Part shown: positions 1 to 64,000 of the stretch, in pieces
Layout of the letters: every line of letters starts with the position of its first letter
Numbering within the stretch: the first letter of the stretch is position 1
IMG/VR virus record: IMGVR_UViG_3300022921_000002
Span: 124,001-188,000 of that record
Direction: 5' to 3' (one strand)
Length of the DNA stretch: 64,000 nucleotides
Position numbers and translations under genes: made by a program
The notes under the pieces: model-generated
What the model was told of the DNA's origin: nothing
Databases searched by the model: none
Seen by the model: the letters and a program-made list of their open reading frames with translations, nothing else

Positions 1-776
1 TCCTCAAGTTTATCGAGAACCTTAACGTAACCTTCACGGTCAAAACCGTATGGTACTTCAGTGATTGTCATTGTTGTTTTGGTTGGTTTACTGAAAACAC
101 CATTAACAGAATACTTATCTTCGATAGAATCATATGTAACTGTACCATTGAAATCAGGAAAGGACACTGGAAGTCTTCTCGATATGTTACCACTCGACAA
201 GTATTCATCGCAAGCACGAGAGAGATCGTTTTTTGATCGCGGAAGAATGTTTGTTGCGAAACCAGTTGCAATTCCTTTAGTTCCATTTGCCAATACCAAA
301 GGAATAACTGGCAGGTAGAATGCTGGCGGCTCATGCTCAGGATCATTATGTTCAGGTGACAATTCCAAATCTTTGATATATGTTTTGAAATTTTCATGGA
401 CACGAGTATATACATAACGTGCCGCACCAGGTTCTTGAACAAGTCGAGTACCAAATGACCCACGGCCTTCAACTAAACAAATATTGTTATTCCATGTTGC
501 TGCCATCAATTGACCGGCACCTGCCGCTGATGTTTCACCGTGGTTGTAGCCGTAATCAGAAATGATACCAGCAACAGCAGATACCTTTTTGAAATCTGAT
601 TTAGAGTTTAGCAATGAGGAGTACAAATAAAACCGTTGTACTGGTTTCAACCCATCAATCATATTTGGGATTGCTCTCGACTCAACCGTATACATTGCAA
701 ATGATAACCATTCGTTTTTAGCAACGGCGCTAATTGGGTATTGGTGTTGATCTTCAACAAAATCTAAAACGCTCAT
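1..776 (-). CDS. 52: DNA topoisomerase II medium subunit (gp52), N-terminal part; runs off window start
   Basis: Not in the ORF track; hand translation from ATG at 776 gives MSVLDFVEDQHQYPISAVAKNEWLSFAMYTVESRAIPNMIDGLKPVQRFY...VEGRGSFGTRLVQEPGAARYVY (DGLKPVQR motif and active-site AARY). Confidence 0.93.
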   Translation of the reverse strand, partial: MSVLDFVEDQHQYPISAVAKNEWLSFAMYTVESRAIPNMIDGLKPVQRFYLYSSLLNSKSDFKKVSAVAGIISDYGYNHGETSAAGAGQLMAATWNNNICLVEGRGSFGTRLVQEPGAARYVYTRVHENFKTYIKDLELSPEHNDPEHEPPAFYLPVIPLVLANGTKGIATGFATNILPRSKNDLSRACDEYLSSGNISRRLPVSFPDFNGTVTYDSIEDKYSVNGVFSKPTKTTMTITEVPYGFDREGYVKVLDKLE

Positions 777-811
777 AGTAATTCCTTTATGATTCTATCC
801 ATTCTACAACA

Positions 812-964
812 TTAAACCTGGTTTGTCAACCGATAATTACAGTACACCATCCAACCTTCATAAGCAAAGTATGCCATGATGGGTCCAATGAATGGTGCAA
901 AGAATAGGTTGAGCATTATCCATGCAAACAAAATAGCTAACAATATGTCATACCATAAAATCAT
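812..964 (-). CDS. small hydrophobic membrane protein, 50 aa
   Basis: Hand-translated MILWYDILLAILFAWIMLNLFFAPFIGPIMAYFAYEGWMVYCNYRLTNQV; ATGA overlap with the gp39 stop. Confidence 0.6.
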   Translation of the reverse strand: MILWYDILLAILFAWIMLNLFFAPFIGPIMAYFAYEGWMVYCNYRLTNQV

Positions 965-2790
965 GCGAACATATACTCCTTACGCAAGGTTGAGTCTTTA
1001 CCGAACATCATTTGGAATACTGATGCATCATCAACCGTAACCGTATCATAAACCGGTTTATTAATAATGGTATCATATTCATCTTCGGTCAAGCTGCCTA
1101 GGCCTTTGATATAACGGTGCTTCCAATTTGTTTGTTCTTGTTTGAACTTTGAAGCATCTTCATATGTGTAGAACCATTTAATGTCTTTGCCTTTAGTTGA
1201 AATCATAATTGGAGTACGTGTGATTTTAACACGTTTCTCAGATAACAACCGCGGCCAAAATTTGTAAAAGAATGCAATCAGCAACGGACTGATGTGGCCA
1301 ATACCATCGTGGTCAGCATCGGTTAATGTTGCAATTGATTCATATGACATATTATCAATAGAATTTGGATTGTTAATGTCGAGGTTTAGAACCGCAACCA
1401 ATTCTGACAATTCTTTGTTCTTTAGCACATCCGCAGGTTTCATATCCCACGTGTTCATAATAACACCACGCAATGGATATGCACCAACCGTATCAGGATC
1501 ACGTACTTTGAGTAAGAAACCCATTGCCGAGTCACCTTCAACAATTTTCAGTGTTGAGTTTGGTTTGTTAGCAGAGATGTGCTTTGCAACTTTGACTTTT
1601 CTCAAATTCTTTTGAGCAATTGTAGCGGCACGTTTATCAGCAGCCTGTTTCTTTGCAAGCTGTGCTTCGATAATTGGTTCAATAATTGACGGTGTTGCCA
1701 TGATCTTACGAGCAAAGAATAAAGCATCTTTTACGTTTGCTTCTGTGTAGTGTTCTTTGACATTACCCATTGGGTTTGTTAACCGTTCCTTTGTTTGAGA
1801 ATCAAACTTTGGATTGGTGAAGTTTCGAGCAAACATAACCATGGTCAAACCATTTTTAATTGTCATATTACCGACTTCAATACGGTGTTTCCGTTTAATC
1901 ATAACAGCCAATTGAGTAATTACGTTATGCATTATCCAATCAACATAAGTACCACCTTGACGAGTATTCACACCATTAACAAATGAGTTTGAACGGAACC
2001 CATCAACTGAACCCGCAAAGAAAAAGGATAAGTTGTATGATTTCTCAATGATAACATCACTGCCATCTTTTACAAACATATCGGCATATTTTTTGAGGTT
2101 GTTGACCTTAATACGTTTCTTATTAAACGAAAACGAGATCTCAGGAAATGCCATTTGCAATGAAATCAACCGATCTTCAAGTAATACAATTGTATCAAGT
2201 TCAGAAAGGTTATTAACTTCAAACAAGTCAAAGTCAGGTATAAATGATACCTCAGTACCATTGCCTTCACGTTGACCATTCTTTTCATTAATAGTCTCGG
2301 CACCGTTCTTACATTCAACAATAAGCATATTGTTATTTGACCAAGTCTTACCGACAAATTTCTTTGATAGGAAATTGGTTGCCGCTGAACCGACACCGTT
2401 TGTACCGATTGTTACGCGTTCATCATCAAACGATGTACCAGCATTAACTCTTGTCCATGCCGCAGTTGCTCGAGCAATTTTTGTATCGGATGTTTCATCG
2501 TACACCAGTTCTTGTGGAATACCACGACCGTTGTCCGTAACGATTACTTTATCATCGGTCACAGATACATTAATACGGTTTGCGAATTTGAAATTTGTAC
2601 GAATTGCTTCATCAAGTGAGTTGTCGAGTATCTCATCAATCATTTTTGACAATGCAGGTACGTATGTGGCATTTTTCCACTCACCGAGAACAAACCGCTC
2701 AACCTGTTCTTTTGCACTTGAACCCATATACATTCCGATACGTTCACGGACGTGTTGGCGAGCAGTTAAAATTTTAAATTGTTCAGACAT
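961..2790 (-). CDS. 39: DNA topoisomerase II large subunit (fused gp39+gp60)
   Basis: GHKL motifs EILDNSLDE, DNGRGIP, GTNGVGS; TOPRIM VEGDSA, PLRG, TDADHDG; C-terminal YIKGLGSL. Confidence 0.96.
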   Translation of the reverse strand: MSEQFKILTARQHVRERIGMYMGSSAKEQVERFVLGEWKNATYVPALSKMIDEILDNSLDEAIRTNFKFANRINVSVTDDKVIVTDNGRGIPQELVYDETSDTKIARATAAWTRVNAGTSFDDERVTIGTNGVGSAATNFLSKKFVGKTWSNNNMLIVECKNGAETINEKNGQREGNGTEVSFIPDFDLFEVNNLSELDTIVLLEDRLISLQMAFPEISFSFNKKRIKVNNLKKYADMFVKDGSDVIIEKSYNLSFFFAGSVDGFRSNSFVNGVNTRQGGTYVDWIMHNVITQLAVMIKRKHRIEVGNMTIKNGLTMVMFARNFTNPKFDSQTKERLTNPMGNVKEHYTEANVKDALFFARKIMATPSIIEPIIEAQLAKKQAADKRAATIAQKNLRKVKVAKHISANKPNSTLKIVEGDSAMGFLLKVRDPDTVGAYPLRGVIMNTWDMKPADVLKNKELSELVAVLNLDINNPNSIDNMSYESIATLTDADHDGIGHISPLLIAFFYKFWPRLLSEKRVKITRTPIMISTKGKDIKWFYTYEDASKFKQEQTNWKHRYIKGLGSLTEDEYDTIINKPVYDTVTVDDASVFQMMFGKDSTLRKEYMFA

Positions 2791-2819
2791 ATAGAATCAT
2801 TCCTTAGTTATCTTATACC

Positions 2820-2848
2820 ATACTAACAAAGTTTTCAGAACTTGTCAA
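2820..2848 (-). promoter_or_regulatory. sigma70-type early/middle promoter for gp39
   Basis: Minus strand TTGACA (2848-2843), 17-nt spacer, TAGTAT (2825-2820). Confidence 0.65.
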
Positions 2849-3547
2849 CTACTTTTTTGTTAGGTAAATCATAAACTCGCCCCGCATGGCATGAATATCA
2901 GCATCATTCCATATCCGAGTTTTCATTGTATCTTCCATGAAATTCATATCAAATTGCAATGTATCAATAAGGGGTCGAAGAAATTGTTCTCTAAATTTAA
3001 TGAATTTTTGAGGACCATCAGTTGATGCTCGAAGGTGACACTCAACCGCAATGTGTTTTACATTATTAATACAGAAGTCGAGATTTTCCTTTGATAAGAC
3101 ATCATATTCTCCGCCTTCGCAATCAATTTTAAGATAGTCGATTTTATCAATATTGAATCTGTCAAGGAAATATGCAAATGATTTTACTTCAAACTCATCG
3201 GTATAAAATACGTTATCAGTATGACCCATTTCTGAACCAATTGCGTATGGGATAGGTACAACTTTTTGTTCAGGCTCGTCTATTACATACTGCCATGTAT
3301 TATTTACGATTGCTTTTAAAAATTTTGGGTTAGGTTCAATCGCATAAACCTTTTTAGCACCTCGGTCGAGAGCATGGGCAGTAAACATACCAACGCATGC
3401 TCCTACATCCACACATATATCACCGGGTTGTACCTTATACCACCATTCATAATCTTTTCGGACAAAAAATTCTCTATGCATTGTAGCTACGCTTACCATA
3501 CACAAATCACTCGTATCCATAAATAAATTCAATGCTTTGCCGCTCAT
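2849..3547 (-). CDS. FkbM-family SAM-dependent methyltransferase (copy 1)
   Basis: VDVGACVGMFT motif I, VYAIEPNP, DYLKIDCEGGEY. Confidence 0.85.
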   Translation of the reverse strand: MSGKALNLFMDTSDLCMVSVATMHREFFVRKDYEWWYKVQPGDICVDVGACVGMFTAHALDRGAKKVYAIEPNPKFLKAIVNNTWQYVIDEPEQKVVPIPYAIGSEMGHTDNVFYTDEFEVKSFAYFLDRFNIDKIDYLKIDCEGGEYDVLSKENLDFCINNVKHIAVECHLRASTDGPQKFIKFREQFLRPLIDTLQFDMNFMEDTMKTRIWNDADIHAMRGEFMIYLTKK

Positions 3548-3561
3548 TATTGTCTCCTATA

Positions 3562-3627
3562 TTATAAGTTGCCAATCCAATGGCTGCAATCATCACACGG
3601 GTCGTCCCACAAATATACGGGCTCCAT
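3562..3627 (-). CDS. putative 21-aa micropeptide with CxxC-H (MEPVYLWDDPCDDCSHWIGNL)
   Basis: Hand-translated; GGAAAG upstream of ATG; lies between a minus-strand AATAAATA late-promoter motif and the FkbM gene. Confidence 0.45.
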   Translation of the reverse strand: MEPVYLWDDPCDDCSHWIGNL

Positions 3628-3658
3628 GCACTTTCCACTTTTGGTTGTTGATGTTGGC

Positions 3659-3673
3659 TATTTATTATAAATA
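3659..3673. promoter_or_regulatory. back-to-back T4-type late promoters
   Basis: Plus-strand TATAAATA at 3666-3673 before gp3; minus-strand AATAAATA at 3666-3659. Confidence 0.7.
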
Positions 3674-3716
3674 CTCATACTAACTGATTCTATATAAATG
3701 TCAATAGGAAAATACC

Positions 3717-4205
3717 ATGCAAACAAATTATCTTGATCCAACCTCCTTTAAGGTTGCAGTTTCACGCCTTCCAAATGTTGAGTTTTTTACTCGACGAACA
3801 ATTATCCCAGGTGTTACAATGTCACCCGTGGCACGGCCATCACCTATTAGGAATTTATATGAGACCGCGGATCGACTCGAATATGCTGAACTTGATCTAA
3901 GTTTTGTGGTTGATGAAAATATGGCAAATTATCAGGAAATCCTATATTGGATGGAATCATTAGGCAAATCAGAAACGACTGATCAGTTTGCTCGTTTGGA
4001 AAAAGCAGATGAGGGCATCGTATCCGATGTTACTATTATTGTCGAGAACAGTAGTAAAAACCCAAATATGCTGTTTACGTTTACCGATTGTTTCCCAACA
4101 ATTTTATCACCGTTAAGCCTTGATATAACACAACAAGATATTGTATATCCCGAGGCAACAGTTACAATGAGACATAACGGATTTAAACTCACACAAGTTA
4201 GTTGA
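3717..4205 (+). CDS. 3: tail-tube terminator / tail completion protein (gp3-like)
   Basis: NYLDPTSFKV..RLPNVEFF...IPGV, tube-like fold motifs; canonical gp3-uvsY-uvsW order; late promoter upstream. Confidence 0.8.
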   Translation: MQTNYLDPTSFKVAVSRLPNVEFFTRRTIIPGVTMSPVARPSPIRNLYETADRLEYAELDLSFVVDENMANYQEILYWMESLGKSETTDQFARLEKADEGIVSDVTIIVENSSKNPNMLFTFTDCFPTILSPLSLDITQQDIVYPEATVTMRHNGFKLTQVS

Positions 4206-4259
4206 CAAAATTCTAATTCTGTGTTAGAATCATATATGATTGAAATAGTGAGGTAAAGA

Positions 4260-4697
4260 ATGAGTACTGATGATATAAGTGCGTTATGGTCGGTTGACTG
4301 CAAAATTGACGAAACAAATTTAGCCGGTGAATCAAAAAGAATTCCTGAGCTACATAACAAGTATTACAATTTATATTACAAAGAAGCACTTAAAGTTAAA
4401 AAGCTTAAGGCTGATTATAAAGAATTGGAAATGGCAAAGACTGAATGGTTTGATGGTTCTATGGCAATGGAAGATTTAGCCGAGCGAGGTTGGAAACCAT
4501 ACCAAAAGAAAATTATTAGACAGGATATGAATAAATATCTACAAGCGGATAAGGATATTATTAATTTAAGTTTAAAAATTGATTATCATTCTGCACGTGC
4601 TAACTTTCTTGAAGATATTATTAAAACCATTCATAGTAGAAATTTTATTGTAAAAAATATTATTGATATTATGAAATTCCAAGCAGGAGATTATTAA
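4260..4697 (+). CDS. uvsY: recombination mediator UvsY
   Basis: WSVDCKIDETNL..ES.RIPELHNKY; C-terminal LEDIIKTIHSRNF.VKN.ID.MKFQAG. Confidence 0.9.
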   Translation: MSTDDISALWSVDCKIDETNLAGESKRIPELHNKYYNLYYKEALKVKKLKADYKELEMAKTEWFDGSMAMEDLAERGWKPYQKKIIRQDMNKYLQADKDIINLSLKIDYHSARANFLEDIIKTIHSRNFIVKNIIDIMKFQAGDY

Positions 4698-4960
4698 TGA
4701 CAGAAATTACTAATGTATATGGGCATCCTGCTATTTACCCAAATTCTGAAAACATTAAACCTCCATTGGAAAAAGAACGGCTTCGTGTGGTTGAAGCAGC
4801 TACACGCACTGAACTTGAACTCAATCAAATCAAAGAAATTGAAGAACGGGTTGAAGAGATAAATACACTCAAACAACAGGCAATAGCCCGCTATGACCCA
4901 TACGGTAATGCTGTTCCTATTGCTCATACTGAAGGTGAATTTGTAAATATTGAAGTATAG
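4697..4960 (+). CDS. hypothetical protein
   Basis: 87-aa ORF overlapping the uvsY stop; no recognised motif. Confidence 0.6.
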   Translation: MTEITNVYGHPAIYPNSENIKPPLEKERLRVVEAATRTELELNQIKEIEERVEEINTLKQQAIARYDPYGNAVPIAHTEGEFVNIEV

Positions 4961-4966
4961 GATGAT

Positions 4967-6460
4967 ATGACTGAAATTGTTAATGTAGAACCAATTAATG
5001 CGGTTCATATGAAAGTAACTGCTGATCCGTCAACACGGCAAGAGATTATGAATTATTTCTCGTTTCGACCTGACGGCTATCAATTTGTGCCTTCATATAA
5101 GAACCGTGTGTGGGATGGATATATTCGTTTGTATCAACCAATGCGTCCTACGTTATATGTAGGTCTATTATCTTACCTCCAAAAATTCTGTGAAGATCGA
5201 GAGTATCAACTCAATATTGATGGTGAGTTATATGACCAAGAACCTGTTCCTGATGATTATGGATACGAAATTGCTCGTGAGATCAGCTGTAAATTTGAAC
5301 CACGTGATTATCAAAACGAGTACATTGTAAATGCTATTCGTAATAACAGATCACTTTCAGTATCACCAACCTCCTCGGGTAAATCGTTAATAATCTATTT
5401 ACTACAACAACATTATCATCAAGCATATGGTCACCGTACTTTGATTATTGTTCCGACAATTTCATTGGTATATCAGATGCAAGGTGACTTTGCAGATTAT
5501 GGTTGTGATCCTAAAGACATCTATACAATTAAAGGTGGTGTGGATAAGAACACTAATGCACCTATTGTTATATCAACATGGCAGTCACTTATTAAATTAC
5601 CTAAGGCATGGTTTGACCAATTTCGTGTTGTCCTTGGTGATGAAGCTCACTTGTTCCAGGCAAAATCACTCACTAAGATTATGGAAAAGTTGACCGACTG
5701 TAAATATCGCCATGGATTTACCGGTACATTGAAAGCATCAGAATCAAAAACACACCGACTTGTTCTTGAAGGATGTTTCGGGCAGGTAAAGAAATTTGTA
5801 TCAACAAAAGATTTGATGGACGCAGGTACTGTCGCTGACTTTAATGTTAAGGCAATTGTATTGAACTATACACCTGAGACCAAAAAGGATTTCAGAAAAG
5901 CATTGAGATCTGTTCAAGATACAAGCCGTAAGTATCCCGCAGAACGTGAGTTCATTATTAATAACAATAAAAGAAATATATTCATTCGGAACTTACTTTG
6001 GTCACTTAAAGATCAGAATAATCTTGTATTATTTGATCTCGTTGAAAAACATGGTAAAGTGTTAGAGCCACTCCTTCGGAGAGACGACCGTTGCTTGCAT
6101 TTTGTATATGGTGGAACTAAAGGTGATGAGCGTGAGCGGATTAGAAATCTCGTAGAAAATGATCCAGTTAAACAGCACGATATCCTTGCATCCTATGGTG
6201 TATTTTCGACTGGCGTCAACCTTAAGAAACTCGATAATGTGATATTTGCATCTGGTTCTAAATCTGAAATTAAAGTATTACAATCAATTGGACGCGCACT
6301 CCGTAAGGGTAATGATGCGGACAAGGCAACACTATATGATATTACCGATGATTTATCTTCAGGATCATTTGAAAACTATACTCTGAAACATTTCCGCAAA
6401 CGCATTGAAATATATGGATCCGAACAATTTAATTATAAAATTTATACTGTTAACATATAA
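4967..6460 (+). CDS. uvsW: SF2 DNA helicase UvsW
   Basis: SPTSSGKS Walker A, GDEAH, GFTGT, QSIGRALR. Confidence 0.95.
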   Translation: MTEIVNVEPINAVHMKVTADPSTRQEIMNYFSFRPDGYQFVPSYKNRVWDGYIRLYQPMRPTLYVGLLSYLQKFCEDREYQLNIDGELYDQEPVPDDYGYEIAREISCKFEPRDYQNEYIVNAIRNNRSLSVSPTSSGKSLIIYLLQQHYHQAYGHRTLIIVPTISLVYQMQGDFADYGCDPKDIYTIKGGVDKNTNAPIVISTWQSLIKLPKAWFDQFRVVLGDEAHLFQAKSLTKIMEKLTDCKYRHGFTGTLKASESKTHRLVLEGCFGQVKKFVSTKDLMDAGTVADFNVKAIVLNYTPETKKDFRKALRSVQDTSRKYPAEREFIINNNKRNIFIRNLLWSLKDQNNLVLFDLVEKHGKVLEPLLRRDDRCLHFVYGGTKGDERERIRNLVENDPVKQHDILASYGVFSTGVNLKKLDNVIFASGSKSEIKVLQSIGRALRKGNDADKATLYDITDDLSSGSFENYTLKHFRKRIEIYGSEQFNYKIYTVNI

Positions 6461-6606
6461 TATTGTTTATAGAGCATAAATGCTATTATACACAGTCTGG
6501 AATATTTGTCAATAGTTAATTTCAGTTATGTTAGAAAAAAAATCCATTGACAATACCACAGAGTTGCGATATATTAAAACTAATCTCAGTAAAGGAGGAT
6601 ACCGTA

Positions 6607-7119
6607 ATGGGAAAACCTACGAAACCTCGTAAGAAAAATTACGTCAACAATAAAGACTTATATGAAGCATTGATTGCATACAAAGGACGGATTAAAGAAG
6701 CAGAGGACAGTGGTGATGAAATTCCACGTGTTCCTGACTATATCGGCAAATGCATTTATCAGATCGCAACACGATTGGCAACTAAACCAAATTTTAGTGG
6801 CTATTCGTATAAGGAAGATATGATTAGTGACGGTATTGAGAATTGTCTACAATATATTAATAACTTTAATCCTGAGAAATCTCAAAACCCGTTTGCTTAC
6901 TTCACACAAATTATTTGGTTCGCATTTCTACGCCGTATTCAAAAAGAAAAGAAGCAAATGTATATTCGTTTTAAATCATCTCAACAAATGCTTGCATCAG
7001 GTGGTACCTATACAGGTGAAGATGTAACTCTTAACTTAACAACAAATGCTGATTATATGAACTCGTTCGTTCAGGATTTTGAAGATAAGTTGGCTAAGGA
7101 TAAAGCGAAAAAGAAATGA
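6607..7119 (+). CDS. 55: late sigma factor gp55
   Basis: NYVNNKDL...IG.CIYQIA.RLATKPNFSGYSYKEDMISDGIENC..YINNFNPEKSQNPFAYFTQI. Start moved to ATG 6607 (GGAGG RBS); the track's TTG start is the -35 hexamer. Confidence 0.95.
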   Translation: MGKPTKPRKKNYVNNKDLYEALIAYKGRIKEAEDSGDEIPRVPDYIGKCIYQIATRLATKPNFSGYSYKEDMISDGIENCLQYINNFNPEKSQNPFAYFTQIIWFAFLRRIQKEKKQMYIRFKSSQQMLASGGTYTGEDVTLNLTTNADYMNSFVQDFEDKLAKDKAKKK

Positions 7120-8180
7120 AAATAGCAATTATTACTGATATGCACATTGGTGTACGTGGTGACTCTAAAGTATTTCTGGATCATCAGGAAAGGTTCTTTA
7201 ATGAAGTATTCTTTCCGTATATTGATGAGCACAACATTAAAACAGTACTCGATTTAGGTGATACGTTTGACCGACGCAAGTTTGTTAATTACGTTACGCT
7301 TGACCGTGCTAAAAAGATGTTTTTTGACCAGCTAGCAAAACGTGAGATTGAATACCACGCAATCGTTGGTAATCATTCGGTATACTATACAAATACAAAC
7401 GAAATCAATTCAATGCGGTTGTTACTTCAAGAATATAGCAAGTTCCATATTTACGAAAGTAAACCTGTTGAGTTGACATTTGGCTCAACCGATGTTATAA
7501 TGGTTCCATGGATTACAAAAGATAATTCAGAAGACACTATGACTACAATGGCAGAATCAAAAGCAAATATTTGTATGGGTCACTTTTCAATCCAAGGATT
7601 TGAAATGCTCAAAGGAGCTATCAATGACCACGGGTTGACGCGTGAAATCTTTACACATTTTGAACAAGTATACTCAGGACACTTTCATCATCCATCAGAA
7701 TATGGAAATATCAAATATCTTGGTGCACCATATGAAATGACTTGGTCGGATTATGAAGGTCGACGTGGTTTCCGTGTTCTTGATACTGAAACACGTGAGC
7801 TTGAATGGGTTCTTAATCCATATGCGGTATATAATAAAATTGACTATGATGATACCGATATGACAATTGAAGATATTGCTAACCTTGATGTTTCGGCAAT
7901 TAAAGATACATACATTAAAGTAATCGTAAAGACAAGATCAAATCCGTATATCTATGATCTGTTTATGAATAAGCTTACCGACTCGGGTGCTGCCGATGTA
8001 AAAGCAATTGAGGACTCGTTAAACCTTGAAGATGCAGGAGTTGATGAGATCCTAGATGAAACAAAAGACACAAAGGATATTTTACATCAATATATTGAAT
8101 CAATTGATACAAGTGTTGATAAAGGAAATATTCTTAAAGTAATTGATGAGTTATATATTGAGGCACAGCAGATAGCATGA
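7116..8180 (+). CDS. 47: recombination endonuclease gp47 (Mre11/SbcD-like)
   Basis: ITDMHIG, LGDTFD, VGNH, MGH, SGHFH metallophosphoesterase motifs. Confidence 0.95.
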   Translation: MKIAIITDMHIGVRGDSKVFLDHQERFFNEVFFPYIDEHNIKTVLDLGDTFDRRKFVNYVTLDRAKKMFFDQLAKREIEYHAIVGNHSVYYTNTNEINSMRLLLQEYSKFHIYESKPVELTFGSTDVIMVPWITKDNSEDTMTTMAESKANICMGHFSIQGFEMLKGAINDHGLTREIFTHFEQVYSGHFHHPSEYGNIKYLGAPYEMTWSDYEGRRGFRVLDTETRELEWVLNPYAVYNKIDYDDTDMTIEDIANLDVSAIKDTYIKVIVKTRSNPYIYDLFMNKLTDSGAADVKAIEDSLNLEDAGVDEILDETKDTKDILHQYIESIDTSVDKGNILKVIDELYIEAQQIA

Positions 8181-9889
8181 AGATTGTATTTAAAGAAGTT
8201 CGTTATAAAAACTTGTTATCTTCGGGTAATTCATGGACGGTTATTCCATTAAATCTCAGCAGAACCACACTTATTAGTGGTACAAACGGTAGCGGTAAAT
8301 CAACATTACTTGATGCTATCGTATTTGGTTTGTATGGCAAAGCATTCCGTAAAGTTAATAAAGCACAATTGATTAATAGTATTAACGGCCGTGAAACTGT
8401 TGTTGAGATAGCATTTCAGATCGGTCAGAATAACTTTATGATCCGTCGTGGTATTAAGCCAAATATCTTTGAGATATGGAAAAACGGTGAAATGATTAAT
8501 CAGGATGCTGCCTCACGTGACTATCAGGCATATCTTGAACAAAACATTTTAAACTTAAATTATAAATCGTTTAATCAAATTGTTGTATTGGGTTCAGCAA
8601 CATATGTTCCTTTTATGGAATTACCTGCTCATACACGCCGTGATATTATTGAAGACCTATTAGACATTCAGGTATTCAGTACAATGAATTTATTACTTAA
8701 AGATAAAGTTAATTCAAACAAAGAACAGATCACTGAAAACAGTTATCAAATGGATTTAACCGAATCAAAATTGAGCCAAGCAAAGGAACACAATGCATCA
8801 ATTCGTAAAATTCGAGAAGCTGAAGTGGACAAAGTTCGGCTTAAAATGTCCGAGCACATTGCAAAAATTGAAGGAGAAACAGAAAGCATTGGAATTCTCC
8901 AGGATAATATTACAACCCTCACATCCACAATATCCGATAAAGCTTCCCAAAAGTCTAAATTGGAAAAAGCAAAAAGCATTAGGCGAGATCTCGAATCATC
9001 ACTACGTGGACATGCAAAAGAATTAGCATTTTACCATGACCATGATAATTGCCCAACCTGTAAGCAAGGTATTGAGCATACGTTTAAAGAAAACATTATC
9101 ACTGAAAAAAGTAAAAAGCAAACTGAAATTGAAACAGCGTTGGTGCAACTTGCAGAAAAGGCAAAAGAATATACTGATAGGATTGAAGAGATCTCTAAGG
9201 TTGAGGATGTAATAACCGACCTAAACTTGACTATTGGTGAACACCGTGCTACTATTAAAATGTCAAAATCTGCATTGGTATCATATAAAAATGAATTGAC
9301 ACAAGCAGAGGCTGAACTCGAAGAAGTTGATACTTCAAAGCTGCAGCAATATGCCGACGCACTTACCAATTATGAGGTTGAGCAAACCGATCTGTTTAAC
9401 CATAAAGAAGTACTCAATATTGTTCAAACAATGCTACGTGATGGCGGTATTAAAACGCGGATCATCCGTCAATATATTCCAGTAATGAATAAACTGATTA
9501 ATAAGTACCTTGGTGCCTTTGACTTGTTTGTTGACTTTCAACTTGATGAAAATTTTAATGAGGTTATCAAATCAAGGTTCCGTGACCAATTCTCGTATGC
9601 TTCGTTTTCTGAAGGAGAAAAGCTACGTATTACCTTATCAATTATGTTAGCATGGCGTTCAGTTGCCAAACTACGCAATTCAGTTTCAACCAATCTATTG
9701 TTACTTGATGAAACACTTGACGGTGCACTCGACTCGGTAGGTATTGAAAATCTGATTGATACATTACACAATCTTAATTCAGATGATAATATTTTTGTTA
9801 TTAGTCATCGGGGTCATCAGTTTGGAGACAAGTTTGATTCCCATATCCGTTTTCAGAAAATAAAGAATTTTAGTGAGATCACAGCATGA
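8177..9889 (+). CDS. 46: recombination ATPase gp46 (Rad50/SbcC-like)
   Basis: GTNGSGKST, zinc hook CPTC, FSEGEK signature, LLDE, ISHR. Confidence 0.96.
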   Translation: MKIVFKEVRYKNLLSSGNSWTVIPLNLSRTTLISGTNGSGKSTLLDAIVFGLYGKAFRKVNKAQLINSINGRETVVEIAFQIGQNNFMIRRGIKPNIFEIWKNGEMINQDAASRDYQAYLEQNILNLNYKSFNQIVVLGSATYVPFMELPAHTRRDIIEDLLDIQVFSTMNLLLKDKVNSNKEQITENSYQMDLTESKLSQAKEHNASIRKIREAEVDKVRLKMSEHIAKIEGETESIGILQDNITTLTSTISDKASQKSKLEKAKSIRRDLESSLRGHAKELAFYHDHDNCPTCKQGIEHTFKENIITEKSKKQTEIETALVQLAEKAKEYTDRIEEISKVEDVITDLNLTIGEHRATIKMSKSALVSYKNELTQAEAELEEVDTSKLQQYADALTNYEVEQTDLFNHKEVLNIVQTMLRDGGIKTRIIRQYIPVMNKLINKYLGAFDLFVDFQLDENFNEVIKSRFRDQFSYASFSEGEKLRITLSIMLAWRSVAKLRNSVSTNLLLLDETLDGALDSVGIENLIDTLHNLNSDDNIFVISHRGHQFGDKFDSHIRFQKIKNFSEITA

Positions 9890-10599
9890 ATATAAAAACA
9901 CTCCATAACGGCATGTCAGTTAATGGCATTAATGATTTAAAAACATCACTAACCTTATATGATGAATTCTTTGTTAAGAACACATATGACTGGTGGTACA
10001 AGGTACAGCCTGGTGATATTGTTATGGATATCGGTGCTTGTAATGGTATGTTTACCTGCAAAGCACTGGATCAAGGAGCAGCAAAGGTATATGCTGTAGA
10101 GCCAAACCCTATTCTTATTGAAACCATTTTTCATAATGCTATGCCGCATATCGTAAATAAAAAGACAAGCCCTCTGTCTGTTACGAATGCGTTTGTCGGT
10201 GGAAATATTGAAAACGGGTTTGGCGACTTTGATAAAGGTAGTGTTCCTATGTTATCATTTAAAGAATTGATTAAACGCCTTGAAATACAATACCTAGATT
10301 ATCTTAAAGTTGATTGCGAAGGTGGCGAGTTCAATATGTTTAATGAGGAGAATTGGGATTTTCTATCAAATAACGTAAAACACATTGCAATGGAAGTGCA
10401 CCTTGATGCATCACCGTCTGCACCTGATATGTTTATCAAAATGAGAGAAAAGCTACTACCAAAATTACAACAGGCAGGATTTCAATTGAATTTCCTTAAA
10501 CCTGAACATAAAACAAAGATGTGGAATGATTCGTGGATCAAAGGCAAATGGCCAATCGGTTGGGGTTCCTGTTGGATGATATATTTGACAAAAAAGTAG
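9886..10599 (+). CDS. FkbM-family methyltransferase (copy 2)
   Basis: MDIGACNGMFT, VYAVEPNP, DYLKVDCEGGEF; paralog of 2849-3547. Confidence 0.85.
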   Translation: MNIKTLHNGMSVNGINDLKTSLTLYDEFFVKNTYDWWYKVQPGDIVMDIGACNGMFTCKALDQGAAKVYAVEPNPILIETIFHNAMPHIVNKKTSPLSVTNAFVGGNIENGFGDFDKGSVPMLSFKELIKRLEIQYLDYLKVDCEGGEFNMFNEENWDFLSNNVKHIAMEVHLDASPSAPDMFIKMREKLLPKLQQAGFQLNFLKPEHKTKMWNDSWIKGKWPIGWGSCWMIYLTKK

Positions 10600-10652
10600 T
10601 TGACAGAAACGGAAATCTGTTATAGTATGGACATAACATTGAAAGGATATCC

Positions 10653-13187
10653 ATGTCTAATTTTTACACCTCAGTTGAGCGTTTCGGTAATACCATCCTA
10701 TGGCGCGGTTATGAAAACGGTAAACGGTTTGAACGCAAAGTAAAGTATCAACCAACTCTGTATATCACCACACAACAAAAAGAATCAGAATACCAGTCAC
10801 TGTTTACAAAGGCACCAATCAAGCCAATGTTGCAAGATAGTATGAAAGATGCCAAGGAGTTCACCGAAAAGTATAAAGGTGTTCACGGACTTGAGATATG
10901 TGGTAATACAAATTATGTTTCACAATTTATTCAAGAAAAGTATCCTAATGAAATTAAATTTGATCCAACGCTCATTAACATTGTCAGTTTTGATATTGAG
11001 GTGGATATTGCTGATGGGTATCCTAACATGGATACTGCGGACAAGGAAATCACTTCCATCGCATATAAATCTTCAAAGTCAAACACATATCACTTGCTCG
11101 GCCGAAAAGAATATGATAAGCACAAGACCTTAACTAATATTGATACTGATGATATTCTGTGGATGCAGTTTGATACCGAAGAAGCATTACTCAAACGGTT
11201 TATTAGTATATGGGTAAATGACTATCCTGATATTGTTACAGGTTGGAATGTTGAATTCTTTGACATTCAATATATTATTACTCGTATGAAAAACCTATTA
11301 GGTGAAGAAAAGGTTAAAGAATTGTCACCATGGCGTTCGGTCCGACCGTATTCCCGCGAGTTCTTTGGTAAAGATCAAGGATCATATCGTATCAGCGGAA
11401 TTACCATTATCGACTATATGGATGCCTTCAAGAAATTTGGTTACAAGTACGGCCCACAAGAATCATGGAAACTTGACCATATTGCATACGTTGTGCTTGG
11501 TGAAAAGAAAATGGATTACTCTGAATACGGTAACCTAACTAATTTGTATGAGCAAAATCCTCAACTATATCTCGACTATAACCTTAAAGATACTTGGCTG
11601 ATCCAACGGTTTGAAGATGAAACATCATTACTTGAATTGGTTATGACCGTTGCATATGGCGGCGGTGTTAACTATGGTGATGCATTTGGTACAGTTGGTA
11701 TTTGGGAAACAACCTTGTATCGTAAACTGATTAAAGAAAAACGTATCCCACCAATCAAAGGTGGTCCAGGTCAACGTGCTGGAGAATTGGTTGGCGGTTA
11801 TGTAAAAGATCCTAGAGTTGGTATGCACCCATGGATTGTATCATTTGATTTGAACTCACTGTATCCGCACTTGATGCTACAATATAATATGTCACCTGAA
11901 ACCTACCTTGAGGATGAGCGTGAAAACGTATCACAGGATATGGTATTGAGTGGTAAATATCAATCAAGCCGTGAGAATATGTCCGTTGCTGCCAATGGTG
12001 CTTGTTTTACTAATGAGCATATCGGCATTATTCCTGAAATCATTAATGAGTATTATGGTAATCGTAAGATCATCAAAAAAGAAATGCTCGGTGTTGAACA
12101 AGAACTCGAGAATGCAACCGATCCTGCTATCAAAGAACAATTGAAACGTAAAGCAAACCAATTACATAACTCACAGATGGCTATCAAAATTAGTATGAAC
12201 TCACTATATGGTGCTATGGCAAATGTTTACTTCCTATATTATATTAACGATATGGCTGAAGCAATTACAACCTCAGGTCAATTGTCTATTCGGTATGCTC
12301 AAAAGTCAGTAAACAATTATCTCAACAAGATCCTTAAAACTGATACTGACTATATCGTATATATTGATACCGACTCAATCTATGTTGATATGGCACCGAT
12401 TGTAGAATCAGCATTTGGTACTGTTGATGTTGACCGCAAGAAAGGTGAGGAGTTCCTCGACAAAGTTTGCCAAATGAAAATTGAACCAGTGATTGATGCT
12501 GGTTATGAAGAACTCGCAAAGAAGATGGGCGCCTATCGCCAAGCAATGGGTATGAAACGAGAAAAGATTACTGATAAGTCGGTGTTTATTGCTAAGAAAC
12601 GGTACATTATGAATACACTGAATTCCGAAGGTGTTCACTATGAAGAGCCAAAGATTTCAGTTACAGGTTTAGAATCAGTACGCTCATCAACACCTGAGGT
12701 ATGCCGTGAGAAACTCAAAAAATCATTCAAAGTTATTATGAATGAAGGTGAAGAAGCAATGCAGCAGTTCATCCAGGATTTCCGTGAAGAATTCCGAACA
12801 CTTAATCCTGAAGACATCGGACGTAACAGCGGTACCGATAACATTGATAAGTACAAAGTAAAAGGTTCTTATAAGAAAGGTTGTCCAATGCACGTTCGTG
12901 GTTGTATTCTATACAACAATCATCTCAAACAGCTAGGACTAAATAAACGGTATGACTCAATTGCTGGTGGTGACAAGATCAAGTTTGTTTACTTGAAAAT
13001 GCCAAATCCTATCCGTGAAAACATTATTTCGTTTCCAGGAGCATTACCTAAAGAATTTGAGTTGACAAACTACATTGACTATGATAAACAATTTGAAAAG
13101 GTGTTCCTCAGTCCGATTGGATCAATCCTTGATGCGATTGGTTGGAATGCTGAAAAAATTAACACACTTGAAGATTTCTTTGGATAA
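10653..13187 (+). CDS. 43: family B DNA polymerase gp43
   Basis: FDIE exonuclease motif, SFDLNSLYP, KISMNSLYG, YIDTDS, AKKRY. Confidence 0.98.
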   Translation: MSNFYTSVERFGNTILWRGYENGKRFERKVKYQPTLYITTQQKESEYQSLFTKAPIKPMLQDSMKDAKEFTEKYKGVHGLEICGNTNYVSQFIQEKYPNEIKFDPTLINIVSFDIEVDIADGYPNMDTADKEITSIAYKSSKSNTYHLLGRKEYDKHKTLTNIDTDDILWMQFDTEEALLKRFISIWVNDYPDIVTGWNVEFFDIQYIITRMKNLLGEEKVKELSPWRSVRPYSREFFGKDQGSYRISGITIIDYMDAFKKFGYKYGPQESWKLDHIAYVVLGEKKMDYSEYGNLTNLYEQNPQLYLDYNLKDTWLIQRFEDETSLLELVMTVAYGGGVNYGDAFGTVGIWETTLYRKLIKEKRIPPIKGGPGQRAGELVGGYVKDPRVGMHPWIVSFDLNSLYPHLMLQYNMSPETYLEDERENVSQDMVLSGKYQSSRENMSVAANGACFTNEHIGIIPEIINEYYGNRKIIKKEMLGVEQELENATDPAIKEQLKRKANQLHNSQMAIKISMNSLYGAMANVYFLYYINDMAEAITTSGQLSIRYAQKSVNNYLNKILKTDTDYIVYIDTDSIYVDMAPIVESAFGTVDVDRKKGEEFLDKVCQMKIEPVIDAGYEELAKKMGAYRQAMGMKREKITDKSVFIAKKRYIMNTLNSEGVHYEEPKISVTGLESVRSSTPEVCREKLKKSFKVIMNEGEEAMQQFIQDFREEFRTLNPEDIGRNSGTDNIDKYKVKGSYKKGCPMHVRGCILYNNHLKQLGLNKRYDSIAGGDKIKFVYLKMPNPIRENIISFPGALPKEFELTNYIDYDKQFEKVFLSPIGSILDAIGWNAEKINTLEDFFG

Positions 13188-13197
13188 AGGTAACACC

Positions 13198-13374
13198 ATG
13201 AACAACACAAAGCTTAATACACTTGAGGCAGCATGGCGGTATCAGAATACTGTTGTGGAAGCACTCGAAGCCGAAAATGCACCAGACAAATATATAACTA
13301 TTGCTAAAAAGAAACGGCTACAAATCAAAGATAAGATTGCAATTTTAAAAAATGAGGTACTAAATAATGACTGA
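13198..13374 (+). CDS. small coiled-coil protein, DUF465/YdcH-like
   Basis: ATG at 13198; KKKRLQIKDKI resembles the LKK.KL.LKD.I pattern. Confidence 0.5.
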   Translation: MNNTKLNTLEAAWRYQNTVVEALEAENAPDKYITIAKKKRLQIKDKIAILKNEVLNND

Positions 13375-13777
13375 TTGGGTAAACGATATCTATATGATGC
13401 ATAACAAATTTGGTGTGCGTGATTGGTTTGAAGAAAACAAAGATAATAAGGAATTGATGCGTAAGTATCTTATGTTCCGTTTGCTAATGTGTCAGGAGGA
13501 ACTTAGTGAAACACTTACTGCATATAATAATGGAGATTCTGAAGAGATCGTTGATGGTCTCATTGACCTTTGCGTTTTTGCTATTGGCACTCTCGACGTA
13601 TTTGGTGTTGATGCTAATGACGCTTGGGATCGTGTTTATAGTGCTAACATGGCAAAAGAGCCTGGAATTAAGCCGGGGCGTCCTAATCCGTTTGGGCTTC
13701 CAGATCTATTGAAACCTTCTGGATGGACAGCACCTAGCCACGAAGGTAATCATGGTAATTTAGATAAAGCGCTGTAA
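13367..13777 (+). CDS. all-alpha NTP pyrophosphohydrolase (MazG/HisE/dUTPase-like)
   Basis: EELSE...EEIVDGLIDLCVFAIG, V..ANM.K, DLLKP.GW..P. Confidence 0.8.
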   Translation: MTDWVNDIYMMHNKFGVRDWFEENKDNKELMRKYLMFRLLMCQEELSETLTAYNNGDSEEIVDGLIDLCVFAIGTLDVFGVDANDAWDRVYSANMAKEPGIKPGRPNPFGLPDLLKPSGWTAPSHEGNHGNLDKAL

Positions 13778-13788
13778 GTTTTACACTA

Positions 13789-13806
13789 CTGTCACAAAAC
13801 TTTAAA
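13789..13806 (+). promoter_or_regulatory. candidate Pho box upstream of pstS
   Basis: CTGTCAC-AAAA-CTTTAAA; first half-site matches the PhoB consensus, second is degenerate. Confidence 0.5.
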
Positions 13807-13901
13807 GTTTCTTTAATAAATAATTTAAGGCAAAGTGGTAAAGACTTTGTCTTTTTTAATGCGAGCGACGGGGTAAAGCCGTCAAGCAAAAGGAGAACTA
13901 A

Positions 13902-14885
13902 ATGAAACTATTAAGCTTAATGGTTGCTATAATAGCAACTGCCACTATGGCAACTGCACGTGACCAAGTTCACGTAGCTGGATCTTCAACAGTATTACCC
14001 TATGCAGCAATTGTTGCAGAGGCTTTTGGAGAAAACTTTGACTTTCCAACACCAGTAATCGAATCAGGTGGCTCAGGTGCTGGACGTAAAAGACTATGTG
14101 AGGGTGTTGGCGCAAACACTATTGATATAGCAAACTCATCATCACACATTAAAGATTCAGATATTGCACGGTGTGCTTCAAATGGTGTAAGTGAGCCAGT
14201 TGAAGTTCGTATTGGATATGATGGTATCGTATTTGCAAGCCGCTTAGAAACTAAAGGGTTTGAAAACATTACACCTATGCATATCTATTTGGCAATTTCA
14301 AATAAATCAAATGCAGAAAACTGGAAAGAAGTAGATCCAAACTTTCCGGATCGTCCAATCAAAACATTTATTCCAGGTACCAAGCATGGTACACGTGAAG
14401 TGTTTGATAAGAAGGTTATGGTATCAGGTTGTAAATCAGCCGGTTCATATGACTTGTTCTTTAAACAGAATGGTGGAGATAAAAAGAAAGCCGAAAAAGA
14501 ATGTATGAAAGTTCGTACTGATGGTGTAAGCATTGATATTGATGGTGACTATACTGAAACCTTAAATCGTTTGAAAAATAACCCAGAAGGTATTGGCGTG
14601 TTTGGTCTATCATTCTTGTTGAATAATACAGATTCAATCTATGCTGCAAATGTAAATGGTGTTGCGCCTTCAACTGAAACAATTGCATCTGGTGAGTATC
14701 CAATCTCTCGCCCTTTGCAGTTTTATGTAAAAATGGAGCATATTGATTTTATTCCTGGTCTTAAGGAATATATCCAGTTCTTTGTTTCTGATGATATGGC
14801 TGGTCCCGATAGCCCTCTTGCTGAATATGGACTAGTAAGTGATCCTGAGTTGGCAGCCACCCAAGAAATGGTTGACAATTTTTAA
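13902..14885 (+). CDS. pstS: phosphate ABC transporter substrate-binding protein PstS
   Basis: Signal peptide then RDQVHVAGSSTVLPYA, ESGGSGAG, DIANSS, GTKHGTREVF, YPISRPLQFYVK. Confidence 0.9.
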   Translation: MKLLSLMVAIIATATMATARDQVHVAGSSTVLPYAAIVAEAFGENFDFPTPVIESGGSGAGRKRLCEGVGANTIDIANSSSHIKDSDIARCASNGVSEPVEVRIGYDGIVFASRLETKGFENITPMHIYLAISNKSNAENWKEVDPNFPDRPIKTFIPGTKHGTREVFDKKVMVSGCKSAGSYDLFFKQNGGDKKKAEKECMKVRTDGVSIDIDGDYTETLNRLKNNPEGIGVFGLSFLLNNTDSIYAANVNGVAPSTETIASGEYPISRPLQFYVKMEHIDFIPGLKEYIQFFVSDDMAGPDSPLAEYGLVSDPELAATQEMVDNF

Positions 14886-14900
14886 TTCAAATGATATAAT
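14872..14900 (+). promoter_or_regulatory. consensus sigma70 promoter for the permease gene
   Basis: TTGACA (14872-14877), 17 nt, TATAAT (14895-14900). Confidence 0.75.
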
Positions 14901-14906
14901 AATCTG

Positions 14907-14938
14907 ATAGGCGGAATGTAAAGTTTCGCCTATTTTTT
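14907..14938 (+). terminator. intrinsic terminator-like hairpin
   Basis: ATAGGCGGAAT-GTAAA-GTTTCGCCTAT followed by a T run. Confidence 0.6.
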
Positions 14939-14953
14939 AACGGAGGAAAATAA

Positions 14954-15919
14954 ATGGAACTACTTACAATGTGGAGTCTTATTGGATTCCTGCTTGCTGC
15001 ATATGCAGTTATTGCCAACGATTCAGTACAAACGCTCGGTACTTGGATGGCATCAAACAATGAAAGATTTAATTATAAGGTATTATGGGCCGCGGCATCC
15101 GCTGTTTTGTTATATACACTCTGGTATGGGTGGTATATGAATGGTGGCGATATATCTTACGGCCGTTTGAATAAGATCCCATTCCAAGAAGTACAATGGT
15201 ATCACGCCGCGGCACCTGCTATTCTTGTTTTATTAACACGAATGGGTGTTCCGGTTTCAACATCGTTTTTGGTCTTATCAGTATTTGCTTCAACCTTTGT
15301 GTTGGAAAAAATGCTTATGAAATCAATTATGGGTTATGGTGTAGCCGCGGCATTTGCTTATGCTGTGTGGTTTGCTATCCATAAGTATTTTGGTAAATGG
15401 TACGACGAAACTCAACCAGTATCTGAAGGTAATAAAAAGTTTTGGCGTATTGCCCAATGGGTAGCAACAGGTGGATTATGGTTTACTTGGTTATCTCACG
15501 ATATTGCTAACATTGCGGTATTCCTACCACGTGCCATTCCAGTAGATCTAATGGTGTTTATCAGTATTGTGTTTATTGGCGGCTTGTTCTTTATGTTTAG
15601 AGAAAAAGGTGGTAAGATCCAAAAGATTGTTTTGGAAAAGCATAACACTCGATACGTACGATCGGCGACATTGATTGACTTATTCTATTGGCTATGCCTG
15701 TATTTCTTTAAAGAACTAAATGATATTCCTATGAGTACAACATGGGTATTCGTTGGTTTGCTCGCAGGCCGTGAACTTGCAATGGCAACGTACTTTGGTA
15801 AAAAGAAAACAAAATCTGTATTCCCATTAGTTGCTAAAGACTTTGGTAAGATGATGGTAGGACTTGGAGCTTCAGTTGCTCTTGTATTATTGGTCCATTA
15901 TGTTATTAATCCTACATAA
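14954..15919 (+). CDS. multi-pass membrane protein, PiT/PHO4-like phosphate permease
   Basis: Many hydrophobic helices; IANDSVQTLGT and SHDIANIA resemble the two PiT signatures; PVSTS and PMSTT repeats; next to pstS. Confidence 0.6.
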   Translation: MELLTMWSLIGFLLAAYAVIANDSVQTLGTWMASNNERFNYKVLWAAASAVLLYTLWYGWYMNGGDISYGRLNKIPFQEVQWYHAAAPAILVLLTRMGVPVSTSFLVLSVFASTFVLEKMLMKSIMGYGVAAAFAYAVWFAIHKYFGKWYDETQPVSEGNKKFWRIAQWVATGGLWFTWLSHDIANIAVFLPRAIPVDLMVFISIVFIGGLFFMFREKGGKIQKIVLEKHNTRYVRSATLIDLFYWLCLYFFKELNDIPMSTTWVFVGLLAGRELAMATYFGKKKTKSVFPLVAKDFGKMMVGLGASVALVLLVHYVINPT

Positions 15920-15955
15920 CATTATGTTTCATTAATGCGATGTTAACGGTAACAT

Positions 15956-15963
15956 TATAAATA
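15956..15963 (+). promoter_or_regulatory. T4-type late promoter
   Basis: TATAAATA. Confidence 0.6.
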
Positions 15964-16009
15964 GTGGGATCTTCAGACATAAATATTATTTTATAGAGGA
16001 GGTCCCACA

Positions 16010-16258
16010 ATGTGCAGTCCATTTGTACGTAAAGAAGCCAACCGAATGAATTGGATGATAAAGGGTCAGTTGATTGACCGAGCCGAAAGTGATAAAACAG
16101 TCGAGTATATCTATGACTCATATTTCAAAAGGTTGTGGAATAACAATGAAAACTATATCCACGAAACCGGTTTTGAACAAGCCTGGAAAATCCGTGAAGC
16201 AGAAATGATAAATGAAGATGTTAAAAGAGTTGCAGTCCTTGGAGGACACTTCGATTAA
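16010..16258 (+). CDS. hypothetical protein
   Basis: Strong GAGGAGG RBS; 82 aa. Confidence 0.7.
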   Translation: MCSPFVRKEANRMNWMIKGQLIDRAESDKTVEYIYDSYFKRLWNNNENYIHETGFEQAWKIREAEMINEDVKRVAVLGGHFD

Positions 16259-16272
16259 CAAGAAAGTATATT

Positions 16273-16830
16273 ATGGAAATAATGAGATCCCACCCTCATA
16301 ATACAGTATCATTTGATGGGACATATTATATAAAAGAATTTAAACACCATCGGCACCATTTAAATGAAGAATGGGCAATGCTATATGATGGCTTATATAA
16401 TAAATTTCCCGACATAACACCAGAACTTATAGACTTTGTACCAGGCAAGAAAATTGTTATGGAAGCGGTTGAAGGTTTGACTCCACAGCAAATTAAATAT
16501 GAGCGGTCGAGTGAAACTATACTTAACGATTTAAAAAAGTTACTTAGCATATCACAAAAAATCACCTCAGCATTTGCCGAATATTCTTTGGATCTTAAGG
16601 ATACATATTACTGCTATCACTATGACTTAAACCCTGGGAACCTTATCATACAAGATTTGGATAAACTTAAGTTCAAATTTATTGATATTGATTCTATCAG
16701 GTTTGACTATGCCTTTATGCGTCAAAGTTTATTTGATACATGGATTGCTGATATGTATTCCGAGTATAGATGTATGAAACTTGCGGAAGGACAAGCATGG
16801 GATACTTTTTTTACCGCGGTGAGGAATTAA
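16273..16830 (+). CDS. protein-kinase-like (APH/choline kinase fold) protein
   Basis: YIKEF, IVMEAVEG, HYDLNPGNLII catalytic loop, FIDID. Confidence 0.55.
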   Translation: MEIMRSHPHNTVSFDGTYYIKEFKHHRHHLNEEWAMLYDGLYNKFPDITPELIDFVPGKKIVMEAVEGLTPQQIKYERSSETILNDLKKLLSISQKITSAFAEYSLDLKDTYYCYHYDLNPGNLIIQDLDKLKFKFIDIDSIRFDYAFMRQSLFDTWIADMYSEYRCMKLAEGQAWDTFFTAVRN

Positions 16831-16836
16831 TTTGGT

Positions 16837-16883
16837 TTAAAAAGAAATTAACTATTGACATTTAGTATAGAATCAGTTATATT
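16837..16883 (+). promoter_or_regulatory. conserved early promoter, copy 1, with candidate CtrA box
   Basis: TTAA-N7-TTAAC (16837-16852), TTGACA (16855), spacer containing GAATCAG, TATATT (16878). Confidence 0.7.
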
Positions 16884-16914
16884 GTTTATATAAGGTAAAC
16901 AAAGGAAAAACCAA

Positions 16915-17145
16915 ATGTCAAGAATTACACATCTTCATAACGGCGCAATGATTAAAGCCGACGTAATTGAAAGCTTTGACAAAGCAATCCGTGACGACTT
17001 TAATCTTCGTCCTGGTTTTGGCTCAACTGATTTTTGGAATTTTGTTGAGTCTGATATGTATATGGACTTATCTGGTGTGTATGCTTCATCTTATATTGAT
17101 GAATGCTTTGCCACCTTGGCAGAAATTGAAGTTTTAGGAGTATAA
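16915..17145 (+). CDS. hypothetical early protein
   Basis: AAAGGA RBS; downstream of the early promoter. Confidence 0.7.
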   Translation: MSRITHLHNGAMIKADVIESFDKAIRDDFNLRPGFGSTDFWNFVESDMYMDLSGVYASSYIDECFATLAEIEVLGV

Positions 17146-17147
17146 TA

Positions 17148-17387
17148 ATGGAACCTTGGATTCAAGAAACCCGCAATGGCTTTGAAATAGCCGAAGAAGA
17201 AATGAACCGTATTGAAGCTATGCCTGTTCAAGGTGAGCAATCAATAATGGTTCAACGTGACATGAAAGCATGGGCTGTTGAAAAAGGCGTTTGGCTATCC
17301 GAACACTATAAAAATATTATTGTTCTTCATGCTATTGACCGTGGATGGCTTCAAGAATATTCAAATGGTATGGAGGTTGTAGGATGA
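17148..17387 (+). CDS. hypothetical early protein
   Basis: AGGAG RBS; tightly packed operon. Confidence 0.65.
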   Translation: MEPWIQETRNGFEIAEEEMNRIEAMPVQGEQSIMVQRDMKAWAVEKGVWLSEHYKNIIVLHAIDRGWLQEYSNGMEVVG

Positions 17388-17653
17388 GGTATTGCGCAAA
17401 ATCAAACACCTTTGAATTTAAAGGCCGTGTGTATGATGTAGAATTTGGTTCTGATGATACACGTCATGGAGGGCCTTTTGACCGCGGCTCAGCGGATAGT
17501 TACTATGGGCGCGGTTATCGACCTCATTACTATGTTGGTGATACTGGAATGTCTGAAGCCGTTGCTGAGCTGACTGATATTGAAAAAGATGCGTACTATG
17601 CTGGGTATGAGTATAATGAAGAAATCGTTCGAGATTTTAAAGATTGGGGTTAA
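17384..17653 (+). CDS. hypothetical protein (RHGGPFDRG.ADSYYGR motif)
   Basis: Start moved to ATG 17384; motif recalled from small marine phage proteins. Confidence 0.65.
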   Translation: MRYCAKSNTFEFKGRVYDVEFGSDDTRHGGPFDRGSADSYYGRGYRPHYYVGDTGMSEAVAELTDIEKDAYYAGYEYNEEIVRDFKDWG

Positions 17654-17713
17654 TTTCTTTTTAACTTAAATTAACCATTGACATTTGTTGTCGAATCAGT
17701 TATATTAGAATCA
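17650..17713 (+). promoter_or_regulatory. conserved early promoter, copy 2
   Basis: TTGACA (17678), 17-nt spacer ending GAATCAGT, TATATT (17701), then AGAATCA; TTAA-N7-TTAAC at 17650-17665. Confidence 0.7.
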
Positions 17714-17732
17714 ACAACAAAAGGAAAACACC

Positions 17733-18110
17733 ATGAACTATTCAGTATATCAAATTCAAATGACTCGTGAAATCGCCGACAAAGTAAACGCAGGCGAAAC
17801 TGTACCAGCATTTGAAGCTCGGAATAAAATGAATCTTGACTTTGCTGGTCACAAAATTGGTGGTTTGGCAGACGAGGCACTTACTGCCGGGTTTTATACT
17901 CACGTTGCTAACATTGAAGCTGACAGTGCAAACGATGTATTTGAAATTGGTAATATGGGTCCTGAGTCGGCAATCACTCGCTTTTCTCGTATGCACTCAC
18001 TATCAGTCGGTGATCTTATCGTTGATGAAGAAGGTCAGGTAATTGTTGTTGCTCCTATTGGTTTTGTAGCATTTGCCTTCCGTCCTGAAATGAACAAGGT
18101 TGCTGCATAA
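17733..18110 (+). CDS. hypothetical early protein
   Basis: AAAGGA RBS; HSLSVGD motif; ends in VAA. Confidence 0.7.
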   Translation: MNYSVYQIQMTREIADKVNAGETVPAFEARNKMNLDFAGHKIGGLADEALTAGFYTHVANIEADSANDVFEIGNMGPESAITRFSRMHSLSVGDLIVDEEGQVIVVAPIGFVAFAFRPEMNKVAA

Positions 18111-18130
18111 ATAAACTAAAGGAGTTTATA

Positions 18131-18727
18131 GTGGCAAAAGAATATATAGCAGAACTTGAGATCAGGCTCCCGGATAGAAACGGGGTGCCTGTTCCTGATA
18201 TTGAAATTAAAGAATGGGGTTTAAGCTTGGGCTGTCATAGCGTTGAGCTTACCGGTACATCTGATGATGGCTTTCGTATATTCACATTTAAAGGAATGAA
18301 CCGAGAGTCAGTTAGTAATATTGCCGCTCGAGTATCAGCGGTTGATGGAGTAACTTTTGATCCTGATTCAATATATGAAGCTGATACTAATTTTCCTGAC
18401 CATTTTACTTCTGCTCAAAATGCCATTATCTTTCCATCAAAGTTTGCTGCTGCTGAGTACACATATAGTGAAGAAGGAGACTTTATCGGTGTAGTCCTTG
18501 AAGATGGGCGGACATTATCTTCTGGTGATTACCTTGATATATCAGATACTATCATACCAGGTGGTGCTAAAGGAGTTATTAAAGGTAATCCGCATGACTA
18601 TGAAACTTCATTGGTAACTGATGAAACTTACGTAACTGATGGTGAAAACAATCCACAGATTGAAGATACGCCTGCCGAAGGTATGCCAGGTTGGGAATTA
18701 CCTAATATTGAAATACCTAACGAATAG
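18131..18727 (+). CDS. hypothetical acidic protein
   Basis: AGGAG RBS, GTG start, CATAAATA late-like motif upstream. Confidence 0.6.
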   Translation: MAKEYIAELEIRLPDRNGVPVPDIEIKEWGLSLGCHSVELTGTSDDGFRIFTFKGMNRESVSNIAARVSAVDGVTFDPDSIYEADTNFPDHFTSAQNAIIFPSKFAAAEYTYSEEGDFIGVVLEDGRTLSSGDYLDISDTIIPGGAKGVIKGNPHDYETSLVTDETYVTDGENNPQIEDTPAEGMPGWELPNIEIPNE

Positions 18728-18805
18728 CTGTATCATTTAAGTCACTAAAAATAATCAAAAATTTTATTTGGTTGACATTTCCGCAAAATAGTTTATATAT
18801 ATCTA

Positions 18806-19075
18806 GTAATCGTTGATACAAGTCAACGCATGGATCGGACCGCGGGGCAGTACCGCGCTGCTCCACCATAAACACATTGACAATAATTTTAGTGTGTTTA
18901 TGATGGGGCAGAACAAGGATCGACGGACGTGAAGAGATGAGAGTAGATTACCGTGTTGGCCTACGTTATTAAGCCAAAAATTTTAATTGCAAATGACAAT
19001 TATAAACCATCTGGATTTGCCCTAGCGGCGTAATCAAAGGGGGTTGGCCACTTACCTAGCAACAGAAAATGTGGC
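18806..19075 (+). ncRNA. ssrA: circularly permuted (two-piece) tmRNA, alphaproteobacterial type
   Basis: T-arm CGCGG-GGCAGTA-CCGCG and CTGCTCC-A-CCA (CCA 18866-18868) come first; then an intervening hairpin (18869-18904); then 5' piece GGGGCAG (18905) pairing with a G3:U; tag GCA AAT GAC AAT...GCG GCG TAA (18989-19033) = ANDNYKPSGFALAA. TTGACA at 18772. Outer ends approximate. Confidence 0.93.
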
Positions 19076-19105
19076 ATATTTTTAACAAACAATAAAGGAA
19101 GTAAT

Positions 19106-19900
19106 ATGACCAAATTTCTATCAACAACAGCCCTTGTATTTGCGGGTACAGCGGCATTTGCAGATCAAGCAACAACACCAGCAGTCACACTTAGTGGCGA
19201 AATTGAAACAGTAATCGCTGAAGGTCTGAATGATAAATGGGGTGCAACTACTTCATTCGGTTTTGATGGCGCTTTGACAAACGGCGCTGCAACAGGTTCA
19301 ATGGAATTTGTTGTTGACTCTGATAATGATCTAACACTTGACGGTTGGTCAATGGGTACTAATGTTGCAGGAGTTGCAATGTCTTTTGGTGACCAAGGTA
19401 ACATTTGGTTTGACACAGAATCTGGTGCGACAATTGAAGAACCAACAATGGCAGATGAAAGCTTGTCTCTCGGTGTAGGTAGTGCAACCGTTGCGTTGGC
19501 ATTCACTGATATTGGTACGGACGTAACTGATATTGCTAACGTACAAGGTGCATACGGTCTGAACGTTGGCATTGCTAATATAACTGCAGCAGGTGATTAC
19601 AACATTGATTCCGAAGAATGGGTAGTTGGTGGCCGCGCTGATACAGCAGGAATGCTTGACAGTGTTCGTCTAGGTGGTGCCGCAACATACGGTTCTGCGT
19701 CAGAGAACATTGCTTTTGAAGCAGATGCTACTGTAATGGGCCTGACTGCATATGTTGCAGGTGACCAGGATGATCTTGCACAAAATATCGGTGGTTCATA
19801 TACATATGACCTAGGTGGTATTGATCTAAAAGGTGCTGTTGACTATGACATTGATGCAGAAACATATGCACCATCTGTAACAGCGACATTCGCATTTTAA
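19106..19900 (+). CDS. outer-membrane porin-like beta-barrel protein
   Basis: Signal peptide ending AAFA, VTLSGE start, alternating amphipathic strands, very acidic, C-terminal ATFAF. Confidence 0.75.
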   Translation: MTKFLSTTALVFAGTAAFADQATTPAVTLSGEIETVIAEGLNDKWGATTSFGFDGALTNGAATGSMEFVVDSDNDLTLDGWSMGTNVAGVAMSFGDQGNIWFDTESGATIEEPTMADESLSLGVGSATVALAFTDIGTDVTDIANVQGAYGLNVGIANITAAGDYNIDSEEWVVGGRADTAGMLDSVRLGGAATYGSASENIAFEADATVMGLTAYVAGDQDDLAQNIGGSYTYDLGGIDLKGAVDYDIDAETYAPSVTATFAF

Positions 19901-19926
19901 AAAGTAATATTGTATAAATTTTAGAC

Positions 19927-19956
19927 GGGGTGGCATTAATTTGTCACCCCTTTTTT
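19927..19956 (+). terminator. rho-independent terminator
   Basis: GGGGTGGCA-TTAATT-TGTCACCCC-TTTTTT. Confidence 0.85.
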
Positions 19957-19996
19957 CATTATAAATAACTATATCATACCACGGAGGAAATTTATA

Positions 19997-20536
19997 ATGA
20001 GCAACGAGTTGAAAAAATTAACGTGGGATCATCATCAAGCAGCAGAACGGCGGGCATTTGCTCGTAAGCTTTTAAGAGGCGAGTTATCGGACTACGAATA
20101 TTATATATTCCTGGTCTGCCAATGGCACAATTATACACCACTTGAAAATGCTGTTATTATTCCACCTAATCTCAATGCTATATATCGAGCGGACCGTATC
20201 AAAGCTGATATGCAGGAACTCGAAAAACTACACGGATTTGGCCACCCATCGGCATTACCAACATCCGTAAAAGAATACCAAAACCATATTGGTCAACTTA
20301 CCGAATCTGAAAACAATCATGGTTTGCTTGCCCATATGTATACTAGGCATTTTGGTGAACTACACGGTGGACAAATAATCAAAAAGAAAGCACCGGGCTC
20401 AGGTACTATGTATGAGTTTGAAGGTGATAAAGAATTGCTTATCTCAGAGTTTAGAAAACTTCTTGACGATAGCATGGCACCCGAGGCAAAAAAGTGTTTT
20501 GAATTTGCCTCAAAATTATTTGATGAATTGTCATAA
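19997..20536 (+). CDS. hemO: heme oxygenase (Ho1/HemO type)
   Basis: Proximal His in TWDHHQAAE; AHMYTRHFGELHGGQII distal helix; TATAAATA at 19960. Confidence 0.88.
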   Translation: MSNELKKLTWDHHQAAERRAFARKLLRGELSDYEYYIFLVCQWHNYTPLENAVIIPPNLNAIYRADRIKADMQELEKLHGFGHPSALPTSVKEYQNHIGQLTESENNHGLLAHMYTRHFGELHGGQIIKKKAPGSGTMYEFEGDKELLISEFRKLLDDSMAPEAKKCFEFASKLFDELS

Positions 20537-20606
20537 TATAATTGACAATCCAAGTTTTGTGATATAAAATAATACTATAATACAACATATTCTAAGGAGG
20601 AATCAA

Positions 20607-20774
20607 ATGCAAGATAACGCATTAGAAGACATTAACCTTAAACCTAAGAAACGTGCAGATCGACTTTCAAGAAGTATCAGCGCAAGGCGAAGGCGGAAAA
20701 TGTTGAAACAAGTAAGAGAAACGCGCTTACTAAACGCATATGCCAAATTGAAAAGGGCACGCAGAAAGAAATGA
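20607..20774 (+). CDS. small very basic protein, 55 aa
   Basis: Hand-translated MQDNALEDINLKPKKRADRLSRSISARRRRKMLKQVRETRLLNAYAKLKRARRKK; AAGGAGG RBS; ATGA overlap with the next gene. Confidence 0.7.
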   Translation: MQDNALEDINLKPKKRADRLSRSISARRRRKMLKQVRETRLLNAYAKLKRARRKK

Positions 20775-21454
20775 CACCACTATGGGATCGGCTTAACAGC
20801 TATGCTGAATACATATCAAATTCATTTGATAATAAGTTTAAGCGATATGATAACCAAAAATATACTGATGATATGCACTTTCCTGGATGGACTGATACCT
20901 TTTGGAATTCAGATCAAATCTACAAAGCGCATTTGAAAACCATTGTACCAGAAAACGGTAAAGGTTTATGGTTGATGCACGTTAACGTATTTCCAAAAGC
21001 AAATATTGAATTACCTATTCTTGGGTTTGATATTGTTGCCGGTCCCAAAAAGATTACAGGATCATTTATGGACTTTTCACCATTGTTAGGTTTTGCACAT
21101 CCTTACCATGATTATATGGAACGGCGAGTTGCTAACCTAGAATGGAATAAACCACGTGAATTACCACCGTGGGCAAAAGAAATCTTTTCAAGTGATATGC
21201 TTGCGGTTGGTAATATTAATACTGATGATGAGCTTAATCAGTTTATACAAGTGACAACTGATTTGGTAGATTATTATCTCGACAACCTTGATGATAACAC
21301 ATTTTACAGTCGGCGTGAAACAACACCTCTATTAAATAAGTATTGTCAAAATCAAAAATTAAATCCACATTTGCACCGATCCATTTTAGCAATGGGTATA
21401 TCCGAAGAAGATAAAGATGAATATGTAAATAACGTGCTATTCGAGGAGATTTAA
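20771..21454 (+). CDS. pcyX: ferredoxin-dependent bilin reductase (PcyA/PcyX-like)
   Basis: GLWLMH70VNVFP, PILGFD87IVAG, FMDFSP, RELPPWAKEIFS, YCQNQKLNPHL; adjacent to heme oxygenase. Confidence 0.82.
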   Translation: MTPLWDRLNSYAEYISNSFDNKFKRYDNQKYTDDMHFPGWTDTFWNSDQIYKAHLKTIVPENGKGLWLMHVNVFPKANIELPILGFDIVAGPKKITGSFMDFSPLLGFAHPYHDYMERRVANLEWNKPRELPPWAKEIFSSDMLAVGNINTDDELNQFIQVTTDLVDYYLDNLDDNTFYSRRETTPLLNKYCQNQKLNPHLHRSILAMGISEEDKDEYVNNVLFEEI

Positions 21455-22114
21455 ATGGCGTTTTTAGTACATCCCTTGCCACCAGTAAACGTATATGTTA
21501 AAATGGAATATCTATACGATTTGGATTTCGCTGACGACCGAGGATGGGGTAACTTAACTCCTGGCATTTGGATTAGTGTTAAATCAACTCAATCAAAAGC
21601 GTTATATTTTGAAACACTTCTTACAGACTATGGAGCATTATATGATAAATTACCTATATCAGCTTTTGTTTGGAAAGAAGACTTCGATCTTGAAGACCAG
21701 CTTCCACTTGATGTTCTTCAGCTTTGGGATTGTTTTGATTACGACCTTACCGTTATCCAAAAGCCAATCTTGTGTAGGTGTGAGTTTTTTGGAAAAGACA
21801 AAAAGATGCACGCAGGAGAATACGAATTTACCATAGATAATGCTCACAGAGATAACGCATATCTCGATACTAATTTTTCAGAACACGATCCAGAGCACAA
21901 ATCATTTAATGTTATTAGACTTGATAATGGTCAATTCGCTGCTCAACCAAACAACAGAGTTATATGGAGAGACAGTTCATTAACACCTGCTAATTTGAAA
22001 CGACCTGATTTTAAAGTGTGTACTCAAAACTACGCAGTAGAAGATCAACCCAAATGGTCGGTTGGCCACACTGATGAATGGCAATATAAAACAAAAGAGG
22101 AAGAAAACGGTTGA
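21455..22114 (+). CDS. conserved hypothetical protein (marine phage type)
   Basis: 219-aa ORF; LYDKLPISAF, QLWDCF, NGQFAAQPNNRVIW. Confidence 0.75.
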   Translation: MAFLVHPLPPVNVYVKMEYLYDLDFADDRGWGNLTPGIWISVKSTQSKALYFETLLTDYGALYDKLPISAFVWKEDFDLEDQLPLDVLQLWDCFDYDLTVIQKPILCRCEFFGKDKKMHAGEYEFTIDNAHRDNAYLDTNFSEHDPEHKSFNVIRLDNGQFAAQPNNRVIWRDSSLTPANLKRPDFKVCTQNYAVEDQPKWSVGHTDEWQYKTKEEENG

Positions 22115-22270
22115 CAATAAATGGATGTTGTGATAATATTAATATTGTAAGGAATCAAACAATAGCTGAGTTTGATAACCATAGGTATTTAATTACTTTA
22201 CATTATTGTAAGTCTTGCGGGTCTAAAAAGGCCAGCTCAAACATAACTCATATTAAAAAGGAGAAAACAG

Positions 22271-22474
22271 ATGTATGTTAAACACGTACTAGGCGAACGC
22301 AATAAATTGATGTATCGTGCTGAAATTCATAAAGATAATGAAGGAACATATTCTATTCGTTATTTCTCGGAAGCACAAGAAATTAAACGTGAAACTTTTG
22401 AAGGAAAATCTATCCACTATGTCGAGGATGCGGCTGATAATTGGATCAGTGGGATTAAGACATTAAATGGATAG
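22271..22474 (+). CDS. hypothetical protein
   Basis: AAGGAG RBS. Confidence 0.6.
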   Translation: MYVKHVLGERNKLMYRAEIHKDNEGTYSIRYFSEAQEIKRETFEGKSIHYVEDAADNWISGIKTLNG

Positions 22475-22661
22475 CAATAACATACCTGAAATCCGTGGTA
22501 ATACTTATGGTGTTGAAATTCAAATAAAAGATAGACCTTTTGTGAAAATTAATGGAAACATAGTTTATGAGGACAAGAAAGATGTAATGCTTTTTTGGAC
22601 AGCCTATAGAATGGGAAGGGACCATAAGAAAAATGAAATTAGACACGCGTTGGGACTTTAG
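22467..22661 (+). CDS. hypothetical protein
   Basis: Packed between neighbours; 64 aa. Confidence 0.55.
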   Translation: MDSNNIPEIRGNTYGVEIQIKDRPFVKINGNIVYEDKKDVMLFWTAYRMGRDHKKNEIRHALGL

Positions 22662-22665
22662 ACAA

Positions 22666-22905
22666 ATGATTACACCGCCAAGGTCGCCTGAAAAAATCCA
22701 CCATGAAATTGCGGACATGCTGGCCAACGGTGTAAATTATATTGATGCGTTAGTTGAATATGCACGCAAGAATAATCTAGAAATCGAGGCAGTTGCTGAT
22801 ATCGTAAAGAAATCATCAATACTTAAAGAGAAACTTAGATCAGAAGCTGTGCAATTGAGATTGGTTGAAAAAGATGATAAAGACATCACAGAGCTTTGCA
22901 AATGA
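22666..22905 (+). CDS. 33: late transcription coactivator gp33
   Basis: NYIDALVEYARKNNLEIEAVADIVKKS.ILKEKL..EA..L; precedes gp59 and gp32. Confidence 0.85.
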   Translation: MITPPRSPEKIHHEIADMLANGVNYIDALVEYARKNNLEIEAVADIVKKSSILKEKLRSEAVQLRLVEKDDKDITELCK

Positions 22906-23476
22906 GGAAACTTTTCAGCTCTATATAAAATATCTTGCAATGAAAAAACACTTTACCACGGACGGTTATGACTATCAAAAATATCGTGGTAAAGTAAGAG
23001 CCAAATTTGAAACATATCGCACACGTAACGATGTTTTCTTCTTTCACAAATTGTCAACTAAGGATGAGCCAATAAATCAATTGTTGGCTAATATGGTTGT
23101 TAATCCTAATTCATGGATACGTGATATTGTTGAAGACATTGGTGATGAGCGATACGTTGATTGGCGCAAAAAGATGGATGCGTTAAGTTATACTTTTAAA
23201 TCTGATTTGAGTAAACTTGACGATAACTACCAAGCAAATTTTGTAACACCAGACGGACAGCATCCGCATATCTTACGTCTATATTTACAAAAGCAAATAT
23301 CACTTGAGACGTTTACAATAATTACCAATTTATCAAACATTTTTCCTTATTGGGATGATAATTTGGTTGACAAAATCGTTGCTCGTGATATAATTAGATT
23401 ATCCAAGAAATACAAACCGTTCTTGGAAATAAATGAAAAAAAGTTCAAGGATATCATCCGTGATCGGTTTTTCTGA
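22874..23476 (+). CDS. 59: helicase loader gp59
   Basis: YIKYLAMKKHF..DGYDY.KYRGKV; ISLETF; KKYKPFL; synteny. Confidence 0.88.
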   Translation: MIKTSQSFANEETFQLYIKYLAMKKHFTTDGYDYQKYRGKVRAKFETYRTRNDVFFFHKLSTKDEPINQLLANMVVNPNSWIRDIVEDIGDERYVDWRKKMDALSYTFKSDLSKLDDNYQANFVTPDGQHPHILRLYLQKQISLETFTIITNLSNIFPYWDDNLVDKIVARDIIRLSKKYKPFLEINEKKFKDIIRDRFF

Positions 23477-23484
23477 TATAAATA
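23477..23484 (+). promoter_or_regulatory. late promoter upstream of gp32
   Basis: TATAAATA. Confidence 0.6.
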
Positions 23485-23556
23485 GTTGGTTAACTGATGT
23501 TAACTACATTTCGCAACATAAAACGCTATACAAAGCAATATTAAGGAGATACGTAT

Positions 23557-24498
23557 ATGACTATGTCATTTGATGCACTCAAAAAGAATCGTTCAAGTTC
23601 TTTAAATAAATTGAACCAACAGCTCGACAAGATTTCTCAAAAGAGCTACTCTGATCCCAATGAAGGTAAAATGTGGAAACCAACTCGTGACAAAGCGGGT
23701 AATGGTTTTGCTATCATTCGTTTCTTGCCTGCCCCTCAAGGTGAAGAAATGCCATTCGTTCGTATTTGGGATCACGGTTTTCAAGGCCCAACAGGTCTGT
23801 GGTACATTGAAAACTCATTAACAACAATCGGTGCGGATGACCCGGTTTCAGAATTTAATTCAAAATTGTGGAACTCAGGTATTGAGTCCGATAAAGAACA
23901 GGCACGCAAACAGAAGCGTCGTCTGAAGTATGTTGCCAATGTCCTTATTGTAAAAGACAGCGCAAACCCTGATAATGACGGCAAGGTCTTTATGTACCAA
24001 TTCGGTAAAAAGATCTTCGACAAACTGAATGATATGATGAACCCTCAGTTCGAGGATGAAACACCAGTAAACCCATTTGATTTTTGGGAAGGTGCAAATT
24101 TCCGTTTGAAAATCCGTAAGTTTGAAGGATATCCAAACTATGACAAATCAGAATTTGATTCACCGTCACCTATTGCCGAAGATGATGCAGAAATCGAAGC
24201 TATCTGGAACCAACAGCATAAACTGCAAGAGTTGGTTGATCCAAAGAACTTCAAAGATTATAATGAATTGAAAGCAAAGCTACACCGTGTACTTGCTTTG
24301 AATGAAGAACCATCTGATCCAACAACTGCTGTTGGTGACGCCGATGATGATCTTGATTTGAGTAGCCTGGGTAATGCAGCAACGTCGGCACCTCAACCGA
24401 CAATGCCTACCGCAATGCCTGAAACATCATCCACAACCATGTCAATGGACGACGATGATGAAGATCTTTCAATCTTTAAGGAACTAGCAAATGGTTAG
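23557..24498 (+). CDS. 32: single-stranded DNA-binding protein gp32
   Basis: DKAGNGFAIIRFLP, HGFQGPTGLWYIENSLTT, FDFWEGANF.LK, acidic tail. Confidence 0.95.
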   Translation: MTMSFDALKKNRSSSLNKLNQQLDKISQKSYSDPNEGKMWKPTRDKAGNGFAIIRFLPAPQGEEMPFVRIWDHGFQGPTGLWYIENSLTTIGADDPVSEFNSKLWNSGIESDKEQARKQKRRLKYVANVLIVKDSANPDNDGKVFMYQFGKKIFDKLNDMMNPQFEDETPVNPFDFWEGANFRLKIRKFEGYPNYDKSEFDSPSPIAEDDAEIEAIWNQQHKLQELVDPKNFKDYNELKAKLHRVLALNEEPSDPTTAVGDADDDLDLSSLGNAATSAPQPTMPTAMPETSSTTMSMDDDDEDLSIFKELANG

Positions 24499-24817
24499 TA
24501 AAACCTACGAAGAGGTTTTAGACTTTGACTTCGGCTTCAGCTTCATTGATGAAGAGCTTCAGGAAAAAGAAGCTGCTGCCGAGGAAAAAATTCAAGAAGT
24601 CAGTAGTGAAAAGCAATCACTCGAGGATCAACTTAATGATGCTAAAGTAGCTGCCGATGACTTTGAATATCGTCTAGAACTTTTATTCAAATCTGTAACA
24701 CCTTTTCTGGATAATCTATGTAAGAACCCAGATAAGTCAACAATCTATTGGCCCGATAGAGTCGGGAAAATACAATCATATAAAGAAAAACTAATGACGA
24801 TTGTAGAGGGAAAATAA
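24491..24817 (+). CDS. conserved hypothetical protein
   Basis: FDFGFS...PFLDNLCKNPDKSTIYWPDR. Confidence 0.7.
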   Translation: MVSKTYEEVLDFDFGFSFIDEELQEKEAAAEEKIQEVSSEKQSLEDQLNDAKVAADDFEYRLELLFKSVTPFLDNLCKNPDKSTIYWPDRVGKIQSYKEKLMTIVEGK

Positions 24818-24818
24818 T

Positions 24819-25907
24819 ATGAGTCTTTTAGACAAACTTGTGAAGAATTCTACCATTAAACTGACGGCACAGTTATCTGAGTCAAAAGTTTTTGGTAAGA
24901 AAGAAATGGCACCAACACCTGTACCTATGGTAAATGTTGCGCTGTCAGGTCGTGTTGATGGTGGACTATCACCAGGTCTCCTTGTTTTGGCAGGTCCATC
25001 AAAACACTTTAAGTCGGCGTTTGCTTTGCTAACAGCAGCCGCTTATTTAAACAAGCATGAAGATGCAATCTTGCTCTTTTATGATTCGGAATTTGGTACA
25101 CCTCAATCATATTTTGAATCATTTGGTATTGACATGGATCGAGTCGTCCATACACCAATCACCAATGTTGAAGAACTCAAATTTGATGTTACGAAACAGT
25201 TGGACGGTATTGAGAAAAAAGATAATGTTTGTATTATCATTGACTCAGTCGGTAACCTTGCATCTAAGAAAGAAGTCGAAGATGCGATGAATGAAAAATC
25301 AGTTGCTGATATGTCTCGAGCAAAGGCACTGAAATCATTGTTCCGTATTGTTACACCACATCTTAATTTGAAAGATATCCCACTGATTGCGGTAAACCAT
25401 ACTTATCAGGAAATTGGTTTGTTTCCTAAAGCTATTGTTTCAGGTGGGACTGGTATTTATTACTCTGCTGATGCAATTTGGATTATTGGTCGCCAACAGG
25501 ATAAGGTTGGTACTGAAATTCAAGGTTATCACTTTGTTATTAATATTGAAAAATCACGCCATGTTAAAGAAAAATCTAAAATTCCAATTAGTGTAAGTTG
25601 GGATGGCGGTATTGTGAAGTGGTCTGGTTTGATGGATGTAGCTGAAAAAGGTGGTTACCTCCGTAAACCAAAAGTTGGTTGGTATGAAGCAGTTAACCCA
25701 GAAACCGGTGAGGTTATTTCTGAAAAGCTGATGCGTGCCAAAGAGGTTAACGATAACAAAGAGTTTTGGCTAATGATGTTTGAGAAAACTGATCTCACAA
25801 CATATATTAAAGAAGCCTTTACAATTGGAGCCTCAGGTAGTATTATGCGTGAAGAAACGGATGAACCTGAAGTAATTGAAGATCTTGTTGTGGATACCGA
25901 AGAATAA
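24819..25907 (+). CDS. uvsX: RecA-like recombinase UvsX
   Basis: AGPSKHFKS, FYDSEFG, IIDSVGNLAS, VSGGTG.YYSAD. Confidence 0.96.
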   Translation: MSLLDKLVKNSTIKLTAQLSESKVFGKKEMAPTPVPMVNVALSGRVDGGLSPGLLVLAGPSKHFKSAFALLTAAAYLNKHEDAILLFYDSEFGTPQSYFESFGIDMDRVVHTPITNVEELKFDVTKQLDGIEKKDNVCIIIDSVGNLASKKEVEDAMNEKSVADMSRAKALKSLFRIVTPHLNLKDIPLIAVNHTYQEIGLFPKAIVSGGTGIYYSADAIWIIGRQQDKVGTEIQGYHFVINIEKSRHVKEKSKIPISVSWDGGIVKWSGLMDVAEKGGYLRKPKVGWYEAVNPETGEVISEKLMRAKEVNDNKEFWLMMFEKTDLTTYIKEAFTIGASGSIMREETDEPEVIEDLVVDTEE

Positions 25908-25944
25908 CAGTTGACAAGTTCTTACATCTGTAATACAATTAATA

Positions 25945-25974
25945 TTGTGGCGGGTAACTTATTGCTCGCCACAA
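25945..25974 (+). promoter_or_regulatory. 13-bp stem hairpin in the gp41 leader
   Basis: TTGTGGCGGGTAA-CTTA-TTGCTCGCCACAA, downstream of TTGACA/TACAAT. Confidence 0.55.
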
Positions 25975-25998
25975 ATCATCTCAACTTATGGATATCCA

Positions 25999-27417
25999 AT
26001 GATTGAAAAAACAGTATTAACAAACCTTATATTTAACCGTGAGTATTTTCAAAAGGTATTTCCGTATATTAAATCGGATTACTTTGAGGATGCTAATATC
26101 AAAAAGATCTTTGATACATATTCGTCATATGTTGAAGATTACAAAGAACCACCTTCCGTCGAAGCACTCAAGCTGTCCGTTGATAAACGTAAAGATTTGA
26201 ATGAAGATACCTATAAAGGTGTTATGACTGAAATTGATACAATGGCAATTGATGAGAATACTAACTTTGATTGGTTGGTAGGTGAAACAGAAAAATTCTG
26301 TCAAGACCGTGATTTATATAATGCAATTCGTAAAGCAATTTTGGTTGTTGATGGCACTGATAAAGAATTTGATAAAGGTGCCTTACCTCAACTTTTGAGT
26401 GACTCACTTTCTGTTAATTTTGATACATCAATCGGCCATGATTACTTTGAAGATTATGACTCTCGATATGACTTTTATCATAAGAAAGAAGAGCGTATTC
26501 CATTCGATATTGAATTACTTAACAAGATTACTAAAGGTGGTTTGCCGCGCAAATCTATGACTGTATTGTTGGCAACAACAGGTGGTGGTAAATCATTAGT
26601 TAAATGCCATCATGCTGCATCGGCATTGATGCACGGTAACAATGTCTTATACATTACAATGGAAATGGCAGAAGAACGTATCTCTGAACGCATTGATGCT
26701 AATATGATGGATGTAACAATTGATGAAGTTTCTGAAACCCCACGTGATGTATTTGCTAAACGTATTAATCGCTTCAAAGGCAAAACAACAGGCAAACTTG
26801 TTGTTAAAGAATATCCAACAGGTTCGGCTCACGTTGGTCATTTCCGACATTTGCTAAACGAATTAAAAATGAAACGCAACTTCACTCCTGATATTATCTT
26901 TATTGATTATCTAAACATATGTGCGTCGGCACGTGTCAAAGGTGCAGCTGCAGCTAACTCATATACATTAGTTAAATCAATTGCCGAGGAGGTGCGTGGT
27001 CTTGCTATGGAATACAATTGTGCCGTTGTTACTAGTTCTCAGTTTAACCGTGATGGGTATGGTAATTCTGATGTGGATCTTACGAATACTTCTGAATCCA
27101 TGGGTATTACTCATACTGCTGATTGTATTATTGGCTTGATCTCATCTGAAGAACTCGACAACCTTGGTCAATTAATGTTTAAACAATTGAAAAATCGTTG
27201 GGGTGATTTGAATTATTTCCGCCGATTTGTTGTTGGTATTGACCGTGCTAAAATGAAACTGTATGACCTTGAGGATTATGCTCAGACAAGTATTAGCCAA
27301 GACACCGCTAATACAACACCACAACAACCAAGATCTTTTGATGATGCACCTGTATTTGATAAAGGCAATTTTGGTAAAAGTAAAAAGAAATTATTTGACT
27401 CAGGAGATTTAATGTAA
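25999..27417 (+). CDS. 41: replicative DnaB-like helicase gp41
   Basis: ATTGGGKS, YITMEMAE, IDYLNI, SSQFNR, KQLKNRWGD; start moved to ATG 25999. Confidence 0.95.
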   Translation: MIEKTVLTNLIFNREYFQKVFPYIKSDYFEDANIKKIFDTYSSYVEDYKEPPSVEALKLSVDKRKDLNEDTYKGVMTEIDTMAIDENTNFDWLVGETEKFCQDRDLYNAIRKAILVVDGTDKEFDKGALPQLLSDSLSVNFDTSIGHDYFEDYDSRYDFYHKKEERIPFDIELLNKITKGGLPRKSMTVLLATTGGGKSLVKCHHAASALMHGNNVLYITMEMAEERISERIDANMMDVTIDEVSETPRDVFAKRINRFKGKTTGKLVVKEYPTGSAHVGHFRHLLNELKMKRNFTPDIIFIDYLNICASARVKGAAAANSYTLVKSIAEEVRGLAMEYNCAVVTSSQFNRDGYGNSDVDLTNTSESMGITHTADCIIGLISSEELDNLGQLMFKQLKNRWGDLNYFRRFVVGIDRAKMKLYDLEDYAQTSISQDTANTTPQQPRSFDDAPVFDKGNFGKSKKKLFDSGDLM

Positions 27418-27608
27418 TGGCTTATGTTGTGACTCAAAAAGATAAACGTTGGCAGTTATACAATACGGAAAGTGACGAATGGATTGAAATAAATGTTAGT
27501 AAACGTGAGGCTAACAAGATGGCTCGTCGCCTAAACCTTGGGTCAGGTTTCTATCAATCACCTGTACCTTCCTTTTTTCAGAAATATAACAATTCAGCAG
27601 AATTATAA
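27417..27608 (+). CDS. hypothetical protein
   Basis: Coupled to the gp41 stop. Confidence 0.55.
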   Translation: MAYVVTQKDKRWQLYNTESDEWIEINVSKREANKMARRLNLGSGFYQSPVPSFFQKYNNSAEL

Positions 27609-27639
27609 ATAGTTTTAAATCAACACAGCGGAGCTTAAT

Positions 27640-28350
27640 ATGTTACGGTTTAAGACATTTATAAATGAGAAAAAAGATCCTGAAGCAAAGGAAAAGATGC
27701 ACCTTGCGCACTTTAATGACGAAGTAAATCGTGTTAAAAAAGAAACAGGCAAGGACCATGTGGTATTACATCATAATAACAAAAAGCATCAAATTACCCA
27801 TGCCGAAAAGGTTAGTGGTACACCGAAAGCCGATTTTAAACTACACGATAAAAAAGGCAATCACGTTTACGTTTCTCATAAGGATTATAAAGGTTCAGGT
27901 GATGCTGCTAAATCGTACAATCAATTAGGTGGTGTTTCAAAGTTTAAAGATCATCCCGCGGTTAAAAAATTCCAAAAAGCTATTGAAAAAGATCATGGTG
28001 GTACTGCCGAAGGAAAAGGCACTATTTCTATGCATCTCGACAATAAAAACAAACAACACCATGACCTAGTTAAAAAGGCATTGTTTGGTAAAGATCACGG
28101 CGGTAAGCACGGCAATGATGCGTGTCATAGTTTGATTCAAGGGCATATGAATTTGAAAAAGCATAAAGATGGGCATCATATTGACGCTCACCATATTATG
28201 CACCATGACGAGCCAATTAAACACGACTATCATATCTTTGCAAGAACAGCAAAAAGTGGTAGCTCAAAAAGAAACGATTTGGGACTAAAGCATACTCGTG
28301 TCGGCATTGGTATGAAAGCCGGGCGTAAAATATCTCACGAAGTTAAGTAA
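27640..28350 (+). CDS. His/Lys-rich putative head-packaged protein with PD-(D/E)XK-like motif
   Basis: TATAAATA at 27604; N-terminus MLRFKTFINE; TPKADF...VYVSHK. Confidence 0.55.
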   Translation: MLRFKTFINEKKDPEAKEKMHLAHFNDEVNRVKKETGKDHVVLHHNNKKHQITHAEKVSGTPKADFKLHDKKGNHVYVSHKDYKGSGDAAKSYNQLGGVSKFKDHPAVKKFQKAIEKDHGGTAEGKGTISMHLDNKNKQHHDLVKKALFGKDHGGKHGNDACHSLIQGHMNLKKHKDGHHIDAHHIMHHDEPIKHDYHIFARTAKSGSSKRNDLGLKHTRVGIGMKAGRKISHEVK

Positions 28351-29579
28351 TGAAAAAATTTAGTACATTATTAAACGAGGCTAAAAACCTGCATATGACC
28401 CATGCGGAAGATGCGGTTATTGACGGCGGTGTTATGGGAACACGTAACGTCATTAATCATCTACGAGATATACGGGATATGCTTGGCGGCACATCAAAAT
28501 CAGCGGTTAACATTAGTGTTAAGTGGGATGGCGCACCTGCTGTATTTGCAGGTACTGACCCGAGTGATGGTAAATTCTTTGTTGCCAAAAAAGGTATATT
28601 CAATAAGAACCCAAAAGTATATAAAACGCATGCTGAAATTGATGCGGATACAAGTGGTGAACTTGCAGTAAAATTAAAACTTGCTCTTGATGAGTTTTCA
28701 AAACTCGGTATCAAAGGTGTAGTACAAGGTGATTTTTTATATGAAAGAAGTGATATTAAAGAAGATACGATTGATGGAGAACCGCATATTACTTTCCATC
28801 CTAATACGATTGTTTATGCGGTACCAAAGTCGTCAGCCCTTGCTAAAGAAATACTCGGATCCAAGGTCGGTGTGGTCTGGCATACAGTCTATCGAGGAGA
28901 ATCATTTGAAACAATGTCAGCAAGTTTTGGAGAGGAGATTGCATCTGGACTCAAAAAGGTAAAATCCTGTTGGAGTGTTGATGCGGTATTCCGAGATCAA
29001 TCAGGTACAGCTAATATGACAAAAGCTGAAACCGATGCAGTAACACTTGCGCTATCAAACGCAGGTAAGTTATTCCGTATGGTACCGAAAAAGACATTAG
29101 ATGATGTTGCTAATAACGAAGATATCAATAAAAGATTAAACGTATATATTAATTCAAAGGTTCGTGAAGGACAGCGGGTTGGTAAACCTAAAGCTTTCAT
29201 TAAAGGATTTGAGAAATATATGAATACTTATTTTGATAAAGAAATCGCTGAAAAGAAATCACCTAAGGGTAAAGCGGCATGGCAAGGTAAAAAAGATGTT
29301 GCTATGAAGTTCTTTAAAACAAACAAATCAAAAGATCTTGAGAATATGTTTACAATGTATAATCACATCGTAGACGCAAAGCACCTTATTGTTAAAAAGC
29401 TTAACATGGTAGGTGGATTAAGAACCTTACTCAAAACGAGTAAAGGATATGAAGTAACAGGTCAAGAAGGGTTTGTCGCTATTGATAGGTATGGCAAAAA
29501 CGCATTAAAACTTGTTGACAGATTAGAATTTAGTAAAGCTAATTTCTCAGACAAGTATATCAAAGGGTGGACAAAATAA
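28350..29579 (+). CDS. conserved T4-like protein with covalent nucleotidyltransferase (ligase-like) motifs
   Basis: SVKWDGAP (KxDG), VVQGDFLY, GQEGFV, ALKLV; N-terminus MKKFSTLLNE-A. Confidence 0.6.
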   Translation: MKKFSTLLNEAKNLHMTHAEDAVIDGGVMGTRNVINHLRDIRDMLGGTSKSAVNISVKWDGAPAVFAGTDPSDGKFFVAKKGIFNKNPKVYKTHAEIDADTSGELAVKLKLALDEFSKLGIKGVVQGDFLYERSDIKEDTIDGEPHITFHPNTIVYAVPKSSALAKEILGSKVGVVWHTVYRGESFETMSASFGEEIASGLKKVKSCWSVDAVFRDQSGTANMTKAETDAVTLALSNAGKLFRMVPKKTLDDVANNEDINKRLNVYINSKVREGQRVGKPKAFIKGFEKYMNTYFDKEIAEKKSPKGKAAWQGKKDVAMKFFKTNKSKDLENMFTMYNHIVDAKHLIVKKLNMVGGLRTLLKTSKGYEVTGQEGFVAIDRYGKNALKLVDRLEFSKANFSDKYIKGWTK

Positions 29580-29866
29580 TGGCATGGGTTGACGTACCAG
29601 GATCACCAACAGTTTTAGTAAGTGGAACACCTACTGCGATTTGGCAATACGGTAACGCGCCATTAGCTGGTGAATACTATGAAGATGCAAATGGAACTGT
29701 TACAAATGGTATCAGATCTTTCACACCTCCAGGCGGCAATACACAAGAAACATATGTAAAGTGTCGTAAGGTTCAGCCAGCCGCAGGAGGAAAAATTTAT
29801 ACTGATTCCAACACGAACGGCCCTTGGTCTGAACTATCTAAAAACTATTTTGACACGAGGATTTAA
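29579..29866 (+). CDS. hypothetical (likely virion) protein
   Basis: ATG at 29579; Gly/Thr/Pro-rich beta-type sequence. Confidence 0.55.
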   Translation: MAWVDVPGSPTVLVSGTPTAIWQYGNAPLAGEYYEDANGTVTNGIRSFTPPGGNTQETYVKCRKVQPAAGGKIYTDSNTNGPWSELSKNYFDTRI

Positions 29867-29869
29867 CAG

Positions 29870-30655
29870 ATGGCTATTTGGAACAAACTAACTCAAGCTT
29901 TTTTACAAGGTAATAAAACTTTATTTGAAGCATTTGTTCTAGCAGATAAAGACGGCAATATTATCAACACATTTGGTTCGGCGTCTAATATTCCAATTGC
30001 TGCGGGGCAAGTAGATGGATATTCTCATATCAACAAGTTCGCTCATACAGGTGACGATATTAATGGTACGACTACTATTTGGGATGGTTCAAATGGTGTA
30101 TATACTTGGCCAACCGCAGCGGGTGTAGTAACAGTTGCTTCTTCGTCTCAAAGCGGTGAGACAGTTGTTGTTGAAGGACTTGACGTAAATTATAATATCG
30201 TATCAGAAGAAACAACAATTGGTGGAACAACCACCGCAGAATTTTATCGTATCTACCGTGCTTATATGACAGGCGATCAAAATGAGAATGATGTTACCTT
30301 CTCAATTGGTGGAACTACATACGCTATTATATTAGCAGACAACGGTCAAACTTTGATGAGTACCTATACAGTTCCTGCCGGTAAGACGGCGTATTTGATG
30401 CAATTGACTTGTACAATGGATAAAACAAATGCTCCAACATACTTTAGATTAATGTCACGTCCAGTAGATAATGGAACTGCATTTAATATTAAATCACAGC
30501 TTGGATCACAAGGTGGTAATCCAGTAAACTTTGAATATGCTGTACCTCTTAGGTTTCCAGAAAAAACTGACATTAAAGTTGATGTTATCACTGTCGGTTC
30601 AGTAGGTTGTGGTGCAACTTACGATTTAATATTAGTAGACAATCCTATTCCATAA
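29870..30655 (+). CDS. putative virion structural protein
   Basis: Gly/Thr-rich beta protein; late region. Confidence 0.6.
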   Translation: MAIWNKLTQAFLQGNKTLFEAFVLADKDGNIINTFGSASNIPIAAGQVDGYSHINKFAHTGDDINGTTTIWDGSNGVYTWPTAAGVVTVASSSQSGETVVVEGLDVNYNIVSEETTIGGTTTAEFYRIYRAYMTGDQNENDVTFSIGGTTYAIILADNGQTLMSTYTVPAGKTAYLMQLTCTMDKTNAPTYFRLMSRPVDNGTAFNIKSQLGSQGGNPVNFEYAVPLRFPEKTDIKVDVITVGSVGCGATYDLILVDNPIP

Positions 30656-30816
30656 GACAATTTGTCACTGTTGTCTAAACCGAATAACGGCTATTCCAAA
30701 TTGGTAACCCTTATTTACCTATTTTCCTAATAAATATATTTGTAAAAAGGATTAAACCTAGGCATACGGTCTAGGATCGGATCATACAACATACACATAT
30801 ATTAGAGGAAACGGAA

Positions 30817-31047
30817 ATGACACAAGCAATCCTTATGGCCCACAGCTACTCAACGAGGGCAATTGAAACTATCATTGAAGCATACAGAACTTTCAAACAA
30901 GAGAGAGCTGCAAAGAAAATAGCTAAACAAACCATCAAAGAATTATCTAAATTAACTGATAAAGAGTTAAACGATATTGGTCTCAGTAGAGGTGATATTT
31001 GGTACATTGCTCATAATCAAAACGATAATTTGAGAGGGTGGGTTTAA
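30817..31047 (+). CDS. DUF1127 (YjiS-like) small protein
   Basis: ELSKLTDKELNDIGLSRGDI signature. Confidence 0.88.
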   Translation: MTQAILMAHSYSTRAIETIIEAYRTFKQERAAKKIAKQTIKELSKLTDKELNDIGLSRGDIWYIAHNQNDNLRGWV

Positions 31048-31226
31048 TGACAACTTTAGTAGCAAACTATGTCTTTTCGCCCTTGTCGGGTTTGTGGTCT
31101 TCACTAGATCGTTATTCGCAAATGATTGGCTACAGCCGAGCGGCAGCGGAGCTCGCAAGAATGGGTATGATAGAGGAATCGAAACGTTGTATGATGGAAA
31201 TCGGGAGATTGCAAAATGACCGGTGA
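31047..31226 (+). CDS. small hypothetical protein
   Basis: ATG at 31047; [14 protein letters not shown]. Confidence 0.65.
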
Positions 31227-31440
31227 TATCGCAACAATGGGTGCCTTAATTGGCGCAGGGCTAGCAACATTCGGAATGGGTGGCGCTGCCATCGGAGTAG
31301 GAATGATTGTTGGTAGTGTACTAAAAGTAATGCCTAAGAAACCAGATACAGGTACAATGTTTGTTGGTATTGCGTTTGCTGAAGCATTAGGAATCTTCGC
31401 ATTTCTCGTAGCGCTTTTGCTAATGTTTGCCGTTGTCTAA
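31216..31440 (+). CDS. atpE: F0 ATP synthase subunit c homologue with altered polar loop
   Basis: [18 protein letters not shown] helix 1; MFVGIAFAE56[16 protein letters not shown] helix 2; GGGAG RBS. Confidence 0.9.
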
Positions 31441-31653
31441 ATGGGGCCAACAACACCTTCGGCTGAGATAGTCGATAAGGTTGGTTTTTACGCTTTCTTT
31501 GTAATGACACTTTTAACTGTAGTGTGTATTGCATTTGGATTTTTTGCGGTAATTCAAAAGTTTAAACAACCTAATTGGTCCGAAGCTTGCATTGAGGCAG
31601 GCGGAGTTCCAGTCAAATTAGCTAAGTCAACATTCGACTGTAAAGTAATATAA
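31441..31653 (+). CDS. small single-pass membrane protein with C-terminal Cys pair
   Basis: Hydrophobic stretch, then CIEAGG...DC. Confidence 0.6.
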   Translation: MGPTTPSAEIVDKVGFYAFFVMTLLTVVCIAFGFFAVIQKFKQPNWSEACIEAGGVPVKLAKSTFDCKVI

Positions 31654-31657
31654 ATAA

Positions 31658-31684
31658 AAAGGTGTTCATTAGTTGGGCACCTTT
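31658..31684 (+). terminator. hairpin closing the DUF1127-atpE unit
   Basis: AAAGGTGTTCA-TTAGT-TGGGCACCTTT; TATAAATA at 31649 just upstream. Confidence 0.5.
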
Positions 31685-31705
31685 CATCATTTTAAAGGTT
31701 ATATT

Positions 31706-32347
31706 ATGCCAGTCTTTACAGTTGAAATCAACAATAAAGTAGTTGAGTTTACGCATATACCAAAATGCGGCGGTACATCCGCAAAATGTATGATGCTTGA
31801 AGCATCAGGATTTGATTGGAGAAACTCCCCGGCAAATGATTGGGGATTGCCAATAAGCCAAAGAAAACATCAAAAACAAAATAACAAATTCATGGATCGG
31901 CATGGAAAAGGTAAATTTGGTAACGTAGATTATCGGTTTACTATTATCCGTGATCCTATTAAAAGACTTGTGTCTTGTTATACAAACCGAGTGTTATTTT
32001 ATAATAAGATGAGAAATCGTGGGTGGGATAATTTTGTTGATAACTTAGGTAACTATGCAGCAGGTGATATTTCTCACCATTCTTTTCCAATGACGTATTG
32101 GCTAGGTAACGATCCTAACCGATATGATAAGATCTTTACAGTATCACAGGTTAGCACAGATATGCGTGAATGGTTATCAGAAATTGCAAACACTGATGTA
32201 CCTGCGCTGCAGCGACAAGATGGTGGTAGAGAAAAACAAAGTAAAATTGTTATTACTAAAGATCAGATAACAAGAATTAAAAAATACTATAAAAATGATT
32301 ATGAGAATTGGTGGAATGATAAGGTTGTTCCACAGGAGTTTGTATAA
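31706..32347 (+). CDS. sulfotransferase family 2 protein
   Basis: 5'-PSB HIPKCGGTS; 3'-PB RDPIKRLVSCY. Confidence 0.8.
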   Translation: MPVFTVEINNKVVEFTHIPKCGGTSAKCMMLEASGFDWRNSPANDWGLPISQRKHQKQNNKFMDRHGKGKFGNVDYRFTIIRDPIKRLVSCYTNRVLFYNKMRNRGWDNFVDNLGNYAAGDISHHSFPMTYWLGNDPNRYDKIFTVSQVSTDMREWLSEIANTDVPALQRQDGGREKQSKIVITKDQITRIKKYYKNDYENWWNDKVVPQEFV

Positions 32348-33027
32348 TGTATATCCCAGAAATCAATACTTATTTTGTCCATGTTCCTAAAGCAGGTGGA
32401 ACAAGTGTTGAATTATTCTTTCTTCGTAATGTATGTGGTTATCCTGACTTTCAAGAAAGAAATATGTTTCGGCAATTTATAACAAAATACGGTGGGCGAA
32501 TAAATGCCTCACGGTATCATTTTGGACAACCAACACCTGAAATATTACCTACTGGTGAAACACAGCATTTATCAGCATGGCAATTGAAAGCTTGGAATGA
32601 TAAAGCCTTCACAGGATCTAAATATACATTTGCATTTGTCCGAAATCCTTTTCATAAATTTGTATCTGAGGTTATTTGGAAGCGTGAAAGGCTACCTGGT
32701 AAAGTAAATATGACATTTGAACAGCAGATTAGAGCTATGGAAATGGAATATCAGCGGAATAATATGAAAATACGTACTCCGCATAATGCACCGCAATGGA
32801 AGTTTGTATATGATGAAAAAGATAATCTTATTGTTGATGATGTATTTAGACTCGAGGAAATGGATAAAGCACAAAAGGTTATATCGGAAAAACTCGGCAT
32901 ACCTATAAACTTTGGGCATGAAAATAGAACAGCACGAAAAGATTATAAAGAATATTTGAATGCCAATTTAGTAAAACAACTTAAACCGTTAATTCAAAAA
33001 GATATGGAAGTATTCGGTTATGATTAA
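32347..33027 (+). CDS. sulfotransferase family 2 protein
   Basis: HVPKAGGTS; RNPFHKFVS; FRLEEM. Confidence 0.82.
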   Translation: MYIPEINTYFVHVPKAGGTSVELFFLRNVCGYPDFQERNMFRQFITKYGGRINASRYHFGQPTPEILPTGETQHLSAWQLKAWNDKAFTGSKYTFAFVRNPFHKFVSEVIWKRERLPGKVNMTFEQQIRAMEMEYQRNNMKIRTPHNAPQWKFVYDEKDNLIVDDVFRLEEMDKAQKVISEKLGIPINFGHENRTARKDYKEYLNANLVKQLKPLIQKDMEVFGYD

Positions 33028-33727
33028 AACATTATGGATATATTGGAATACAGGAATTAAAGCAGCACCTCCAATTGTTCATAAATGCGTTGACAGTTGG
33101 AAACACCATAATCCTACATGGAAAATAGTATTACTTGATAATACAAATCTTAGGGATTATTACAAAGGCACACAAAATGGGCGTAGCATTCAGGCATGGT
33201 CTGATGTTGTTCGCATTAACTTACTTAAAGAATACGGCGGAGTATGGGTAGATGCAACCGTTGCTTGTAATAAACCACTTGATAGTTGGTTACCTGCTCA
33301 TGCTAAAACCGGTTTCTTTGCGTTCCGAAAACCAAAACCTGATACCGAAGTTGCAAGTTGGTTTCTATATGCTGATAAAGATAATTGCATTGTGGATCGG
33401 TGGAAATTATTGGTTGATGAATATTGGAAGAACCGCCCAAATATGGATTATCTGTGGTTTCATGGTTTATTTAATAATGTATTAGAAGACCCTGCTTGTC
33501 AGACAATGTGGAACAAAACTAAACCATGGCTGGCTAATCATAAACCGCTTCCTGAAACACCTGACAACCCACATTGGTTTACACCATATAATGCCAGCCG
33601 ATGGACAAAAATAAGAAAACAAGGATTGCCATTAACAGGACCTTGTTATAAATTAGCACATGGAACATCTAGGAGAATGATCCAAGAACCTACTATTATG
33701 AGGATATTTAATTATGAAAGTAAATAA
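33020..33727 (+). CDS. capsular-polysaccharide-synthesis / GT32-like glycosyltransferase
   Basis: IW.YW..G...AP.IV..C..SW; SDVVRINLLKEYGGVWVDAT. Confidence 0.82.
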   Translation: MIKTLWIYWNTGIKAAPPIVHKCVDSWKHHNPTWKIVLLDNTNLRDYYKGTQNGRSIQAWSDVVRINLLKEYGGVWVDATVACNKPLDSWLPAHAKTGFFAFRKPKPDTEVASWFLYADKDNCIVDRWKLLVDEYWKNRPNMDYLWFHGLFNNVLEDPACQTMWNKTKPWLANHKPLPETPDNPHWFTPYNASRWTKIRKQGLPLTGPCYKLAHGTSRRMIQEPTIMRIFNYESK

Positions 33728-34475
33728 GTATTATATAATTTATACTAATGATAACCTATCAAAACAATACGCAAATGATGCTGCCGAGCAATGTAAAAAG
33801 CTTGGAGTAAATTATGAGTTATACGAAGGATGGAAACCACAAGGTGGTCCTGGTCAAATGTGGAGAAAGTTTACCGCTGAAACAGGAATTCCAATCAAAT
33901 CATTTAAAAGAATGATGGTTGGTGCTCATGGTTGTATGGCTTCTCATTTACAATTATGGCAAAGGATTGTTCAGAATAAAGAATGTGCTGTTATATTAGA
34001 ACACGATGGGATGATGCTTCATAAAGTAAAGTTGGATATTCCTGATAACAAAATCGTTGCGTTAGGATACAAATATAGAGAATGGGAAAACTATGACTAT
34101 AAAACCGCAGGTCAACCCGAAAGAATTAAAGATGTGAAATTTCATCCAGGTTCTCATGCGTATGCTATTACACACATTACCGCGCAGAAAATGATTGATG
34201 AAGTAACAAAGGTAGGTGTTACCGAGGCAATTGATAATCGTTGGTTTATGAGCAGTCGGAAAAATTTTACTAAAATACCAATGGCTATTTGTGATCCTAT
34301 AGCAGCAATTGGGTGGTTAAGATTATCAACTATTCAGAAATATAGTGCCACTCATAATAATCATGCCGAAATGTTAGAATCTTTTAAGAACAACTTTAAA
34401 GGTCAGCTAAAGGAATCAATCGTTATACCCAAAGGGTCTGTAAATATTATAAATAGAAACAAAATCAGAGAATAG
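33714..34475 (+). CDS. glycosyltransferase family 25-like
   Basis: GCMASHLQLWQRIV, ILEHD, GSHAYAIT. Confidence 0.75.
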   Translation: MKVNKYYIIYTNDNLSKQYANDAAEQCKKLGVNYELYEGWKPQGGPGQMWRKFTAETGIPIKSFKRMMVGAHGCMASHLQLWQRIVQNKECAVILEHDGMMLHKVKLDIPDNKIVALGYKYREWENYDYKTAGQPERIKDVKFHPGSHAYAITHITAQKMIDEVTKVGVTEAIDNRWFMSSRKNFTKIPMAICDPIAAIGWLRLSTIQKYSATHNNHAEMLESFKNNFKGQLKESIVIPKGSVNIINRNKIRE

Positions 34476-34484
34476 AGGTATCTT

Positions 34485-37400
34485 ATGGCAGACGAAAGCA
34501 ATAAGGACAAAAAGAAAAAGGTTAAGGGATTTAAAGAATTTGATCCTGGAAACTATATTGATATTGAACCTACTATCAATGAAGCAAAAGTAGGCGAGGT
34601 TGTTATTTCTTGGGGACGTATGAACCCTATTACAACTGGGCACGAAAAACTTATCAATAGAGTTTTAAATGTAGCAAAATCAAAGAATGCTATTCCTGCT
34701 GTATTTTTAACACATTCTCAAGATAAAACAAAAAATCCATTGTCATATAATGATAAGATCAAATATGCCGAGGTAGCATTTGGTAAAATCATTAAAAGAT
34801 CAACTGCCAAGACAATCATTCAATTAATGCAGCAGTTACAAAAGAAATTTAAAAAGGTAACTCTCGTTGTTGGTTCTGACCGATATAAAGAGATGGATAC
34901 ATTGCTTAACAAATACAATGGTAAAGAATATAAATTTGATGAAATAGAAGTTGTATCCGCAGGTGCTAGAGATCCTGACGCTGAAGGTGTTAAAGGAATG
35001 TCAGCATCAAAAATGCGTGAGTATGCTGTTTCAGATAATATCAAAAAGTTTACTACAGGATTACCTAGTAAGCTAAAAACAAGCGCGGCCGACATTATGG
35101 CCAGCATTAAAAAGGGAATGGGAATGTCGGAAGAATATAACGAAGATAACTTTATCGAAGAAGATGAATTAGACGAAGCTTTGACTCGACAGCAGCGTAT
35201 TAAACGCGGCCGTCAAATGCGAAGAATGCGTGTTAAAATGAAACGAGGTCGGGAAAAGGCAAAGCGGCGCCGTGCCAATATTGATGTTTTGAAAAGAAGA
35301 TCAAGAAAAGCAGCACGTAATATAATTAAAAAGCGTCTTGCTGGTAATAAACGATATGCTGATATGGAGCCTGCGGAAAAGGAACGTATTGATAAACGCA
35401 TTGAAAAGATTTCAAAACAACGTATTGATAACCTGGCAATTAAATTGTTACCTTCTGTTAAAAAGAAAGAACGTGAGAGATTACAAGCACGTCATAATAA
35501 GAATGAGTCTGTTGATCTGAATGAGATGTGGGGTGCATATGTAACTAAGCGACCACATATGCTTATGGATAAAAACAACAAACCAAAGTTTGATAAACGG
35601 TTTAAGATGTTTAAACCTAAACAAGTTACAGAGATGAATGAGTTTGATATTGAAGATATCGTTGAACTTATGGAATCAGTTGAAAAATTTACCGAAACAA
35701 CAGGTAAATATTACACAGGTGTTGCTAAAAATAAGAAAGATGACCGTGAAGATCATTTTGAACGTAATGCTAAAAAGGCTGATGATGATCCTTCAGCATA
35801 TAGGCCAGCACCAGGTGATAAAGAAGCAAAGACAAAAGAATCAAAGCATACAAAAAAAGCACGAGCGATGGGTTACACTGAAGAATTTGATTTTTTAGGT
35901 GAAGATGCCGCAGGCAAATCATTAGCTGATAAAGCAAAGAAATCTGACATGCCTGCAGGGATTTTACGTAAAGTATATAACCGTGGTGTTGCCGCATGGA
36001 AAACAGGTCACCGCCCAGGAACAACACCTGAACAATGGGGACATGCTCGAGTAAATTCATTTATTACTAAATCCTCTGGTACATGGGGTAAGGCTGATAA
36101 AGACCTTGCTGCAAAGGTTAATGAATCAGTAGAAACAGTTAATGAAGTTAGGAGAAACGCTATGGCTGCCAAGCCTAAGAACACTAAAGCAGAACGTGAG
36201 AGTAGACTAGCACAGAATATGAAAAAATTAAAGGATATGCGTAAATCTGATAAGTCTTGGGGTAAATCAAGCGCATTTGATTATCACGAGGAAGTAGAAC
36301 TTGACGAATTAACAGCAGCTGAGAAAAAGCTAGTAAATCAAATGTATGATAAAAAAGGCAACCTCACACCACATGGTAAAAAAGTAATGAACCACGGTAA
36401 GAAAAAAGGTGATAAAGGTTTTGTTGAATCGTTAGATGATAAGTTTGAAGCATTCATCTCACTTAATGAAGCCGCAACGCCTCAAATGAAAAAGGCAGCT
36501 GCAAGTATCGAAGCATATGCAAAGAAAAGCGGTGGCATTGATAAAGCAGACTTTATGAAAGCAGCAAAGATGCTATCATCTGGTAATGCTGGTATAAAAT
36601 TCGTTAAATTTGTAGATGATCTTGATACAGAACCACGCGAATGGTTAATCACTAATCTTGCTAAGACTATGGGTAAACAAACAGTTGAAAAAATGTTTAA
36701 AGTTAAAATCCGTGAAGAAGTAGAACTAGATGAAGCCGAAATGAGCCTATATGATAAAATAAAGGCAGCAAGAGCAAACCCATCACCAGACAAGCCTGCA
36801 AGAGGTCGTGGATCAAAAAATCGTAATCCAAAAACTTATGACCCACGCAAAGCACTAGACAAAGAAGATGATCGTCTTCAAGGTATGGTAAAGAAAAAAT
36901 TGAAAAAAGAAGAGTTTGAACTTGATGAAGATCTTACACACCAGACAGTAAAGCCACCGAATCATACTAAAAAGTTTTCTGGGAAAGATTCTCGTGACAC
37001 ACAAGACACATCGGCGAATGAGTGGGATGCGCCAGGTAATAAGCGTCATACTGTAACGAGTAGTCAAGCAGATGCTCATGATAAAACTGCTGCACATCAC
37101 AATGAGGTTGCGGATGCTCATACAAAGGCAGGCGAAAAATCTTCTAGTCCAACTTTACAAAGATTGCATCACCAAGCCTCAGTCCATCATAAGAAGGCAG
37201 CAGAAGCACACTTTAATGCTTCTCATTCTAGTTCAGGTGCAGATAAAGATGGTTCTATTCAAAAAAAGGCAAAGGATCTGCATATGGCATACCATCTAAC
37301 TATGCATGCTAACAAGATGTCTCAAGAAGTAAGAAATAAGGGTTCTAAAGCAAAGCGTATCCTTGAAGAAGTAGAAGAGCTTGATGAAGATGCTAAAATG

Positions 37401-37748
37401 AAAAAGCAATCTGATGATAACCTAAAAAGTTTACATAAGCAATTCAAAGGTCAAGATCAAAAAATGCCATCAACTCAGCATATGATGAAGCGTATCACTA
37501 AAGAAATGAAACGCCGTAATATGGGTGAGTCTGAAGAAGCAGCAAAGTTAGCATCTGTTGCTAACGGTGGTGTTCAGGATAAAGAAGATAAATTTAGAAA
37601 TGCATTAAACCGTGTTCGTAATAAAAAATCAATGAAAGATGAAAGCTCTTGTGGATCATCAAAGAAAAGAAATGAAGAAGCTGGCGCAGGCGAAGAAGGT
37701 ACAGCTAAATTAGTTAAAAGACTAAAGAAGGATACACCTAATGCATAG
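34485..37748 (+). CDS. 1087-aa virion polyprotein: N-terminal cytidylyltransferase-like (HxGH) domain plus modules separated by L/I-x-E sites
   Basis: GRMNPITTGHEKL, LVVGSDR, SAGARDPD, MSASKMR; repeated EEVELDE linkers; TATAAATA at 34448. Confidence 0.8.
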   Translation: MADESNKDKKKKVKGFKEFDPGNYIDIEPTINEAKVGEVVISWGRMNPITTGHEKLINRVLNVAKSKNAIPAVFLTHSQDKTKNPLSYNDKIKYAEVAFGKIIKRSTAKTIIQLMQQLQKKFKKVTLVVGSDRYKEMDTLLNKYNGKEYKFDEIEVVSAGARDPDAEGVKGMSASKMREYAVSDNIKKFTTGLPSKLKTSAADIMASIKKGMGMSEEYNEDNFIEEDELDEALTRQQRIKRGRQMRRMRVKMKRGREKAKRRRANIDVLKRRSRKAARNIIKKRLAGNKRYADMEPAEKERIDKRIEKISKQRIDNLAIKLLPSVKKKERERLQARHNKNESVDLNEMWGAYVTKRPHMLMDKNNKPKFDKRFKMFKPKQVTEMNEFDIEDIVELMESVEKFTETTGKYYTGVAKNKKDDREDHFERNAKKADDDPSAYRPAPGDKEAKTKESKHTKKARAMGYTEEFDFLGEDAAGKSLADKAKKSDMPAGILRKVYNRGVAAWKTGHRPGTTPEQWGHARVNSFITKSSGTWGKADKDLAAKVNESVETVNEVRRNAMAAKPKNTKAERESRLAQNMKKLKDMRKSDKSWGKSSAFDYHEEVELDELTAAEKKLVNQMYDKKGNLTPHGKKVMNHGKKKGDKGFVESLDDKFEAFISLNEAATPQMKKAAASIEAYAKKSGGIDKADFMKAAKMLSSGNAGIKFVKFVDDLDTEPREWLITNLAKTMGKQTVEKMFKVKIREEVELDEAEMSLYDKIKAARANPSPDKPARGRGSKNRNPKTYDPRKALDKEDDRLQGMVKKKLKKEEFELDEDLTHQTVKPPNHTKKFSGKDSRDTQDTSANEWDAPGNKRHTVTSSQADAHDKTAAHHNEVADAHTKAGEKSSSPTLQRLHHQASVHHKKAAEAHFNASHSSSGADKDGSIQKKAKDLHMAYHLTMHANKMSQEVRNKGSKAKRILEEVEELDEDAKMKKQSDDNLKSLHKQFKGQDQKMPSTQHMMKRITKEMKRRNMGESEEAAKLASVANGGVQDKEDKFRNALNRVRNKKSMKDESSCGSSKKRNEEAGAGEEGTAKLVKRLKKDTPNA
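36288..37388 (+). repeat. dispersed EE(V/F)E(E)LDE-coding linker repeats
   Basis: GAGGAAGTAGAACTTGACGAA 36288, GAAGAAGTAGAACTAGATGAA 36714, GAAGAGTTTGAACTTGATGAA 36909, GAAGAAGTAGAAGAGCTTGATGAA 37365. Confidence 0.8.
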
Positions 37749-38013
37749 CTTCAAGCAACATTTGGAAGCATGCTGGTCTGATTACAAACAGGTTGGCATG
37801 AAGAAAAAAGGTGACAAGATGGTACCTAATTGTGTACCAAAGAATGAAAGTATTCCACCTGAAGTTGTGGGTGCGGCAATTGCTGCTCCTATGGTTGCAC
37901 AAGGTATTAAGCATACCGCAAAAGGTGTTGCCAAAGCAGTTAAAGGTGCTATTAAGGCACGTAGAGCTATTAAGAATGCAGGTCAACGAATTGCTGATAA
38001 GGTAGTAAAATGA
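37741..38013 (+). CDS. putative internal head protein
   Basis: MHSFKQHLEA; CW..Y..VG.KKKG.KMVPNCVP; cationic amphipathic tail. Confidence 0.65.
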   Translation: MHSFKQHLEACWSDYKQVGMKKKGDKMVPNCVPKNESIPPEVVGAAIAAPMVAQGIKHTAKGVAKAVKGAIKARRAIKNAGQRIADKVVK

Positions 38014-38297
38014 AAACATTTAAACAATATATCTTTGCTGAGCATACACAATGTGGAACACCTGATTGTTGTGGTGAATGTGATACCGCCGTTACCGAAG
38101 GCTCAGAAACCTGGGAAGCTGGATATAAGCGCCGTGTTGTAAAAACAACTGATCCTGACCATAAAGAGGCAGGACATAATTGGCGTATTAAAGGTAAAGA
38201 TAAATCTCATCTTACTATTAAATTATATAAAGAAAAGCCTTCACAACAAGAATTCAATAAACAAATGAAAAGAGTTGCAGGACACGAGTTCGGATGA
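38010..38297 (+). CDS. putative internal head protein with Cys cluster
   Basis: MKTFKQYIFAE; HTQCGTPDCCGEC. Confidence 0.7.
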   Translation: MKTFKQYIFAEHTQCGTPDCCGECDTAVTEGSETWEAGYKRRVVKTTDPDHKEAGHNWRIKGKDKSHLTIKLYKEKPSQQEFNKQMKRVAGHEFG

Positions 38298-38587
38298 AAA
38301 GCTTTAAGCAATATATTTCTGAAGGTATCATGGTTAAACTGATTCGTGGTAAAGGCCAGGATACTTTAAAAATGAAAGACACTAAAGAAAAGAGTTGGGT
38401 TGAATTACGCGGCAAACCTAATTTTGAAACTAAATATGATAAAAGGGATCCGTTACATAAAGCAATTACGGCGCTAGGTAAATCGGCAAGCATATCTGAT
38501 TTTATGAATGGTGATGAAGTAAGTATAAATCCAAACCATCCTGACGGTAAGAAAGCGTTGGCAACTATAAAGAAGTTAATGAAATGA
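38294..38587 (+). CDS. putative internal head protein
   Basis: MKSFKQYISE, close to the T4 capsid-targeting sequence MKTYQEFIAE. Confidence 0.7.
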   Translation: MKSFKQYISEGIMVKLIRGKGQDTLKMKDTKEKSWVELRGKPNFETKYDKRDPLHKAITALGKSASISDFMNGDEVSINPNHPDGKKALATIKKLMK

Positions 38588-38850
38588 AAACATTTAAACA
38601 ACATATGGAAGCAACATACCAAGGTAAAGAGGTTAAGTTAAACAAACCTATGGCGGGTGATGTTGCTAAATCAAAAGTATTCGTTGATCCTGATGGCGAC
38701 GGTGTTGCTAAAAAAGTTAATTTTGGTGACAAGAATATGACAATTAAAAAGCATATTCCAGGTCGACGTAAATCTTTTAGAGCAAGACATAATTGCGATA
38801 ATCCTGGGCCAAAAGATAAGGCACGATATTGGTCTTGTAAAGCCTGGTAA
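38584..38850 (+). CDS. putative internal head protein
   Basis: MKTFKQHMEA; KSFRARHNCD...ARYWSCKAW. Confidence 0.7.
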   Translation: MKTFKQHMEATYQGKEVKLNKPMAGDVAKSKVFVDPDGDGVAKKVNFGDKNMTIKKHIPGRRKSFRARHNCDNPGPKDKARYWSCKAW

Positions 38851-38888
38851 ATATTATAAATAAAACAAACAGCAAATAGAGAAGTAAT

Positions 38889-39233
38889 ATGTATAGTTTT
38901 TCAGAACATAGTCTTATTGAACACGTTGAGGCACATCTCATTGAGAATGATCTTGTACTTGATAATATAGATGACGAACAACTTGACGAAATCATCGGTA
39001 TGGCCGCAAAGGCTGTAGGGGCAGTTGCTAAGGTAGGTGCAAAAGGTGTTCGACGAGCATTAACAAATAAACAAGGTCAATTCCGTTTATCAACTGCTGG
39101 GCGTAATACGGCACGTGCTAATAAAGCAAAACGTATTAATGATAGAGCAAATGCTATCCGTGATAGAAAAACCACAAAGGCGAATATTGACAAGGCCAGA
39201 GAAAACTTACGCAAAGCAAGAGAGGGAAAATAA
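38889..39233 (+). CDS. putative virion protein: acidic pro-part and cationic C-terminus
   Basis: TATAAATA at 38856; EQLDE followed by IIGMAAKAVGAVAKVGAKGVRR. Confidence 0.65.
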   Translation: MYSFSEHSLIEHVEAHLIENDLVLDNIDDEQLDEIIGMAAKAVGAVAKVGAKGVRRALTNKQGQFRLSTAGRNTARANKAKRINDRANAIRDRKTTKANIDKARENLRKAREGK

Positions 39234-39234
39234 A

Positions 39235-39798
39235 ATGGACACGAATACAGTTAGAGAAGCAATTATTGATGCCCTCGGTCGAGTAGGTGAACTCGACGAA
39301 AAGAAAATGGATCCAGTGGGGCAGGCTGACGCAGATATTGATAACGATGGAGACGTTGATAATTCAGATGAATATCTTCACAAACGTCGCAAAGCTATCA
39401 AAAAGGCTATGAAAGAAGAGCAAGAAGCTCGCTTAAATGAAGCAACAGCTATGACTGCTGGGCCAAAAGGTAGCTTAGGCGGAATTGGTAAAAAACCATC
39501 TATGCCTGCTCCTGGAGATAGTAAAAGAACTATTAATGCTCCAAAAGGAACCGCACGTCATCATGCCGATATGGCAGCAAAACATCAGCAGTCAGCTGAG
39601 CATCACGGAAGAAGAGCATCTGAACATGAGGATGAAGGAAATGATGATAAAGCAGATCATCATTATGATAAAATGCAACATCACGATAATGCGGCTGATG
39701 CGCATCAGCATGCACAAGATATGATTAAGAAACACGGTTCCGATCATCCTGAAGCTCAAAAAGCATCTAAAGAAGCTAATAAGCATAAATTATCATAA
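39235..39798 (+). CDS. virion protein with DxDxDGDVD motif and His-rich tail
   Basis: Start at ATG 39235; ELDE, DADIDNDGDVDNSDEYLHKRRKAI, RLNE, His-rich C-terminus. Confidence 0.7.
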   Translation: MDTNTVREAIIDALGRVGELDEKKMDPVGQADADIDNDGDVDNSDEYLHKRRKAIKKAMKEEQEARLNEATAMTAGPKGSLGGIGKKPSMPAPGDSKRTINAPKGTARHHADMAAKHQQSAEHHGRRASEHEDEGNDDKADHHYDKMQHHDNAADAHQHAQDMIKKHGSDHPEAQKASKEANKHKLS

Positions 39799-39835
39799 GA
39801 ATAAATAAGAAACCCAAATAAGGAGATAAAAACAA

Positions 39836-40138
39836 ATGGCACTTTGGGGAAAAACCGACACATTAGCAGATGTTCCAAAATGGTTGGAAGACGACGCTAA
39901 TAATACAAACAAATCAAATGATCGCGACAACGCGGTGTTTGTTGACCTTACAGAAGCTGGAGTTGCAGCTAACAGAGCAAAAGGTTTGACAGGTCCGGGC
40001 TGGTGGTTGTACCACACATCAAATGGCCGTCATTATGCAGAATGCTTGGTACCAATGAAAGTATCCGCGGGAGATGCAGGTGACCTTGGTGTAACAGGTG
40101 ATACTGCTGTTGAAGACTTAATCGTAGCTGATACTTAA
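39836..40138 (+). CDS. putative virion structural protein (MALWG type)
   Basis: AATAAATA late motif, AAGGAG RBS; PGWWLY...GR..AECLV.M. Confidence 0.65.
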   Translation: MALWGKTDTLADVPKWLEDDANNTNKSNDRDNAVFVDLTEAGVAANRAKGLTGPGWWLYHTSNGRHYAECLVPMKVSAGDAGDLGVTGDTAVEDLIVADT

Positions 40139-40154
40139 GTAAAGAAAATATAAT

Positions 40155-40529
40155 ATGAAATTAACAGAATCAACCTTTCTGTTATTTGCCGCAAAACATT
40201 ATGATAATCCACAATGCTCCGACGTATCAGAGTTTGAAGAGGATTTAAAACGTTTTCATTATTTACGAAAACTATTTGGCAGATATAGGCAAGATAAAGA
40301 TTTAAAAGAAAGGTTGATTCTGAATCACCTGATAATCATATATAACGTATTCGGTGAACAAGCAACGAGTATTTTGTTTATGAGACTTTATGAATACCAT
40401 GATTATTTAAAACCGTTTGTTGAATACTTAAACTTCATGCCTACGGTTATTGAATATGATGGGATTATTATACACAAGGATAGTATTGTGTCTGATAAGT
40501 GTATTAAAGAAAAACTCGAAGGAATTTGA
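40155..40529 (+). CDS. conserved T4-like hypothetical protein
   Basis: FLLFAAKHYDNPQC...EFEEDLKRF.YLRKLF.RY...LKERLILNHLI. Confidence 0.75.
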   Translation: MKLTESTFLLFAAKHYDNPQCSDVSEFEEDLKRFHYLRKLFGRYRQDKDLKERLILNHLIIIYNVFGEQATSILFMRLYEYHDYLKPFVEYLNFMPTVIEYDGIIIHKDSIVSDKCIKEKLEGI

Positions 40530-40532
40530 CCC

Positions 40533-41669
40533 ATGGTCGTTGATCTATTTTTAGTTTACCAATTCATCCGCCGTTTGGCTACACCATTTAATAAGTGGGA
40601 AGCATATAAGCAAGGTATTATTGATAAAGATGGTAAAGTATTAATCAAATCAAAAGATTTTACAAAAGGTTCTCAACGTAAAGCGTGGGGAATTTTTGAT
40701 AGAATGATTGCTAACCTTAAAAAGTTGTTGGCAAAGGTACCTGGCGGTAGTTCTCAGTTTGCATCATATGCTGCCGCATTGTTTCTAATTAAAGAATACA
40801 AACATTTTACCGATGAATCATTACTAAATGAAGAATGGACTGATGAACAATTAGATGAATCAATGCATTTATTTCATATTAGATATAATCATTATACCAT
40901 ACTCTCCGAAAATGTCAATGGTTATTTTGATGAACTTGATGAAAAACTTAAAGCATCAGATGATATGGGTGTGTGGGTAAAAGATTTTCAGAAATCAGAT
41001 GCACCACAATTCAAAGGCAAATCTCAAAAGAAAAGACAACAAATGGCCGTTGCTGCAAAGCTTGACGCAATGGATGAAGAATTACAAGAAGGCGCATTTA
41101 AAAGAATAGCACAAGTGCAATCAAATAAAGCAGATCGTATGGCTTCAAACGACAAAAAAGGTTTGGATACGTATAAGAAAAAACCAAAAACTGAAATTAA
41201 AGAAGCTGCTTCTCCACGTTGGAAAAAAGCTGGACCAAACGGCGAAATACAAGCCACTATTGGTGGAAAGAAATATCAAATAGAAAAATCCTTAGATCAC
41301 AATGAACGCCATAAAGGTGAGTGGAAAGTTATGGTTTGGGATAAGCGTAGAAACAGCTGGGAGTGGGAAACCACTGAGTACGGTAAAGCCAACGCTAAAG
41401 ATTGGATTATGGATAGACTAAAAGAATCAGCTACTAATATGCGTAATATAAAACTTGTTAATAAAATCAAGAAGTCTGGTGTTGTAAAATCTGGTTCTAT
41501 GTCACAGAATGATCCCAAAAAATCTGTTGATACAAAACCTGAAATTACAGAAGAAATGCCAGCCAATGCAGTAAGTACCGGTGCAATTGCTAATATGGAT
41601 GCGTCGGGAATTGATAACAAAAAGAAAAAGAAAAAGATTAAGGATATGATGAGGAGAACCCTACAATGA
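40533..41669 (+). CDS. conserved T4-like N-terminal domain fused to additional L/I-x-E-delimited modules
   Basis: DLFLVYQFIRRLATPFNKWEAYKQGIIDKDG; internal ELDE, LQE, IKE, LKE, ITE. Confidence 0.7.
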   Translation: MVVDLFLVYQFIRRLATPFNKWEAYKQGIIDKDGKVLIKSKDFTKGSQRKAWGIFDRMIANLKKLLAKVPGGSSQFASYAAALFLIKEYKHFTDESLLNEEWTDEQLDESMHLFHIRYNHYTILSENVNGYFDELDEKLKASDDMGVWVKDFQKSDAPQFKGKSQKKRQQMAVAAKLDAMDEELQEGAFKRIAQVQSNKADRMASNDKKGLDTYKKKPKTEIKEAASPRWKKAGPNGEIQATIGGKKYQIEKSLDHNERHKGEWKVMVWDKRRNSWEWETTEYGKANAKDWIMDRLKESATNMRNIKLVNKIKKSGVVKSGSMSQNDPKKSVDTKPEITEEMPANAVSTGAIANMDASGIDNKKKKKKIKDMMRRTLQ

Positions 41670-42523
41670 TTACTATAGAGCAATTTAGCGCTATGATCCC
41701 AACTAACAAAGATCCACAACCGTGGTTTGATGCGGCAGTGGAAAAGTTTGATGAATATAACATTAATACTCCAAATAGAATTGCAGGCTTTATGGCACAG
41801 TGTGCTCATGAGTCAGCAGACTTTACACGTTTAACTGAAAACCTTAACTATTCGGAAAAAGCATTGAACTCGGTGTTTAGTCGCTATTTCGGAAAAGGAA
41901 AACGAAATGCTAAAGAATACGCTCGAAACCAGGAAAAGATTGCAAACTATGTCTATCAAGACGAGTTTAGATCCAAGCGAGGAGCTTTGGGAAACACTGA
42001 ACCCGGGGATGGCTGGCTATTTAGGGGTAGAGGTATCAAACAGCTTACGGGCAGAAATAATTACGCGGCTTTTGGAAAGTCCGTTGGAATGTCAGCCGAG
42101 GAAGCTGCAGAATATGTAGCAACACCAAAAGGTGCTATTGAGTCAGCATGCTGGTTCTGGGCATCTAATAAACTCGACAAATATGCCGATAATGGTGATA
42201 ATGTGGGGTTGACAAAAAAGATTAATGGTGGTACAATTGGATTAGATGACCGTAACCGTCGTTGGGAATCAGCCTTAGCCATCCTCGGTGGTGAAATGCC
42301 TGCACCTAAAAAAGCAGCACCTAAGAAAGCTGCAGGTGTGCGTACACTACGCAAAGGTATGAAAGGTGATGACGTTGCTAAAATGCAAAAGGCAATTGGT
42401 GTAGGAGCTGATGGCGATTTTGGATTTGGAACTCTTACTGCTGTTAAAAAATGGCAAAAGATGAACGGATTGGTTGCAGATGGTATTGTAGGTCCTGCTA
42501 CACAAGCAAAGATGTTTAAATAA
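41666..42523 (+). CDS. endolysin: GH19 catalytic domain plus C-terminal peptidoglycan-binding domain
   Basis: AQCAHES..F..L.ENLNYS, FRGRG.KQLTGRNNY, TKKINGG..GL.DR; LRKGMKGDDV..MQ...DG.VGP.T. Confidence 0.9.
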   Translation: MITIEQFSAMIPTNKDPQPWFDAAVEKFDEYNINTPNRIAGFMAQCAHESADFTRLTENLNYSEKALNSVFSRYFGKGKRNAKEYARNQEKIANYVYQDEFRSKRGALGNTEPGDGWLFRGRGIKQLTGRNNYAAFGKSVGMSAEEAAEYVATPKGAIESACWFWASNKLDKYADNGDNVGLTKKINGGTIGLDDRNRRWESALAILGGEMPAPKKAAPKKAAGVRTLRKGMKGDDVAKMQKAIGVGADGDFGFGTLTAVKKWQKMNGLVADGIVGPATQAKMFK

Positions 42524-42560
42524 ATAAATAAATGACGGAATTAAACAAAGGAGACACAAA

Positions 42561-42773
42561 ATGTCACTAGAGAAAATTGTAGAAGCGGCAATGTCTGAAA
42601 AGCCATTGGATCTGAAAGAAGCATTTGAAGCTGAAGTTGAAGAGCGTATTATGGCTGCATTGGCAGAGAAATACAAAAAAGCAATGGAAGCAAAAGATGA
42701 AGACGACGACGATGAAGATGATGACGATGAGGACGAAGATGATGATGACGATGAGGACGAAGACGAAAAGTAA
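42561..42773 (+). CDS. prohead core protein gp67-like (acidic tail)
   Basis: IVEA...DL..AF...RI helix followed by a pure D/E tail, as recalled for T4 gp67. Confidence 0.55.
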   Translation: MSLEKIVEAAMSEKPLDLKEAFEAEVEERIMAALAEKYKKAMEAKDEDDDDEDDDDEDEDDDDDEDEDEK

Positions 42774-42786
42774 GTCTTCTTAACAT

Positions 42787-43236
42787 ATGGCAAAACTATA
42801 TCTGTTACTTATTGTCTGTGGTTTAATTGGTGGTGTAGGATATGGTGCTAAATCATATTATGAATGGTCGGAAGCAACCATTTCAACACTTCGTACTAAT
42901 AACGTTCAATTAGCATCTGCGGCGGAAACTCTACAAAATACTGTAGACACAATGGCCGCAGATGCAGAACGTAACGAAAAACTCAATCAAAACCTGACAG
43001 CGCAACTAAATGAATCACGAGAGTATTTAAATACTTTGCGTGCTAAATTTGCGCGAATTGATTTAACTATGGAAGCGCTAACTGACGCGCAAAATTTGGA
43101 AGAAAGGGTAAACAATGCTGTTGAAAGACTTATCAGTGATATTGCCGATGAAACTACTCCTCCTAGTGCTGTTGATGATACTCCTAACAGCATGCTCGGG
43201 GAGGACAGTGGAACCGACAGTAGTAACGTCGACTGA
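42787..43236 (+). CDS. inner-membrane spanin (Rz-like)
   Basis: N-terminal TM helix plus long coiled coil; overlaps a lipoprotein gene. Confidence 0.7.
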   Translation: MAKLYLLLIVCGLIGGVGYGAKSYYEWSEATISTLRTNNVQLASAAETLQNTVDTMAADAERNEKLNQNLTAQLNESREYLNTLRAKFARIDLTMEALTDAQNLEERVNNAVERLISDIADETTPPSAVDDTPNSMLGEDSGTDSSNVD

Positions 43237-43492
43237 ATACATCCAGCAAAACATTCCTATTCAAGGTAGGCCGGCTAAAGTAGATTTTCCGCCTGTAGAT
43301 TGGTATGTTATCACCGAAGAAAATTTGGAAGAAAAGATTGATGAAATTGAAGCTCAACAAGGATCTGTTGTTGTTTTTGCTGTAACATCAAAAGGATACG
43401 AAAATCTTGCATTAGGTATTGCTGAATTGCGTCGCTATATTAATGAACAAAAAGCGATAATTGTGTACTACGAGGAAGCATTAAAAGAATAA
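43148..43492 (+). CDS. outer-membrane spanin lipoprotein (Rz1-like)
   Basis: MKLLLLVLLMILLTA-C lipobox; overlaps the Rz 3' end in another frame. Confidence 0.72.
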   Translation: MKLLLLVLLMILLTACSGRTVEPTVVTSTEYIQQNIPIQGRPAKVDFPPVDWYVITEENLEEKIDEIEAQQGSVVVFAVTSKGYENLALGIAELRRYINEQKAIIVYYEEALKE

Positions 43493-43605
43493 ATATTGAC
43501 AATACTATAGATTTGTGATACATTTAAGGGGAGCATAGTGTTTGTTTTCTTTTTTTATTTAATCACAGGTGATTTGCAGGCACCTAAAGTAAAAAGGCTA
43601 GAAAA

Positions 43606-44094
43606 TTGGCACAATCTAATTGGGAAACAGATATCGCCCTAATAAAATCGGATATCAAGCAAATACAAAAATTCTTTAACAGAGTTGAAGATTCTATGGA
43701 CATGATGGCAGAACTGTCTAAAAACGTTGCTGTTCAAAATGAAGTCCTAGATAACACTAAAGATAAGTTAGATGATGTTGAAAAGCTGTGCGAAGAAACA
43801 AAACGCACCGATGAACTACGCATGAATGTTTTAAGTGATAGACTTGAAGAGTATAGACGATCTTCAAGAGAGGATCATCAACGTTTAGCAGATCATAATG
43901 CAGATAAGCGAAATAACCACGTCAAAGAAATATTAGACAAAATTGACAACATGGAAAAATCAGTACATCAAAGAATTAACGACCAACAAAAAAAGATCAA
44001 TCATCTTGAGAACTGGCGTTATTATATGATGGGTATTGGAGCTGTTGTTTTAATTTTCATTGCGAGAGTAAATTGGCCAGAATTATTTGGTTGA
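43606..44094 (+). CDS. coiled-coil protein with C-terminal TM helix (holin/XhlA-like candidate)
   Basis: TTG start; heptad repeats; YMMGIGAVVLIFIA C-terminal anchor. Confidence 0.5.
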   Translation: MAQSNWETDIALIKSDIKQIQKFFNRVEDSMDMMAELSKNVAVQNEVLDNTKDKLDDVEKLCEETKRTDELRMNVLSDRLEEYRRSSREDHQRLADHNADKRNNHVKEILDKIDNMEKSVHQRINDQQKKINHLENWRYYMMGIGAVVLIFIARVNWPELFG

Positions 44095-44151
44095 CAAACC
44101 TTTAAATCTGTAATATTATAGATTTATACATTAACAATTGAGCTTTATATT

Positions 44152-45168
44152 ATGGTTGACTTTACAGAGCTGAAGTATGCCCAGATGTTATCTGGCCGAC
44201 TCGAAAACTTCAGAATACGCAACACCAATCCTTACAAAATCAACTTTCGTTGTCCCATATGTGGAGACAGTCAAAAGTCACGTTCAAAATCACGTGGGTG
44301 GTTACTCGAGTCAAAAAATACGTTTCACTTCTATTGTCATAACTGTGCTTCAAGCCAAAGCTTTTCATTCTTTTTGAAAGGTCAGGATCAAGTATTGTAT
44401 AATGACTATATAGCTGAAAAGTTTGTTGCGAATACTCATTCAAAATCTACTAAGGATGATGATAATACCGAACAGTTTAAAACTAAGGCACCAACCTTTA
44501 ATAAGACTAACCCGCTATCAAAGATTAAAAAGGTTAGTCAACTAAAGTTCGACCACCCAGTCAAAAAATATATACAGCAACGGCAAATACCACCTCACCA
44601 ACATTATCGTTTGTATTATGCTCCTAAGTTTAAAACATGGATTAATAGTGTAATACCAAACAAGTTTGAAAATGTTGGTAAAGATGAGCCACGCCTAATC
44701 ATACCTTTTCTTGATAAGAACGGTAAATGTTTTGGCGTATCAGCTCGTGGGTTTAGTGATTACGGAATGCGTTATATAACTATTATGTTTGAGGACAGAC
44801 CTAAGATATTTGGCCTTGACAAAGTAGACTTCAATGATGTATATTATATTACAGAAGGTGCAATTGATTCTTTCTTTTTACAGAATGCTGTAGCAATGGC
44901 AGGCGCCGAAGGTAATACAAAAGGTGTTGATAATACTGATAATGCCGTATTTGTTTTTGATGCTGAACCACGTAATAAAGAAATACACAAGCGTATGGAA
45001 AAGGTAATTGAGGCAGGTCTTGGTATCTGTATTTGGCCAAGTAATTTGCCGGGCAAAGACATTAATGAAATGGTTCTTGAAGGTATAAATGCCGAAAAGG
45101 TAATCGAAGAAAACACATATAGAGGCTTAACTGCAAAATTAAAATTTGCTGATTGGCGTAAAACATAG
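44152..45168 (+). CDS. 61: DNA primase gp61
   Basis: NFRCPICGDS, FYCHNC, YITEGAIDS, FDAE, KDINEM. Confidence 0.95.
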   Translation: MVDFTELKYAQMLSGRLENFRIRNTNPYKINFRCPICGDSQKSRSKSRGWLLESKNTFHFYCHNCASSQSFSFFLKGQDQVLYNDYIAEKFVANTHSKSTKDDDNTEQFKTKAPTFNKTNPLSKIKKVSQLKFDHPVKKYIQQRQIPPHQHYRLYYAPKFKTWINSVIPNKFENVGKDEPRLIIPFLDKNGKCFGVSARGFSDYGMRYITIMFEDRPKIFGLDKVDFNDVYYITEGAIDSFFLQNAVAMAGAEGNTKGVDNTDNAVFVFDAEPRNKEIHKRMEKVIEAGLGICIWPSNLPGKDINEMVLEGINAEKVIEENTYRGLTAKLKFADWRKT

Positions 45169-45178
45169 AGGAACTAAA

Positions 45179-45847
45179 ATGAAAACCAGACTTATTGGAT
45201 ATACTCAACCTGTAGAAGGTGAAATCATTGGACTTGATAATGTTCAAGATTTGATTGCATACTGTGCTCGAGTATCAAACCCGAGTAATCAATTGAACCA
45301 AGAAACGGCACCTAAGTTGCTATCCTATCTTGCAAAGCATGCTCATTGGTCACCATTTGAAATGGCAAATGCGACATTAGAAATTGAAACAACGCGGGAT
45401 ATTGCGCGTCAGATGTTACGTCACCGTTCGTTTGCCTTTCAAGAATTTAGTCAACGATACGCCGATCCGAGAGATATGGATAACACTTTTGTAATGCGTG
45501 AAGCACGTCTACAGGATCTCAAAAACCGTCAGAACAGCATTGACTCAGATGATGAACGGTTGCAAATGATGTGGGAATCAAAGCAAGGTGAAGTTATCCG
45601 TGCTGCAAAGGATGCATACAATTGGGCCATTGAAAACGGTATTGCAAAAGAACAGGCACGTGCTGTATTACCCGAAGGTAATACCATTTCTCGTTTGTAT
45701 ATGCAAGGTTCTATTCGTTCATGGATCCATTATATTGAACTGCGTTCAGCAAACGGAACTCAAAAAGAACATATGGAAATTGCCCGTGAAGTTGCTTGCG
45801 CTATATCCAAAATATTTCCAGTGATTGATACTTATGTCCAAAAATAA
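45179..45847 (+). CDS. thyX: flavin-dependent thymidylate synthase
   Basis: HWSPFE, RQMLRHRSFAFQEFSQRY, KEQARAVLP; start ATG 45179. Confidence 0.95.
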   Translation: MKTRLIGYTQPVEGEIIGLDNVQDLIAYCARVSNPSNQLNQETAPKLLSYLAKHAHWSPFEMANATLEIETTRDIARQMLRHRSFAFQEFSQRYADPRDMDNTFVMREARLQDLKNRQNSIDSDDERLQMMWESKQGEVIRAAKDAYNWAIENGIAKEQARAVLPEGNTISRLYMQGSIRSWIHYIELRSANGTQKEHMEIAREVACAISKIFPVIDTYVQK

Positions 45848-45998
45848 ATATTTTTATATACCGGAAAATGGTTTCTGGAATGATAAATATGAGTACCATG
45901 GCAATCTATGGTAAGAATAATCCCTATTAGCACAAAATATGCCACATCCTCAAGGTGCGGTTTTTCTGTCCTTAACACATACGAAAGAGGTTCACCGA

Positions 45999-47273
45999 AT
46001 GTTTGACTCCCGAGCACTACCTAAAGATATAGTAAATTACGTTATTAAACGTGACGGATCAACAAAGAGTTTTGATTCAAGTAAGATTGCATATGCGGTT
46101 AATAATGCTATGAAAGCAATTGGTATTCGAGCAAAATCCTTACCTGGTGAAATTGCATTTGAAGTTACAAAAAGTATTAACGAAGATGCTGAGGATGTTA
46201 TTGTTGATGTTGATACAGTACACAAAACAGTTGAGAACGTGATGATGGATATGGGATTACACGACTTAGCTCGTGAGTATATCCTTTTTCGTTTTAACAA
46301 CCAACCTGACATTTTCCGTAAACGTACAAACCTTAAACCATATGAGTATCCGCAACTCGTTGAGTATACTGATGCTATCCGACATTCATATTGGGTACAT
46401 ACCGAGTTTAATTATTCGTCCGATATCCAGGATATGAAAGTGCGTATGACTGAGTCTGAGGTTGATATTGTTAAAAAAGCAATGCTTGCTATCTCACAAA
46501 TTGAGGTACAGGTAAAAACATTTTGGGCAAAGATTGGTGATAAATTTCCTAAGCCTGAAGTACAAGGTGTTGGTGTAACATTTGGTGAATCAGAAGTACG
46601 CCATGCCGATGCCTATTCTAATCTCATTGAAATTATGGGTCTCAATGATGAATTTGAAAAGGTTGTAGAAATTCCTGCAATGAAAAAACGCATTGCCTAT
46701 CTTGAGCAATCAATTGCAGCACCTGTTGATAATAAGGATTACTTCCATAAGATTATCCTATTCTCAATGTTTGTTGAAAACGTATCACTGTTTTCACAAT
46801 TTCTAATTATGATGGCGTTTAATAAACATAGAAATTTACTTAAAGGTATTTCTAATGCTGTTGAGGCAACATCAAAAGAAGAAGATATCCATGCTCGTTT
46901 CGGATTTGAGCTTGTAAACATTATCCGTGAAGAAAATCCTGATTGGTTTGACAAAGATAGTATTGCTGAAGTCAACCGCCTGTGCCGTGATGCATTTAAA
47001 GCAGAGTCTGCAATTGTTGATTGGATCTATGGTGATGCCGATCTCGATTTTCTACCTAAAGCGACTGTCAAAGAATTCCTAAAGCATCGTTTCAATCAAT
47101 CATTAAAGGCAATTGATATGAAGCCTTTATATGATGTTGACGAGGAAGCCGTAAAGAGTACTGATTGGTTTGTTGAAGAAATTTTGAGTACAAAGAATAT
47201 TGACTTCTTTGTTAAACGCTCAACTGCATATTCAAAGAAAACCAAGGCATTCACCGAAGATGATTTATTTTAA
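45999..47273 (+). CDS. nrdB: class I ribonucleotide reductase beta subunit with N-terminal ATP cone
   Basis: VIKRDGSTKSFDSSKI ATP cone; SQIEVQVK, ESEVRHADAY, FVEN, KEEDIH. Confidence 0.92.
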   Translation: MFDSRALPKDIVNYVIKRDGSTKSFDSSKIAYAVNNAMKAIGIRAKSLPGEIAFEVTKSINEDAEDVIVDVDTVHKTVENVMMDMGLHDLAREYILFRFNNQPDIFRKRTNLKPYEYPQLVEYTDAIRHSYWVHTEFNYSSDIQDMKVRMTESEVDIVKKAMLAISQIEVQVKTFWAKIGDKFPKPEVQGVGVTFGESEVRHADAYSNLIEIMGLNDEFEKVVEIPAMKKRIAYLEQSIAAPVDNKDYFHKIILFSMFVENVSLFSQFLIMMAFNKHRNLLKGISNAVEATSKEEDIHARFGFELVNIIREENPDWFDKDSIAEVNRLCRDAFKAESAIVDWIYGDADLDFLPKATVKEFLKHRFNQSLKAIDMKPLYDVDEEAVKSTDWFVEEILSTKNIDFFVKRSTAYSKKTKAFTEDDLF

Positions 47274-47285
47274 AAGGAAAACACT

Positions 47286-48941
47286 ATGAGAGATTTTTAT
47301 TGGCTAAACGAAGACTCAAGGACATTTTTATCAAGAGGTTATTTGAGTAAAGGTGAAACAGCTAAGCAACGAATTAGAGATATTGCTGATAAAGCTGAAG
47401 AGTACTTGGATATCAAAGGATTTAGTGACAAGTTTTATGGGTATATGAGTAAAGGTTATTATTCATTAGCGTCACCTGTGTGGGCAAATTATGGTAAAGA
47501 ACGTGGTTTGCCTGTATCTTGTTTTGGATCATATATTGATGATAGTATGCAATCAATTTTATTTGGGCATGCTGAAAATGGAATGCTAATGAAAAACGGT
47601 GGTGGCACGTCAGGTTACTTTGGTGCTGTCCGTGGGCGAGGTGCTGAAATCACAGATCAAGGTGAGTCGTCAGGTTCAGTACATTTTATGCAGATGTATG
47701 ATACATTGGCATCAGTTGTATCACAAGGTTCTGTCCGTCGTGGTTTCTTTGCAGCATATCAAGATATTGAACACCCCGATGCTGATGAGTTCCTTGACAT
47801 TGCAACAGAAGGTAATCCTATTCAAGGGTTAACAACAGGCATTACTGTTTCCGATAAGTTCATTAAAGAAATGAAAGATGGTGATCCACAGAAACGCGCA
47901 TTGTGGGCAAAAGTTTTACAGCGCCGTTCTGAAGTTGGTTTTCCATATATTCTGTATTCTGATAATGTAAACAATGGCCGTCCTGATGTTTATAAAGATA
48001 AGGATATGAAAGTACACGCATCTAATATGTGTGCTGAAATCGCATTACCGTCAAGCGCCGAAGAAACATTTACTTGTGTTCTATCATCACTAAATTTATT
48101 ACATTGGGATGAGATTAAAGAAACCGATGCAATTGAAACTTTGGTTATGTTCCTTGATACTGTATGTCAAGAATTCATTAATAAGACTGAAGGTCAAATT
48201 TATATGAAACGTGCTCGTGACTTTGCTATGAACCATCGGGCATTAGGTGCAGGTGTACTAGGTTGGCATTCCTATTTGCAATCAAAGATGATTGCTTTTG
48301 AATCAAAAGAAGCAGCACAGCTCAATGTTGAAATTGCTAAAACATTCCATGATAGATCATACGCGGCATCTGCTGAACTTGCGGACAAACTTGGTGAACC
48401 ACCTTTGCTAAAAGGTTATGGCCGTCGTAATTCAACAACAATGGCAATTGCTCCGACTAAATCATCAAGCTTTATTTTAGGCCAAGTATCACAATCAATT
48501 GAACCTGAGTTTAGTAACTGTTATGTTAAAGACTTGGCAAAAATGAAAGTGACAATTAAGAACCCGTATCTTTTGAAACTGTTAAAGAAAAAAGATCAGG
48601 ATAAATCAGAGGTTTGGGAATCAATTCGTAATGCTGATGGATCAGTACAACATTTGATCTTTTTGTCTGAGGAAGAAAAAGAAGTATTCAAAACATTCTC
48701 AGAAATCAATCCATACACAATTATTGACCAGGCTGCTATTCGTCAACAGTATATTGACCAATCACAAAGTTTAAACTTGATGCTTGATCCTGACCTTTCA
48801 GTTAAAGAAATCAATGCGTTGTACCTATATGCTCATGAGATGGGTGTTAAAAGTTTGTATTATAGTTATTCTATGTCAGCAGCACAATCATTAACACGGA
48901 AACGAGTTTCATCAATGGAGTGCGCAGCCTGCGAAGCATAA
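47286..48941 (+). CDS. nrdA: class I ribonucleotide reductase alpha subunit, no ATP cone
   Basis: PVSCF, SNMCAEI, CVLSS, AIAPT..SS, KSLYY, C-terminal CAACEA. Confidence 0.95.
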   Translation: MRDFYWLNEDSRTFLSRGYLSKGETAKQRIRDIADKAEEYLDIKGFSDKFYGYMSKGYYSLASPVWANYGKERGLPVSCFGSYIDDSMQSILFGHAENGMLMKNGGGTSGYFGAVRGRGAEITDQGESSGSVHFMQMYDTLASVVSQGSVRRGFFAAYQDIEHPDADEFLDIATEGNPIQGLTTGITVSDKFIKEMKDGDPQKRALWAKVLQRRSEVGFPYILYSDNVNNGRPDVYKDKDMKVHASNMCAEIALPSSAEETFTCVLSSLNLLHWDEIKETDAIETLVMFLDTVCQEFINKTEGQIYMKRARDFAMNHRALGAGVLGWHSYLQSKMIAFESKEAAQLNVEIAKTFHDRSYAASAELADKLGEPPLLKGYGRRNSTTMAIAPTKSSSFILGQVSQSIEPEFSNCYVKDLAKMKVTIKNPYLLKLLKKKDQDKSEVWESIRNADGSVQHLIFLSEEEKEVFKTFSEINPYTIIDQAAIRQQYIDQSQSLNLMLDPDLSVKEINALYLYAHEMGVKSLYYSYSMSAAQSLTRKRVSSMECAACEA

Positions 48942-48944
48942 ATT

Positions 48945-50141
48945 ATGGAATATATGAAATTTTTTAAAGACACGGTTGCATCATTTAGAAGCGACGGAAG
49001 ATATCGAGTATTTAATGATATTATCCGTGAAAAGGGTCAGTTTCCTAGGGCTATTTGGTATGGGAAATATGCACCAAAGAATATTGTTAATTGGTGCTCA
49101 AATGATTATTTGGGTATGGGTCAAAACCAATATGTCATAGATGCTATGCATACTGCATTAGATCAAACAGGTTCAGGTTCCGGCGGTACGAGAAATATCG
49201 GCGGAACCTCAGTTTTCCATGTAACACTTGAACGTGAAATTGCAACACTACACCAACGTGAAAACGCATTACTGTTTAGTAGTGCATACGTTGCCAATGA
49301 GTGGGCTCTAATTGCTCTTTCACGCATCATCCCAAACATTTGCTTTATATCTGATAATAAAAACCATGCCTCAATCATTATGGGAGTAAAGCACAGCCGT
49401 GCACCTAAAATGATTTTTAAGCATAATGATATGGCAGATCTCGAGAAATGTTTAAAGGCAGCAAAAAAGAATAAGCAAATTCCTTGCGTATTGTTTGAGT
49501 CCGTATATTCAATGGACGGTGATGTTGCGCCTATTAAAGAAATCGTTGAGTTATCACATAAATATAACGCAATGACTTATATAGATGAAGTCCATGCGGT
49601 TGGTTTGTATGGTCCTACAGGTGCAGGTTATTGTGAACATTTAAATTTATATTCCGATGATATTGATATTATCAACGGCACGTTAGGAAAAGCATATGGG
49701 GTACAAGGCGGGTATATTTCAGGTAAGCAAGAAGTTATTGATGCGATTAGATTGGTTGCATCAGGGTTCATATTCACCACCTCCATGTCACCTGTTATAT
49801 GTGCTGGGGCACTCGCCAGTATAAAATATCTCAAAGACCATTCTTGTCTAAGAGATCAACAACAAGAACGAGTAAAAAAGCTCAGACAAATGTTAGAAGA
49901 AGCAGGATTGAATATACATCCTAATGCTTGTACTCACATTATCCCAGTAATGATTAATGATGCCTTTAAATGTAAAGAAGCATCGGATAGATTACTAAAC
50001 GAATTCGGTATATACATTCAACCGATTAATTCACCAACAGTAGAGGCAGGTACCGAAAGGTTACGTATTGCTCCTACACCATACCATACCGATTTGATGA
50101 TGGTGGAATTAGTCGAAGCGCTGAAAGAAGTATTGAAATGA
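48945..50141 (+). CDS. hemA: 5-aminolevulinate synthase (PLP-dependent, C4 pathway)
   Basis: [60 protein letters not shown]. Confidence 0.93.
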
Positions 50142-50182
50142 ATCAATTAGAAAATGCCTTCTTCAGTAAAAAGGAAAAAACT

Positions 50183-50602
50183 ATGAGTAAAGTAAAAAAG
50201 GCATTTTGGTTTTGCCTAGGAATTATTTTGGTAGGTGTGGCATATCTTGGTGTATTACTACCCGGTCTACCTTGGTCAACACCAATTCTAGGTGCAACAT
50301 TCTGTTTTGCCAAATCAAGTGACAGACTGCATAATTGGATTATGAATCATCCACGGTTCGGTCCATTTGTTAAAAACTGGGGTACATACCGTGTATATCC
50401 AACAGCGGCTAAATGGTTGATGGTTGCCGTAATGAGTACATCCTTGGCATTTATGTGGTTTGGTACAGGAAACGAAAAAGCAACATTATATCTGTTTATT
50501 ACTTTTGCCTTAATTGTTACGTGGGCGTGGCGTTATCCAGGATCACAAGAAATTGCCGAAAAAAGAATTGCCGAAGGTAAAAAGATTGGTTGGCTAAAGT
50601 AA
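50183..50602 (+). CDS. ybaN: YbaN/DUF454 membrane protein
   Basis: LG.LLPGLP.STP.L.A.FCFAKSS.RLH.W...HP.FGP....W. Confidence 0.85.
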   Translation: MSKVKKAFWFCLGIILVGVAYLGVLLPGLPWSTPILGATFCFAKSSDRLHNWIMNHPRFGPFVKNWGTYRVYPTAAKWLMVAVMSTSLAFMWFGTGNEKATLYLFITFALIVTWAWRYPGSQEIAEKRIAEGKKIGWLK

Positions 50603-50612
50603 ATAAATAAGA

Positions 50613-50807
50613 ATGGATCGCTGCAAAAAACAACACATTTTATTTGAAAAAATTAGTAATGGATCTTACAAAGCGATAGATACATGGTGTGGCAATGTGT
50701 TAGAAGATGAAACAGTTTGGTATTGCAGTGATGAATGTATGGAAAAAGGTGAAGAAGGAAAGCCTTTAAAATACAAGAAAGATTATAATGAAATAAGCAT
50801 TGACTGA
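50613..50807 (+). CDS. small Cys-containing hypothetical protein
   Basis: WCG...WYCSDEC. Confidence 0.5.
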   Translation: MDRCKKQHILFEKISNGSYKAIDTWCGNVLEDETVWYCSDECMEKGEEGKPLKYKKDYNEISID

Positions 50808-50818
50808 GGAGTTATACT

Positions 50819-51841
50819 ATGAAGCGAATACTAATCACTGGTGGCGGTGGATTTATTGCTCACCATTTAATTAACCAGGTACTTATCCGAACAGACTGGG
50901 AAATTGTAACACTTGATCGGTTAGATTACAGTGGCAATCTCAATCGACTCCATGATTTACTTCAGGACCGAACTCCTGCCGAACGTAAACGTGTACGGAC
51001 AATCTTCCATGATTTAAAAGCAGAAATCAACCCAATGCTTGAAGCAGACATTGGTAAGGTTGATATTATTGCTCACCTTGCCGCAGGTTCCCACGTTGAC
51101 CGTTCAATCGAGCGTCCTATGGAATTTGTCATGGACAATGTAGTGGGTACAGCTAATCTTTTAGATTATGGCCGTAGGCAGGATAACCTTGAAAGGTTCT
51201 TATACTTTTCAACTGATGAAGTATTCGGCCCTGCACCTGATGGTATTAAGTATGACGAGTACGACCGTTATAATTGTACTAATCCTTACTCAGCATCTAA
51301 AGCTGGTGCTGAGGAATTGGCTGTTGCATACCAAAATACTTATAATATGCCAATCTATATTACGCATACTATGAACGTATTTGGACAACGGCAACATCCT
51401 GAAAAGTTTATTCCAATGACTATTAGGAATGTTCGAGATGGCGGTATGGTAACTATTCACAGTGATGAAACAAAAACAATTCCAGGATCACGCCATTACA
51501 TCCATGCTGAAGATGTAGCTGATGCAACAATGTTCTTATTGGAACACAACCGCACATTGGATATGACAAACAACACAGGAATTAAATGCCCTAAGTTTAA
51601 TATCTGTGGTGCTACGGAATTAAACAATTTGGAACTTGCACAGCTTATCGCTGATTCCCAAGGAAAGGAATTGAATTATCAATTTATGGATTTCCACAGT
51701 AGCCGTCCTGGTCACGATCTTCGATATGCACTCAGCGGTGATAGAATGGCGAATATGGGATGGACACCTCAACCTGTTGAGAAAAGACTTGATGAAGTAG
51801 TACATTGGACATTAGAAAATAAAAGGTGGCTTGACATATGA
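50819..51841 (+). CDS. NAD-dependent NDP-sugar 4,6-dehydratase (RmlB-like)
   Basis: TGGGGFIA, HLAAGSHVDRSI, STDEVFG, YSASK, RPGHDLRYAL. Confidence 0.9.
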   Translation: MKRILITGGGGFIAHHLINQVLIRTDWEIVTLDRLDYSGNLNRLHDLLQDRTPAERKRVRTIFHDLKAEINPMLEADIGKVDIIAHLAAGSHVDRSIERPMEFVMDNVVGTANLLDYGRRQDNLERFLYFSTDEVFGPAPDGIKYDEYDRYNCTNPYSASKAGAEELAVAYQNTYNMPIYITHTMNVFGQRQHPEKFIPMTIRNVRDGGMVTIHSDETKTIPGSRHYIHAEDVADATMFLLEHNRTLDMTNNTGIKCPKFNICGATELNNLELAQLIADSQGKELNYQFMDFHSSRPGHDLRYALSGDRMANMGWTPQPVEKRLDEVVHWTLENKRWLDI

Positions 51842-52401
51842 ATTGGGAAACATTTATAGAACAGAACTATGAGCATGCTTGCAATACAAAAACTGATATT
51901 GATGAGCATCTGCCAATCCTAAGAGCATTAGGTGACCAATGCGACCATATTACAGAAATGGGTGTTAGGTTTGGTGCAAGTTCAAAAGCATTCTTATGCT
52001 GTGACGTAACACTTATTTCATATGATATTGAATATAACGAACAAGTAAATAGATTATTTGAAATTGCAAAAGATGCTGGTAAATCGGTTGAGTACATTAT
52101 TCAAGATGTTCTCAAAACAGAAATTGTACCAACTGACTTGTTGTTTATTGATACATGGCACTCAAACGAGCAATTGAGACAAGAACTTGCATTGCACGGA
52201 AATCAAGCACAGAAATTTCTAGTGTTCCATGATACACAAACTTATGGTCTTCAAGATGAAAGTTGGAATAAGATTAAACCGAGTGAACCGGGGTGTGGTT
52301 TGTTACCTGCCATTATTGATTTTATAATTGAAAATCCGCATTGGCAATTCCATACACACCGAACAAATTGTAATGGACTGACTGTATTAGAGAGAAGATA
52401 A
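51838..52401 (+). CDS. class I SAM-dependent methyltransferase
   Basis: TEMGVRFGAS, DLLFIDT.H, VFHDT. Confidence 0.75.
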   Translation: MNWETFIEQNYEHACNTKTDIDEHLPILRALGDQCDHITEMGVRFGASSKAFLCCDVTLISYDIEYNEQVNRLFEIAKDAGKSVEYIIQDVLKTEIVPTDLLFIDTWHSNEQLRQELALHGNQAQKFLVFHDTQTYGLQDESWNKIKPSEPGCGLLPAIIDFIIENPHWQFHTHRTNCNGLTVLERR

Positions 52402-53948
52402 TGATTGTAGATTGCTTTCCGTTTTTTGCACCGACAAATGAAGAAATACTATATTTAAGAGTTAACCTACTCAAAGATGTTGTTGATAAATTTATTATTG
52501 TTGAAAGTAACAAAACTCATAGTGGTGAACCTGTTGAGCGTCGGTTCCTTGAGATTGCTCGTAATCAAGGTTTGCCGATGGAAAAGATCATTTATATTGA
52601 GCATGATATTCCTGAAACTGAAGATTTAAAAACATTAGCAATTGATAGAGTAAACGCAGGTACTAATAAAAATAATATTGATTCATTATATGCAAGAGTA
52701 CGTGAGCGTTTACAAAAAGATGCTTGTATCAATGCTTTTAATCAATTTAATGATGATGACGTTTTTATCTATGGTGATGCCGATGAGATTATCAATCCTC
52801 AGCATGTGGAATGGTTAGCAAACCTGTGCCGCGCCAATACATCCGTGATTTTAAAAATACCTCTTGTTTATTTACAAGGTCGTGCAGATCTGCGTGTCCA
52901 TCACCGCAATGGTCAACCGCTTATTTGGATGCGTGCTATGTTCTTTGCAACAAAGGGACAGATATGGAAAAATGGTGGTTTTAATAATATTCGTTGTGGT
53001 AATATGCAGGATGATGTTAGATTTCCTATTCAAGATGGTAAAGTCATACAGGATCTTGGGTGGCATTTGGCATGGATGGGAACAAACGACCAACGTAATA
53101 AAAAAGCACGTTCATTTGCTCATGCCTTTGATAAATTCCAATGGATGAAGAAACAAGATGATTTTGTGAACGGTGGATACGAAAAACATTTCAATAGCAA
53201 TGATCCAGTTGAAGGTGGTATTGCACCTGATGGAAATCCTGGGCATATATTGAAAAGATATCCTCTCGATAAATTACCAAAAATGCTACTTGATACTCCA
53301 TACCTTAGTAAATTCTTTTTACCTGAAGTTGATATAATGAAAGAGTTTACGTTTAATCACTGTGTTTGTTATTGGTGCCAAAAATTGGATTGGCCTTTGA
53401 TGTATGATCTTGACGGCGATGGTAAAAAGACATGGTTTGAAATACCACGGAGTTGTTCTGTCACAGTAAAAGAAAGTCATCCTAACCGCAAGCAAGTTAG
53501 CCAGGATGATCCTGAGTACAAAAATGCAAAAAAACCACTCATTATATTTACAGAACCCGTTGAAAGGTTTTTGTCTTGTATGAACGTATATCTTGTACCA
53601 GGTCAACGGTATTACGATTATGGTAAAGATATTTTTAAATCATTTGATGTTAATCTTGAAGATTGTACCAAACAAGAAAAGATTGATTATTTCTTTACAC
53701 ATTTAAATAAGGTGTGTTCTTATCATCAAGTACACCATTTCCATCCGCAAGTTAGATTTATTGATTTTGAAACATTTGATGAGTTTACGGTTATCAACAA
53801 ACACGAAACAAGTAATTATCTTGGAACTGACCGTGTAATGAATAAAACAACAAAAGAAATAAATGAAAGCGATTTAACCAAAGATCAACTTGACTTCATA
53901 CGTTGGGTTTATCGAGAAGATTACGAGTTCTTTAAAAATTATGGCTAA
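52401..53948 (+). CDS. GT17-like glycosyltransferase fused to a degenerate sulfotransferase-like domain
   Basis: IVDCFPFF...E.L.LR...L..VVD.FIIVES..THSG; GDADEI; GWHLAW; C-terminal FEIPRSCSVT, EPVERFLS, HFHPQ. Confidence 0.75.
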   Translation: MIVDCFPFFAPTNEEILYLRVNLLKDVVDKFIIVESNKTHSGEPVERRFLEIARNQGLPMEKIIYIEHDIPETEDLKTLAIDRVNAGTNKNNIDSLYARVRERLQKDACINAFNQFNDDDVFIYGDADEIINPQHVEWLANLCRANTSVILKIPLVYLQGRADLRVHHRNGQPLIWMRAMFFATKGQIWKNGGFNNIRCGNMQDDVRFPIQDGKVIQDLGWHLAWMGTNDQRNKKARSFAHAFDKFQWMKKQDDFVNGGYEKHFNSNDPVEGGIAPDGNPGHILKRYPLDKLPKMLLDTPYLSKFFLPEVDIMKEFTFNHCVCYWCQKLDWPLMYDLDGDGKKTWFEIPRSCSVTVKESHPNRKQVSQDDPEYKNAKKPLIIFTEPVERFLSCMNVYLVPGQRYYDYGKDIFKSFDVNLEDCTKQEKIDYFFTHLNKVCSYHQVHHFHPQVRFIDFETFDEFTVINKHETSNYLGTDRVMNKTTKEINESDLTKDQLDFIRWVYREDYEFFKNYG

Positions 53949-54174
53949 AAGAGATAACAGCGCAAAAGTAATTCAAAAATTACAATATGACATTGACCAG
54001 GAAAAAAAGCAAAAGGCAATATATCGTAAAGAGATTGATGAGCTTCGGCAACAAAAGATGATGTTATTTGAAACAATGGTTGCACTTGTGGATGACGATA
54101 CATATTGGTCAGATGATGCTAAACAGTCTGGTATTATAAACCGTTTGAAAAAAGTGCTACAACAAACCAAATAA
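53941..54174 (+). CDS. hypothetical coiled-coil protein
   Basis: ATG at 53941. Confidence 0.55.
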   Translation: MAKRDNSAKVIQKLQYDIDQEKKQKAIYRKEIDELRQQKMMLFETMVALVDDDTYWSDDAKQSGIINRLKKVLQQTK

Positions 54175-54214
54175 CTATTGACATTACTAATAGAATCAGT
54201 TTATATTAGAATCA
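54172..54214 (+). promoter_or_regulatory. conserved early promoter, copy 3
   Basis: TAACTATTGACA (TTGACA 54178), 18-nt spacer with GAATCAG, TATATT, AGAATCA. Confidence 0.7.
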
Positions 54215-54239
54215 TAATAAATATAAACTTGAGGTAGTA

Positions 54240-54776
54240 ATGTTAAATTTTGTCAAAAATACACCGATCGCAGTAACACAATCTGTTATCCGAATAATCC
54301 TTGTTCTAGGACTTGTAGTTGCTGCTAGCACAAGCCAAGCAGAAGCACAACGGATTGTTGGATTTAATCCATTAGAATTCCCTGAAGAGCACTGTCTTGC
54401 CTTAAATATTTACTACGAAGCACGAGGTAGTAACCTGGCAGATAAAGCAGCTGTTGCTGATGTTGTTATAAATCGTATGAATGATACACGTTACCCAAAT
54501 ACAATTTGTGGTGTAGTACAAGACGGTTATGTTAAAGGTCGCCGTGATTGCCAGTTTAGCTGGTACTGTGACGGAAAATCTGATGTTCCCATAGATCTTG
54601 ACCGTTGGTCAGAAGCACAGAATATTGCGTTTGCAATGACAAAATGGAGTGAGTTCCGTGGCATCAGTGAAGGTGCAACTCATTACCATGCCGATTATGT
54701 ACGTCCTTATTGGGCTTCAAGTCTACAACTTGTTGGTACAATCGGCCGTCACGTTTTTTACCGGTGGAATAAATAA
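54240..54776 (+). CDS. cell wall hydrolase, SleB/Hydrolase_2 family
   Basis: CLALNIYYEARG, VINR....YPNTICGVV, CQFSWYCDG, GATHYHADYVRP.WA, IGRHVFYR. Confidence 0.9.
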   Translation: MLNFVKNTPIAVTQSVIRIILVLGLVVAASTSQAEAQRIVGFNPLEFPEEHCLALNIYYEARGSNLADKAAVADVVINRMNDTRYPNTICGVVQDGYVKGRRDCQFSWYCDGKSDVPIDLDRWSEAQNIAFAMTKWSEFRGISEGATHYHADYVRPYWASSLQLVGTIGRHVFYRWNK

Positions 54777-54907
54777 ATGATTGAAATAGTCGGAATATTC
54801 CGTGAAGAAGTAATTAAGAAAACATTCAAATGCCCTTTAGATGCAGGTGAGTTTAAAGATTTTCTTGATGCACAATACCCAATTAAAGTAATATGGAGGA
54901 AGATATA

Positions 54908-55219
54908 ATGTCAGAAGAAAGATACGTTGTTGTTACATCAGTTTCTCAATTTAGAATACGGCATGCTATTCCAATGAGTAAATTACAAGAACTCAATCCT
55001 GATATGCCTGTTGATCCCAAATGGGCTGAAGATACTGTTGTAATGAATGAAGTAAAAGAATTTTCACAAACTCATCTTGGTGATACTATTATGGATACGT
55101 TTGTTCTTGATGAAGAAAGAGTACTTCAACTGTTTGACCGTGATAATGATTATCTATCAGAATGGGATACAGAAAAGAAATTAAACTGGATCCATGATTG
55201 GAAGGAAAAACCACTGTGA
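54908..55219 (+). CDS. hypothetical protein
   Basis: GGAGG RBS. Confidence 0.65.
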   Translation: MSEERYVVVTSVSQFRIRHAIPMSKLQELNPDMPVDPKWAEDTVVMNEVKEFSQTHLGDTIMDTFVLDEERVLQLFDRDNDYLSEWDTEKKLNWIHDWKEKPL

Positions 55220-55413
55220 CCCATTCCGTCGAAGAACTATATGAAAAGATAAATGTATTATATAACAAAGGAATAGAATTACACCGTGAAAGGTACCGTG
55301 TAGCAGGCAGTTATGATGAAATACAATGTCAGTATATGGTTGACGATATAAAAGCATTGGCACGCGAGATTGAACATGGTCCTATTGATTTAAATAGAGA
55401 TTTTAGTAAGTAA
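55216..55413 (+). CDS. hypothetical protein
   Basis: GTG start overlapping the previous stop; AAGGA RBS. Confidence 0.55.
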   Translation: MTHSVEELYEKINVLYNKGIELHRERYRVAGSYDEIQCQYMVDDIKALAREIEHGPIDLNRDFSK

Positions 55414-55414
55414 A

Positions 55415-55732
55415 ATGGAACATAAAGAATTAACACCTGACTGTTGGGTGGTAATAAGATCAAATAATACAGAGCCTCCGCATTATAGATTGCTTGTAGG
55501 TTTTGAAGAAAAAGATGAATATAAAGTTAGCACAAAGATTGAATCCTGTGAAGCTGTACAGAAAGATTATGTGTTTACAACCGACAAGGTAAAATATTTT
55601 TGTAATGACAAGAACCGTGGTTTAAGACCAGTTATTAACCACGTATATCTTTCAATGGTTGACTCAAGTCAGCATGACATAACATTAGTCAGAAACGATG
55701 AGTATTTCTCACTACTACATTATATGGAATAA
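55415..55732 (+). CDS. hypothetical protein
   Basis: TPDCWVVI...YRLL. Confidence 0.6.
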   Translation: MEHKELTPDCWVVIRSNNTEPPHYRLLVGFEEKDEYKVSTKIESCEAVQKDYVFTTDKVKYFCNDKNRGLRPVINHVYLSMVDSSQHDITLVRNDEYFSLLHYME

Positions 55733-55735
55733 AAT

Positions 55736-56503
55736 ATGAAAATTTTGATATGCGGCCATGGTTTCGTTGGTAAGGCTCACGGGTTATTTTTATCATCACA
55801 CCATGATATTAAAGTGTATGATCCACAATTGGGTTATAAAGATACTACAGTATTTAATGATGCTGACGCAGTTATTATTGCCGTTTCCACTCCCGAAGGT
55901 GAAGATGGTCAATGCGATATGTCAAATGTGTATGACACAATCGAGCGCATTATGCCAGGAACACCTGTTCTTATAAAATCAACGGTCAGTCTTGAAGGTT
56001 GGCGGTTGATTAACCGTGCCTATCCAAATGAATTTATTACCTTTTCTCCCGAATACCTCCGAGCAGATTATGCTATGGAAGATTTTAAAAATCAAAAAAG
56101 TATAGCTGTAGGTGGCGGTGATGTTAATTTATGGGTTGGTATATTATCAGAATCATTAGAAATACGTGTTGATATTATGAACCCCGAGGTACTTATTTTA
56201 AACAAGTATTTTAGAAATGCGTTTTTGGCAATGAAAGTTGCCTTCTTTGAACAGATGTATGATATGGCGATTACGTCAGGTGTTGATCCGCACGAATTAT
56301 TGGCAACTGTTTCAGATGATAAACGTATTGGTAAAAGTCATACATATATTAATACAAATGACCGAGGTTTCGGTGGTCATTGTTTCCCAAAAGATACATC
56401 AGCTTTATTGGCAACAGGCCATCAAATGGGTTACGACTTGTCCATCTTATCCGAGGCAATGCAATACAATGAAAGGTTGCGAAATGAGAAAAATAATATA
56501 TGA
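55736..56503 (+). CDS. UDP-glucose/GDP-mannose dehydrogenase family protein
   Basis: GHGFVG, IKSTV, FSPEYLR, KYFRNAFLAMKV, GFGGHCFPKD. Confidence 0.88.
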   Translation: MKILICGHGFVGKAHGLFLSSHHDIKVYDPQLGYKDTTVFNDADAVIIAVSTPEGEDGQCDMSNVYDTIERIMPGTPVLIKSTVSLEGWRLINRAYPNEFITFSPEYLRADYAMEDFKNQKSIAVGGGDVNLWVGILSESLEIRVDIMNPEVLILNKYFRNAFLAMKVAFFEQMYDMAITSGVDPHELLATVSDDKRIGKSHTYINTNDRGFGGHCFPKDTSALLATGHQMGYDLSILSEAMQYNERLRNEKNNI

Positions 56504-56693
56504 CAATATCTGCGAAGTCGTAAGTACACGGACCGATGTTATAGTTGAAGCTGAAGCCGATAATATGAGACCAGGAGTTTCATTTGAAGCATATGTAGCA
56601 AACAATAAAATTAAAATGAAATGGAACGGCAAGATTTACGTTGGTAATGTGTCAGGTATGGAATTTACATCAACAGGACCTAAAGAACTATGA
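56484..56693 (+). CDS. hypothetical protein
   Basis: True start ATG 56484 within track ORF 56238-56693. Confidence 0.55.
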   Translation: MRKIIYDNICEVVSTRTDVIVEAEADNMRPGVSFEAYVANNKIKMKWNGKIYVGNVSGMEFTSTGPKEL

Positions 56694-57097
56694 AGGTGGG
56701 GTTTACTGCATCGGCATTTGATTTACTCCACGCAGGACACGTTCAAATGTTAAGAGATGCAAGAGAACAATGTGACTTTTTGATATGCGGATTGCAAATT
56801 GATCCGACATTAGACCGAGCCGATAAGAATGCTCCTGTGCAAAATATAGTTGAAAGATATACACAATTAAAAGCAATTAGTTACGTTGATGAGATCATTC
56901 CGTATTTGACAGAATCAGATCTTTGTGATATATTATCAATGTACCACATAGATGTTCGTATTCTAGGTGTTGAGTACAAAGAAAAAGATTTCACAGGTAA
57001 AGACATATGCCGCAAACGTGGCATTGATTTATATTTTAATAAACGAGATCACCGTTTTAGTACAAGTGATTTAAGAAGGAGAGTTTGTAATGACTGA
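56690..57097 (+). CDS. glycerol-3-phosphate cytidylyltransferase-like (TagD)
   Basis: SAFDLLHAGH, CDFLICGL, VDEIIPY, RFSTSDLR. Confidence 0.85.
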   Translation: MKVGFTASAFDLLHAGHVQMLRDAREQCDFLICGLQIDPTLDRADKNAPVQNIVERYTQLKAISYVDEIIPYLTESDLCDILSMYHIDVRILGVEYKEKDFTGKDICRKRGIDLYFNKRDHRFSTSDLRRRVCND

Positions 57098-57269
57098 TGG
57101 ACCATTTAAAGCGGCATTTGATGCAGATACTACCGGCGTAGTGCATCGTGAGATTATAACCTATCGTATGAAGAACGGTATGATGGTAAAAGAAACCGCA
57201 TGCCGTGATTACTATAAATCTGGTGATTACCATGATAGCATATCAACACAACCGTTGGTGCAACGATGA
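57090..57269 (+). CDS. hypothetical protein, 59 aa
   Basis: Hand-translated MTDGPFKAAFDADTTGVVHREIITY...; AAGGAG RBS. Confidence 0.6.
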   Translation: MTDGPFKAAFDADTTGVVHREIITYRMKNGMMVKETACRDYYKSGDYHDSISTQPLVQR

Positions 57270-57448
57270 GTGATGAGCAATGGCAAATAGATTCTGATAT
57301 GCTGATTCAACTTCATAATACCGCAAGGATTATGGAACAATCCGATAATACGGCAGGTAATGAACTCCGACAAATTGCCGACCGTTTTAGTACACTAATT
57401 AAAAATGCACATAGTCGAAGACATTGGTGCAATGGGAATGAGAAATAA
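57266..57448 (+). CDS. hypothetical protein
   Basis: Overlaps neighbours. Confidence 0.5.
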   Translation: MSDEQWQIDSDMLIQLHNTARIMEQSDNTAGNELRQIADRFSTLIKNAHSRRHWCNGNEK

Positions 57449-57621
57449 TGTTTAAATTGTTTAAATCTAATACAGACGCAGAAATTGATTTTGGGCAAGA
57501 TGTATCAATGGTACCACAGATTGAAATAGTACCTGAGCCATCATTATCAGATATGCTCAAATTGGTTGAAGAACGTCTTGACCGTATTGAAAGTAAAATT
57601 GACAAACTACTCAATGAGTAA
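57448..57621 (+). CDS. hypothetical protein, 57 aa
   Basis: Hand-translated MFKLFKSNTD...RLDRIESKIDKLLNE. Confidence 0.55.
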   Translation: MFKLFKSNTDAEIDFGQDVSMVPQIEIVPEPSLSDMLKLVEERLDRIESKIDKLLNE

Positions 57622-58984
57622 GGTTTGGTTAGGTATAAGTGAAGGCTTCCATGATGCCGGTGTAAGTATGATTTGGAACGGGCAAATATTGTCGGCAACT
57701 CATGCTGAACGGTTTAGTCGTAAAAAGAATGACCGTTGGGTTCATCCTATGCAGTATCCGCAAGGTATTAATAACGGATATGATAAGATTGCTTTTTATG
57801 AAAAACCTTGGTTGAAAACAACGCGTCAGCTATGGGCAGGTCAAGGTTTAAAACCAAAACGTACTAAATACAACAAGTCATTCCATCACCATGAGTCTCA
57901 TGCTGCCGCAGGGTTTTATACTTCAAAGTTTGATTCCTGTAATATTTTAGTTATTGATGCAATTGGTGAATGGGATACTGTTTCCGTTTGGAAAGCATGG
58001 ACGAAGAACGGTATACCAAAAATGATTAAATTAAAATCATATAAGTATCCGTTTTCAGTGGGTTTGTTTTATTCAGCAATTACTAAATCAATTAAATTGA
58101 AGCCACAGGAAGATGAATATATTACCATGGGTATGGCAGCATACGGCGAGCCAATTTATACCGATGAGCTCAAAGAAATAATGCTACACAAAAATTGCCA
58201 TAAAGGAATAGCGCAATTTCAATATGCAAAAGATGAAGATATTGCGGCATCAGCACAAAAGGTTGTTGAAGATTTCATTATTGAAATGGTAAAAGATTAT
58301 TGCCCACACGAAAACCTGATTATGATGGGTGGTGTGGCATTGAATTGTGTTGCGAATACAAAGGTTGCTGAACTTGGTAAAAACATTTGGATTATGCCAA
58401 ATCCTGGTGATTGTGGATCTTCATTAGGTGCTGCGGCACTAGGTTATGGAAAGAAATTGATATGGGAAGATCCATATCTTGGAACGGAGATTAAAAATGA
58501 AGTACAAATTAGTGGCGTTGTTCAGCATCTTATTGATAATTCCTATTGCGGTATTGCGAATGGCCGCGCTGAGTTTGGCCCTCGTGCCCTTGGCAATCGT
58601 AGCCTTATCGCTGACCCTCGACGAGATGTTAAAGATACCGTTAACGAAATTAAACGTAGACAAAAATTTCGACCCTTTGCACCTGCGATCCTGGAAGAAT
58701 TTGCTAATGAATATTTCCAAGGACCAATGAATGAGTATATGCAATTTGTGGCGCAAGCCAAACACGACTATAAATCTGTAACCCACGTTGATGGTTCAGC
58801 ACGTGTTCAAATTGTAAAACCAAACTGTAAATCTATATTACGCCCAATACTTGAGGAATGGTATGAAAAGACAGGTTGTCCAATGTTATTGAATACGAGT
58901 TTAAATATTAAAGGTCAACCGATGGTTGATACTTGGGAACACGCATTAGAATTTGAAAAGAAATATAATGTTAAAGTCTTCTAA
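57614..58984 (+). CDS. carbamoyltransferase, NodU/CmcH/TobZ family
   Basis: GISEGFHDAG, AERFSR.KND, HHESHAAAG, IDAIGE, GGVALNC, EFGPRALGNRS, KRRQKFRPFAP, THVDGSAR, LNTSLN. Confidence 0.93.
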   Translation: MSKVWLGISEGFHDAGVSMIWNGQILSATHAERFSRKKNDRWVHPMQYPQGINNGYDKIAFYEKPWLKTTRQLWAGQGLKPKRTKYNKSFHHHESHAAAGFYTSKFDSCNILVIDAIGEWDTVSVWKAWTKNGIPKMIKLKSYKYPFSVGLFYSAITKSIKLKPQEDEYITMGMAAYGEPIYTDELKEIMLHKNCHKGIAQFQYAKDEDIAASAQKVVEDFIIEMVKDYCPHENLIMMGGVALNCVANTKVAELGKNIWIMPNPGDCGSSLGAAALGYGKKLIWEDPYLGTEIKNEVQISGVVQHLIDNSYCGIANGRAEFGPRALGNRSLIADPRRDVKDTVNEIKRRQKFRPFAPAILEEFANEYFQGPMNEYMQFVAQAKHDYKSVTHVDGSARVQIVKPNCKSILRPILEEWYEKTGCPMLLNTSLNIKGQPMVDTWEHALEFEKKYNVKVF

Positions 58985-59819
58985 ATATATTCTTGCAACA
59001 GGCTGCAGTTATACGGATTTAGAATATCGTTCTCCTCATTATGACATTAAACCATGGCCTATGTGGCCTGAACTTGTTGGTGACTATTTAAGTTTGCCTG
59101 TTAAAAATATTGCAAAGTGCGGTGCAGGAAATGATTTTATGTTGGATCAACTTATTCCTATAATTGCAAAAGATCATATGAATATTGATTGCGTTATGAT
59201 ACAATGGTCGGCAATAGACCGATGGTCAGTTTATAGTGATGATATATTTTTAAATAACCCAAAATCTGATATTCAAAATGAGAATACACAAGATCCTCAT
59301 AAGTTGGTTAGTAAAGAACGGGCAGGATATTATGAGCGTTTAGAATATTCAAAATATTTAATGAAAAGAATTAATGCTAAAGGAACTATAACACTTGTAC
59401 AGTTATTCTTTCAGCAATGTTTGACTATTGAAAGATTATGCCGTGCGCTTGGGATCAAATGCGTACACCTACAAGCATGTGGTCATATAGGTTTAAGTTA
59501 TGTAAACTCTGCATTAAAAATAATGGGTGAAAAATTTACTTCACACGAGCAACATATGGAATGGATGAAACAAGTAAGTTCATTACCTGAATACAAAGAA
59601 TTGTATAATGAAAAAACTACAATGATTAACTTTCCCAAAACAAGTTCTATTCCTTTAGTAAAAGTATCGGATGATCCAATATATTGGTCAGTACAGCACT
59701 TGTTTAATTCAAACCGAGATAAATATCGCATCGGACCATTAGATAGTCATCCTTCTGAAGATGGTCAGAATTTGATGGCTGAAATGTTTTACTTGAAATA
59801 TAATGAGGTTTATGGATAA
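58968..59819 (+). CDS. SGNH/GDSL-like protein (copy 1)
   Basis: TGCSYTD, WPELV, CGAGND, DSHP. Confidence 0.65.
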   Translation: MLKSSKYILATGCSYTDLEYRSPHYDIKPWPMWPELVGDYLSLPVKNIAKCGAGNDFMLDQLIPIIAKDHMNIDCVMIQWSAIDRWSVYSDDIFLNNPKSDIQNENTQDPHKLVSKERAGYYERLEYSKYLMKRINAKGTITLVQLFFQQCLTIERLCRALGIKCVHLQACGHIGLSYVNSALKIMGEKFTSHEQHMEWMKQVSSLPEYKELYNEKTTMINFPKTSSIPLVKVSDDPIYWSVQHLFNSNRDKYRIGPLDSHPSEDGQNLMAEMFYLKYNEVYG

Positions 59820-60640
59820 TGCTACTTGCTGCTGGTTGTAGTTATACTGACGAAAATTTTACCTCGGTACTTCATCCTGAATATGATACTTCATATAAAA
59901 AATGGCCTGAGATAGTTGCTGATAAACTTGGTGTAATGCATAAGAACCTAGGTGCCTGTGGTGCAGGTAATGATTATATCACAAAGCAACTGACAATGGA
60001 AATACTTAAAAATCATAAAAACATTACTGCCGTTATGGTTGGATGGACTGAAATACATCGCTTTACTATCTTTGACTTTTATCGCTGTAATCCGTTCGCA
60101 ACTGTTGCAAACCATAAAGTACCTTCTATGAAAACATATAAAAAATTTGAAACTTCTCAGGAAGAACGGGCATTGTTACCGTTCTATGATCTATTATATA
60201 GTTATGGTTTATTTGACAAACCAAGCAACGGTGGTAATACTCAAAACCTTTTCGTTTATATGGTGAGGCAACTTTTAGATGGTATGTTTCAAATACAGGA
60301 ATTATGCTCTACCTTTAATATACCTTACATCGGTGGACAGCTATGCGGATATACTGACCGTGAAAAGTGGCACACGTTGTCAAAAATATATGGCGACATT
60401 CCATTTTCAGAATCAGCATGGACAAGTATGTTTGGTGAATTAGAAGAACTGTGGAGACTTAAACCAAACAGCCATATTGGATATCCGTTTATGAAAACAC
60501 TAGGTGGTTATAGTATTAATAGTTTATTAACATACGACCAAGGACATAAGGTTTCAGAGATAGACTCTCATCCAAATGAAAAAGGTCACCAATTTATAGC
60601 GGATTTATACTATGACAAATATAGAAAAACTTATTCTTAA
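59819..60640 (+). CDS. SGNH/GDSL-like protein (copy 2)
   Basis: AGCSYTD, WPEIV, CGAGND, DSHPNEKGH. Confidence 0.65.
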   Translation: MLLAAGCSYTDENFTSVLHPEYDTSYKKWPEIVADKLGVMHKNLGACGAGNDYITKQLTMEILKNHKNITAVMVGWTEIHRFTIFDFYRCNPFATVANHKVPSMKTYKKFETSQEERALLPFYDLLYSYGLFDKPSNGGNTQNLFVYMVRQLLDGMFQIQELCSTFNIPYIGGQLCGYTDREKWHTLSKIYGDIPFSESAWTSMFGELEELWRLKPNSHIGYPFMKTLGGYSINSLLTYDQGHKVSEIDSHPNEKGHQFIADLYYDKYRKTYS

Positions 60641-60732
60641 ATTAAAATTTAAATGGTTGTATTTTAAACTACGATTTAAAAAAGATGTAATCAAAGATGA
60701 AGATGTAGACATTTACATATACGAGGCTGACG

Positions 60733-61440
60733 ATGATTAGATATATTTTTGACGTTGATGGTACACTAACACCGAGTCGTCAAAAGATGGACCGTAAGTT
60801 TAAAAAGTTCTTTTTGAAATTTATGGAAACTCATAAGGTGTGGATTGTAACAGGATCGGACTATGCCAAAACAAAGGAACAACTAGGTGCTGATATTACC
60901 GAAAATGTTGTTACTTGTTATAATTGTTCTGGCAACGAAACAAGGCATAGAGGACAAATTGTAAACGCATCAACCTGGGAATTACCTGATGAAGTACGAG
61001 CATTTCTCAACCTTCAGTTGACTATTTCAGAATTTGTTTTGAGAACAGGTAATCACATTGAAGAACGGCGAGGTTGTGTTAACTTTAGTGTCGTTGGTAG
61101 AAATGCCACACTCGGTGAACGTAAACTCTATATTGAATATGATAAGAAAACAAATGAAAGACGCAATCTTGCCAATAACTTTAATTATGTTTTTGGATCA
61201 GAATCAATGGGTCTTCATGCCGTGATTGGCGGTGATACTGGATTAGACATATATCCTATCGGTAAAGATAAATCACAAATACTTCAAGATTTTAATGCTG
61301 ATGATGATATACAGTTCTTTGGTGATAAAATGGATATCGGAGGTAATGATTATCCTTTAGCACGTGTTAATAAGGCAGGAACAAATCATCACGTTAAAGA
61401 TTGGCGTGAAACTTGGGAGATACTAAAATGTTTACCATAG
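60733..61440 (+). CDS. HAD-family phosphomannomutase-like protein
   Basis: FDVDGTLT, VTGSD, NFS.VGR, DK, FFGDKM..GGNDY. Confidence 0.85.
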   Translation: MIRYIFDVDGTLTPSRQKMDRKFKKFFLKFMETHKVWIVTGSDYAKTKEQLGADITENVVTCYNCSGNETRHRGQIVNASTWELPDEVRAFLNLQLTISEFVLRTGNHIEERRGCVNFSVVGRNATLGERKLYIEYDKKTNERRNLANNFNYVFGSESMGLHAVIGGDTGLDIYPIGKDKSQILQDFNADDDIQFFGDKMDIGGNDYPLARVNKAGTNHHVKDWRETWEILKCLP

Positions 61441-61664
61441 AAATGGACTGGGATGAAACTGCAGTTCAAGTATTAGATCAAAGTGGCCATTATGAAGATG
61501 TTGAATATATTATCTATGAGGATATTGTTTACATTAGGCAATGGGATGAAGATCTTCAAAGATATAGTGTAATCGCTATGACTGCTGAAATGTTTAGGGA
61601 TTTTGGTTTTGCCCTCGACTTACCTGAAGGTGCATACATAACAAAAAGGAAAGAAGATGATTGA
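61428..61664 (+). CDS. hypothetical protein
   Basis: ATG at 61428. Confidence 0.55.
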   Translation: MFTIEMDWDETAVQVLDQSGHYEDVEYIIYEDIVYIRQWDEDLQRYSVIAMTAEMFRDFGFALDLPEGAYITKRKEDD

Positions 61665-61905
61665 AATTTACGGAACACCAACTTGCGGATATTGTTTGAG
61701 AGCAAAAAGACTTGCACAGTCTCACGATATTGTGACAGAATATAAAGATATAACCTTTACAAATTTTAGAGAGGAATTGCTTGAACGCAAATCTGATTAT
61801 ACAACGGTTCCTCAAATTTGGTGGCACGGAAAATATATTGGCGGTTATAATGAATTAGCTAATGAAATCGAGAACACGAGAAATTTTGGAGATGGTCCTT
61901 TTTAA
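61657..61905 (+). CDS. glutaredoxin
   Basis: CGYC, TVPQI, IGGY.EL. Confidence 0.92.
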   Translation: MIEIYGTPTCGYCLRAKRLAQSHDIVTEYKDITFTNFREELLERKSDYTTVPQIWWHGKYIGGYNELANEIENTRNFGDGPF

Positions 61906-61944
61906 CTATTGACATTCCTGTTCTAATAGTGTAGATTAGAATCA
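61903..61944 (+). promoter_or_regulatory. conserved early promoter, copy 4
   Basis: TAACTATTGACA (TTGACA 61909), 17 nt, TAGATT, AGAATCA. Confidence 0.65.
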
Positions 61945-61964
61945 TCAAATAAAGGAATCATATT

Positions 61965-62207
61965 ATGACATACACCGTTGAACTCGACATTTCATCCGAA
62001 GCTGACCACAAAGAAGTTGTACAATTCGCAGCTGAACATGGCTGCCGTGTAATTATGCGTGTTGAAGAAGGTCCTGCTGGAGGAAATCCTCTTTACACAT
62101 TTGGTTCTGAAAATTTTGATATGATCCAAGAATTAACCGAACAAGTACTCGGTGCAGGCCACGGATTTGATGAAGAAGAACTTAAAACTATGATCGTGGA
62201 GGTATAA
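61965..62207 (+). CDS. hypothetical early protein
   Basis: AAAGGA RBS; GPAGGNP.YTF. Confidence 0.65.
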   Translation: MTYTVELDISSEADHKEVVQFAAEHGCRVIMRVEEGPAGGNPLYTFGSENFDMIQELTEQVLGAGHGFDEEELKTMIVEV

Positions 62208-62209
62208 TA

Positions 62210-62377
62210 ATGTTAGATCAAATGGAATTCGCAAAACGTTTACGTGGCTTAGCTCGTCGCTCAGATAATTTTGGTAAAGACCGTGAAACTATTCTTGAAG
62301 AAATCATTATGATGGCTGAGCATTACGAAACTTGGGCTGAACGTATTGAAAAGCAAATGGAAATGGAGGCAGCTTAA
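62210..62377 (+). CDS. hypothetical protein, 55 aa
   Basis: Hand-translated MLDQMEFAKRLRGLARR...QMEMEAA; GGAGG RBS. Confidence 0.6.
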   Translation: MLDQMEFAKRLRGLARRSDNFGKDRETILEEIIMMAEHYETWAERIEKQMEMEAA

Positions 62378-62706
62378 TGTCCATGCATATGGTTCGTGGT
62401 GTACAAGTCCACGGTAATTCAAAAAAGAAATTAACACCACGTGATAAAAAAGCGGCGGTCGAGCATGAGAAATGGTTGGCAAAGATGGGTGTTGGTAAAA
62501 CAAAGGCACGTAATACTAATACTATTCCTGATTATGACACAGGACCACGTATGACCTCTGATAAGGTTGCTGGTAACGGTGCTAAAAAAGAAGCAACACA
62601 ATATACTGGTAATTATATTATCGGTATTGGTCAAATGCATAAATCTAACGGTGTTCCTATCACTCGTAAAGAAGATGCGGTTGCAATCGCAAGTATGAGG
62701 CGCTAA
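62377..62706 (+). CDS. hypothetical basic protein
   Basis: YTGNYIIGIGQMHKSN.VP motif. Confidence 0.7.
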   Translation: MSMHMVRGVQVHGNSKKKLTPRDKKAAVEHEKWLAKMGVGKTKARNTNTIPDYDTGPRMTSDKVAGNGAKKEATQYTGNYIIGIGQMHKSNGVPITRKEDAVAIASMRR

Positions 62707-62909
62707 TGAAACTTACAACTGATATGATTATTGATGATGAGTACATTATGTTTGGTGACAAAGTTACTCGTTTTGAGGTTGTGGATAATAAAGGCCGCGC
62801 CTATGTAAAACACCGTGTACAAGAGCTAAAGTTTCAACTACAAGATGATGGTAGAACACTTAAAGCATTTGTGCGATTTGAAGAAGAGGAGGAAATATCA
62901 AATGACTAA
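62706..62909 (+). CDS. hypothetical protein
   Basis: VTRFEVVD..GRAYV...QDDGRTLK.F. Confidence 0.65.
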   Translation: MKLTTDMIIDDEYIMFGDKVTRFEVVDNKGRAYVKHRVQELKFQLQDDGRTLKAFVRFEEEEEISND

Positions 62910-63033
62910 ACTTATTTATGGAACAGCAATAGCATTTGCTCTGGTACTATCTAGTTGGTATCTGATCCACATTTGGTCGGATTGTCTTAATGAAAATTCA
63001 GTATTTACCTGTATGAGGATGTTAAGTAAATGA
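62902..63033 (+). CDS. small membrane protein
   Basis: ATG at 62902; one TM helix and a Cys pair. Confidence 0.5.
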   Translation: MTKLIYGTAIAFALVLSSWYLIHIWSDCLNENSVFTCMRMLSK

Positions 63034-64000
63034 AGATAATTATGAATACCGAATCAATCTATAAACGCGATTCAAAAGAAGCAATCCGTGTATGGTTTGG
63101 TGAAGTAGGAGTAGATGGTGATACCTATGGTTGGCGCAGTACAGCAGGTTTGTTGGACGGCAAAAAAGTCACGTCAGGTTGGAAAATAGTTGAGCAAAAA
63201 AATGTCGGTAAGGCAAATGAAACCTCACTTGAGGAACAGGCTGTATCTGAAATGAACTCAGACTATGATAAAAAACTTGAACGTGGCTATTTCAAAACCA
63301 TTGCTGATATTGATAAATTCACTAAGATCAAACCAATGTTGGCTGCAAAGTATGAAGATGTTACAATTAACTTTGAAACTCAAAGATATTATACTCAACC
63401 AAAATTAGATGGTATTCGGTGTATTGCTCGAGCGGATGGATTGTGGTCTCGTGGGTTTAAAGAAATCATTAGTGTACCTCATATCCATGAAAGTTTAAAA
63501 TGGTATTTTGATAAACATCCTGATGCTATTCTTGATGGTGAGTTATACAACCATGACCTCCGTGAAAACTTTAATAAGATCACATCGTTGGTCCGCAAAA
63601 CAAAACCAGAACCTTGGGACATTAAAGACTCAAAAAGATTGGTAGAATATCACGTTTATGATCTAATCAGTTCAAATGAAGTATTTTCAAAACGAATTGA
63701 TGAATTATGCCTATTGGAATTTGACCCGTGTATTCAAGTTGTTAAAACAGAAGAAGTACATAGCTTTGAAGAAATTGACGCTAAATATGGTGGATACCTT
63801 GAAGCAGGTTACGAAGGACAAATGGTCCGTGCTGATAATGTTTACCAACAAAACAAACGGTCAAAGTTTTTACTTAAACGTAAAGAGTTTCTAACTGATG
63901 AGTTTACAGTTATCGGTGTTGAAGAAGGTAAAGGTAATTGGTCAGGACATATCAAACGGTTTATCCTTGAATTAAAAGATGGTACTCAATTTGGTGCAGG
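63030..64000 (+). CDS. 30: ATP-dependent DNA ligase gp30, N-terminal part; runs off window end
   Basis: Hand translation: KPMLAAKY, QPKLDGIRC, LDGELY, YHVYD, YEGQMVR, LKRK. Confidence 0.93.
   Translation, partial: MKIIMNTESIYKRDSKEAIRVWFGEVGVDGDTYGWRSTAGLLDGKKVTSGWKIVEQKNVGKANETSLEEQAVSEMNSDYDKKLERGYFKTIADIDKFTKIKPMLAAKYEDVTINFETQRYYTQPKLDGIRCIARADGLWSRGFKEIISVPHIHESLKWYFDKHPDAILDGELYNHDLRENFNKITSLVRKTKPEPWDIKDSKRLVEYHVYDLISSNEVFSKRIDELCLLEFDPCIQVVKTEEVHSFEEIDAKYGGYLEAGYEGQMVRADNVYQQNKRSKFLLKRKEFLTDEFTVIGVEEGKGNWSGHIKRFILELKDGTQFGA

What the first reader, a model, noticed from the sequence alone, without database searches (positions are those of the whole stretch)
18806..19075. Circularly permuted two-piece tmRNA in a phage
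Seen: acceptor 3' end (T-arm plus ACCA at 18865-18868) precedes the GGGGCAG 5' end, separated by a 36-nt hairpin spacer; G3:U alanine determinant; tag ANDNYKPSGFALAA*. Known: this permutation is the alphaproteobacterial form and needs RNase P and other host RNases to mature; the AA terminus is a ClpXP signal. Phage tmRNAs I know of are mostly one-piece. Inference: keeps ribosome rescue running if host tmRNA is cleaved by anti-phage nucleases, or changes tag specificity. No smpB is in this window.
Basis: partly seen in the sequence, partly recalled or inferred. Interest (0 to 1): 0.78.

Follow-up and report, generated by a model that had tools for sequence, protein, structure and literature searches.

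The report
Two-piece tmRNA gene in marine phage
A large uncultured marine T4-like phage carries a complete, circularly permuted (two-piece) ribosome-rescue RNA gene; this kind of gene is already known from marine phages, but here its tRNA-like core and spacer turn out to be a module that is swapped between related phages.

Summary
ARAGORN and two Rfam models (108.8 and 106.7 bits) call a permuted, alpha-type tmRNA at 18805-19076 (+). ACCA lies at 18865-18868, the spacer (IVS) is 36 nt, GGGGCAG starts at 18905, G3:U is present, and the tag is ANDNYKPSGFALAA*.

The window is the replication module of a T4-like myovirus and is identical to part of a 221-kb IMG/VR contig. No smpB was found among 46 ORFs scanned.

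The novelty premise is outdated. Buchholz et al. 2022 described two-piece tmRNAs in Melnitz and pelagimyophages and counted 53 two-piece forms among 133 unique phage tmRNAs. Melnitz carries its copy in the same genomic slot.

In 47 unique phage relatives, the acceptor stem, T-arm, 3' hairpin and IVS stem co-vary, so the gene is under selection. The most likely role is ordinary trans-translation with host SmpB, AlaRS and RNase P, expressed from an early promoter.

New side findings:
- The 94-nt T-arm/acceptor/IVS module (18832-18925) is 100% identical to a phage that is only about 74% identical overall, while a 97% twin carries a different module.
- In relatives the IVS holds real small protein genes.
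- The tag family has no genuine bacterial carrier among 185,579 species genomes.

Verdict: a new member of a known kind, of moderate interest.

The parts
18772..18801 (+). Putative sigma-70-type early promoter of the tmRNA gene. The -35 is TTGACA at 18772-18777 and the -10-like TATATA is at 18794-18799 (or 18796-18801). The predicted start is about 18805-18808, which is the first base of the acceptor piece.
   Evidence: Sequence. TTGACA is conserved at the aligned position in the 74%-identical relative L144, where it reads TTGACA-17-TAATAT, and in L107. 18 of 47 unique relatives have TTGACA-N15-19-TAnnn[TA] within 120 nt upstream. The window holds 25 TTGACA-N16-18-TANNNT sites against 4.4 expected by chance. 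The -10 lacks the final T, so the consensus scan did not list it. The start site is inferred.
18805..18868 (+). Acceptor piece (about 64 nt). It comprises the 5' strand of helix P2 (18806-18809 and 18831-18837), a local 7-bp hairpin at 18811-18828, the T-arm at 18841-18857, the acceptor 3' strand at 18858-18864, discriminator A and CCA at 18865-18868.
   Evidence: Rfam tmRNA_permuted alignment, fold, and covariation: the three free T-arm pairs are paired in 47/47 sequences with 2-4 pair types.
18869..18904 (+). Intervening sequence (IVS, 36 nt), absent from the mature RNA. A 9-bp stem (AAACACAUU / AGUGUGUUU) closes a 12-nt loop. The 3' leader UGAU pairs with ACCA.
   Evidence: Fold: dG -29.3, z -8.0. 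The IVS stem is 91% paired across 46 unique relatives against 28-57% in shifted registers, with 3-6 pair types per position. UGAU precedes G1 in 35 of 47 unique spacers.
18877..18904 (+). Promoter-like site inside the IVS, TTGACA-16-TATGAT (11 of 12 consensus positions). It is probably fortuitous. Its -10 is the conserved UGAU leader, and a transcript started from it (about 18911) would lack the acceptor 5' strand.
   Evidence: An IMG/VR scan found this arrangement only in the window's own population (L143, L145) and in L144, which shares the whole cassette.
18905..19076 (+). Coding (mRNA-like) piece. It comprises the acceptor 5' strand GGGGCAG at 18905-18911, the SmpB-binding D-loop analogue at 18912-18923, the P2 3' strand at 18924-18951, PK1, the tag ORF and the 3' hairpin. 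The exact 3' end is unknown (19076-19085).
   Evidence: Rfam alpha_tmRNA covers up to 19076. The two free acceptor-stem pairs are paired in 47/47 sequences with 4-5 pair types.
18952..18977 (+). Pseudoknot PK1. Stem 1 is CGUG 18952-18955 with UACG 18962-18965. Stem 2 is UUGGC 18956-18960 with GCCAA 18973-18977.
   Evidence: Stem 1 comes from the Rfam structure line. Stem 2 is by inspection of the sequence. The covariation test was inconclusive because the MAFFT alignment is gappy in this region.
18989..19033 (+). Tag reading frame: resume codon GCA, peptide ANDNYKPSGFALAA, stop TAA.
   Evidence: ARAGORN. Relatives carry AN[DENT]N[FY][AK]PSG[FYL]ALAA.
19047..19084 (+). Conserved 3' hairpin (GCCAC 19047-19051 with GUGGC 19071-19075; loop holds the alpha-type motif ACCUAGCAACAGAAA), followed by a U-run at 19079-19084. 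It may act as a weak terminator or as a processing signal.
   Evidence: All 5 pairs co-vary with 3-5 pair types each and are paired in 84-97% of sequences. Folds.
18832..18925 (+). Exchangeable TLD+IVS cassette (94 nt: T-arm, both acceptor strands, IVS, D-loop analogue). It is bounded by the conserved blocks GGAUCGGAC (18832-18840) and GGAUCGACG (18917-18925).
   Evidence: It is 100% identical to L144, a phage about 74% identical overall and 81% identical in the rest of the tmRNA. The 97% twin L107 differs here by compensatory changes and carries a 164-nt IVS.
19106..19959 (+). Downstream porin-like gene (19106-19900) and the first strong intrinsic terminator (19927-19959). The gene is probably co-transcribed with the tmRNA. 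It is not part of the RNA itself.
   Evidence: Terminator scan, protein atlas. The gene order is kept in L107 and L122.

Best explanation
This is a functional phage-encoded two-piece (circularly permuted, alphaproteobacterial-type) tmRNA. Inferred steps: it is transcribed early in infection by host sigma-70 RNA polymerase from the TTGACA promoter at 18772, as one precursor that may run on into the downstream porin-like gene. The precursor folds so that the acceptor stem, the ACCA/UGAU pairing and the IVS stem form one long hairpin. By analogy with Caulobacter, host RNase P cuts 5' of G18905 and host 3' nucleases trim back to CCA at 18868. This removes the 36-nt IVS and leaves a piece of about 64 nt and a piece of about 175 nt held together by helix P2. 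Host alanyl-tRNA synthetase charges it through G3:U and discriminator A. Host SmpB and EF-Tu deliver it to ribosomes stalled on broken mRNAs. Translation resumes at GCA 18989 and adds ANDNYKPSGFALAA, whose ALAA end sends the product to host ClpXP-type proteases. The benefit to a T4-like phage that shuts off and degrades host nucleic acids would be to keep or raise ribosome-rescue capacity while host ssrA transcription stops and mRNA decay creates many non-stop messages. What is shown: the gene, its structure, its conservation and covariation, its phage location, and its presence in RNA libraries. What is inferred: processing, charging, partners and benefit.
For: ARAGORN and two Rfam models at twice their gathering scores. 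All identity elements are present in the sequence. Across 47 unique phage relatives the free positions of the acceptor stem and T-arm are paired in 47/47 with up to 5 pair types, and the 3' hairpin and IVS stem co-vary. Tags keep AN.N... and ...ALAA/VAA. The gene lies among T4-type replication genes (gp43, gp41, gp59, gp32, gp46, UvsW, UvsY, topo II, RNR) and at the same place in dozens of IMG/VR contigs 67-79% identical to the window. Melnitz has its SsrA in the same slot upstream of gp33-gp59-gp32. An early-type promoter is conserved upstream. The locus is held by many salt-marsh, estuary and marine metatranscriptomes, and in run X14 a stand-alone 250-nt contig covers 18817-19066 with no coverage upstream. 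No smpB in the window means dependence on host SmpB. Precedent: PMC9004378.
Against: There is no direct evidence of processing, charging or tagging. The RNA runs are available only as assembled contigs, which give no read ends and could include DNA carry-over. X1 and X2 show flat depth across the gene and its flanks. The host is unknown, so compatibility with its SmpB, RNase P and proteases is assumed. Invariance of G3:U and several core positions in my set is partly built in by the search pattern. The rest of the genome of at least 221 kb was not examined for smpB.
Confidence: 0.8

Rival explanations
1. Changed tag specificity. The phage tmRNA tags stalled products with a phage-specific peptide (middle part YKPSGF) so that they avoid or engage a different adaptor or protease than host-tagged proteins do, or so that host proteins are selectively recycled into amino acids.
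For: The tag family AN[DE]N[FY]xPSGxALAA was found in no genuine bacterial genome among 185,579 species representatives. The only three hits are mis-binned phage contigs. The family is conserved across many phage contigs. Buchholz et al. raise selective tagging as one option.
Against: Both ends known to carry recognition (N-terminal ANDN, C-terminal ALAA) are canonical alpha-type. Only the usually variable middle differs. The genome scan required exactly this length and a TAA stop, so near relatives in bacteria would be missed. No phage adaptor or protease was seen in the window.
Confidence: 0.12
2. Anti-defence backup. The phage copy replaces host tmRNA that has been cleaved or depleted by host anti-phage nucleases or toxins.
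For: This is general reasoning only. Early-promoter placement fits a need early in infection.
Against: No defence or counter-defence gene is linked to the locus. The phage RNA is so similar in its core to alpha-type tmRNAs that a nuclease recognising the host core would probably cut it too. Host shut-off is a simpler explanation.
Confidence: 0.08
3. Split transcription. The TTGACA-16-TATGAT site inside the IVS is an active early promoter, so the coding piece and/or the downstream porin-like gene is transcribed separately from the acceptor piece.
For: The site matches 11 of 12 consensus positions and belongs to a class that is about 6-fold enriched in this window, 25 sites against 4.4 expected. 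The same IVS occurs in two phage lineages.
Against: TATGAT is the conserved leader that pairs with ACCA and is present in most relatives that have no -35. CAUUG at the stem top is also common, so only 'ACA' is special. A start about 7 nt downstream (about 18911) would remove the acceptor 5' strand and give a non-chargeable RNA. Only 1 of 47 unique IVSs has this arrangement, and the two lineages share it through cassette transfer, not through independent retention.
Confidence: 0.1
4. Decoy or inhibitor. The RNA titrates host SmpB and blocks host trans-translation, as proposed for the TLD-only tmRNA of mycobacteriophage DS6A.
For: There is a precedent for an inhibitory TLD-only phage tmRNA (PMC4131195 and PMC11915505). 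The phage brings no SmpB of its own in this window.
Against: Unlike DS6A, this gene keeps PK1, a resume codon, an intact conserved tag frame with an ALAA end, and the alpha-type 3' hairpin, all conserved or co-varying in relatives.
Confidence: 0.04
5. Not a phage gene. It is a host tmRNA on a bacterial or prophage fragment, an att-site remnant, or a recent neutral capture.
For: tmRNA genes are common integration sites, and fragments of them occur in prophages.
Against: The gene is complete. T4-type genes lie on both sides and almost all are on the same strand. No integrase family was seen. The window is identical to part of a 221-kb viral contig. The gene is syntenic in many divergent viral contigs and in Melnitz and shows covariation within phages.
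Confidence: 0.02

Closest known systems
SsrA (two-piece tmRNA) of Methylophilales phage Melnitz and related pelagimyophage-type genomes (Buchholz et al. 2022, PMC9004378)
   Same: It is a permuted alpha-type tmRNA in a marine T4-like myovirus. It is placed behind an early promoter in the variable region upstream of gp33-gp59-gp32. It has a 14-residue ANDNY...YALAA-type tag (Melnitz: ANDNYVPVDYALAA). No phage smpB is reported. It gives the only DNA hits in GenBank phages, at 71% over 140 nt.
   Different: There is no glutamine riboswitch at the 3' end here. The tag middle differs (KPSGF). The downstream neighbours differ (porin-like gene, hemO, bilin reductase). The phage is a different deep lineage: its DNA polymerase is at most about 45% identical to any GenBank phage. 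The contig is 221 kb against 141 kb for Melnitz.
Two-piece tmRNA of Caulobacter crescentus and other Alphaproteobacteria (Keiler, Shapiro and Williams 2000; Rfam RF01849)
   Same: It has the same gene permutation, T-loop type (GGGGCAGUACC), G3:U, PK1, ANDN...ALAA tag and 3' hairpin with the ACCUnGCAACAGAA loop. It gives a full-length match to the alpha model.
   Different: It is encoded by a virus. It is about 43 model positions shorter between the tag stop and the 3' hairpin, and part of the 5' extension is replaced by a local hairpin. Its tag family was not found in bacterial genomes.
One-piece tmRNAs of mycobacteriophages (Bxz1 group) and Bacillus phage G, and the TLD-only tmRNA of phage DS6A (PMC4131195)
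   Same: These are also phage-borne ssrA genes without smpB.
   Different: They have the standard (unpermuted) gene order or lack a tag frame. They come from Gram-positive hosts and are unrelated in sequence.
Permuted tmRNA genes with cargo in the intervening sequence (a tRNA-Ala gene; a repetitive element) noted in the 2025 tmRNA database paper (PMC11915505)
   Same: These show that the IVS tolerates insertions, as in the relatives of this window (IVS lengths of 23-277 nt).
   Different: The cargo in the phage relatives is protein-coding small genes. I found no report of this. The window's own IVS is short and carries no ORF.

Membership tests
tmRNA, permuted (two-piece) form, alpha type (Rfam RF04321 / RF01849) | Covariance-model score above the curated gathering score | tested here: met
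   108.8 bits (gathering score 47) and 106.7 bits (gathering score 50), both full-length model matches. alpha_tmRNA is the best member of its clan.
tmRNA, permuted (two-piece) form, alpha type (Rfam RF04321 / RF01849) | Permuted gene order: T-arm, acceptor 3' strand and CCA lie upstream of the acceptor 5' strand, separated by an IVS | tested here: met
   ACCA at 18865-18868, IVS at 18869-18904, GGGGCAG at 18905-18911.
tmRNA, permuted (two-piece) form, alpha type (Rfam RF04321 / RF01849) | Alanine identity: G3:U pair, discriminator A, encoded CCA | tested here: met
   G18907:U18862, A18865, CCA at 18866-18868. Invariance in relatives is partly imposed by the search pattern.
tmRNA, permuted (two-piece) form, alpha type (Rfam RF04321 / RF01849) | Helices maintained by compensatory change in relatives | tested here: met
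   Free pairs of the acceptor stem and T-arm are paired in 47/47 with 2-5 pair types. The 3' hairpin shows 3-5 types per pair. PK1 was inconclusive because of a gappy alignment.
tmRNA, permuted (two-piece) form, alpha type (Rfam RF04321 / RF01849) | Tag reading frame with an Ala resume codon, a stop codon, and a hydrophobic ...LAA end | tested here: met
   GCA at 18989 to TAA at 19033, ANDNYKPSGFALAA.
tmRNA, permuted (two-piece) form, alpha type (Rfam RF04321 / RF01849) | The precursor is cleaved into two RNAs held together by base pairing | not testable with these tools
   Only assembled contigs of the RNA runs were available. They span the IVS and give no molecule ends.
tmRNA, permuted (two-piece) form, alpha type (Rfam RF04321 / RF01849) | Charged with alanine, binds SmpB, and adds the tag to stalled nascent chains | not testable with these tools
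   This needs biochemistry or proteomics.
Phage-encoded tmRNA of marine T4-like myoviruses (Melnitz / pelagimyophage type) | Located in a T4-like phage genome, in the variable region upstream of gp59-gp32, behind an early promoter | tested here: met
Phage-encoded tmRNA of marine T4-like myoviruses (Melnitz / pelagimyophage type) | Glutamine (glnA-type) riboswitch in the 3' part of the gene | tested here: not met
   No glnA RNA match even at E up to 1 in 17000-21500. Buchholz et al. state that this is common but not a defining feature.
TLD-only inhibitory phage tmRNA (DS6A type) | Lacks a tag coding sequence and pseudoknots | tested here: not met
   Tag ORF, PK1 and 3' hairpin are all present.

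The most novel reading that the evidence does not exclude
In this phage clade the permuted tmRNA gene acts as a landing pad. The self-contained T-arm/acceptor/IVS module (18832-18925) moves between co-infecting phages by recombination in the two universally conserved blocks GGAUCGGAC and GGAUCGACG. Its IVS loop serves as a cargo slot that carries small protein genes in relatives and a sigma-70-type promoter in this window. On this reading the spread of the module is driven or exploited by its cargo, somewhat like intron, homing or promoter-stem-loop cassettes of T4-type phages, rather than being neutral recombination. In the L107-type cargo the ORF runs past the RNase P site, so processing would turn its message into a non-stop mRNA, which is a built-in link to trans-translation.
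Probability: 0.25. Interest if true: 0.65.

Novelty: new member of a known kind. Interest (0 to 1): 0.38.

Why it matters
The gene itself adds one more lineage, uncultured, at least 221 kb, from salt marsh, estuary and sea, to the marine myoviruses already known to carry two-piece tmRNAs. It confirms that ribosome rescue is a function these phages keep under selection while relying on host SmpB. It also shows that tmRNA type is a poor guide to the host, since Melnitz carries an alpha-type gene but infects a non-alphaproteobacterium. The side findings are of more interest to RNA and phage biologists. The tRNA-like domain plus IVS and the mRNA-like domain have separate histories, with breakpoints that preserve every helix. 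The IVS of a permuted RNA gene can also house protein-coding genes. If confirmed, that would be a new kind of gene nesting and a natural system for studying how RNA processing and translation of an embedded message compete.

Tried and rejected
- **Processing test (no answer).** I hoped to see the two pieces in metatranscriptomes. All holding runs are kept only as Logan contigs, so the single read-laying run gave presence and a tmRNA-only contig in X14 but no molecule ends.
- **Internal promoter (mostly rejected).** I followed the TTGACA-16-TATGAT site as a possible second promoter. I largely rejected it because the -10 is the conserved UGAU leader that pairs with ACCA, the start would fall inside the acceptor strand, and it is unique to one cassette.
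- **Host or source lineage (not resolved).** I searched bacterial genomes for the tag. The only hits were three contigs of one 'Rhodobacteraceae' MAG, which carry gp43, gp59, hemO, FDBR and porin homologues and are mis-binned phage.
- **Glutamine riboswitch as in Melnitz:** absent.
- **Family assignment of the IVS ORFs (weak or none).** PHROGs gave only weak hits for the L107-type ORF (phrog_16066, E 0.0015) and none for the Trp-rich peptides. tblastn against GenBank phages found nothing.
- **First register for the IVS stem:** it was off by one and gave a false negative. It was corrected.
- **PK1 covariation:** the MAFFT alignment was too gappy to judge.
- **Prophage or att-remnant reading:** rejected; see the rival explanations.

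Full report
**Observation.**
- T-arm at 18841-18857.
- Acceptor 3' strand CUGCUCC at 18858-18864.
- ACCA at 18865-18868.
- A 36-nt spacer at 18869-18904.
- GGGGCAG at 18905-18911, giving a G3:U pair (G18907:U18862).
- A tag frame GCA...TAA at 18989-19033.

ARAGORN reports one RNA gene in the whole 64-kb window: a permuted tmRNA at 18772-19124 with tag ANDNYKPSGFALAA*. Rfam at gathering threshold reports only two matches in the window, both at this locus and both full-length. They are tmRNA_permuted (108.8 bits, threshold 47) and alpha_tmRNA (106.7 bits, threshold 50). The acceptor strands plus spacer fold into a nearly perfect 22-bp hairpin (dG -29.3 kcal/mol, z = -8.0). The whole precursor folds with z = -3.1 and recovers the T-arm, the long hairpin and a 3' hairpin.

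**What genome this is.** Nearly all ORFs lie on the + strand at 35-40% G+C. They include:
- T4-type topoisomerase II, UvsW-like helicase, the gp46 nuclease subunit, gp43 DNA polymerase, gp41 helicase and ribonucleotide reductase.
- gp59 and gp32.
- UvsY, ThyX and a sigma-factor-like protein.

The DNA polymerase is at most about 45% identical to any GenBank phage, and the best hits are cyanomyoviruses. The window is 100% identical to part of a 221,447-bp IMG/VR contig (L143). Dozens of other viral contigs align to window 13-28 kb at 67-79% nucleotide identity and have a tmRNA at the same place. So this is an uncultured, large T4-like marine phage lineage, not a bacterium or prophage. Runs holding the locus are salt-marsh, estuary, seawater and marine metatranscriptomes.

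**Is it functional.** I collected 120 viral loci with an alpha-type T-arm/acceptor pattern. From these I extracted 47 unique tmRNAs with both pieces.
- At positions left free by the search pattern, the acceptor stem (2 pairs) and T-arm (3 pairs) are paired in 47 of 47 sequences with 2-5 different pair types.
- All five pairs of the 3' hairpin (19047-19051 with 19071-19075) co-vary.
- The stem that closes the spacer is 91% paired, against 28-57% in shifted registers.
- Tags begin AN.N and end ALAA, VAA or similar. The window belongs to a sub-family AN[DENT]N[FY][AK]PSG[FYL]ALAA.

This pattern means selection for a working tmRNA within phages. Invariance of G3:U and other core bases is partly imposed by my pattern and is not counted as evidence.

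**Expression.** A TTGACA box at 18772-18777 followed by TATATA lies just upstream. It would start transcription at about 18805-18808, the first base of the acceptor piece. In the 74%-identical relative L144 the aligned site is a canonical TTGACA-17-TAATAT. The window holds 25 TTGACA-N16-18-TANNNT sites against 4.4 expected, so host sigma-70 early promoters are this phage's habit. The first strong terminator is at 19927-19959, after the next gene, so the tmRNA may be co-transcribed with it. Logan contigs of four RNA runs cover the locus. In X14 a stand-alone 250-nt contig spans 18817-19066, including the spacer, with no coverage upstream. That fits a discrete precursor transcript, but contigs give no ends and DNA carry-over cannot be excluded. 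Processing therefore remains untested.

**smpB.** Pfam scans of 46 ORFs of 95-327 aa found no SmpB family, and the larger ORFs are identified enzymes. The phage RNA must therefore use host SmpB, unless a copy lies in the unexamined 157 kb or more of the genome.

**Comparison with what is known.** The only DNA hits in GenBank phages are the annotated SsrA genes of Methylophilales phage Melnitz (71% over 140 nt). Buchholz et al. 2022 (PMC9004378) described that gene as a two-piece alpha-type tmRNA behind an early promoter. They found permuted tmRNAs in 17 of 47 related contigs. They counted 53 two-piece forms among 133 unique phage tmRNAs, 50 of them marine or aquatic. In Melnitz the gene sits upstream of gp33-gp59-...-gp32, the same slot as here, and its tag is ANDNYVPVDYALAA. 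The glutamine riboswitch fused to the Melnitz gene is absent here. The 2025 tmRNA database lists 79 unique phage sequences (PMC11915505). So the finding is a new member of a known kind.

**Mechanism.** The most likely mechanism is standard trans-translation by analogy with Caulobacter:
1. Early transcription of one precursor.
2. RNase P cleavage 5' of G18905.
3. 3' trimming to CCA at 18868.
4. Charging by host AlaRS.
5. Delivery by host SmpB and EF-Tu.
6. Tagging with a peptide whose ALAA end is a ClpXP-type degron.

The likely benefit is to keep ribosome rescue going while the phage shuts off host transcription and mRNA decay produces non-stop messages. The conserved leader UGAU (35 of 47 unique spacers) pairs with ACCA. 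This explains why the bases before G1 read TATGAT. The alternative roles are listed as rivals (changed tag specificity, backup against nucleases, decoy). None has positive support here apart from the phage-specific tag middle.

**The promoter-like site in the spacer.** TTGACA-16-TATGAT at 18877-18904 scores 11 of 12. Its -10 is the inherited leader, and CAUUG at the stem top is common in relatives. A start about 7 nt downstream would delete the acceptor 5' strand. In IMG/VR the arrangement occurs only in the window's own population and in L144. I rate it as probably fortuitous, with about a 10% chance that it is active.

**Tag family and host.** A scan of 185,579 species-representative genomes for AN[DE]N[FY]xPSGxALAA-TAA found three stretches. 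All three are in one MAG named Rhodobacteraceae bacterium Water_Bin34. These contigs have 35-39% G+C, different coverages, and homologues of the window's gp43, gp59, hemO, bilin reductase and porin-like genes, so they are mis-binned phage contigs. Within the limits of that exact pattern, the tag family is phage-specific and the gene is an old phage resident, not a recent capture. The host remains unknown. Melnitz shows that an alpha-type tmRNA does not prove an alphaproteobacterial host.

**Modular exchange.** L107 is 97.3% identical to window 9720-23670 and identical in both flanks of the tmRNA. It differs in a patch covering the T-stem, both acceptor strands, the D-loop analogue and the spacer stem. 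All differences are compensatory, and its spacer is 164 nt instead of 36 nt. Conversely, L144 is about 74% identical overall and 81% identical in the rest of the tmRNA, and has a different tag (ANDNVAPSGYALAA with a TGA stop). Yet it is 100% identical to the window over 18832-18925. The breakpoints lie in the universally conserved blocks GGAUCGGAC and GGAUCGACG. The exchanged unit contains complete helices (T-arm, acceptor stem, spacer hairpin), while the two strands of P2 stay with the recipient, so no pairing is broken. Variant alleles co-occur in the same samples (loose ends in X1 and X3).

**Spacer cargo in relatives.** Spacer length ranges from 23 to 277 nt. Three cargo types look like real genes:
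- **L107-type.** A small basic protein (...GDEFDALSKKAKNYYHWKPGERKKIKRGYNKRLRK...). It lies inside a 164-nt spacer in L107 and L125-L134. It is a free-standing gene with its own ribosome-binding site in L135-L141, at 61-73% identity. In the spacer copies the frame runs past G1 into the tmRNA.
- **L001-type.** A 43-aa Trp-rich ORF with a Shine-Dalgarno sequence, in L001, L046, L082, L084, L102 and L042.
- **L010-type.** A 33-aa ORF that lies in the spacer in L010 and L031 but directly 3' of the tmRNA in L015 and L035, at 64% identity.

I found no report of protein-coding cargo in a tmRNA intervening sequence. The 2025 database paper mentions only a tRNA gene and a repeat element. The window's own spacer is the short, ORF-free form.

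**Verdict.** The claimed rarity is outdated and the specific functional guesses are unsupported. The gene is an ordinary and almost certainly functional member of the marine-myophage two-piece tmRNAs. The interesting additions are that its tRNA-like/spacer module is exchanged between phages and that this spacer can carry genes in close relatives.

Noticed in passing
L107:4728-4907 (- strand); also L125-L134 (IVS copies) and L135-L141 (free-standing copies): The 97% twin of this window has a 164-nt tmRNA spacer that encodes a 59-aa basic protein (MKTRIKMQGGDEFDALSKKAKNYYHWKPGERKKIKRGYNKRLRK...). The frame reads across the RNase P site into the tmRNA. The same protein family occurs as a free-standing gene in other viral contigs at 61-73% identity.
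   Followed up: yes
L001, L046, L082, L084, L102, L042 (IVS of 149-167 nt); L010 and L031 (IVS of 132 nt) versus L015:2950-3048 and L035: Two further small Trp-rich ORFs (43 aa MNWDWHWISWF..., with a Shine-Dalgarno sequence; 33 aa MIWLVWNWF...) sit in tmRNA spacers. The 33-aa gene lies just 3' of the tmRNA in other contigs (64% aa identity), so it is a real gene that changes position.
   Followed up: yes
window 18832-18925 versus L144:4088-4181 and L107: The 94-nt T-arm/acceptor/spacer module is 100% identical to a phage that is about 74% identical overall. The 97% twin carries a different module. This is a recombination mosaic with breakpoints in the conserved blocks GGAUCGGAC and GGAUCGACG.
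   Followed up: yes
window 19106-19900 (+): The gene directly downstream of the tmRNA encodes a 264-aa protein with a signal peptide and a C-terminal ...ATFAF. It belongs to virus-only clusters whose models resemble Gram-negative porins (Porin_4, Porin_1), so it is a phage-encoded outer-membrane beta-barrel. It is conserved next to the tmRNA in L107 and L122.
   Followed up: partly
window 19997-20536 and 20771-21454 (+), plus 21455-22114: A heme oxygenase and a ferredoxin-dependent bilin reductase form a two-gene cassette, the hemO-pcyX/pebS type known from marine phages (PMC11480375). It is followed by a protein of PHROG 3704, annotated 'ferredoxin'. This is unusual outside cyanophages.
   Followed up: partly
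window about 27600-61500 (+): A large set of glycan-related genes: two sulfotransferases, two FkbM-type methyltransferases, a capsular-polysaccharide synthesis protein, phosphomannomutase, UDP-glucose/GDP-mannose dehydrogenase, glycosyltransferases (GT25, DXD type), a NodU/Nol-like carbamoyltransferase (57566-58984) and a 1087-aa cytidylyltransferase-domain protein (34485-37748).
   Followed up: no
window, 25 sites, e.g. 16855-16883, 17678-17706, 54178-54207: TTGACA-N16-18-TANNNT sites are about 6-fold over chance. Several share a longer motif (TTGACATT...GAATCAGTTATATT), which suggests repeated early-promoter cassettes.
   Followed up: no
L121, L122, L123 (FZLS01000066.1, FZLS01000023.1, FZLS01000007.1): Three contigs binned in the public MAG 'Rhodobacteraceae bacterium Water_Bin34' are T4-like phage contigs of this clade (gp43, gp59, hemO, FDBR, porin homologues; 35-39% G+C; coverage of 5x to 86x). 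This is mis-binning, or at best a weak host hint.
   Followed up: yes
L143 (IMGVR_UViG_3300022921_000002, 221,447 bp), L145: The window is 100% identical to part of a 221-kb viral contig, so the phage is above the 200-kb 'jumbo' size. The remaining sequence was not examined for smpB or tRNAs. The window itself has no tRNA gene.
   Followed up: partly
Read laying loose ends at window 18834-18908 in runs X1 and X3: Other tmRNA alleles join the window's sequence exactly in the conserved core in the same metatranscriptomes. One has the L128-type upstream sequence and one has the same spacer stem but a longer loop. So variant phages co-occur where recombination could happen.
   Followed up: partly
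L033:772-8170: A 163-kb viral contig with an alpha-type permuted tmRNA (tag ANDNTVVEMRLAA) next to a block of 27 tRNA genes. It is a different phage group with a much larger translation gene set.
   Followed up: no

What the first reader, a model, noticed from the sequence alone, without database searches (positions are those of the whole stretch)
19997..50602. Distributed tetrapyrrole-to-bilin route: ALA synthase, heme oxygenase, bilin reductase and YbaN in a phage of a non-cyanobacterial host
Seen: hemA (48945), ybaN directly after it, and hemO plus pcyX-like at 19997-21454. Known: ALAS is the committed entry step of the C4 pathway; HO plus a ferredoxin-dependent bilin reductase make reduced bilins; hemO-pcyX cassettes are known from putative alphaproteobacterial phages with unknown purpose; YbaN often lies in heme-utilisation loci. 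Inference: the phage pushes flux in at the top and drains heme at the bottom, so the bilin or the released iron is needed during infection. No bilin acceptor is evident in the window.
Basis: partly seen in the sequence, partly recalled or inferred. Interest (0 to 1): 0.72.

Follow-up and report, generated by a model that had tools for sequence, protein, structure and literature searches.

The report
Phage heme-making and heme-breaking genes
A large marine T4-like phage, probably of an alphaproteobacterium, carries one gene pair that starts heme synthesis and another that breaks heme down; this combination was published in 2024, so the main new detail is a small membrane protein that almost always travels with the heme-starting gene.

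Summary

The window belongs to a 221-kb T4-like phage genome from salt-marsh metagenomes. It has an alphaproteobacterial-type tmRNA and no psbA, so a non-cyanobacterial host is likely.

The core idea is already published. Wegner et al. 2024 (PMC11480375) describe viral alaS with hemO and pcyA/X as whole, 'broken' or partial cassettes, and showed that one viral ALAS is active.

Co-occurrence does not support one obligate route. ALAS-YbaN and hemO-FDBR are separate modules at fixed but different genome positions, and each occurs without the other in large contigs.

Three details are absent from that paper's text and held supplements:
- YbaN follows ALAS in 43 of 46 informative viral loci, across four different gene contexts.
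- This bilin reductase clade has an invariant Lys where PcyA has Glu76 and PcyX has Asp.
- A divergent ALA dehydratase occurs in a strain variant and beside ALAS in a related contig.

I found no plant-type ferredoxin, bilin acceptor or bilin lyase in the whole genome.

The parts
19997..20536 (+). Compact heme oxygenase (hemO), 179 aa
   Evidence: PF01126, E 6e-22. Proximal His and distal G..GG motif align with C. diphtheriae HmuO. 32% identical to the Pelagibacter phage Mosig HO. Found with the FDBR in 74 of 80 related viral loci; most of the six without it are cut by a contig end just upstream of the FDBR.
20607..20774 (+). Small Arg/Lys-rich ORF (55 aa) between hemO and the FDBR; its stop overlaps the FDBR start
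   Evidence: ORF list. No family match. Present only in the 10 closest of 80 related loci. Function unknown; probably not part of the pathway.
20771..21454 (+). PcyX-like ferredoxin-dependent bilin reductase with Lys56 at the PcyA-Glu76 / PcyX-Asp position
   Evidence: PF05996, E 8e-18. Best PDB relative is PcyX 5OWG (E 3.9e-39, about 34% identity by my count of the printed alignment) against PcyA at 58 bits. 33% identical to Mosig. His70, Asp87 and the NPH motif match PcyX. Lys56 is present in 81 of 82 aligned sequences; the only one with Asp is Mosig. Residue roles are from PMC13446030.
21455..22114 (+). Conserved marine T4-like phage protein labelled 'PurM' or 'ferredoxin' in databases; neighbour of the FDBR, not shown to belong to the pathway
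   Evidence: phrog_3704, E 4e-98. 75-78% identical to cyanomyophage genes. Present in 32 of 80 FDBR loci. No invariant Cys in a 40-sequence alignment. All-beta model (pLDDT 86.7) with only weak Tudor/SH3-like matches.
45939..48941 (+). Class I ribonucleotide reductase genes (nrdB with ATP-cone, then nrdA) directly upstream of ALAS
   Evidence: PF03477+PF00268 and PF02867/TIGR02510. The nrdA stop lies 3 nt before the ALAS start. No convincing terminator between nrdA and ybaN.
48945..50141 (+). Viral 5-aminolevulinate synthase (valaS/hemA), 398 aa
   Evidence: TIGR01821, 559 bits against a cut-off of 338.6. 432 and 404 bits to solved bacterial ALAS 7X98 and 2BWN. PLP Lys249 is invariant. Rc-ALAS His342 aligns to Lys342, and there is no C-terminal Cys, because the protein ends at residue 398. 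62-100% identical to 55 viral loci, against at most 53% to cellular ALAS found.
50138..50602 (+). DUF454/YbaN-family inner-membrane protein, translationally coupled to ALAS (ATGA overlap); an alternative start at Met16 has an AAGGA box upstream
   Evidence: PF04304, 94 bits. The model (pLDDT 84) matches only the E. coli YbaN model, TM 0.57-0.70. ALAS lies directly upstream in 43 of 46 informative viral YbaN loci. YbaN lies 0-2.3 kb downstream in 39 of 45 informative ALAS loci. A viral-only C-terminal tail RYPGS..E..RR..AG.KIGWLK is present.

Best explanation
The window holds two separately inherited auxiliary metabolic modules of a T4-like marine or salt-marsh myophage whose host is probably an alphaproteobacterium.

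Module 1 is nrdB-nrdA-alaS-ybaN. Its ALAS lacks both residues used for heme feedback inhibition in bacterial ALAS. I infer that it keeps 5-aminolevulinate, and so heme and other tetrapyrroles, flowing in the infected cell. The YbaN-family membrane protein is its conserved partner and probably acts in iron or heme homeostasis at the inner membrane (inferred).

Module 2 is hemO-FDBR, just upstream of the gp59-gp32 replication genes. It should open heme to biliverdin, Fe2+ and CO. It should then reduce biliverdin with host ferredoxin to a reduced bilin, most likely phycoerythrobilin or a dihydrobiliverdin. Phycocyanobilin is unlikely, because the Glu needed for 18-vinyl reduction is replaced by Lys.

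I think the most likely benefit of module 2 is iron release for phage iron enzymes such as the RNR small subunit, with the reductase removing biliverdin so that the oxygenase keeps turning over. In genomes with both modules, ALAS can replace the heme that is consumed, but the modules are not an obligate unit.

Shown here: gene identities, conserved residues, synteny and distribution. Inferred: activities, product, expression timing and physiological purpose.
For: Identities and residues.

Prior experimental support for the kind: one viral ALAS complements an E. coli ALA auxotroph, and many viral ALAS lack His342/Cys400 (PMC11480375). Here His342 aligns to Lys and the C-terminal Cys is absent.

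The modules sit at fixed but different positions:
- hemO-FDBR lies upstream of Trans_coact-gp59-gp32 in 75-77 of 80 loci.
- ALAS-YbaN lies after the RNR genes.

The modules are distributed independently. Both occur about 25-28 kb apart in the window genome and in two other contigs (G001, G025); a fourth contig (G023) also carries both.

A biosynthetic role for ALAS is supported by a related contig that carries ALA dehydratase 2 kb from ALAS (L234).

An iron theme surrounds ALAS-YbaN. In other lineages a ferritin/Dps-like gene or a 2OG-Fe(II) oxygenase lies between or beside ALAS and YbaN. E. coli ybaN is in the Fur regulon (PMC7157518). A DUF454 gene is induced by iron starvation in Avibacterium (PMC7970244).

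Host evidence: an alpha-type tmRNA and no psbA.
Against: - Nothing from this genome has been assayed.
- The Lys56 change at a catalytic-site position means the reductase product is unknown and could differ from PcyX.
- Most comparison contigs are fragments (6-43% complete), so some absences may be due to truncation. Only two large contigs (73% and 91% complete) carry real weight.
- YbaN also occurs without ALAS in three loci, which represent two phages. ALAS occurs without YbaN in six informative loci. The link is therefore strong but not absolute, and part of it reflects shared ancestry.
- The stretch is present in RNA libraries, but that does not prove transcription.
- The host is not identified.
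- The iron-release purpose is inference only.
Confidence: 0.6

Rival explanations
1. The four genes form one distributed route. ALAS pushes flux into heme so that HO and the reductase can make a reduced bilin, and that bilin is itself the needed product (chromophore, signal or antioxidant) for an acceptor not yet recognised.
For: Both modules co-reside in this genome and in at least three other contigs; in two of these the spacing is the same, about 25-28 kb. True three-gene cassettes exist in other phages and in Bradyrhizobium ORS278, where they feed a phytochrome (PMC11480375). The reductase is conserved with intact His/Asp catalytic residues in more than 80 loci. This suggests that the bilin step itself matters.
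Against: Each module occurs without the other in the two largest comparison contigs. No HO or FDBR lies within 10 kb of any of 55 ALAS loci. The whole genome has no phycobiliprotein/globin, GAF, CpeT, CpeS or Fer2 family match. The only conserved neighbour, at 21455-22114, is a general marine-phage protein present in 32 of 80 loci.
Confidence: 0.2
2. Classical cyanophage case. The host is a cyanobacterium, and the HO and reductase keep phycobilisome pigments supplied during infection.
For: The phage belongs to the marine T4-like group. The gene at 21455-22114 is 75-78% identical to cyanomyophage genes, and the best DNA polymerase matches are cyanophages.
Against: No psbA/psbD, phycobilisome or bilin-lyase genes are found. 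The tmRNA is of the alphaproteobacterial type, scoring 106.7 bits against a gathering score of 50. ALAS is the Shemin enzyme, which cyanobacteria do not use (established knowledge). The DNA polymerase is only 44% identical to cyanophages.
Confidence: 0.04
3. The genes are passengers. They are recently captured host genes or an assembly chimera with no role in infection.
For: The genome is a metagenomic assembly. A strain variant differs upstream of pstS (L006), which shows local mosaicism.
Against: The same genes sit in the same phage context in dozens of independent assemblies at 62-100% identity, with catalytic residues kept. The viral ALAS is at most 53% identical to the nearest cellular ALAS found. 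Five relatives of those candidate hosts lack DUF454. The genes share strand and tight spacing with T4-like core genes.
Confidence: 0.04

Closest known systems
Viral Shemin-pathway gene valaS with hemO and pcyA/X: whole, 'broken' or partial cassettes (Wegner et al. 2024, Nat Commun 15:8783, PMC11480375)
   Same: Same three enzymes in aquatic T4-like phage contigs. hemO and FDBR sit together with ALAS elsewhere on the contig. The ALAS lacks the heme-feedback residues. An alphaproteobacterial host is suspected.
   Different: This contig and its sequence motifs are not in that paper's held supplements. Here ALAS is 28 kb from hemO-FDBR. The paper does not mention the DUF454/YbaN partner, ALA dehydratase or the tmRNA. 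Its marine FDBRs are Mosig-like (motif GLWMAH), whereas this one is about 33% identical to Mosig and carries Lys56.
PhiHemO-PhiPcyX cassette of uncultured oceanic phages; PcyX_EBK42635, PDB 5OWG (Ledermann et al. 2016, 2018, cited)
   Same: Adjacent hemO-FDBR pair. The FDBR's best solved relative is PcyX. It shares the His, the Asp and the NPH (Pro) signature positions.
   Different: Only about 34% identity. PcyX has Asp at the PcyA-Glu76 position and this clade has an invariant Lys. The product is therefore untested.
Pelagibacter phage Mosig EXVC030M (MT647606)
   Same: A T4-like phage of an alphaproteobacterium with adjacent hemO-pcyX.
   Different: Mosig is 141 kb. Its cassette sits beside 2OG-Fe(II) oxygenases, a putative ferrochelatase and neck genes. 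No ALAS or YbaN relative was found in any cultured-phage record. HO is 32% and FDBR 33% identical. The window genome has no ferrochelatase.
Bradyrhizobium sp. ORS278 hemO-pcyA-alaS island next to the phytochrome gene bphP (as described in PMC11480375)
   Same: ALAS, HO and an AX-clade FDBR occur in one alphaproteobacterial genetic context.
   Different: There the three genes are contiguous and serve a neighbouring phytochrome. No GAF or phytochrome gene is present in this phage.
E. coli inner-membrane protein YbaN (DUF454, P0AAR5)
   Same: Same Pfam family and predicted fold, at 28% identity and TM 0.57-0.70. E. coli ybaN is Fur-regulated (PMC7157518), which fits an iron link.
   Different: The viral protein scores below the NCBIfam equivalog cut-off, 63.8 against 163 bits. 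It has a viral-only C-terminal tail. It is tied to ALAS, which was not seen in the cellular genomes sampled.

Membership tests
5-aminolevulinate synthase (TIGR01821; alpha-oxoamine synthase) | Score above the curated equivalog cut-off, and higher than for the paralogues KBL, BioF and SPT | tested here: met
   559.3 bits against a cut-off of 338.55. The next family, KBL, scores 320 bits, below its own cut-off. Solved ALAS proteins are the top PDB hits.
5-aminolevulinate synthase (TIGR01821; alpha-oxoamine synthase) | PLP-binding lysine (R. capsulatus K248) and surrounding catalytic motifs | tested here: met
   GTLGKAYG with K249 aligns to GTLAKAYG of 2BWN. K249, H141, D214 and H217 are invariant in 23 viral and bacterial sequences.
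Viral ALAS (vAlaS) as described by Wegner et al. 2024 | Loss of one or both heme-feedback residues (Rc His342, Cys400) | tested here: met
   Rc His342 aligns with Lys342. The protein ends at residue 398 with no C-terminal Cys.
Viral ALAS (vAlaS) as described by Wegner et al. 2024 | Enzyme activity (glycine + succinyl-CoA to ALA) | not testable with these tools
   Shown only for the freshwater CB_2 enzyme (PMC11480375).
Heme oxygenase (PF01126) | Family score above cut-off, proximal His and distal-helix Gly motif | tested here: met
   78.8 bits against a cut-off of 23. The His in TWDHHQAAE aligns to His20 of HmuO, and HFGELHGGQ aligns to YLGDLSGGQ.
PcyX (phage phycoerythrobilin synthase of the PcyA/PcyX 'AX' clade) | FDBR family membership, closer to PcyX than to PcyA, PebS, PebA or PebB | tested here: met
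   PF05996 at 65.4 bits. PcyX 5OWG scores 138 bits against 58 bits for PcyA. PebS is not matched at E<0.01.
PcyX (phage phycoerythrobilin synthase of the PcyA/PcyX 'AX' clade) | Equivalents of PcyA His88 and Asp105, and Pro at the Asp220 position | tested here: met
   His70 and Asp87 are invariant in 82 sequences. The NPH motif aligns with NPH of PcyX and NDK of PcyA. The positions are from Table 2 of PMC13446030.
PcyX (phage phycoerythrobilin synthase of the PcyA/PcyX 'AX' clade) | Asp at the PcyA-Glu76 position | tested here: not met
   Lys56 is present in 81 of 82 sequences; only Mosig has Asp. I therefore call it PcyX-like and do not file it as a PcyX.
PcyX (phage phycoerythrobilin synthase of the PcyA/PcyX 'AX' clade) | Four-electron reduction of biliverdin to phycoerythrobilin | not testable with these tools
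   Needs an enzyme assay with HPLC of the products.
PcyA (phycocyanobilin:ferredoxin oxidoreductase) | Glu76, essential for 18-vinyl reduction; equivalog score | tested here: not met
   Lys is at that position. NF002760 scores 91 bits against a cut-off of 206.
DUF454 / YbaN | Pfam family score and predicted four-helix membrane fold like E. coli YbaN | tested here: met
   PF04304 at 94.3 bits against a cut-off of 35.1. Model pLDDT is 84. The only significant fold matches are YbaN models.
DUF454 / YbaN | Equivalog of E. coli YbaN (NF007818) | tested here: not met
   63.8 bits against a cut-off of 163. 28% identity.
[quoted passage not shown] | The three genes adjacent | tested here: not met
   ALAS lies 27.5 kb downstream of the FDBR. 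This corresponds to the paper's 'broken cassette'.
T4-like marine myophage (Kyanoviridae-like) | T4 replication and recombination core genes | tested here: met
   gp43 polymerase, gp59, gp32, UvsX, gp41-like helicase, UvsW, UvsY, gp46/47-like genes and topoisomerase II are found by Pfam. The polymerase is 44% identical to cyanomyophages.
T4-like cyanophage | psbA/psbD photosystem genes | tested here: not met
   PF00124 has no match in the 221-kb genome, which CheckV rates as 100% complete.

The most novel reading that the evidence does not exclude
The viral DUF454/YbaN protein is a dedicated functional partner of phage ALAS. It would be an inner-membrane factor in ALA, porphyrin, heme or iron handling. 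That would give the first functional handle on the widespread, uncharacterised YbaN family. In addition, the Lys56 bilin reductases would form a new functional subclade of the PcyA/PcyX lineage, with a product or mechanism different from both.
Probability: 0.3. Interest if true: 0.55.

Novelty: new member of a known kind. Interest (0 to 1): 0.35.

Why it matters
Phage-encoded heme synthesis and breakdown genes in non-photosynthetic hosts are a recently recognised but still unexplained class of auxiliary metabolic genes, so this genome adds a near-complete example.

It also gives three testable leads:
- A conserved ALAS-YbaN pair could reveal what the Fur-regulated YbaN family does.
- An abundant bilin-reductase clade has a changed catalytic-site residue.
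- The heme-making and heme-breaking modules are inherited separately. This argues against a single bilin-producing route and points towards iron and cofactor economy in the infected cell.

Tried and rejected
- **Near-identical DNA in cultured phages:** none found. No cultured phage carries a comparable ALAS or YbaN; the hits there are BioF/KBL paralogues or bacterial-looking records.
- **ALAS-YbaN complex prediction** (ALAS dimer plus YbaN): no verdict, score 0.00. This is not evidence either way.
- **Fold search of the YbaN model against solved structures:** nothing significant.
- **The ORF after the FDBR (21455-22114) as a 'ferredoxin' or bilin acceptor:** rejected. It has no invariant Cys. 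It has an all-beta fold with only weak Tudor/SH3-like matches. It is a general marine T4-like phage gene, 75-78% identical in cyanophages, and occurs in only 32 of 80 FDBR loci.
- **Whole-genome family searches, all negative:** Fer2, ALAD, ferrochelatase, phycobilisome/globin, GAF, CpeT, CpeS, CobS_N and 2OG-FeII_Oxy_3. 4Fe-4S ferredoxins and flavodoxins were not searched.
- **YbaN next to heme genes in bacteria:** not seen beside ALAS in 11 alphaproteobacterial ALAS loci. Not found in five genomes holding the closest cellular ALAS. The neighbours in 10 alphaproteobacterial YbaN loci were unrelated, apart from one HemN-like gene. Other bacterial classes were not sampled.
- **Promoter and terminator scans:** at background level, except one strong hairpin at 19927-19950 that separates the porin-like gene from hemO.
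- **RNA libraries:** four salt-marsh metatranscriptome libraries hold nrdB-nrdA-alaS-ybaN at 99-100% identity. These are assembled contigs without strand information, so transcription is not shown.


Full report
**What is there.**
- The ORF at 19997-20536 is a compact heme oxygenase (PF01126, E 6e-22).
- The ORF at 20771-21454 is a ferredoxin-dependent bilin reductase, FDBR (PF05996, E 8e-18).
- The ORF at 48945-50141 is a 5-aminolevulinate synthase, ALAS (TIGR01821, 559 bits against a cut-off of 338.6).
- The ORF at 50138-50602 is a DUF454/YbaN membrane protein (PF04304, 94 bits).

ALAS starts 3 nt after the stop of the RNR large-subunit gene, and its stop overlaps the ybaN start as ATGA. A second possible ybaN start at Met16 has an AAGGA box upstream.

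Functional residues are kept:
- The oxygenase has the proximal His and the distal G..GG motif.
- ALAS has the PLP lysine.
- The reductase has the equivalents of PcyA His88 and Asp105.

**The genome.** The window is bases 124001-188000 of a 221,447-bp virus record from a JGI metagenome, and CheckV rates the record as 100% complete. It is a T4-like myophage. By Pfam it has gp43 polymerase, gp59, gp32, UvsX, a gp41-like helicase, UvsW, UvsY, gp46/47-like genes and topoisomerase II. No cultured phage is close: megablast finds nothing, and the polymerase is only 44% identical to cyanomyophages. Near-identical contigs come from many assemblies. Salt-marsh metatranscriptome libraries also hold the stretch.

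**Host.** The genome has no psbA/psbD, phycobilisome or bilin-lyase genes. It carries a two-piece tmRNA at 18768-19076. Its best clan match is the alphaproteobacterial model, at 106.7 bits against a gathering score of 50, and its tag is ANDNYKPSGFALAA. ALAS is the Shemin enzyme of Alphaproteobacteria. The nearest cellular ALAS found are about 53% identical, from OCS116 and Rhodobiaceae genomes. A non-cyanobacterial host, probably an alphaproteobacterium, is therefore likely but not proven.

**Prior art.** Wegner et al. 2024 (Nat Commun 15:8783, PMC11480375) describe exactly this kind of system.
- They report viral alaS alone, in a three-gene cassette with hemO and pcyA/X, or as a 'broken cassette'.
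- The contigs are marine and cluster with pelagimyophages, or come from freshwater phages.
- They showed that one viral ALAS is active.
- They noted that many viral ALAS lack the heme-feedback residues His342 and Cys400.
- They left the purpose of the catabolic genes open, with iron supply or a phytochrome or globin acceptor as ideas.

In the window protein, Rc His342 aligns to Lys342 and there is no C-terminal Cys. It therefore fits their viral ALAS. This contig and its sequence motifs are absent from the paper's held supplements, so this is a further member.

- Of 80 viral loci with a related reductase (69-100% identity), 74 have the oxygenase next to it; most of the six without it are cut by a contig end just upstream of the FDBR. 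In 75-77 of the 80 loci the pair sits at the same place, upstream of a small ORF, Trans_coact, gp59 and gp32.
- Of 55 viral ALAS loci (62-100% identity), none has an oxygenase or reductase within 10 kb, even with Mosig queries at a relaxed threshold.
- Across whole contigs, a 156-kb contig (73% complete) has ALAS and YbaN but no reductase. A 183-kb contig (91% complete) has hemO-FDBR and YbaN but no ALAS.
- The window genome and two other contigs carry both modules about 25-28 kb apart, and a fourth contig also carries both.

So there are two modules, each at its own fixed position and each gained or lost on its own. They are compatible but not obligately linked. Most comparison contigs are fragments, so this rests mainly on the two large ones.

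**ALAS-YbaN pair.** This is the most robust new detail.
- Starting from YbaN, 43 of 46 informative viral loci have ALAS directly upstream.
- Starting from ALAS, 39 of 45 informative loci have YbaN 0-2.3 kb downstream.

The pair holds in at least four different contexts:
- nrdB-nrdA-ALAS-YbaN-RmlB, as in the window;
- nrdA-nrdB-ALAS-YbaN, next to a different type of RNR;
- nrdB(Grx)-ALAS-2OG-Fe(II) oxygenase-unknown-YbaN;
- ALAS facing a minus-strand run of ferritin/Dps-like, unknown and YbaN genes.

Part of the signal is shared ancestry, and there are exceptions on both sides. In cells the link is not seen:
- There is no DUF454 near ALAS in 11 alphaproteobacterial loci.
- There is none in five genomes with the closest ALAS.
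- DUF454 occurs in 48 of 201 sampled alphaproteobacterial genomes.
- Its neighbours in 10 of these are unrelated, apart from one HemN-like gene.

The viral proteins share a C-terminal tail that the bacterial ones lack. The model matches only E. coli YbaN. Published data tie the family to iron. E. coli ybaN is in the Fur regulon (PMC7157518), and a DUF454 gene is induced by iron starvation in Avibacterium (PMC7970244). Neither the main text nor the 11 held supplements of the 2024 paper mention DUF454 or YbaN. I infer a role in iron, heme or porphyrin handling at the membrane. The mechanism is unknown.

**The reductase.** Its best solved relative is PcyX 5OWG (E 3.9e-39), well ahead of PcyA. It is 33% identical to the Mosig enzyme. 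Of the four signature positions tabulated in PMC13446030, three match PcyX: His, Asp and Pro in the NPH motif. The fourth does not. This position is Glu76 in PcyA, where it is essential for 18-vinyl reduction, and Asp in PcyX. Here it is Lys56. The Lys is present in 81 of 82 aligned sequences, and only Mosig has Asp. The paper's FDBR file contains the Mosig-type motif 18 times and the window-type motifs not at all. I therefore call it PcyX-like. It is not PcyA, and it is not a tested PcyX. Phycocyanobilin is an unlikely product. Phycoerythrobilin or a dihydrobiliverdin is plausible, because PebS makes phycoerythrobilin with Ala at this position.

**Other tetrapyrrole genes, donors and acceptors.** The genome has no ALA dehydratase, ferrochelatase, plant-type ferredoxin, phycobiliprotein/globin, GAF, CpeT, CpeS or CobS_N match. 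The ORF directly after the reductase (21455-22114) is labelled 'ferredoxin' or 'PurM' in public records. It has no conserved Cys, has an all-beta fold unlike either, and is a general marine-phage gene. I do not count it as part of the pathway.

A strain variant (L006) is 99.6% identical to the genome over 16 kb, and upstream of that stretch it carries a divergent 266-aa ALA dehydratase (PF00490, 114 bits). A related contig has the same dehydratase 2 kb from an ALAS. This favours a genuinely biosynthetic role for the ALAS module.

**Most likely working.** ALAS, freed from heme feedback, sustains tetrapyrrole supply in the infected cell. It is probably expressed with the nucleotide-metabolism genes it abuts. 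The oxygenase and reductase open heme and remove biliverdin, which releases iron. With both modules present, the heme consumed can be replaced. The iron purpose is my inference. It fits the di-iron RNR genes next to ALAS and the ferritin and 2OG-Fe(II) oxygenase genes found beside ALAS-YbaN in relatives. A bilin-centred purpose remains possible (20%).

**Verdict.** This is a new member of a known kind, with three modest new leads: the YbaN partner, the Lys56 reductase clade and phage ALA dehydratase.

Noticed in passing
window 18768-19076 (+) (ARAGORN: 18772-19124): A phage-encoded two-piece (permuted) tmRNA of the alphaproteobacterial type (RF01849, 106.7 bits; RF04321, 108.8 bits), with tag peptide ANDNYKPSGFALAA. 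It is useful as a host marker.
   Followed up: partly
window 19106-19900 (+): A 264-aa protein with a signal peptide and a C-terminal Phe lies directly upstream of hemO. Language-model features place it nearest Gram-negative porins (Porin_4, score 0.95), but it has no Pfam match. It is present in 37 of 80 FDBR loci. A strong terminator-like hairpin at 19927-19950 separates it from hemO.
   Followed up: partly
window 21455-22114 (+): The gene widely annotated as 'PurM' or 'ferredoxin' in cyanophage records (phrog_3704) has neither fold. The model is all-beta with weak Tudor/SH3-like matches and there is no conserved Cys. These database labels look wrong.
   Followed up: yes
L006:290-1090 (-); L234:10001-10798 and 12743-13951: A divergent, short (266 aa) ALA dehydratase (PF00490, 114 bits) occurs in a strain variant, upstream of the 16 kb that are 99.6% identical to this phage. 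It also occurs 2 kb from an ALAS in another viral contig. Only three IMG/VR contigs carry it. It is not mentioned in the 2024 paper.
   Followed up: partly
L057:11183-11623 (-), L057:12233-12652 (-); L041:11188-11793 (+): In related ALAS lineages, a ferritin/Dps-like gene (PF00210, E 2e-18) or a 2OG-Fe(II) oxygenase (PF13759, E 5e-23) lies between or beside ALAS and YbaN. This gives an iron theme around the pair.
   Followed up: partly
window 31673-37748 and 50819-61440 (+): There are two clusters of sugar-modifying genes. They include two sulfotransferases, several glycosyltransferases, an RmlB-like dehydratase, a UDP-glucose dehydrogenase-like gene, a carbamoyltransferase, a cytidylyltransferase and a phosphomannomutase. 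They suggest elaborate glycan or DNA modification by the phage.
   Followed up: no
window 31216-31440 (+), approximately (L003:20446-20670): A 74-aa ORF matches the ATP synthase c-subunit family (PF00137). It lies downstream of a YjiS-like (DUF1127) small ORF, with a 59-aa ORF between them.
   Followed up: no
L238:20275-20691 (variant contig from the same sample as L006): A strain variant carries a MotA/ExbB-like gene shortly after pstS (a 76-aa ORF lies between them); in the window a different ORF follows pstS. This shows strain-level mosaicism near the hemO region.
   Followed up: no
genome G000, last 100 bases and position ~4086: The last 100 bases of the 221-kb record recur about 4.1 kb from its start; the last 200 bases do not. 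This may be an internal repeat or an assembly feature. No terminal repeat was found.
   Followed up: no
L067 and L075 (FZLS01000039.1, FZLS01000005.1): Two contigs of a 'Rhodobacteraceae bacterium Water_Bin34' genome bin carry ALAS (71-73% identity), YbaN and the RmlB-like gene in the phage arrangement. They are probably phage contigs binned with a bacterium. [quoted passage not shown]
   Followed up: partly

What the first reader, a model, noticed from the sequence alone, without database searches (positions are those of the whole stretch)
27640..39233. At least seven genes share a T4 capsid-targeting-like N-terminus
Seen: MLRFKTFINE (27640), MKKFSTLLNE (28350), MHSFKQHLE (37741), MKTFKQYIFAE (38010), MKSFKQYISE (38294), MKTFKQHME (38584), MYSFSEHSLIE (38889), in blocks headed by TATAAATA late promoters. 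Known: T4 internal proteins use MKTYQEFIAE for packaging, and IPI blocks the GmrSD nuclease. Inference: a large set of uncharacterised injected proteins, good candidates for anti-defence factors.
Basis: partly seen in the sequence, partly recalled or inferred. Interest (0 to 1): 0.65.

Follow-up and report, generated by a model that had tools for sequence, protein, structure and literature searches.

The report
Capsid-targeting leaders on phage head cargo
A 221-kb T4-like marine phage puts the same ten-residue "address label" that T4 uses to load proteins into its head on at least eight unrelated late genes, among them a restriction-enzyme-like nuclease and a ligase-like enzyme, so it probably injects a varied protein kit with its DNA.

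Summary
All seven N-termini are the first Met of conserved ORFs.

The leader (M-x-x-F-K-x-F/Y/H-I/L-x-E) matches T4 IPII/IPIII (MKTYQEFIAE) and IPI (MKTFKEF…) at the positions known to matter in T4.

- The genome has a gp21-type protease, a T4-type scaffold and TATAAATA late promoters before both head genes and these blocks.
- In about 80 related contigs the leader sits on at least 19 unrelated protein families. Leaderless homologues in other viruses start where the leader ends.
- Leader-bearing cytidylyltransferase homologues were found in three published cyanophage virion proteomes.

New here:
- ORF 27640 has an MspI/HhaI/HinP1I-like nuclease fold.
- ORF 28350 (DUF6267) has a ligase-like fold.
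- The 1087-aa neighbour looks like a polyprotein with five EVELDE linkers, a motif shared with the scaffold.

Packaging and cleavage are well supported but not shown. Anti-defence function and an alphaproteobacterial host are unsupported. I class this as a new member of a known kind.

The parts
27604..27611 (+). TATAAATA late-promoter motif heading the block 27640-~31650
   Evidence: The same octamer lies 25-60 nt before the gp21, gp22, gp23 and sheath genes.
27640..28350 (+). Leader MLRFKTFINE plus a 226-aa basic, His-rich MspI/HhaI/HinP1I-like PD-(D/E)XK nuclease fold (phrog_13937)
   Evidence: AF2 model pLDDT 89. VIA matches: MspI Z 8.0, HhaI 6.7, HinP1I 6.6, next 4.5. Foldseek gives the same top three and the Atlas search points the same way. 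Invariant K63, D65, S79, K81, Q95. 12 of 49 family members carry the leader.
28350..29579 (+). Leader MKKFSTLLNE plus DUF6267, a covalent nucleotidyltransferase (RNA/DNA ligase-like) fold
   Evidence: Pfam PF19782 starts at residue 13. Invariant K58-x-D60-G61. Model pLDDT 82, residues 1-15 disordered. Top VIA matches are RNA/DNA ligases, best Z 8.4. Cyanophage orthologues lack the leader and start MAKNTHLEH.
34448..34455 (+). TATAAATA late-promoter motif heading the operon 34485-38850
34485..37748 (+). 1087-aa probable polyprotein. It has a Lys-rich N-terminus with an embedded leader-like stretch (KGFKEF…YIDIE), a cytidylyltransferase/NMNAT-like domain, DUF5824 and further modules. The modules are separated by five E-x-ELDE linkers (motif starts at residues 228, 605, 747, 812, 965).
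   Evidence: Modules recur in relatives' polyproteins starting right after …ELDE. ELDE is 6-fold enriched in 46 homologous polyproteins. Homologues with a leader were found in three virion proteomes.
37741..38013 (+). Leader MHSFKQHLE plus an 81-aa basic protein (CW..YKQVG…VPNCVP motif and a basic tail)
   Evidence: In relatives the module is stand-alone with a leader, fused to other modules, or inside polyproteins.
38010..38297 (+). Leader MKTFKQYIFAE plus an 84-aa Cys-rich protein
38294..38587 (+). Leader MKSFKQYISE plus an 87-aa basic protein (best-scoring leader in the genome)
   Evidence: Five homologues in relatives, all with a leader.
38584..38850 (+). Leader MKTFKQHME plus a 79-aa domain (phrog_7595) that is leaderless in sipho- and podoviruses and an archaeal spindle virus
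38855..38862 (+). TATAAATA late-promoter motif heading 38889 onward
38889..39233 (+). Variant leader MYSFSEHSLIE plus a 103-aa basic protein (pI 10.4)
   Evidence: The homologue in L049 starts MHSFKSYIIIE.
39235..39798 (+). 187-aa protein without the leader but with ELDE at residues 19-22; a possible further protease substrate

Best explanation
These genes encode internal head proteins of a T4-like marine myovirus. Each carries a 9-11-residue N-terminal capsid targeting sequence (CTS) with the consensus M-[K/L/I]-x-F-K-x-[F/Y/H]-[I/L]-x-E.

Proposed mechanism:
1. The genes are transcribed late, together with the head genes.
2. The leader docks the protein onto the gp22-type scaffolding core while the prohead assembles.
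3. The gp21-type prohead protease cuts after the Glu of the (I/L)-x-E motif. The leader and scaffold fragments leave; the basic mature protein stays in the head with the DNA.
4. The mature protein is ejected into the cell at infection.

The 1087-aa neighbour probably enters as one polyprotein and is cut at five E-x-ELDE linkers into separate modules. The four small genes behind it are the same kind of module, each with a leader of its own.

The cargo is a mixed kit:
- an MspI-like nuclease fold;
- a ligase-like nucleotidyltransferase;
- an NMNAT/cytidylyltransferase-like enzyme;
- several small basic proteins.

Shown here: the motif, its specificity for N-termini, its conservation across unrelated cargoes, the promoter, protease and scaffold context, and the folds.

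Inferred: targeting, cleavage, retention in the head, ejection, and any activity in the host.
For: 1. Motif match to T4. T4 ipII and ipIII start MKTYQEFIAE and ipI starts MKTFKEF…. In T4, residues 4 and 7 direct targeting, residues 8 and 10 direct processing, and gp21 cuts after L/I-x-E (PMC9026906). In 106 leaders from this genome and its relatives, position 7, which the search pattern left free, is F or Y in 96. Position 4 is F, position 8 is I or L in 96, and position 10 is E, but these three were required by the search pattern.

2. Specificity. The profile scan separates the leader genes cleanly from 6,024 Met positions. In relatives, 122 hits lie on the coding strand and 4 on the other.

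3. Machinery.
- Peptidase_S77 protease, E = 2e-36.
- T4_CASP scaffold.
- A sigma-like protein carrying Sigma70 region 2, possibly the gp55-type late sigma factor.
- The major capsid protein has LLSE|AAP where T4 gp23 has FLTE|AEIGG (the T4 cleavage position is from memory).
- The eighth leader gene sits between portal and protease, where T4 has its core proteins gp67/gp68 (gp68 position; T4's portal position is from memory).

4. The leader is an add-on.
- At least 19 unrelated families carry it.
- 26 families occupy the slot upstream of DUF6267.
- Homologues in sipho- and podoviruses and an archaeal virus start exactly where the leader ends. The same holds for DUF6267 in cyanophages and for 37 of 49 members of the nuclease family.

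5. The constraint is on the protein. Third codon positions of F4, K5 and E10 vary roughly as in the background.

6. Published virion proteomes. The cytidylyltransferase homologues S-SCSM1 ORF91 (MKSFLQFLKE), S-SZBM1 ORF140 (MRFRQFIIE) and S-CREM2 gp154 (MKNFSSFLTE) were all detected in CsCl-purified virions (PMC9602691, PMC9146016, PMC10665884).

7. All nine predicted mature proteins have pI 8.4-10.4, against a genome median of 5.4. Mature T4 IPs have pI 9.0-9.7.

8. ELDE occurs in only four proteins of the genome: five times in the polyprotein, once each in two neighbouring proteins, and once in the scaffold.

9. The leader is disordered in both AF2 models.
Against: - There is no direct evidence of packaging, cleavage or ejection for this uncultured phage.
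- The published proteomes give no N-terminal peptides, and their authors note that co-purification is possible.
- Two leaders (…QHLE, …QHME) lack I/L at position -3. ORF 38889 is an 11-mer with Ser at position 5.
- Some orthologues lack the leader (DUF6267 in cyanophages, most members of the nuclease family), so packaging is not essential to these proteins.
- Fold matches are moderate (Z 6.6-8.4), and no catalytic activity is shown.
- A nuclease packed next to the phage's own DNA needs an explanation. Only leads exist: CCGG depletion and a C5 methyltransferase gene.
- The complex prediction of scaffold with ORF 38294 gave no answer.
Confidence: 0.75

Rival explanations
1. The leader-bearing proteins are prohead core or scaffold accessory proteins, like T4 gp67/gp68. 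They enter the prohead through the leader but are degraded and expelled during maturation, so they are assembly factors and not injected effectors.
For: - The eighth gene lies in the gp67/gp68 position between portal and protease.
- The scaffold shares the ELDE motif.
- The small proteins are basic and of low complexity.
- In T4, core proteins are cut into fragments that leave the head.
Against: - Two cargoes have well-folded enzyme-like domains of 226 and 399 aa.
- The domain of ORF 38584 exists in viruses with no T4-type head, so it has a function outside assembly.
- Cytidylyltransferase homologues persist in mature virions.
- The slot is hypervariable, which is unlike an assembly factor.
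Confidence: 0.12
2. The shared 5' end acts at the nucleic-acid level. It would be a conserved translation-initiation region, or a short homology patch that lets gene cassettes recombine into these loci. The peptide itself would have no role.
For: - The loci are mosaic, with modules that move between genes.
- Modular shuffling through conserved cassettes is known in T4-type phages (PMC2839356, PMC4122927).
- The codons are A/T-rich.
Against: - Third codon positions vary roughly as in the background, and positions 2, 3, 6 and 9 vary in residue.
- Conservation follows residue class (aromatic at 4 and 7, aliphatic at 8, Glu at 10), matching the mutational map of the T4 CTS.
- 76 distinct 36-nt versions exist.
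- A recombination role could coexist with targeting.
Confidence: 0.05
3. The genes are paralogues of one family. The N-terminus is simply the best-conserved remnant of common descent and carries no targeting function.
For: - The genes are clustered.
- The small ones are of similar size (88-114 aa) and all are basic.
Against: - The mature parts fall into at least 19 families with no similarity at E < 1e-5.
- They have different folds: nuclease versus ligase-like.
- Leaderless homologues exist in unrelated viruses.
Confidence: 0.03

Closest known systems
T4 internal proteins IPI, IPII, IPIII and their capsid targeting sequence (Mullaney & Black 1996; review PMC9026906)
   Same: - A roughly 10-residue N-terminal leader with an aromatic residue at 4 and 7, I/L at 8 and Glu at 10. 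MKTFK is identical between T4 ipI and ORFs 38010 and 38584.
- A gp21-type protease and a gp22-type scaffold are present.
- Mature forms are basic.
- Cargoes vary between related phages.
   Different: - The mature parts are unrelated to IPI/II/III.
- There are more tagged genes (8-10 against 3).
- Cargo includes enzyme-like folds and a probable polyprotein.
- The lineage is far from the T-evens (DNA polymerase 44-45% identical to cyanophages, its closest cultured relatives).
- The promoters before T4's ip genes are not TATAAATA in the 60 nt read; here the blocks have late promoters.
T4 Alt (packaged ADP-ribosyltransferase) and the ejection proteins of giant phages phiKZ, 201phi2-1 and SPN3US
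   Same: Large enzymes or many proteins are packaged in the head and trimmed by a gp21-related protease after Glu at short motifs, often at several sites.
   Different: - Giant phages use S/A-x-E and have no single short shared leader.
- Alt's leader was not retrieved here (from memory only).
- No ADP-ribosyltransferase domain was found in this window.
Virion-associated NMNAT/cytidylyltransferase of T4-like cyanophages (S-SCSM1, S-SZBM1, S-CREM2)
   Same: - Homologous domain: 40% identity to residues 39-212 of the 1087-aa ORF.
- Same position downstream of the gp41-type helicase in S-SCSM1 and S-SZBM1; in S-CREM2 the gene lies after the late sigma factor gene.
- The leader is present.
   Different: - The cyanophage proteins are 286-409 aa and single-domain. 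Here the domain heads a 1087-aa multi-module protein.
- The papers read here did not link virion presence to a targeting leader.
Monomeric type IIP restriction endonucleases MspI, HinP1I and HhaI
   Same: - The fold of ORF 27640 (Z 8.0, 6.6, 6.7).
- An invariant D…S-x-K arrangement resembling their D…(N/Q)-x-K (the motif of the solved enzymes is from memory).
   Different: - About 10-14% sequence identity.
- No adjacent methyltransferase; a C5 methyltransferase lies 72 kb away.
- It carries a capsid-targeting leader.
- Activity and specificity are unknown.

Membership tests
T4-type CTS-tagged internal head proteins | N-terminal leader of about 10 residues with targeting residues at positions 4 and 7 and processing residues at 8 (I/L) and 10 (Glu) | tested here: met
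   Three of the seven window genes (27640, 28350, 38294) and the eighth gene outside the window are exact 10-mers with F4, I/L8 and E10. Two are 9-mers (H-L/M-E) and two are 11-mers. The relatives' logo agrees. T4 residue roles come from PMC9026906.
T4-type CTS-tagged internal head proteins | gp21-type prohead protease and gp22-type scaffolding core encoded by the same phage | tested here: met
   PF03420, E = 2e-36, and PF25623, E = 5e-64.
T4-type CTS-tagged internal head proteins | Expression together with the head genes | tested here: inconclusive
   The same TATAAATA motif stands before these blocks and before the head genes. The region lies in contigs of metatranscriptome libraries, but this does not show timing, and DNA carry-over is possible.
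T4-type CTS-tagged internal head proteins | Physical presence in the mature head | not testable with these tools
   Indirect only: leader-bearing cytidylyltransferase homologues in three published virion proteomes.
T4-type CTS-tagged internal head proteins | Removal of the leader by the prohead protease after Glu | not testable with these tools
   - The motif fits L/I-x-E.
- Leaderless homologues begin at the predicted cut.
- The homologous cleavage site is kept in the major capsid protein.
T4-type CTS-tagged internal head proteins | Ejection into the host with the DNA | not testable with these tools
   None.
IPI-type inhibitors of GmrSD (anti-restriction) | Sequence or fold relation of the mature protein to IPI* | tested here: not met
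   BLASTP aligns only the leaders; there is no significant match of the mature parts. Folds of the small proteins were not predicted.
PD-(D/E)XK restriction endonucleases of the MspI/HinP1I/HhaI group (ORF 27640) | Shared fold over most of the chain | tested here: met
   MspI Z 8.0 over 173 residues, HhaI 6.7, HinP1I 6.6, next 4.5. Foldseek gives the same top three at E 0.01-0.03.
PD-(D/E)XK restriction endonucleases of the MspI/HinP1I/HhaI group (ORF 27640) | Catalytic Asp…(Asn/Gln)-x-Lys in place, and DNA cleavage | tested here: inconclusive
   Invariant D65…S79-x-K81 in 32 sequences. Superposition on the catalytic residues was not checked and activity is not testable here.
ATP-dependent RNA/DNA ligases, covalent nucleotidyltransferases (ORF 28350, DUF6267) | Nucleotidyltransferase fold with motif I Lys-x-Asp-Gly | tested here: met
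   Invariant K58, D60, G61. 15 of the top 21 VIA matches (and all of the top 15) are RNA or DNA ligases, with Z 5.8-8.4. There was no match by sequence profile to the PDB.

The most novel reading that the evidence does not exclude
The T4 capsid-targeting system is conserved across the marine Kyanoviridae-like phages. There it loads a rapidly exchanged kit of active enzymes, delivered either singly or as a polyprotein that the prohead protease cuts at EVELDE linkers. The kit includes an injected restriction-endonuclease-like nuclease that attacks unmodified host or competitor DNA, while the phage's own DNA is spared through CCGG depletion and C5 methylation. It also includes a ligase-like enzyme and an NMNAT-like enzyme.
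Probability: 0.25. Interest if true: 0.8.

Novelty: new member of a known kind. Interest (0 to 1): 0.6.

Why it matters
- It gives a simple sequence rule for listing the proteins that abundant marine T4-like phages (cyanophages, pelagiphages, OM43 phages and uncultured relatives) load into their heads and probably inject.
- It explains why cytidylyltransferase/NMNAT-like enzymes keep turning up in cyanophage virion proteomes, something the authors could not settle.
- The tagged set is large and turns over quickly between relatives, which is the pattern expected of host-takeover or counter-defence factors.
- If a restriction-like nuclease and a ligase-like enzyme are really delivered with the DNA, that would widen the known repertoire of phage first-strike proteins.
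- The leader could also serve as a packaging tag for engineering non-coli T4-like phages.

Tried and rejected
- Nucleotide search of the region against cultured phages found no match.
- Pfam and NCBIfam gave nothing for five of the seven proteins.
- Profile searches of DUF6267 and of the nuclease family against PDB sequences gave nothing meaningful.
- Foldseek alone was weak for both models. Only the exhaustive aligner gave clear family-level matches.
- Complex prediction of the gp22 scaffold with ORF 38294 returned no answer, which is no evidence either way.
- The idea that the 1087-aa ORF starts at a GTG giving MKGFKEF was rejected, because the codon is GTT.
- S-CREM2 gp112 (408 aa, abundant in virions) was checked as a possible DUF6267 homologue and is not one.
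- A 57-aa frame with MVQFSEHMF upstream of the portal gene overlaps the tail-tube gene and was set aside as spurious.
- The TATAAATA count in the window is not above chance. Its weight comes from position and strand.
- Literature searches found no paper linking a CTS to cyanophages or Kyanoviridae. Subscription papers are not covered.
- The large protein searches were not used.

Full report
**Context.** The window is bases 124001-188000 of a 221,447-bp viral contig rated complete. It is a T4-like myovirus. Its genes include a gp43-type polymerase, a gp41-type helicase, a portal, a Peptidase_S77 prohead protease, a T4_CASP scaffold, a major capsid protein, and sheath and baseplate genes. The closest cultured relatives by DNA polymerase are cyanophages at 44-45% identity. 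The DNA is found in many salt-marsh and seawater metagenomes.

- All seven N-termini stand at the stated coordinates as the first Met of + strand ORFs.
- A loose pattern finds 18 matches in the six-frame translation, against 5.7 in shuffles. The stricter form finds nine, eight of which are true ORF starts.
- A position matrix built only from leaders of related contigs was scanned over all 6,024 Met positions of this genome. It puts seven leader genes on top (scores 10.2-27.4), and the next score is 4.3.
- ORF 38889 is an 11-residue variant that the fixed-length matrix misses. Its homologue in L049 has a regular leader.
- An eighth gene lies outside the window: genome 211223-210015, minus strand, 402 aa, MKSFKQKLAE. 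It sits between portal and protease, where T4 keeps its core proteins gp67/gp68 (gp68 position; T4's portal position is from memory).

**Promoters.**
- TATAAATA stands at 27604, 31649, 34448 and 38855. The count is not above chance, but all eight copies in the window are on the gene strand.
- Genome-wide the motif lies 25-60 nt before the protease, scaffold, capsid and sheath genes.
- A sigma-like protein is encoded at 6607-7119; its Sigma70 region 2 match suggests the gp55-type late sigma factor, though no gp55 family was matched.
- The four small genes at 37741-38850 follow the 1087-aa gene with overlapping stop and start codons.

**Match to the T4 capsid targeting sequence.**
- From the T4 record, ipII and ipIII start MKTYQEFIAE and ipI starts MKTFKEF….
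- According to PMC9026906, the first ten residues of IPIII suffice for packaging. Residues 4 and 7 matter for targeting, residues 8 and 10 for processing, and gp21 cuts after L/I-x-E.
- ORF 27640 has Phe at positions 4 and 7, Ile at 8 and Glu at 10. ORFs 28350 and 38294 and the eighth gene keep F4, I/L8 and E10 but differ at position 7 (Leu, Tyr, Lys). Two leaders are 9-mers ending H-L/M-E and two are 11-mers.
- The major capsid protein keeps LLSE|AAP where T4 gp23 has FLTE|AEIGG (the T4 cleavage position is from memory).
- The protease itself starts MKLITEIFNE.

**Comparative evidence.**
- Eighty related contigs were fetched around the DUF6267 gene. They hold 122 leader-bearing ORFs on the coding strand and 4 on the other.
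- Together with this genome's eight leader genes, these ORFs fall into at least 19 families with unrelated mature parts. Position 7, which the search pattern left free, is Phe or Tyr in 96 of 106.
- The slot just upstream of DUF6267 holds 26 different families in 77 loci, many of them tagged.
- The cultured phages Melnitz, C48C1, DLP_6 and HTVC008M show the same leader on orthologues and on other small ORFs.
- Third codon positions in the conserved codons vary roughly as in the background, so the constraint is on the peptide.

**The leader is an add-on with a sharp boundary.**
- The domain of ORF 38584 occurs in sipho- and podoviral pelagiphages, roseophages and a Nitrosopumilaceae spindle-shaped virus. 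There it starts MAKYQG…, exactly where the leader of 38584 (MKTFKQHME|ATYQG…) ends.
- Cyanophage DUF6267 starts MAKNTHLEH, again at the predicted cut.
- In the nuclease family, 12 of 49 members carry the leader in front of an otherwise shared start.

**Published experiments on relatives.** Cytidylyltransferase/NMNAT-like proteins were detected in CsCl-purified virions of three cyanophages, and all three start with the leader:

| Phage | Protein | N-terminus | Source |
|---|---|---|---|
| S-SCSM1 | ORF91 | MKSFLQFLKE | PMC9602691; |
| S-SZBM1 | ORF140 | MRFRQFIIE | PMC9146016; |
| S-CREM2 | gp154 | MKNFSSFLTE | PMC10665884; |

They are homologous to the first domain of the 1087-aa ORF; for example, S-SCSM1 ORF91 is 40% identical to its residues 39-212. 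The authors could not decide between true packaging and co-purification. The leader offers a mechanism.

**The 1087-aa ORF as a polyprotein.**
- ELDE occurs in only four proteins of the genome: five times here (in E-x-ELDE contexts), once each in the neighbours at 39235 and 40533, and once in the scaffold as VVELDE, right where its Pfam domain begins.
- Modules of this protein recur in relatives' polyproteins, starting directly after …ELDE.
- The motif is six-fold enriched in 46 homologous polyproteins, with consensus E-E-V-E-L-D-E|A.
- The small modules of 37741, 38010 and 38584 occur in relatives in three forms: as stand-alone tagged ORFs, fused under one leader, or as C-terminal parts of the polyprotein.
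- The N-terminus has a Lys-rich extension followed by KGFKEF…YIDIE, resembling the long IPI leader.

**What the cargo is.**
- *ORF 27640.* Model pLDDT 89. It matches MspI (Z 8.0 over 173 residues), HhaI (6.7) and HinP1I (6.6), and the next match scores 4.5. Foldseek and the Atlas feature search agree. D65, S79 and K81 are invariant.
- *ORF 28350 (DUF6267).* Model pLDDT 82. K58-x-D60-G61 is invariant, and all fifteen top matches are RNA or DNA ligases, with Z up to 8.4. It is a conserved gene found in 463 phage records.
- *All mature forms.* They are basic (pI 8.4-10.4, against a genome median of 5.4), like mature T4 IPs. None resembles IPI, IPII or IPIII beyond the leader.

**Leads only.** CCGG is the most depleted 4-bp palindrome (observed/expected 0.42), and the genome encodes a C5 cytosine methyltransferase. 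Both would fit self-protection against an MspI-like enzyme, but neither shows it.

**Verdict.** I put the reading 'T4-type capsid-targeted, protease-trimmed head proteins' at about 0.75. Ejection and anti-defence function remain inference. The mechanism is the known T4 one, so this is a new member of a known kind. The added points are enzyme-like cargo, a probable polyprotein and wide conservation in marine T4-like phages, which the papers I could search do not describe.

**Compliance with the operators' notes.** Read laying was given 5,501 letters.

Noticed in passing
window 31649-34475: A TATAAATA late promoter heads four transferase genes: two Sulfotransfer_2 (PF03567), one Caps_synth/DXD glycosyltransferase (PF05704) and one GT25 (PF01755). 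Late-expressed sulfo- and glycosyltransferases in a phage may modify virion proteins or the cell surface.
   Followed up: partly
whole genome; C5 methyltransferase at genome 79476-80699 (-), outside the window: CCGG is the most depleted 4-bp palindrome (190 found, 450 expected), followed by CATG (O/E 0.49). ATCGAT is absent (14 expected). A C-5 cytosine DNA methylase (PF00145) is encoded 72 kb from the MspI-like ORF 27640.
   Followed up: partly
window 27640-28350: The mature nuclease-like protein has 30 His in 226 residues, in runs such as HHNNKKH and HHIMHH. It also lacks the roughly 100-aa N-terminal domain present in most family members.
   Followed up: no
genome 1-2791 and 217320-219897 (outside the window): Both ends of the linear contig carry diverged copies of the same four-gene cassette (N-termini MAIAN.FYN…, MATN.YF.NYDN…, M.QP..R.EFK…, MAASFYIKQNDTAPS…). 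This could be a real duplication or an assembly joining two strains.
   Followed up: no
window 38584-38850: This small domain (…LNKP…RHNCDNPGPK.KARYWSCK.W) is shared with pelagiphage sipho- and podoviruses, roseophages, a Flavobacterium myovirus (there after …EELDE) and a Nitrosopumilaceae spindle-shaped archaeal virus.
   Followed up: partly
window 30817-31653: Four small ORFs (59-76 aa) lie between the tagged block and the transferase block. At least two look like membrane proteins by their hydrophobic stretches. Only one has a PHROG match.
   Followed up: no
window 35973-36007, 36514-36583, 37670-37719, 38772-38812: In metagenome and metatranscriptome contigs, short pieces from other organisms match only these conserved module motifs and run on into unlike sequence on both sides. 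This fits modules shared among co-occurring phages.
   Followed up: no
window 39836-41669: The genes after the tagged block are conserved virion-region genes of this phage group: a 'MALWG…' head protein (phrog_613; its counterparts are virion proteins in S-SCSM1 and S-SZBM1), DUF7207, and a 378-aa protein with one ELDE.
   Followed up: partly
L036:5608-6210 (related contig): One leader-tagged cargo in a relative is a HAD-superfamily phosphatase-like protein (weak PF03767 match, E = 8e-6, below the curated cutoff; DxDxT-like start IFDIDETLF). It is another enzyme-like cargo in the variable slot.
   Followed up: no
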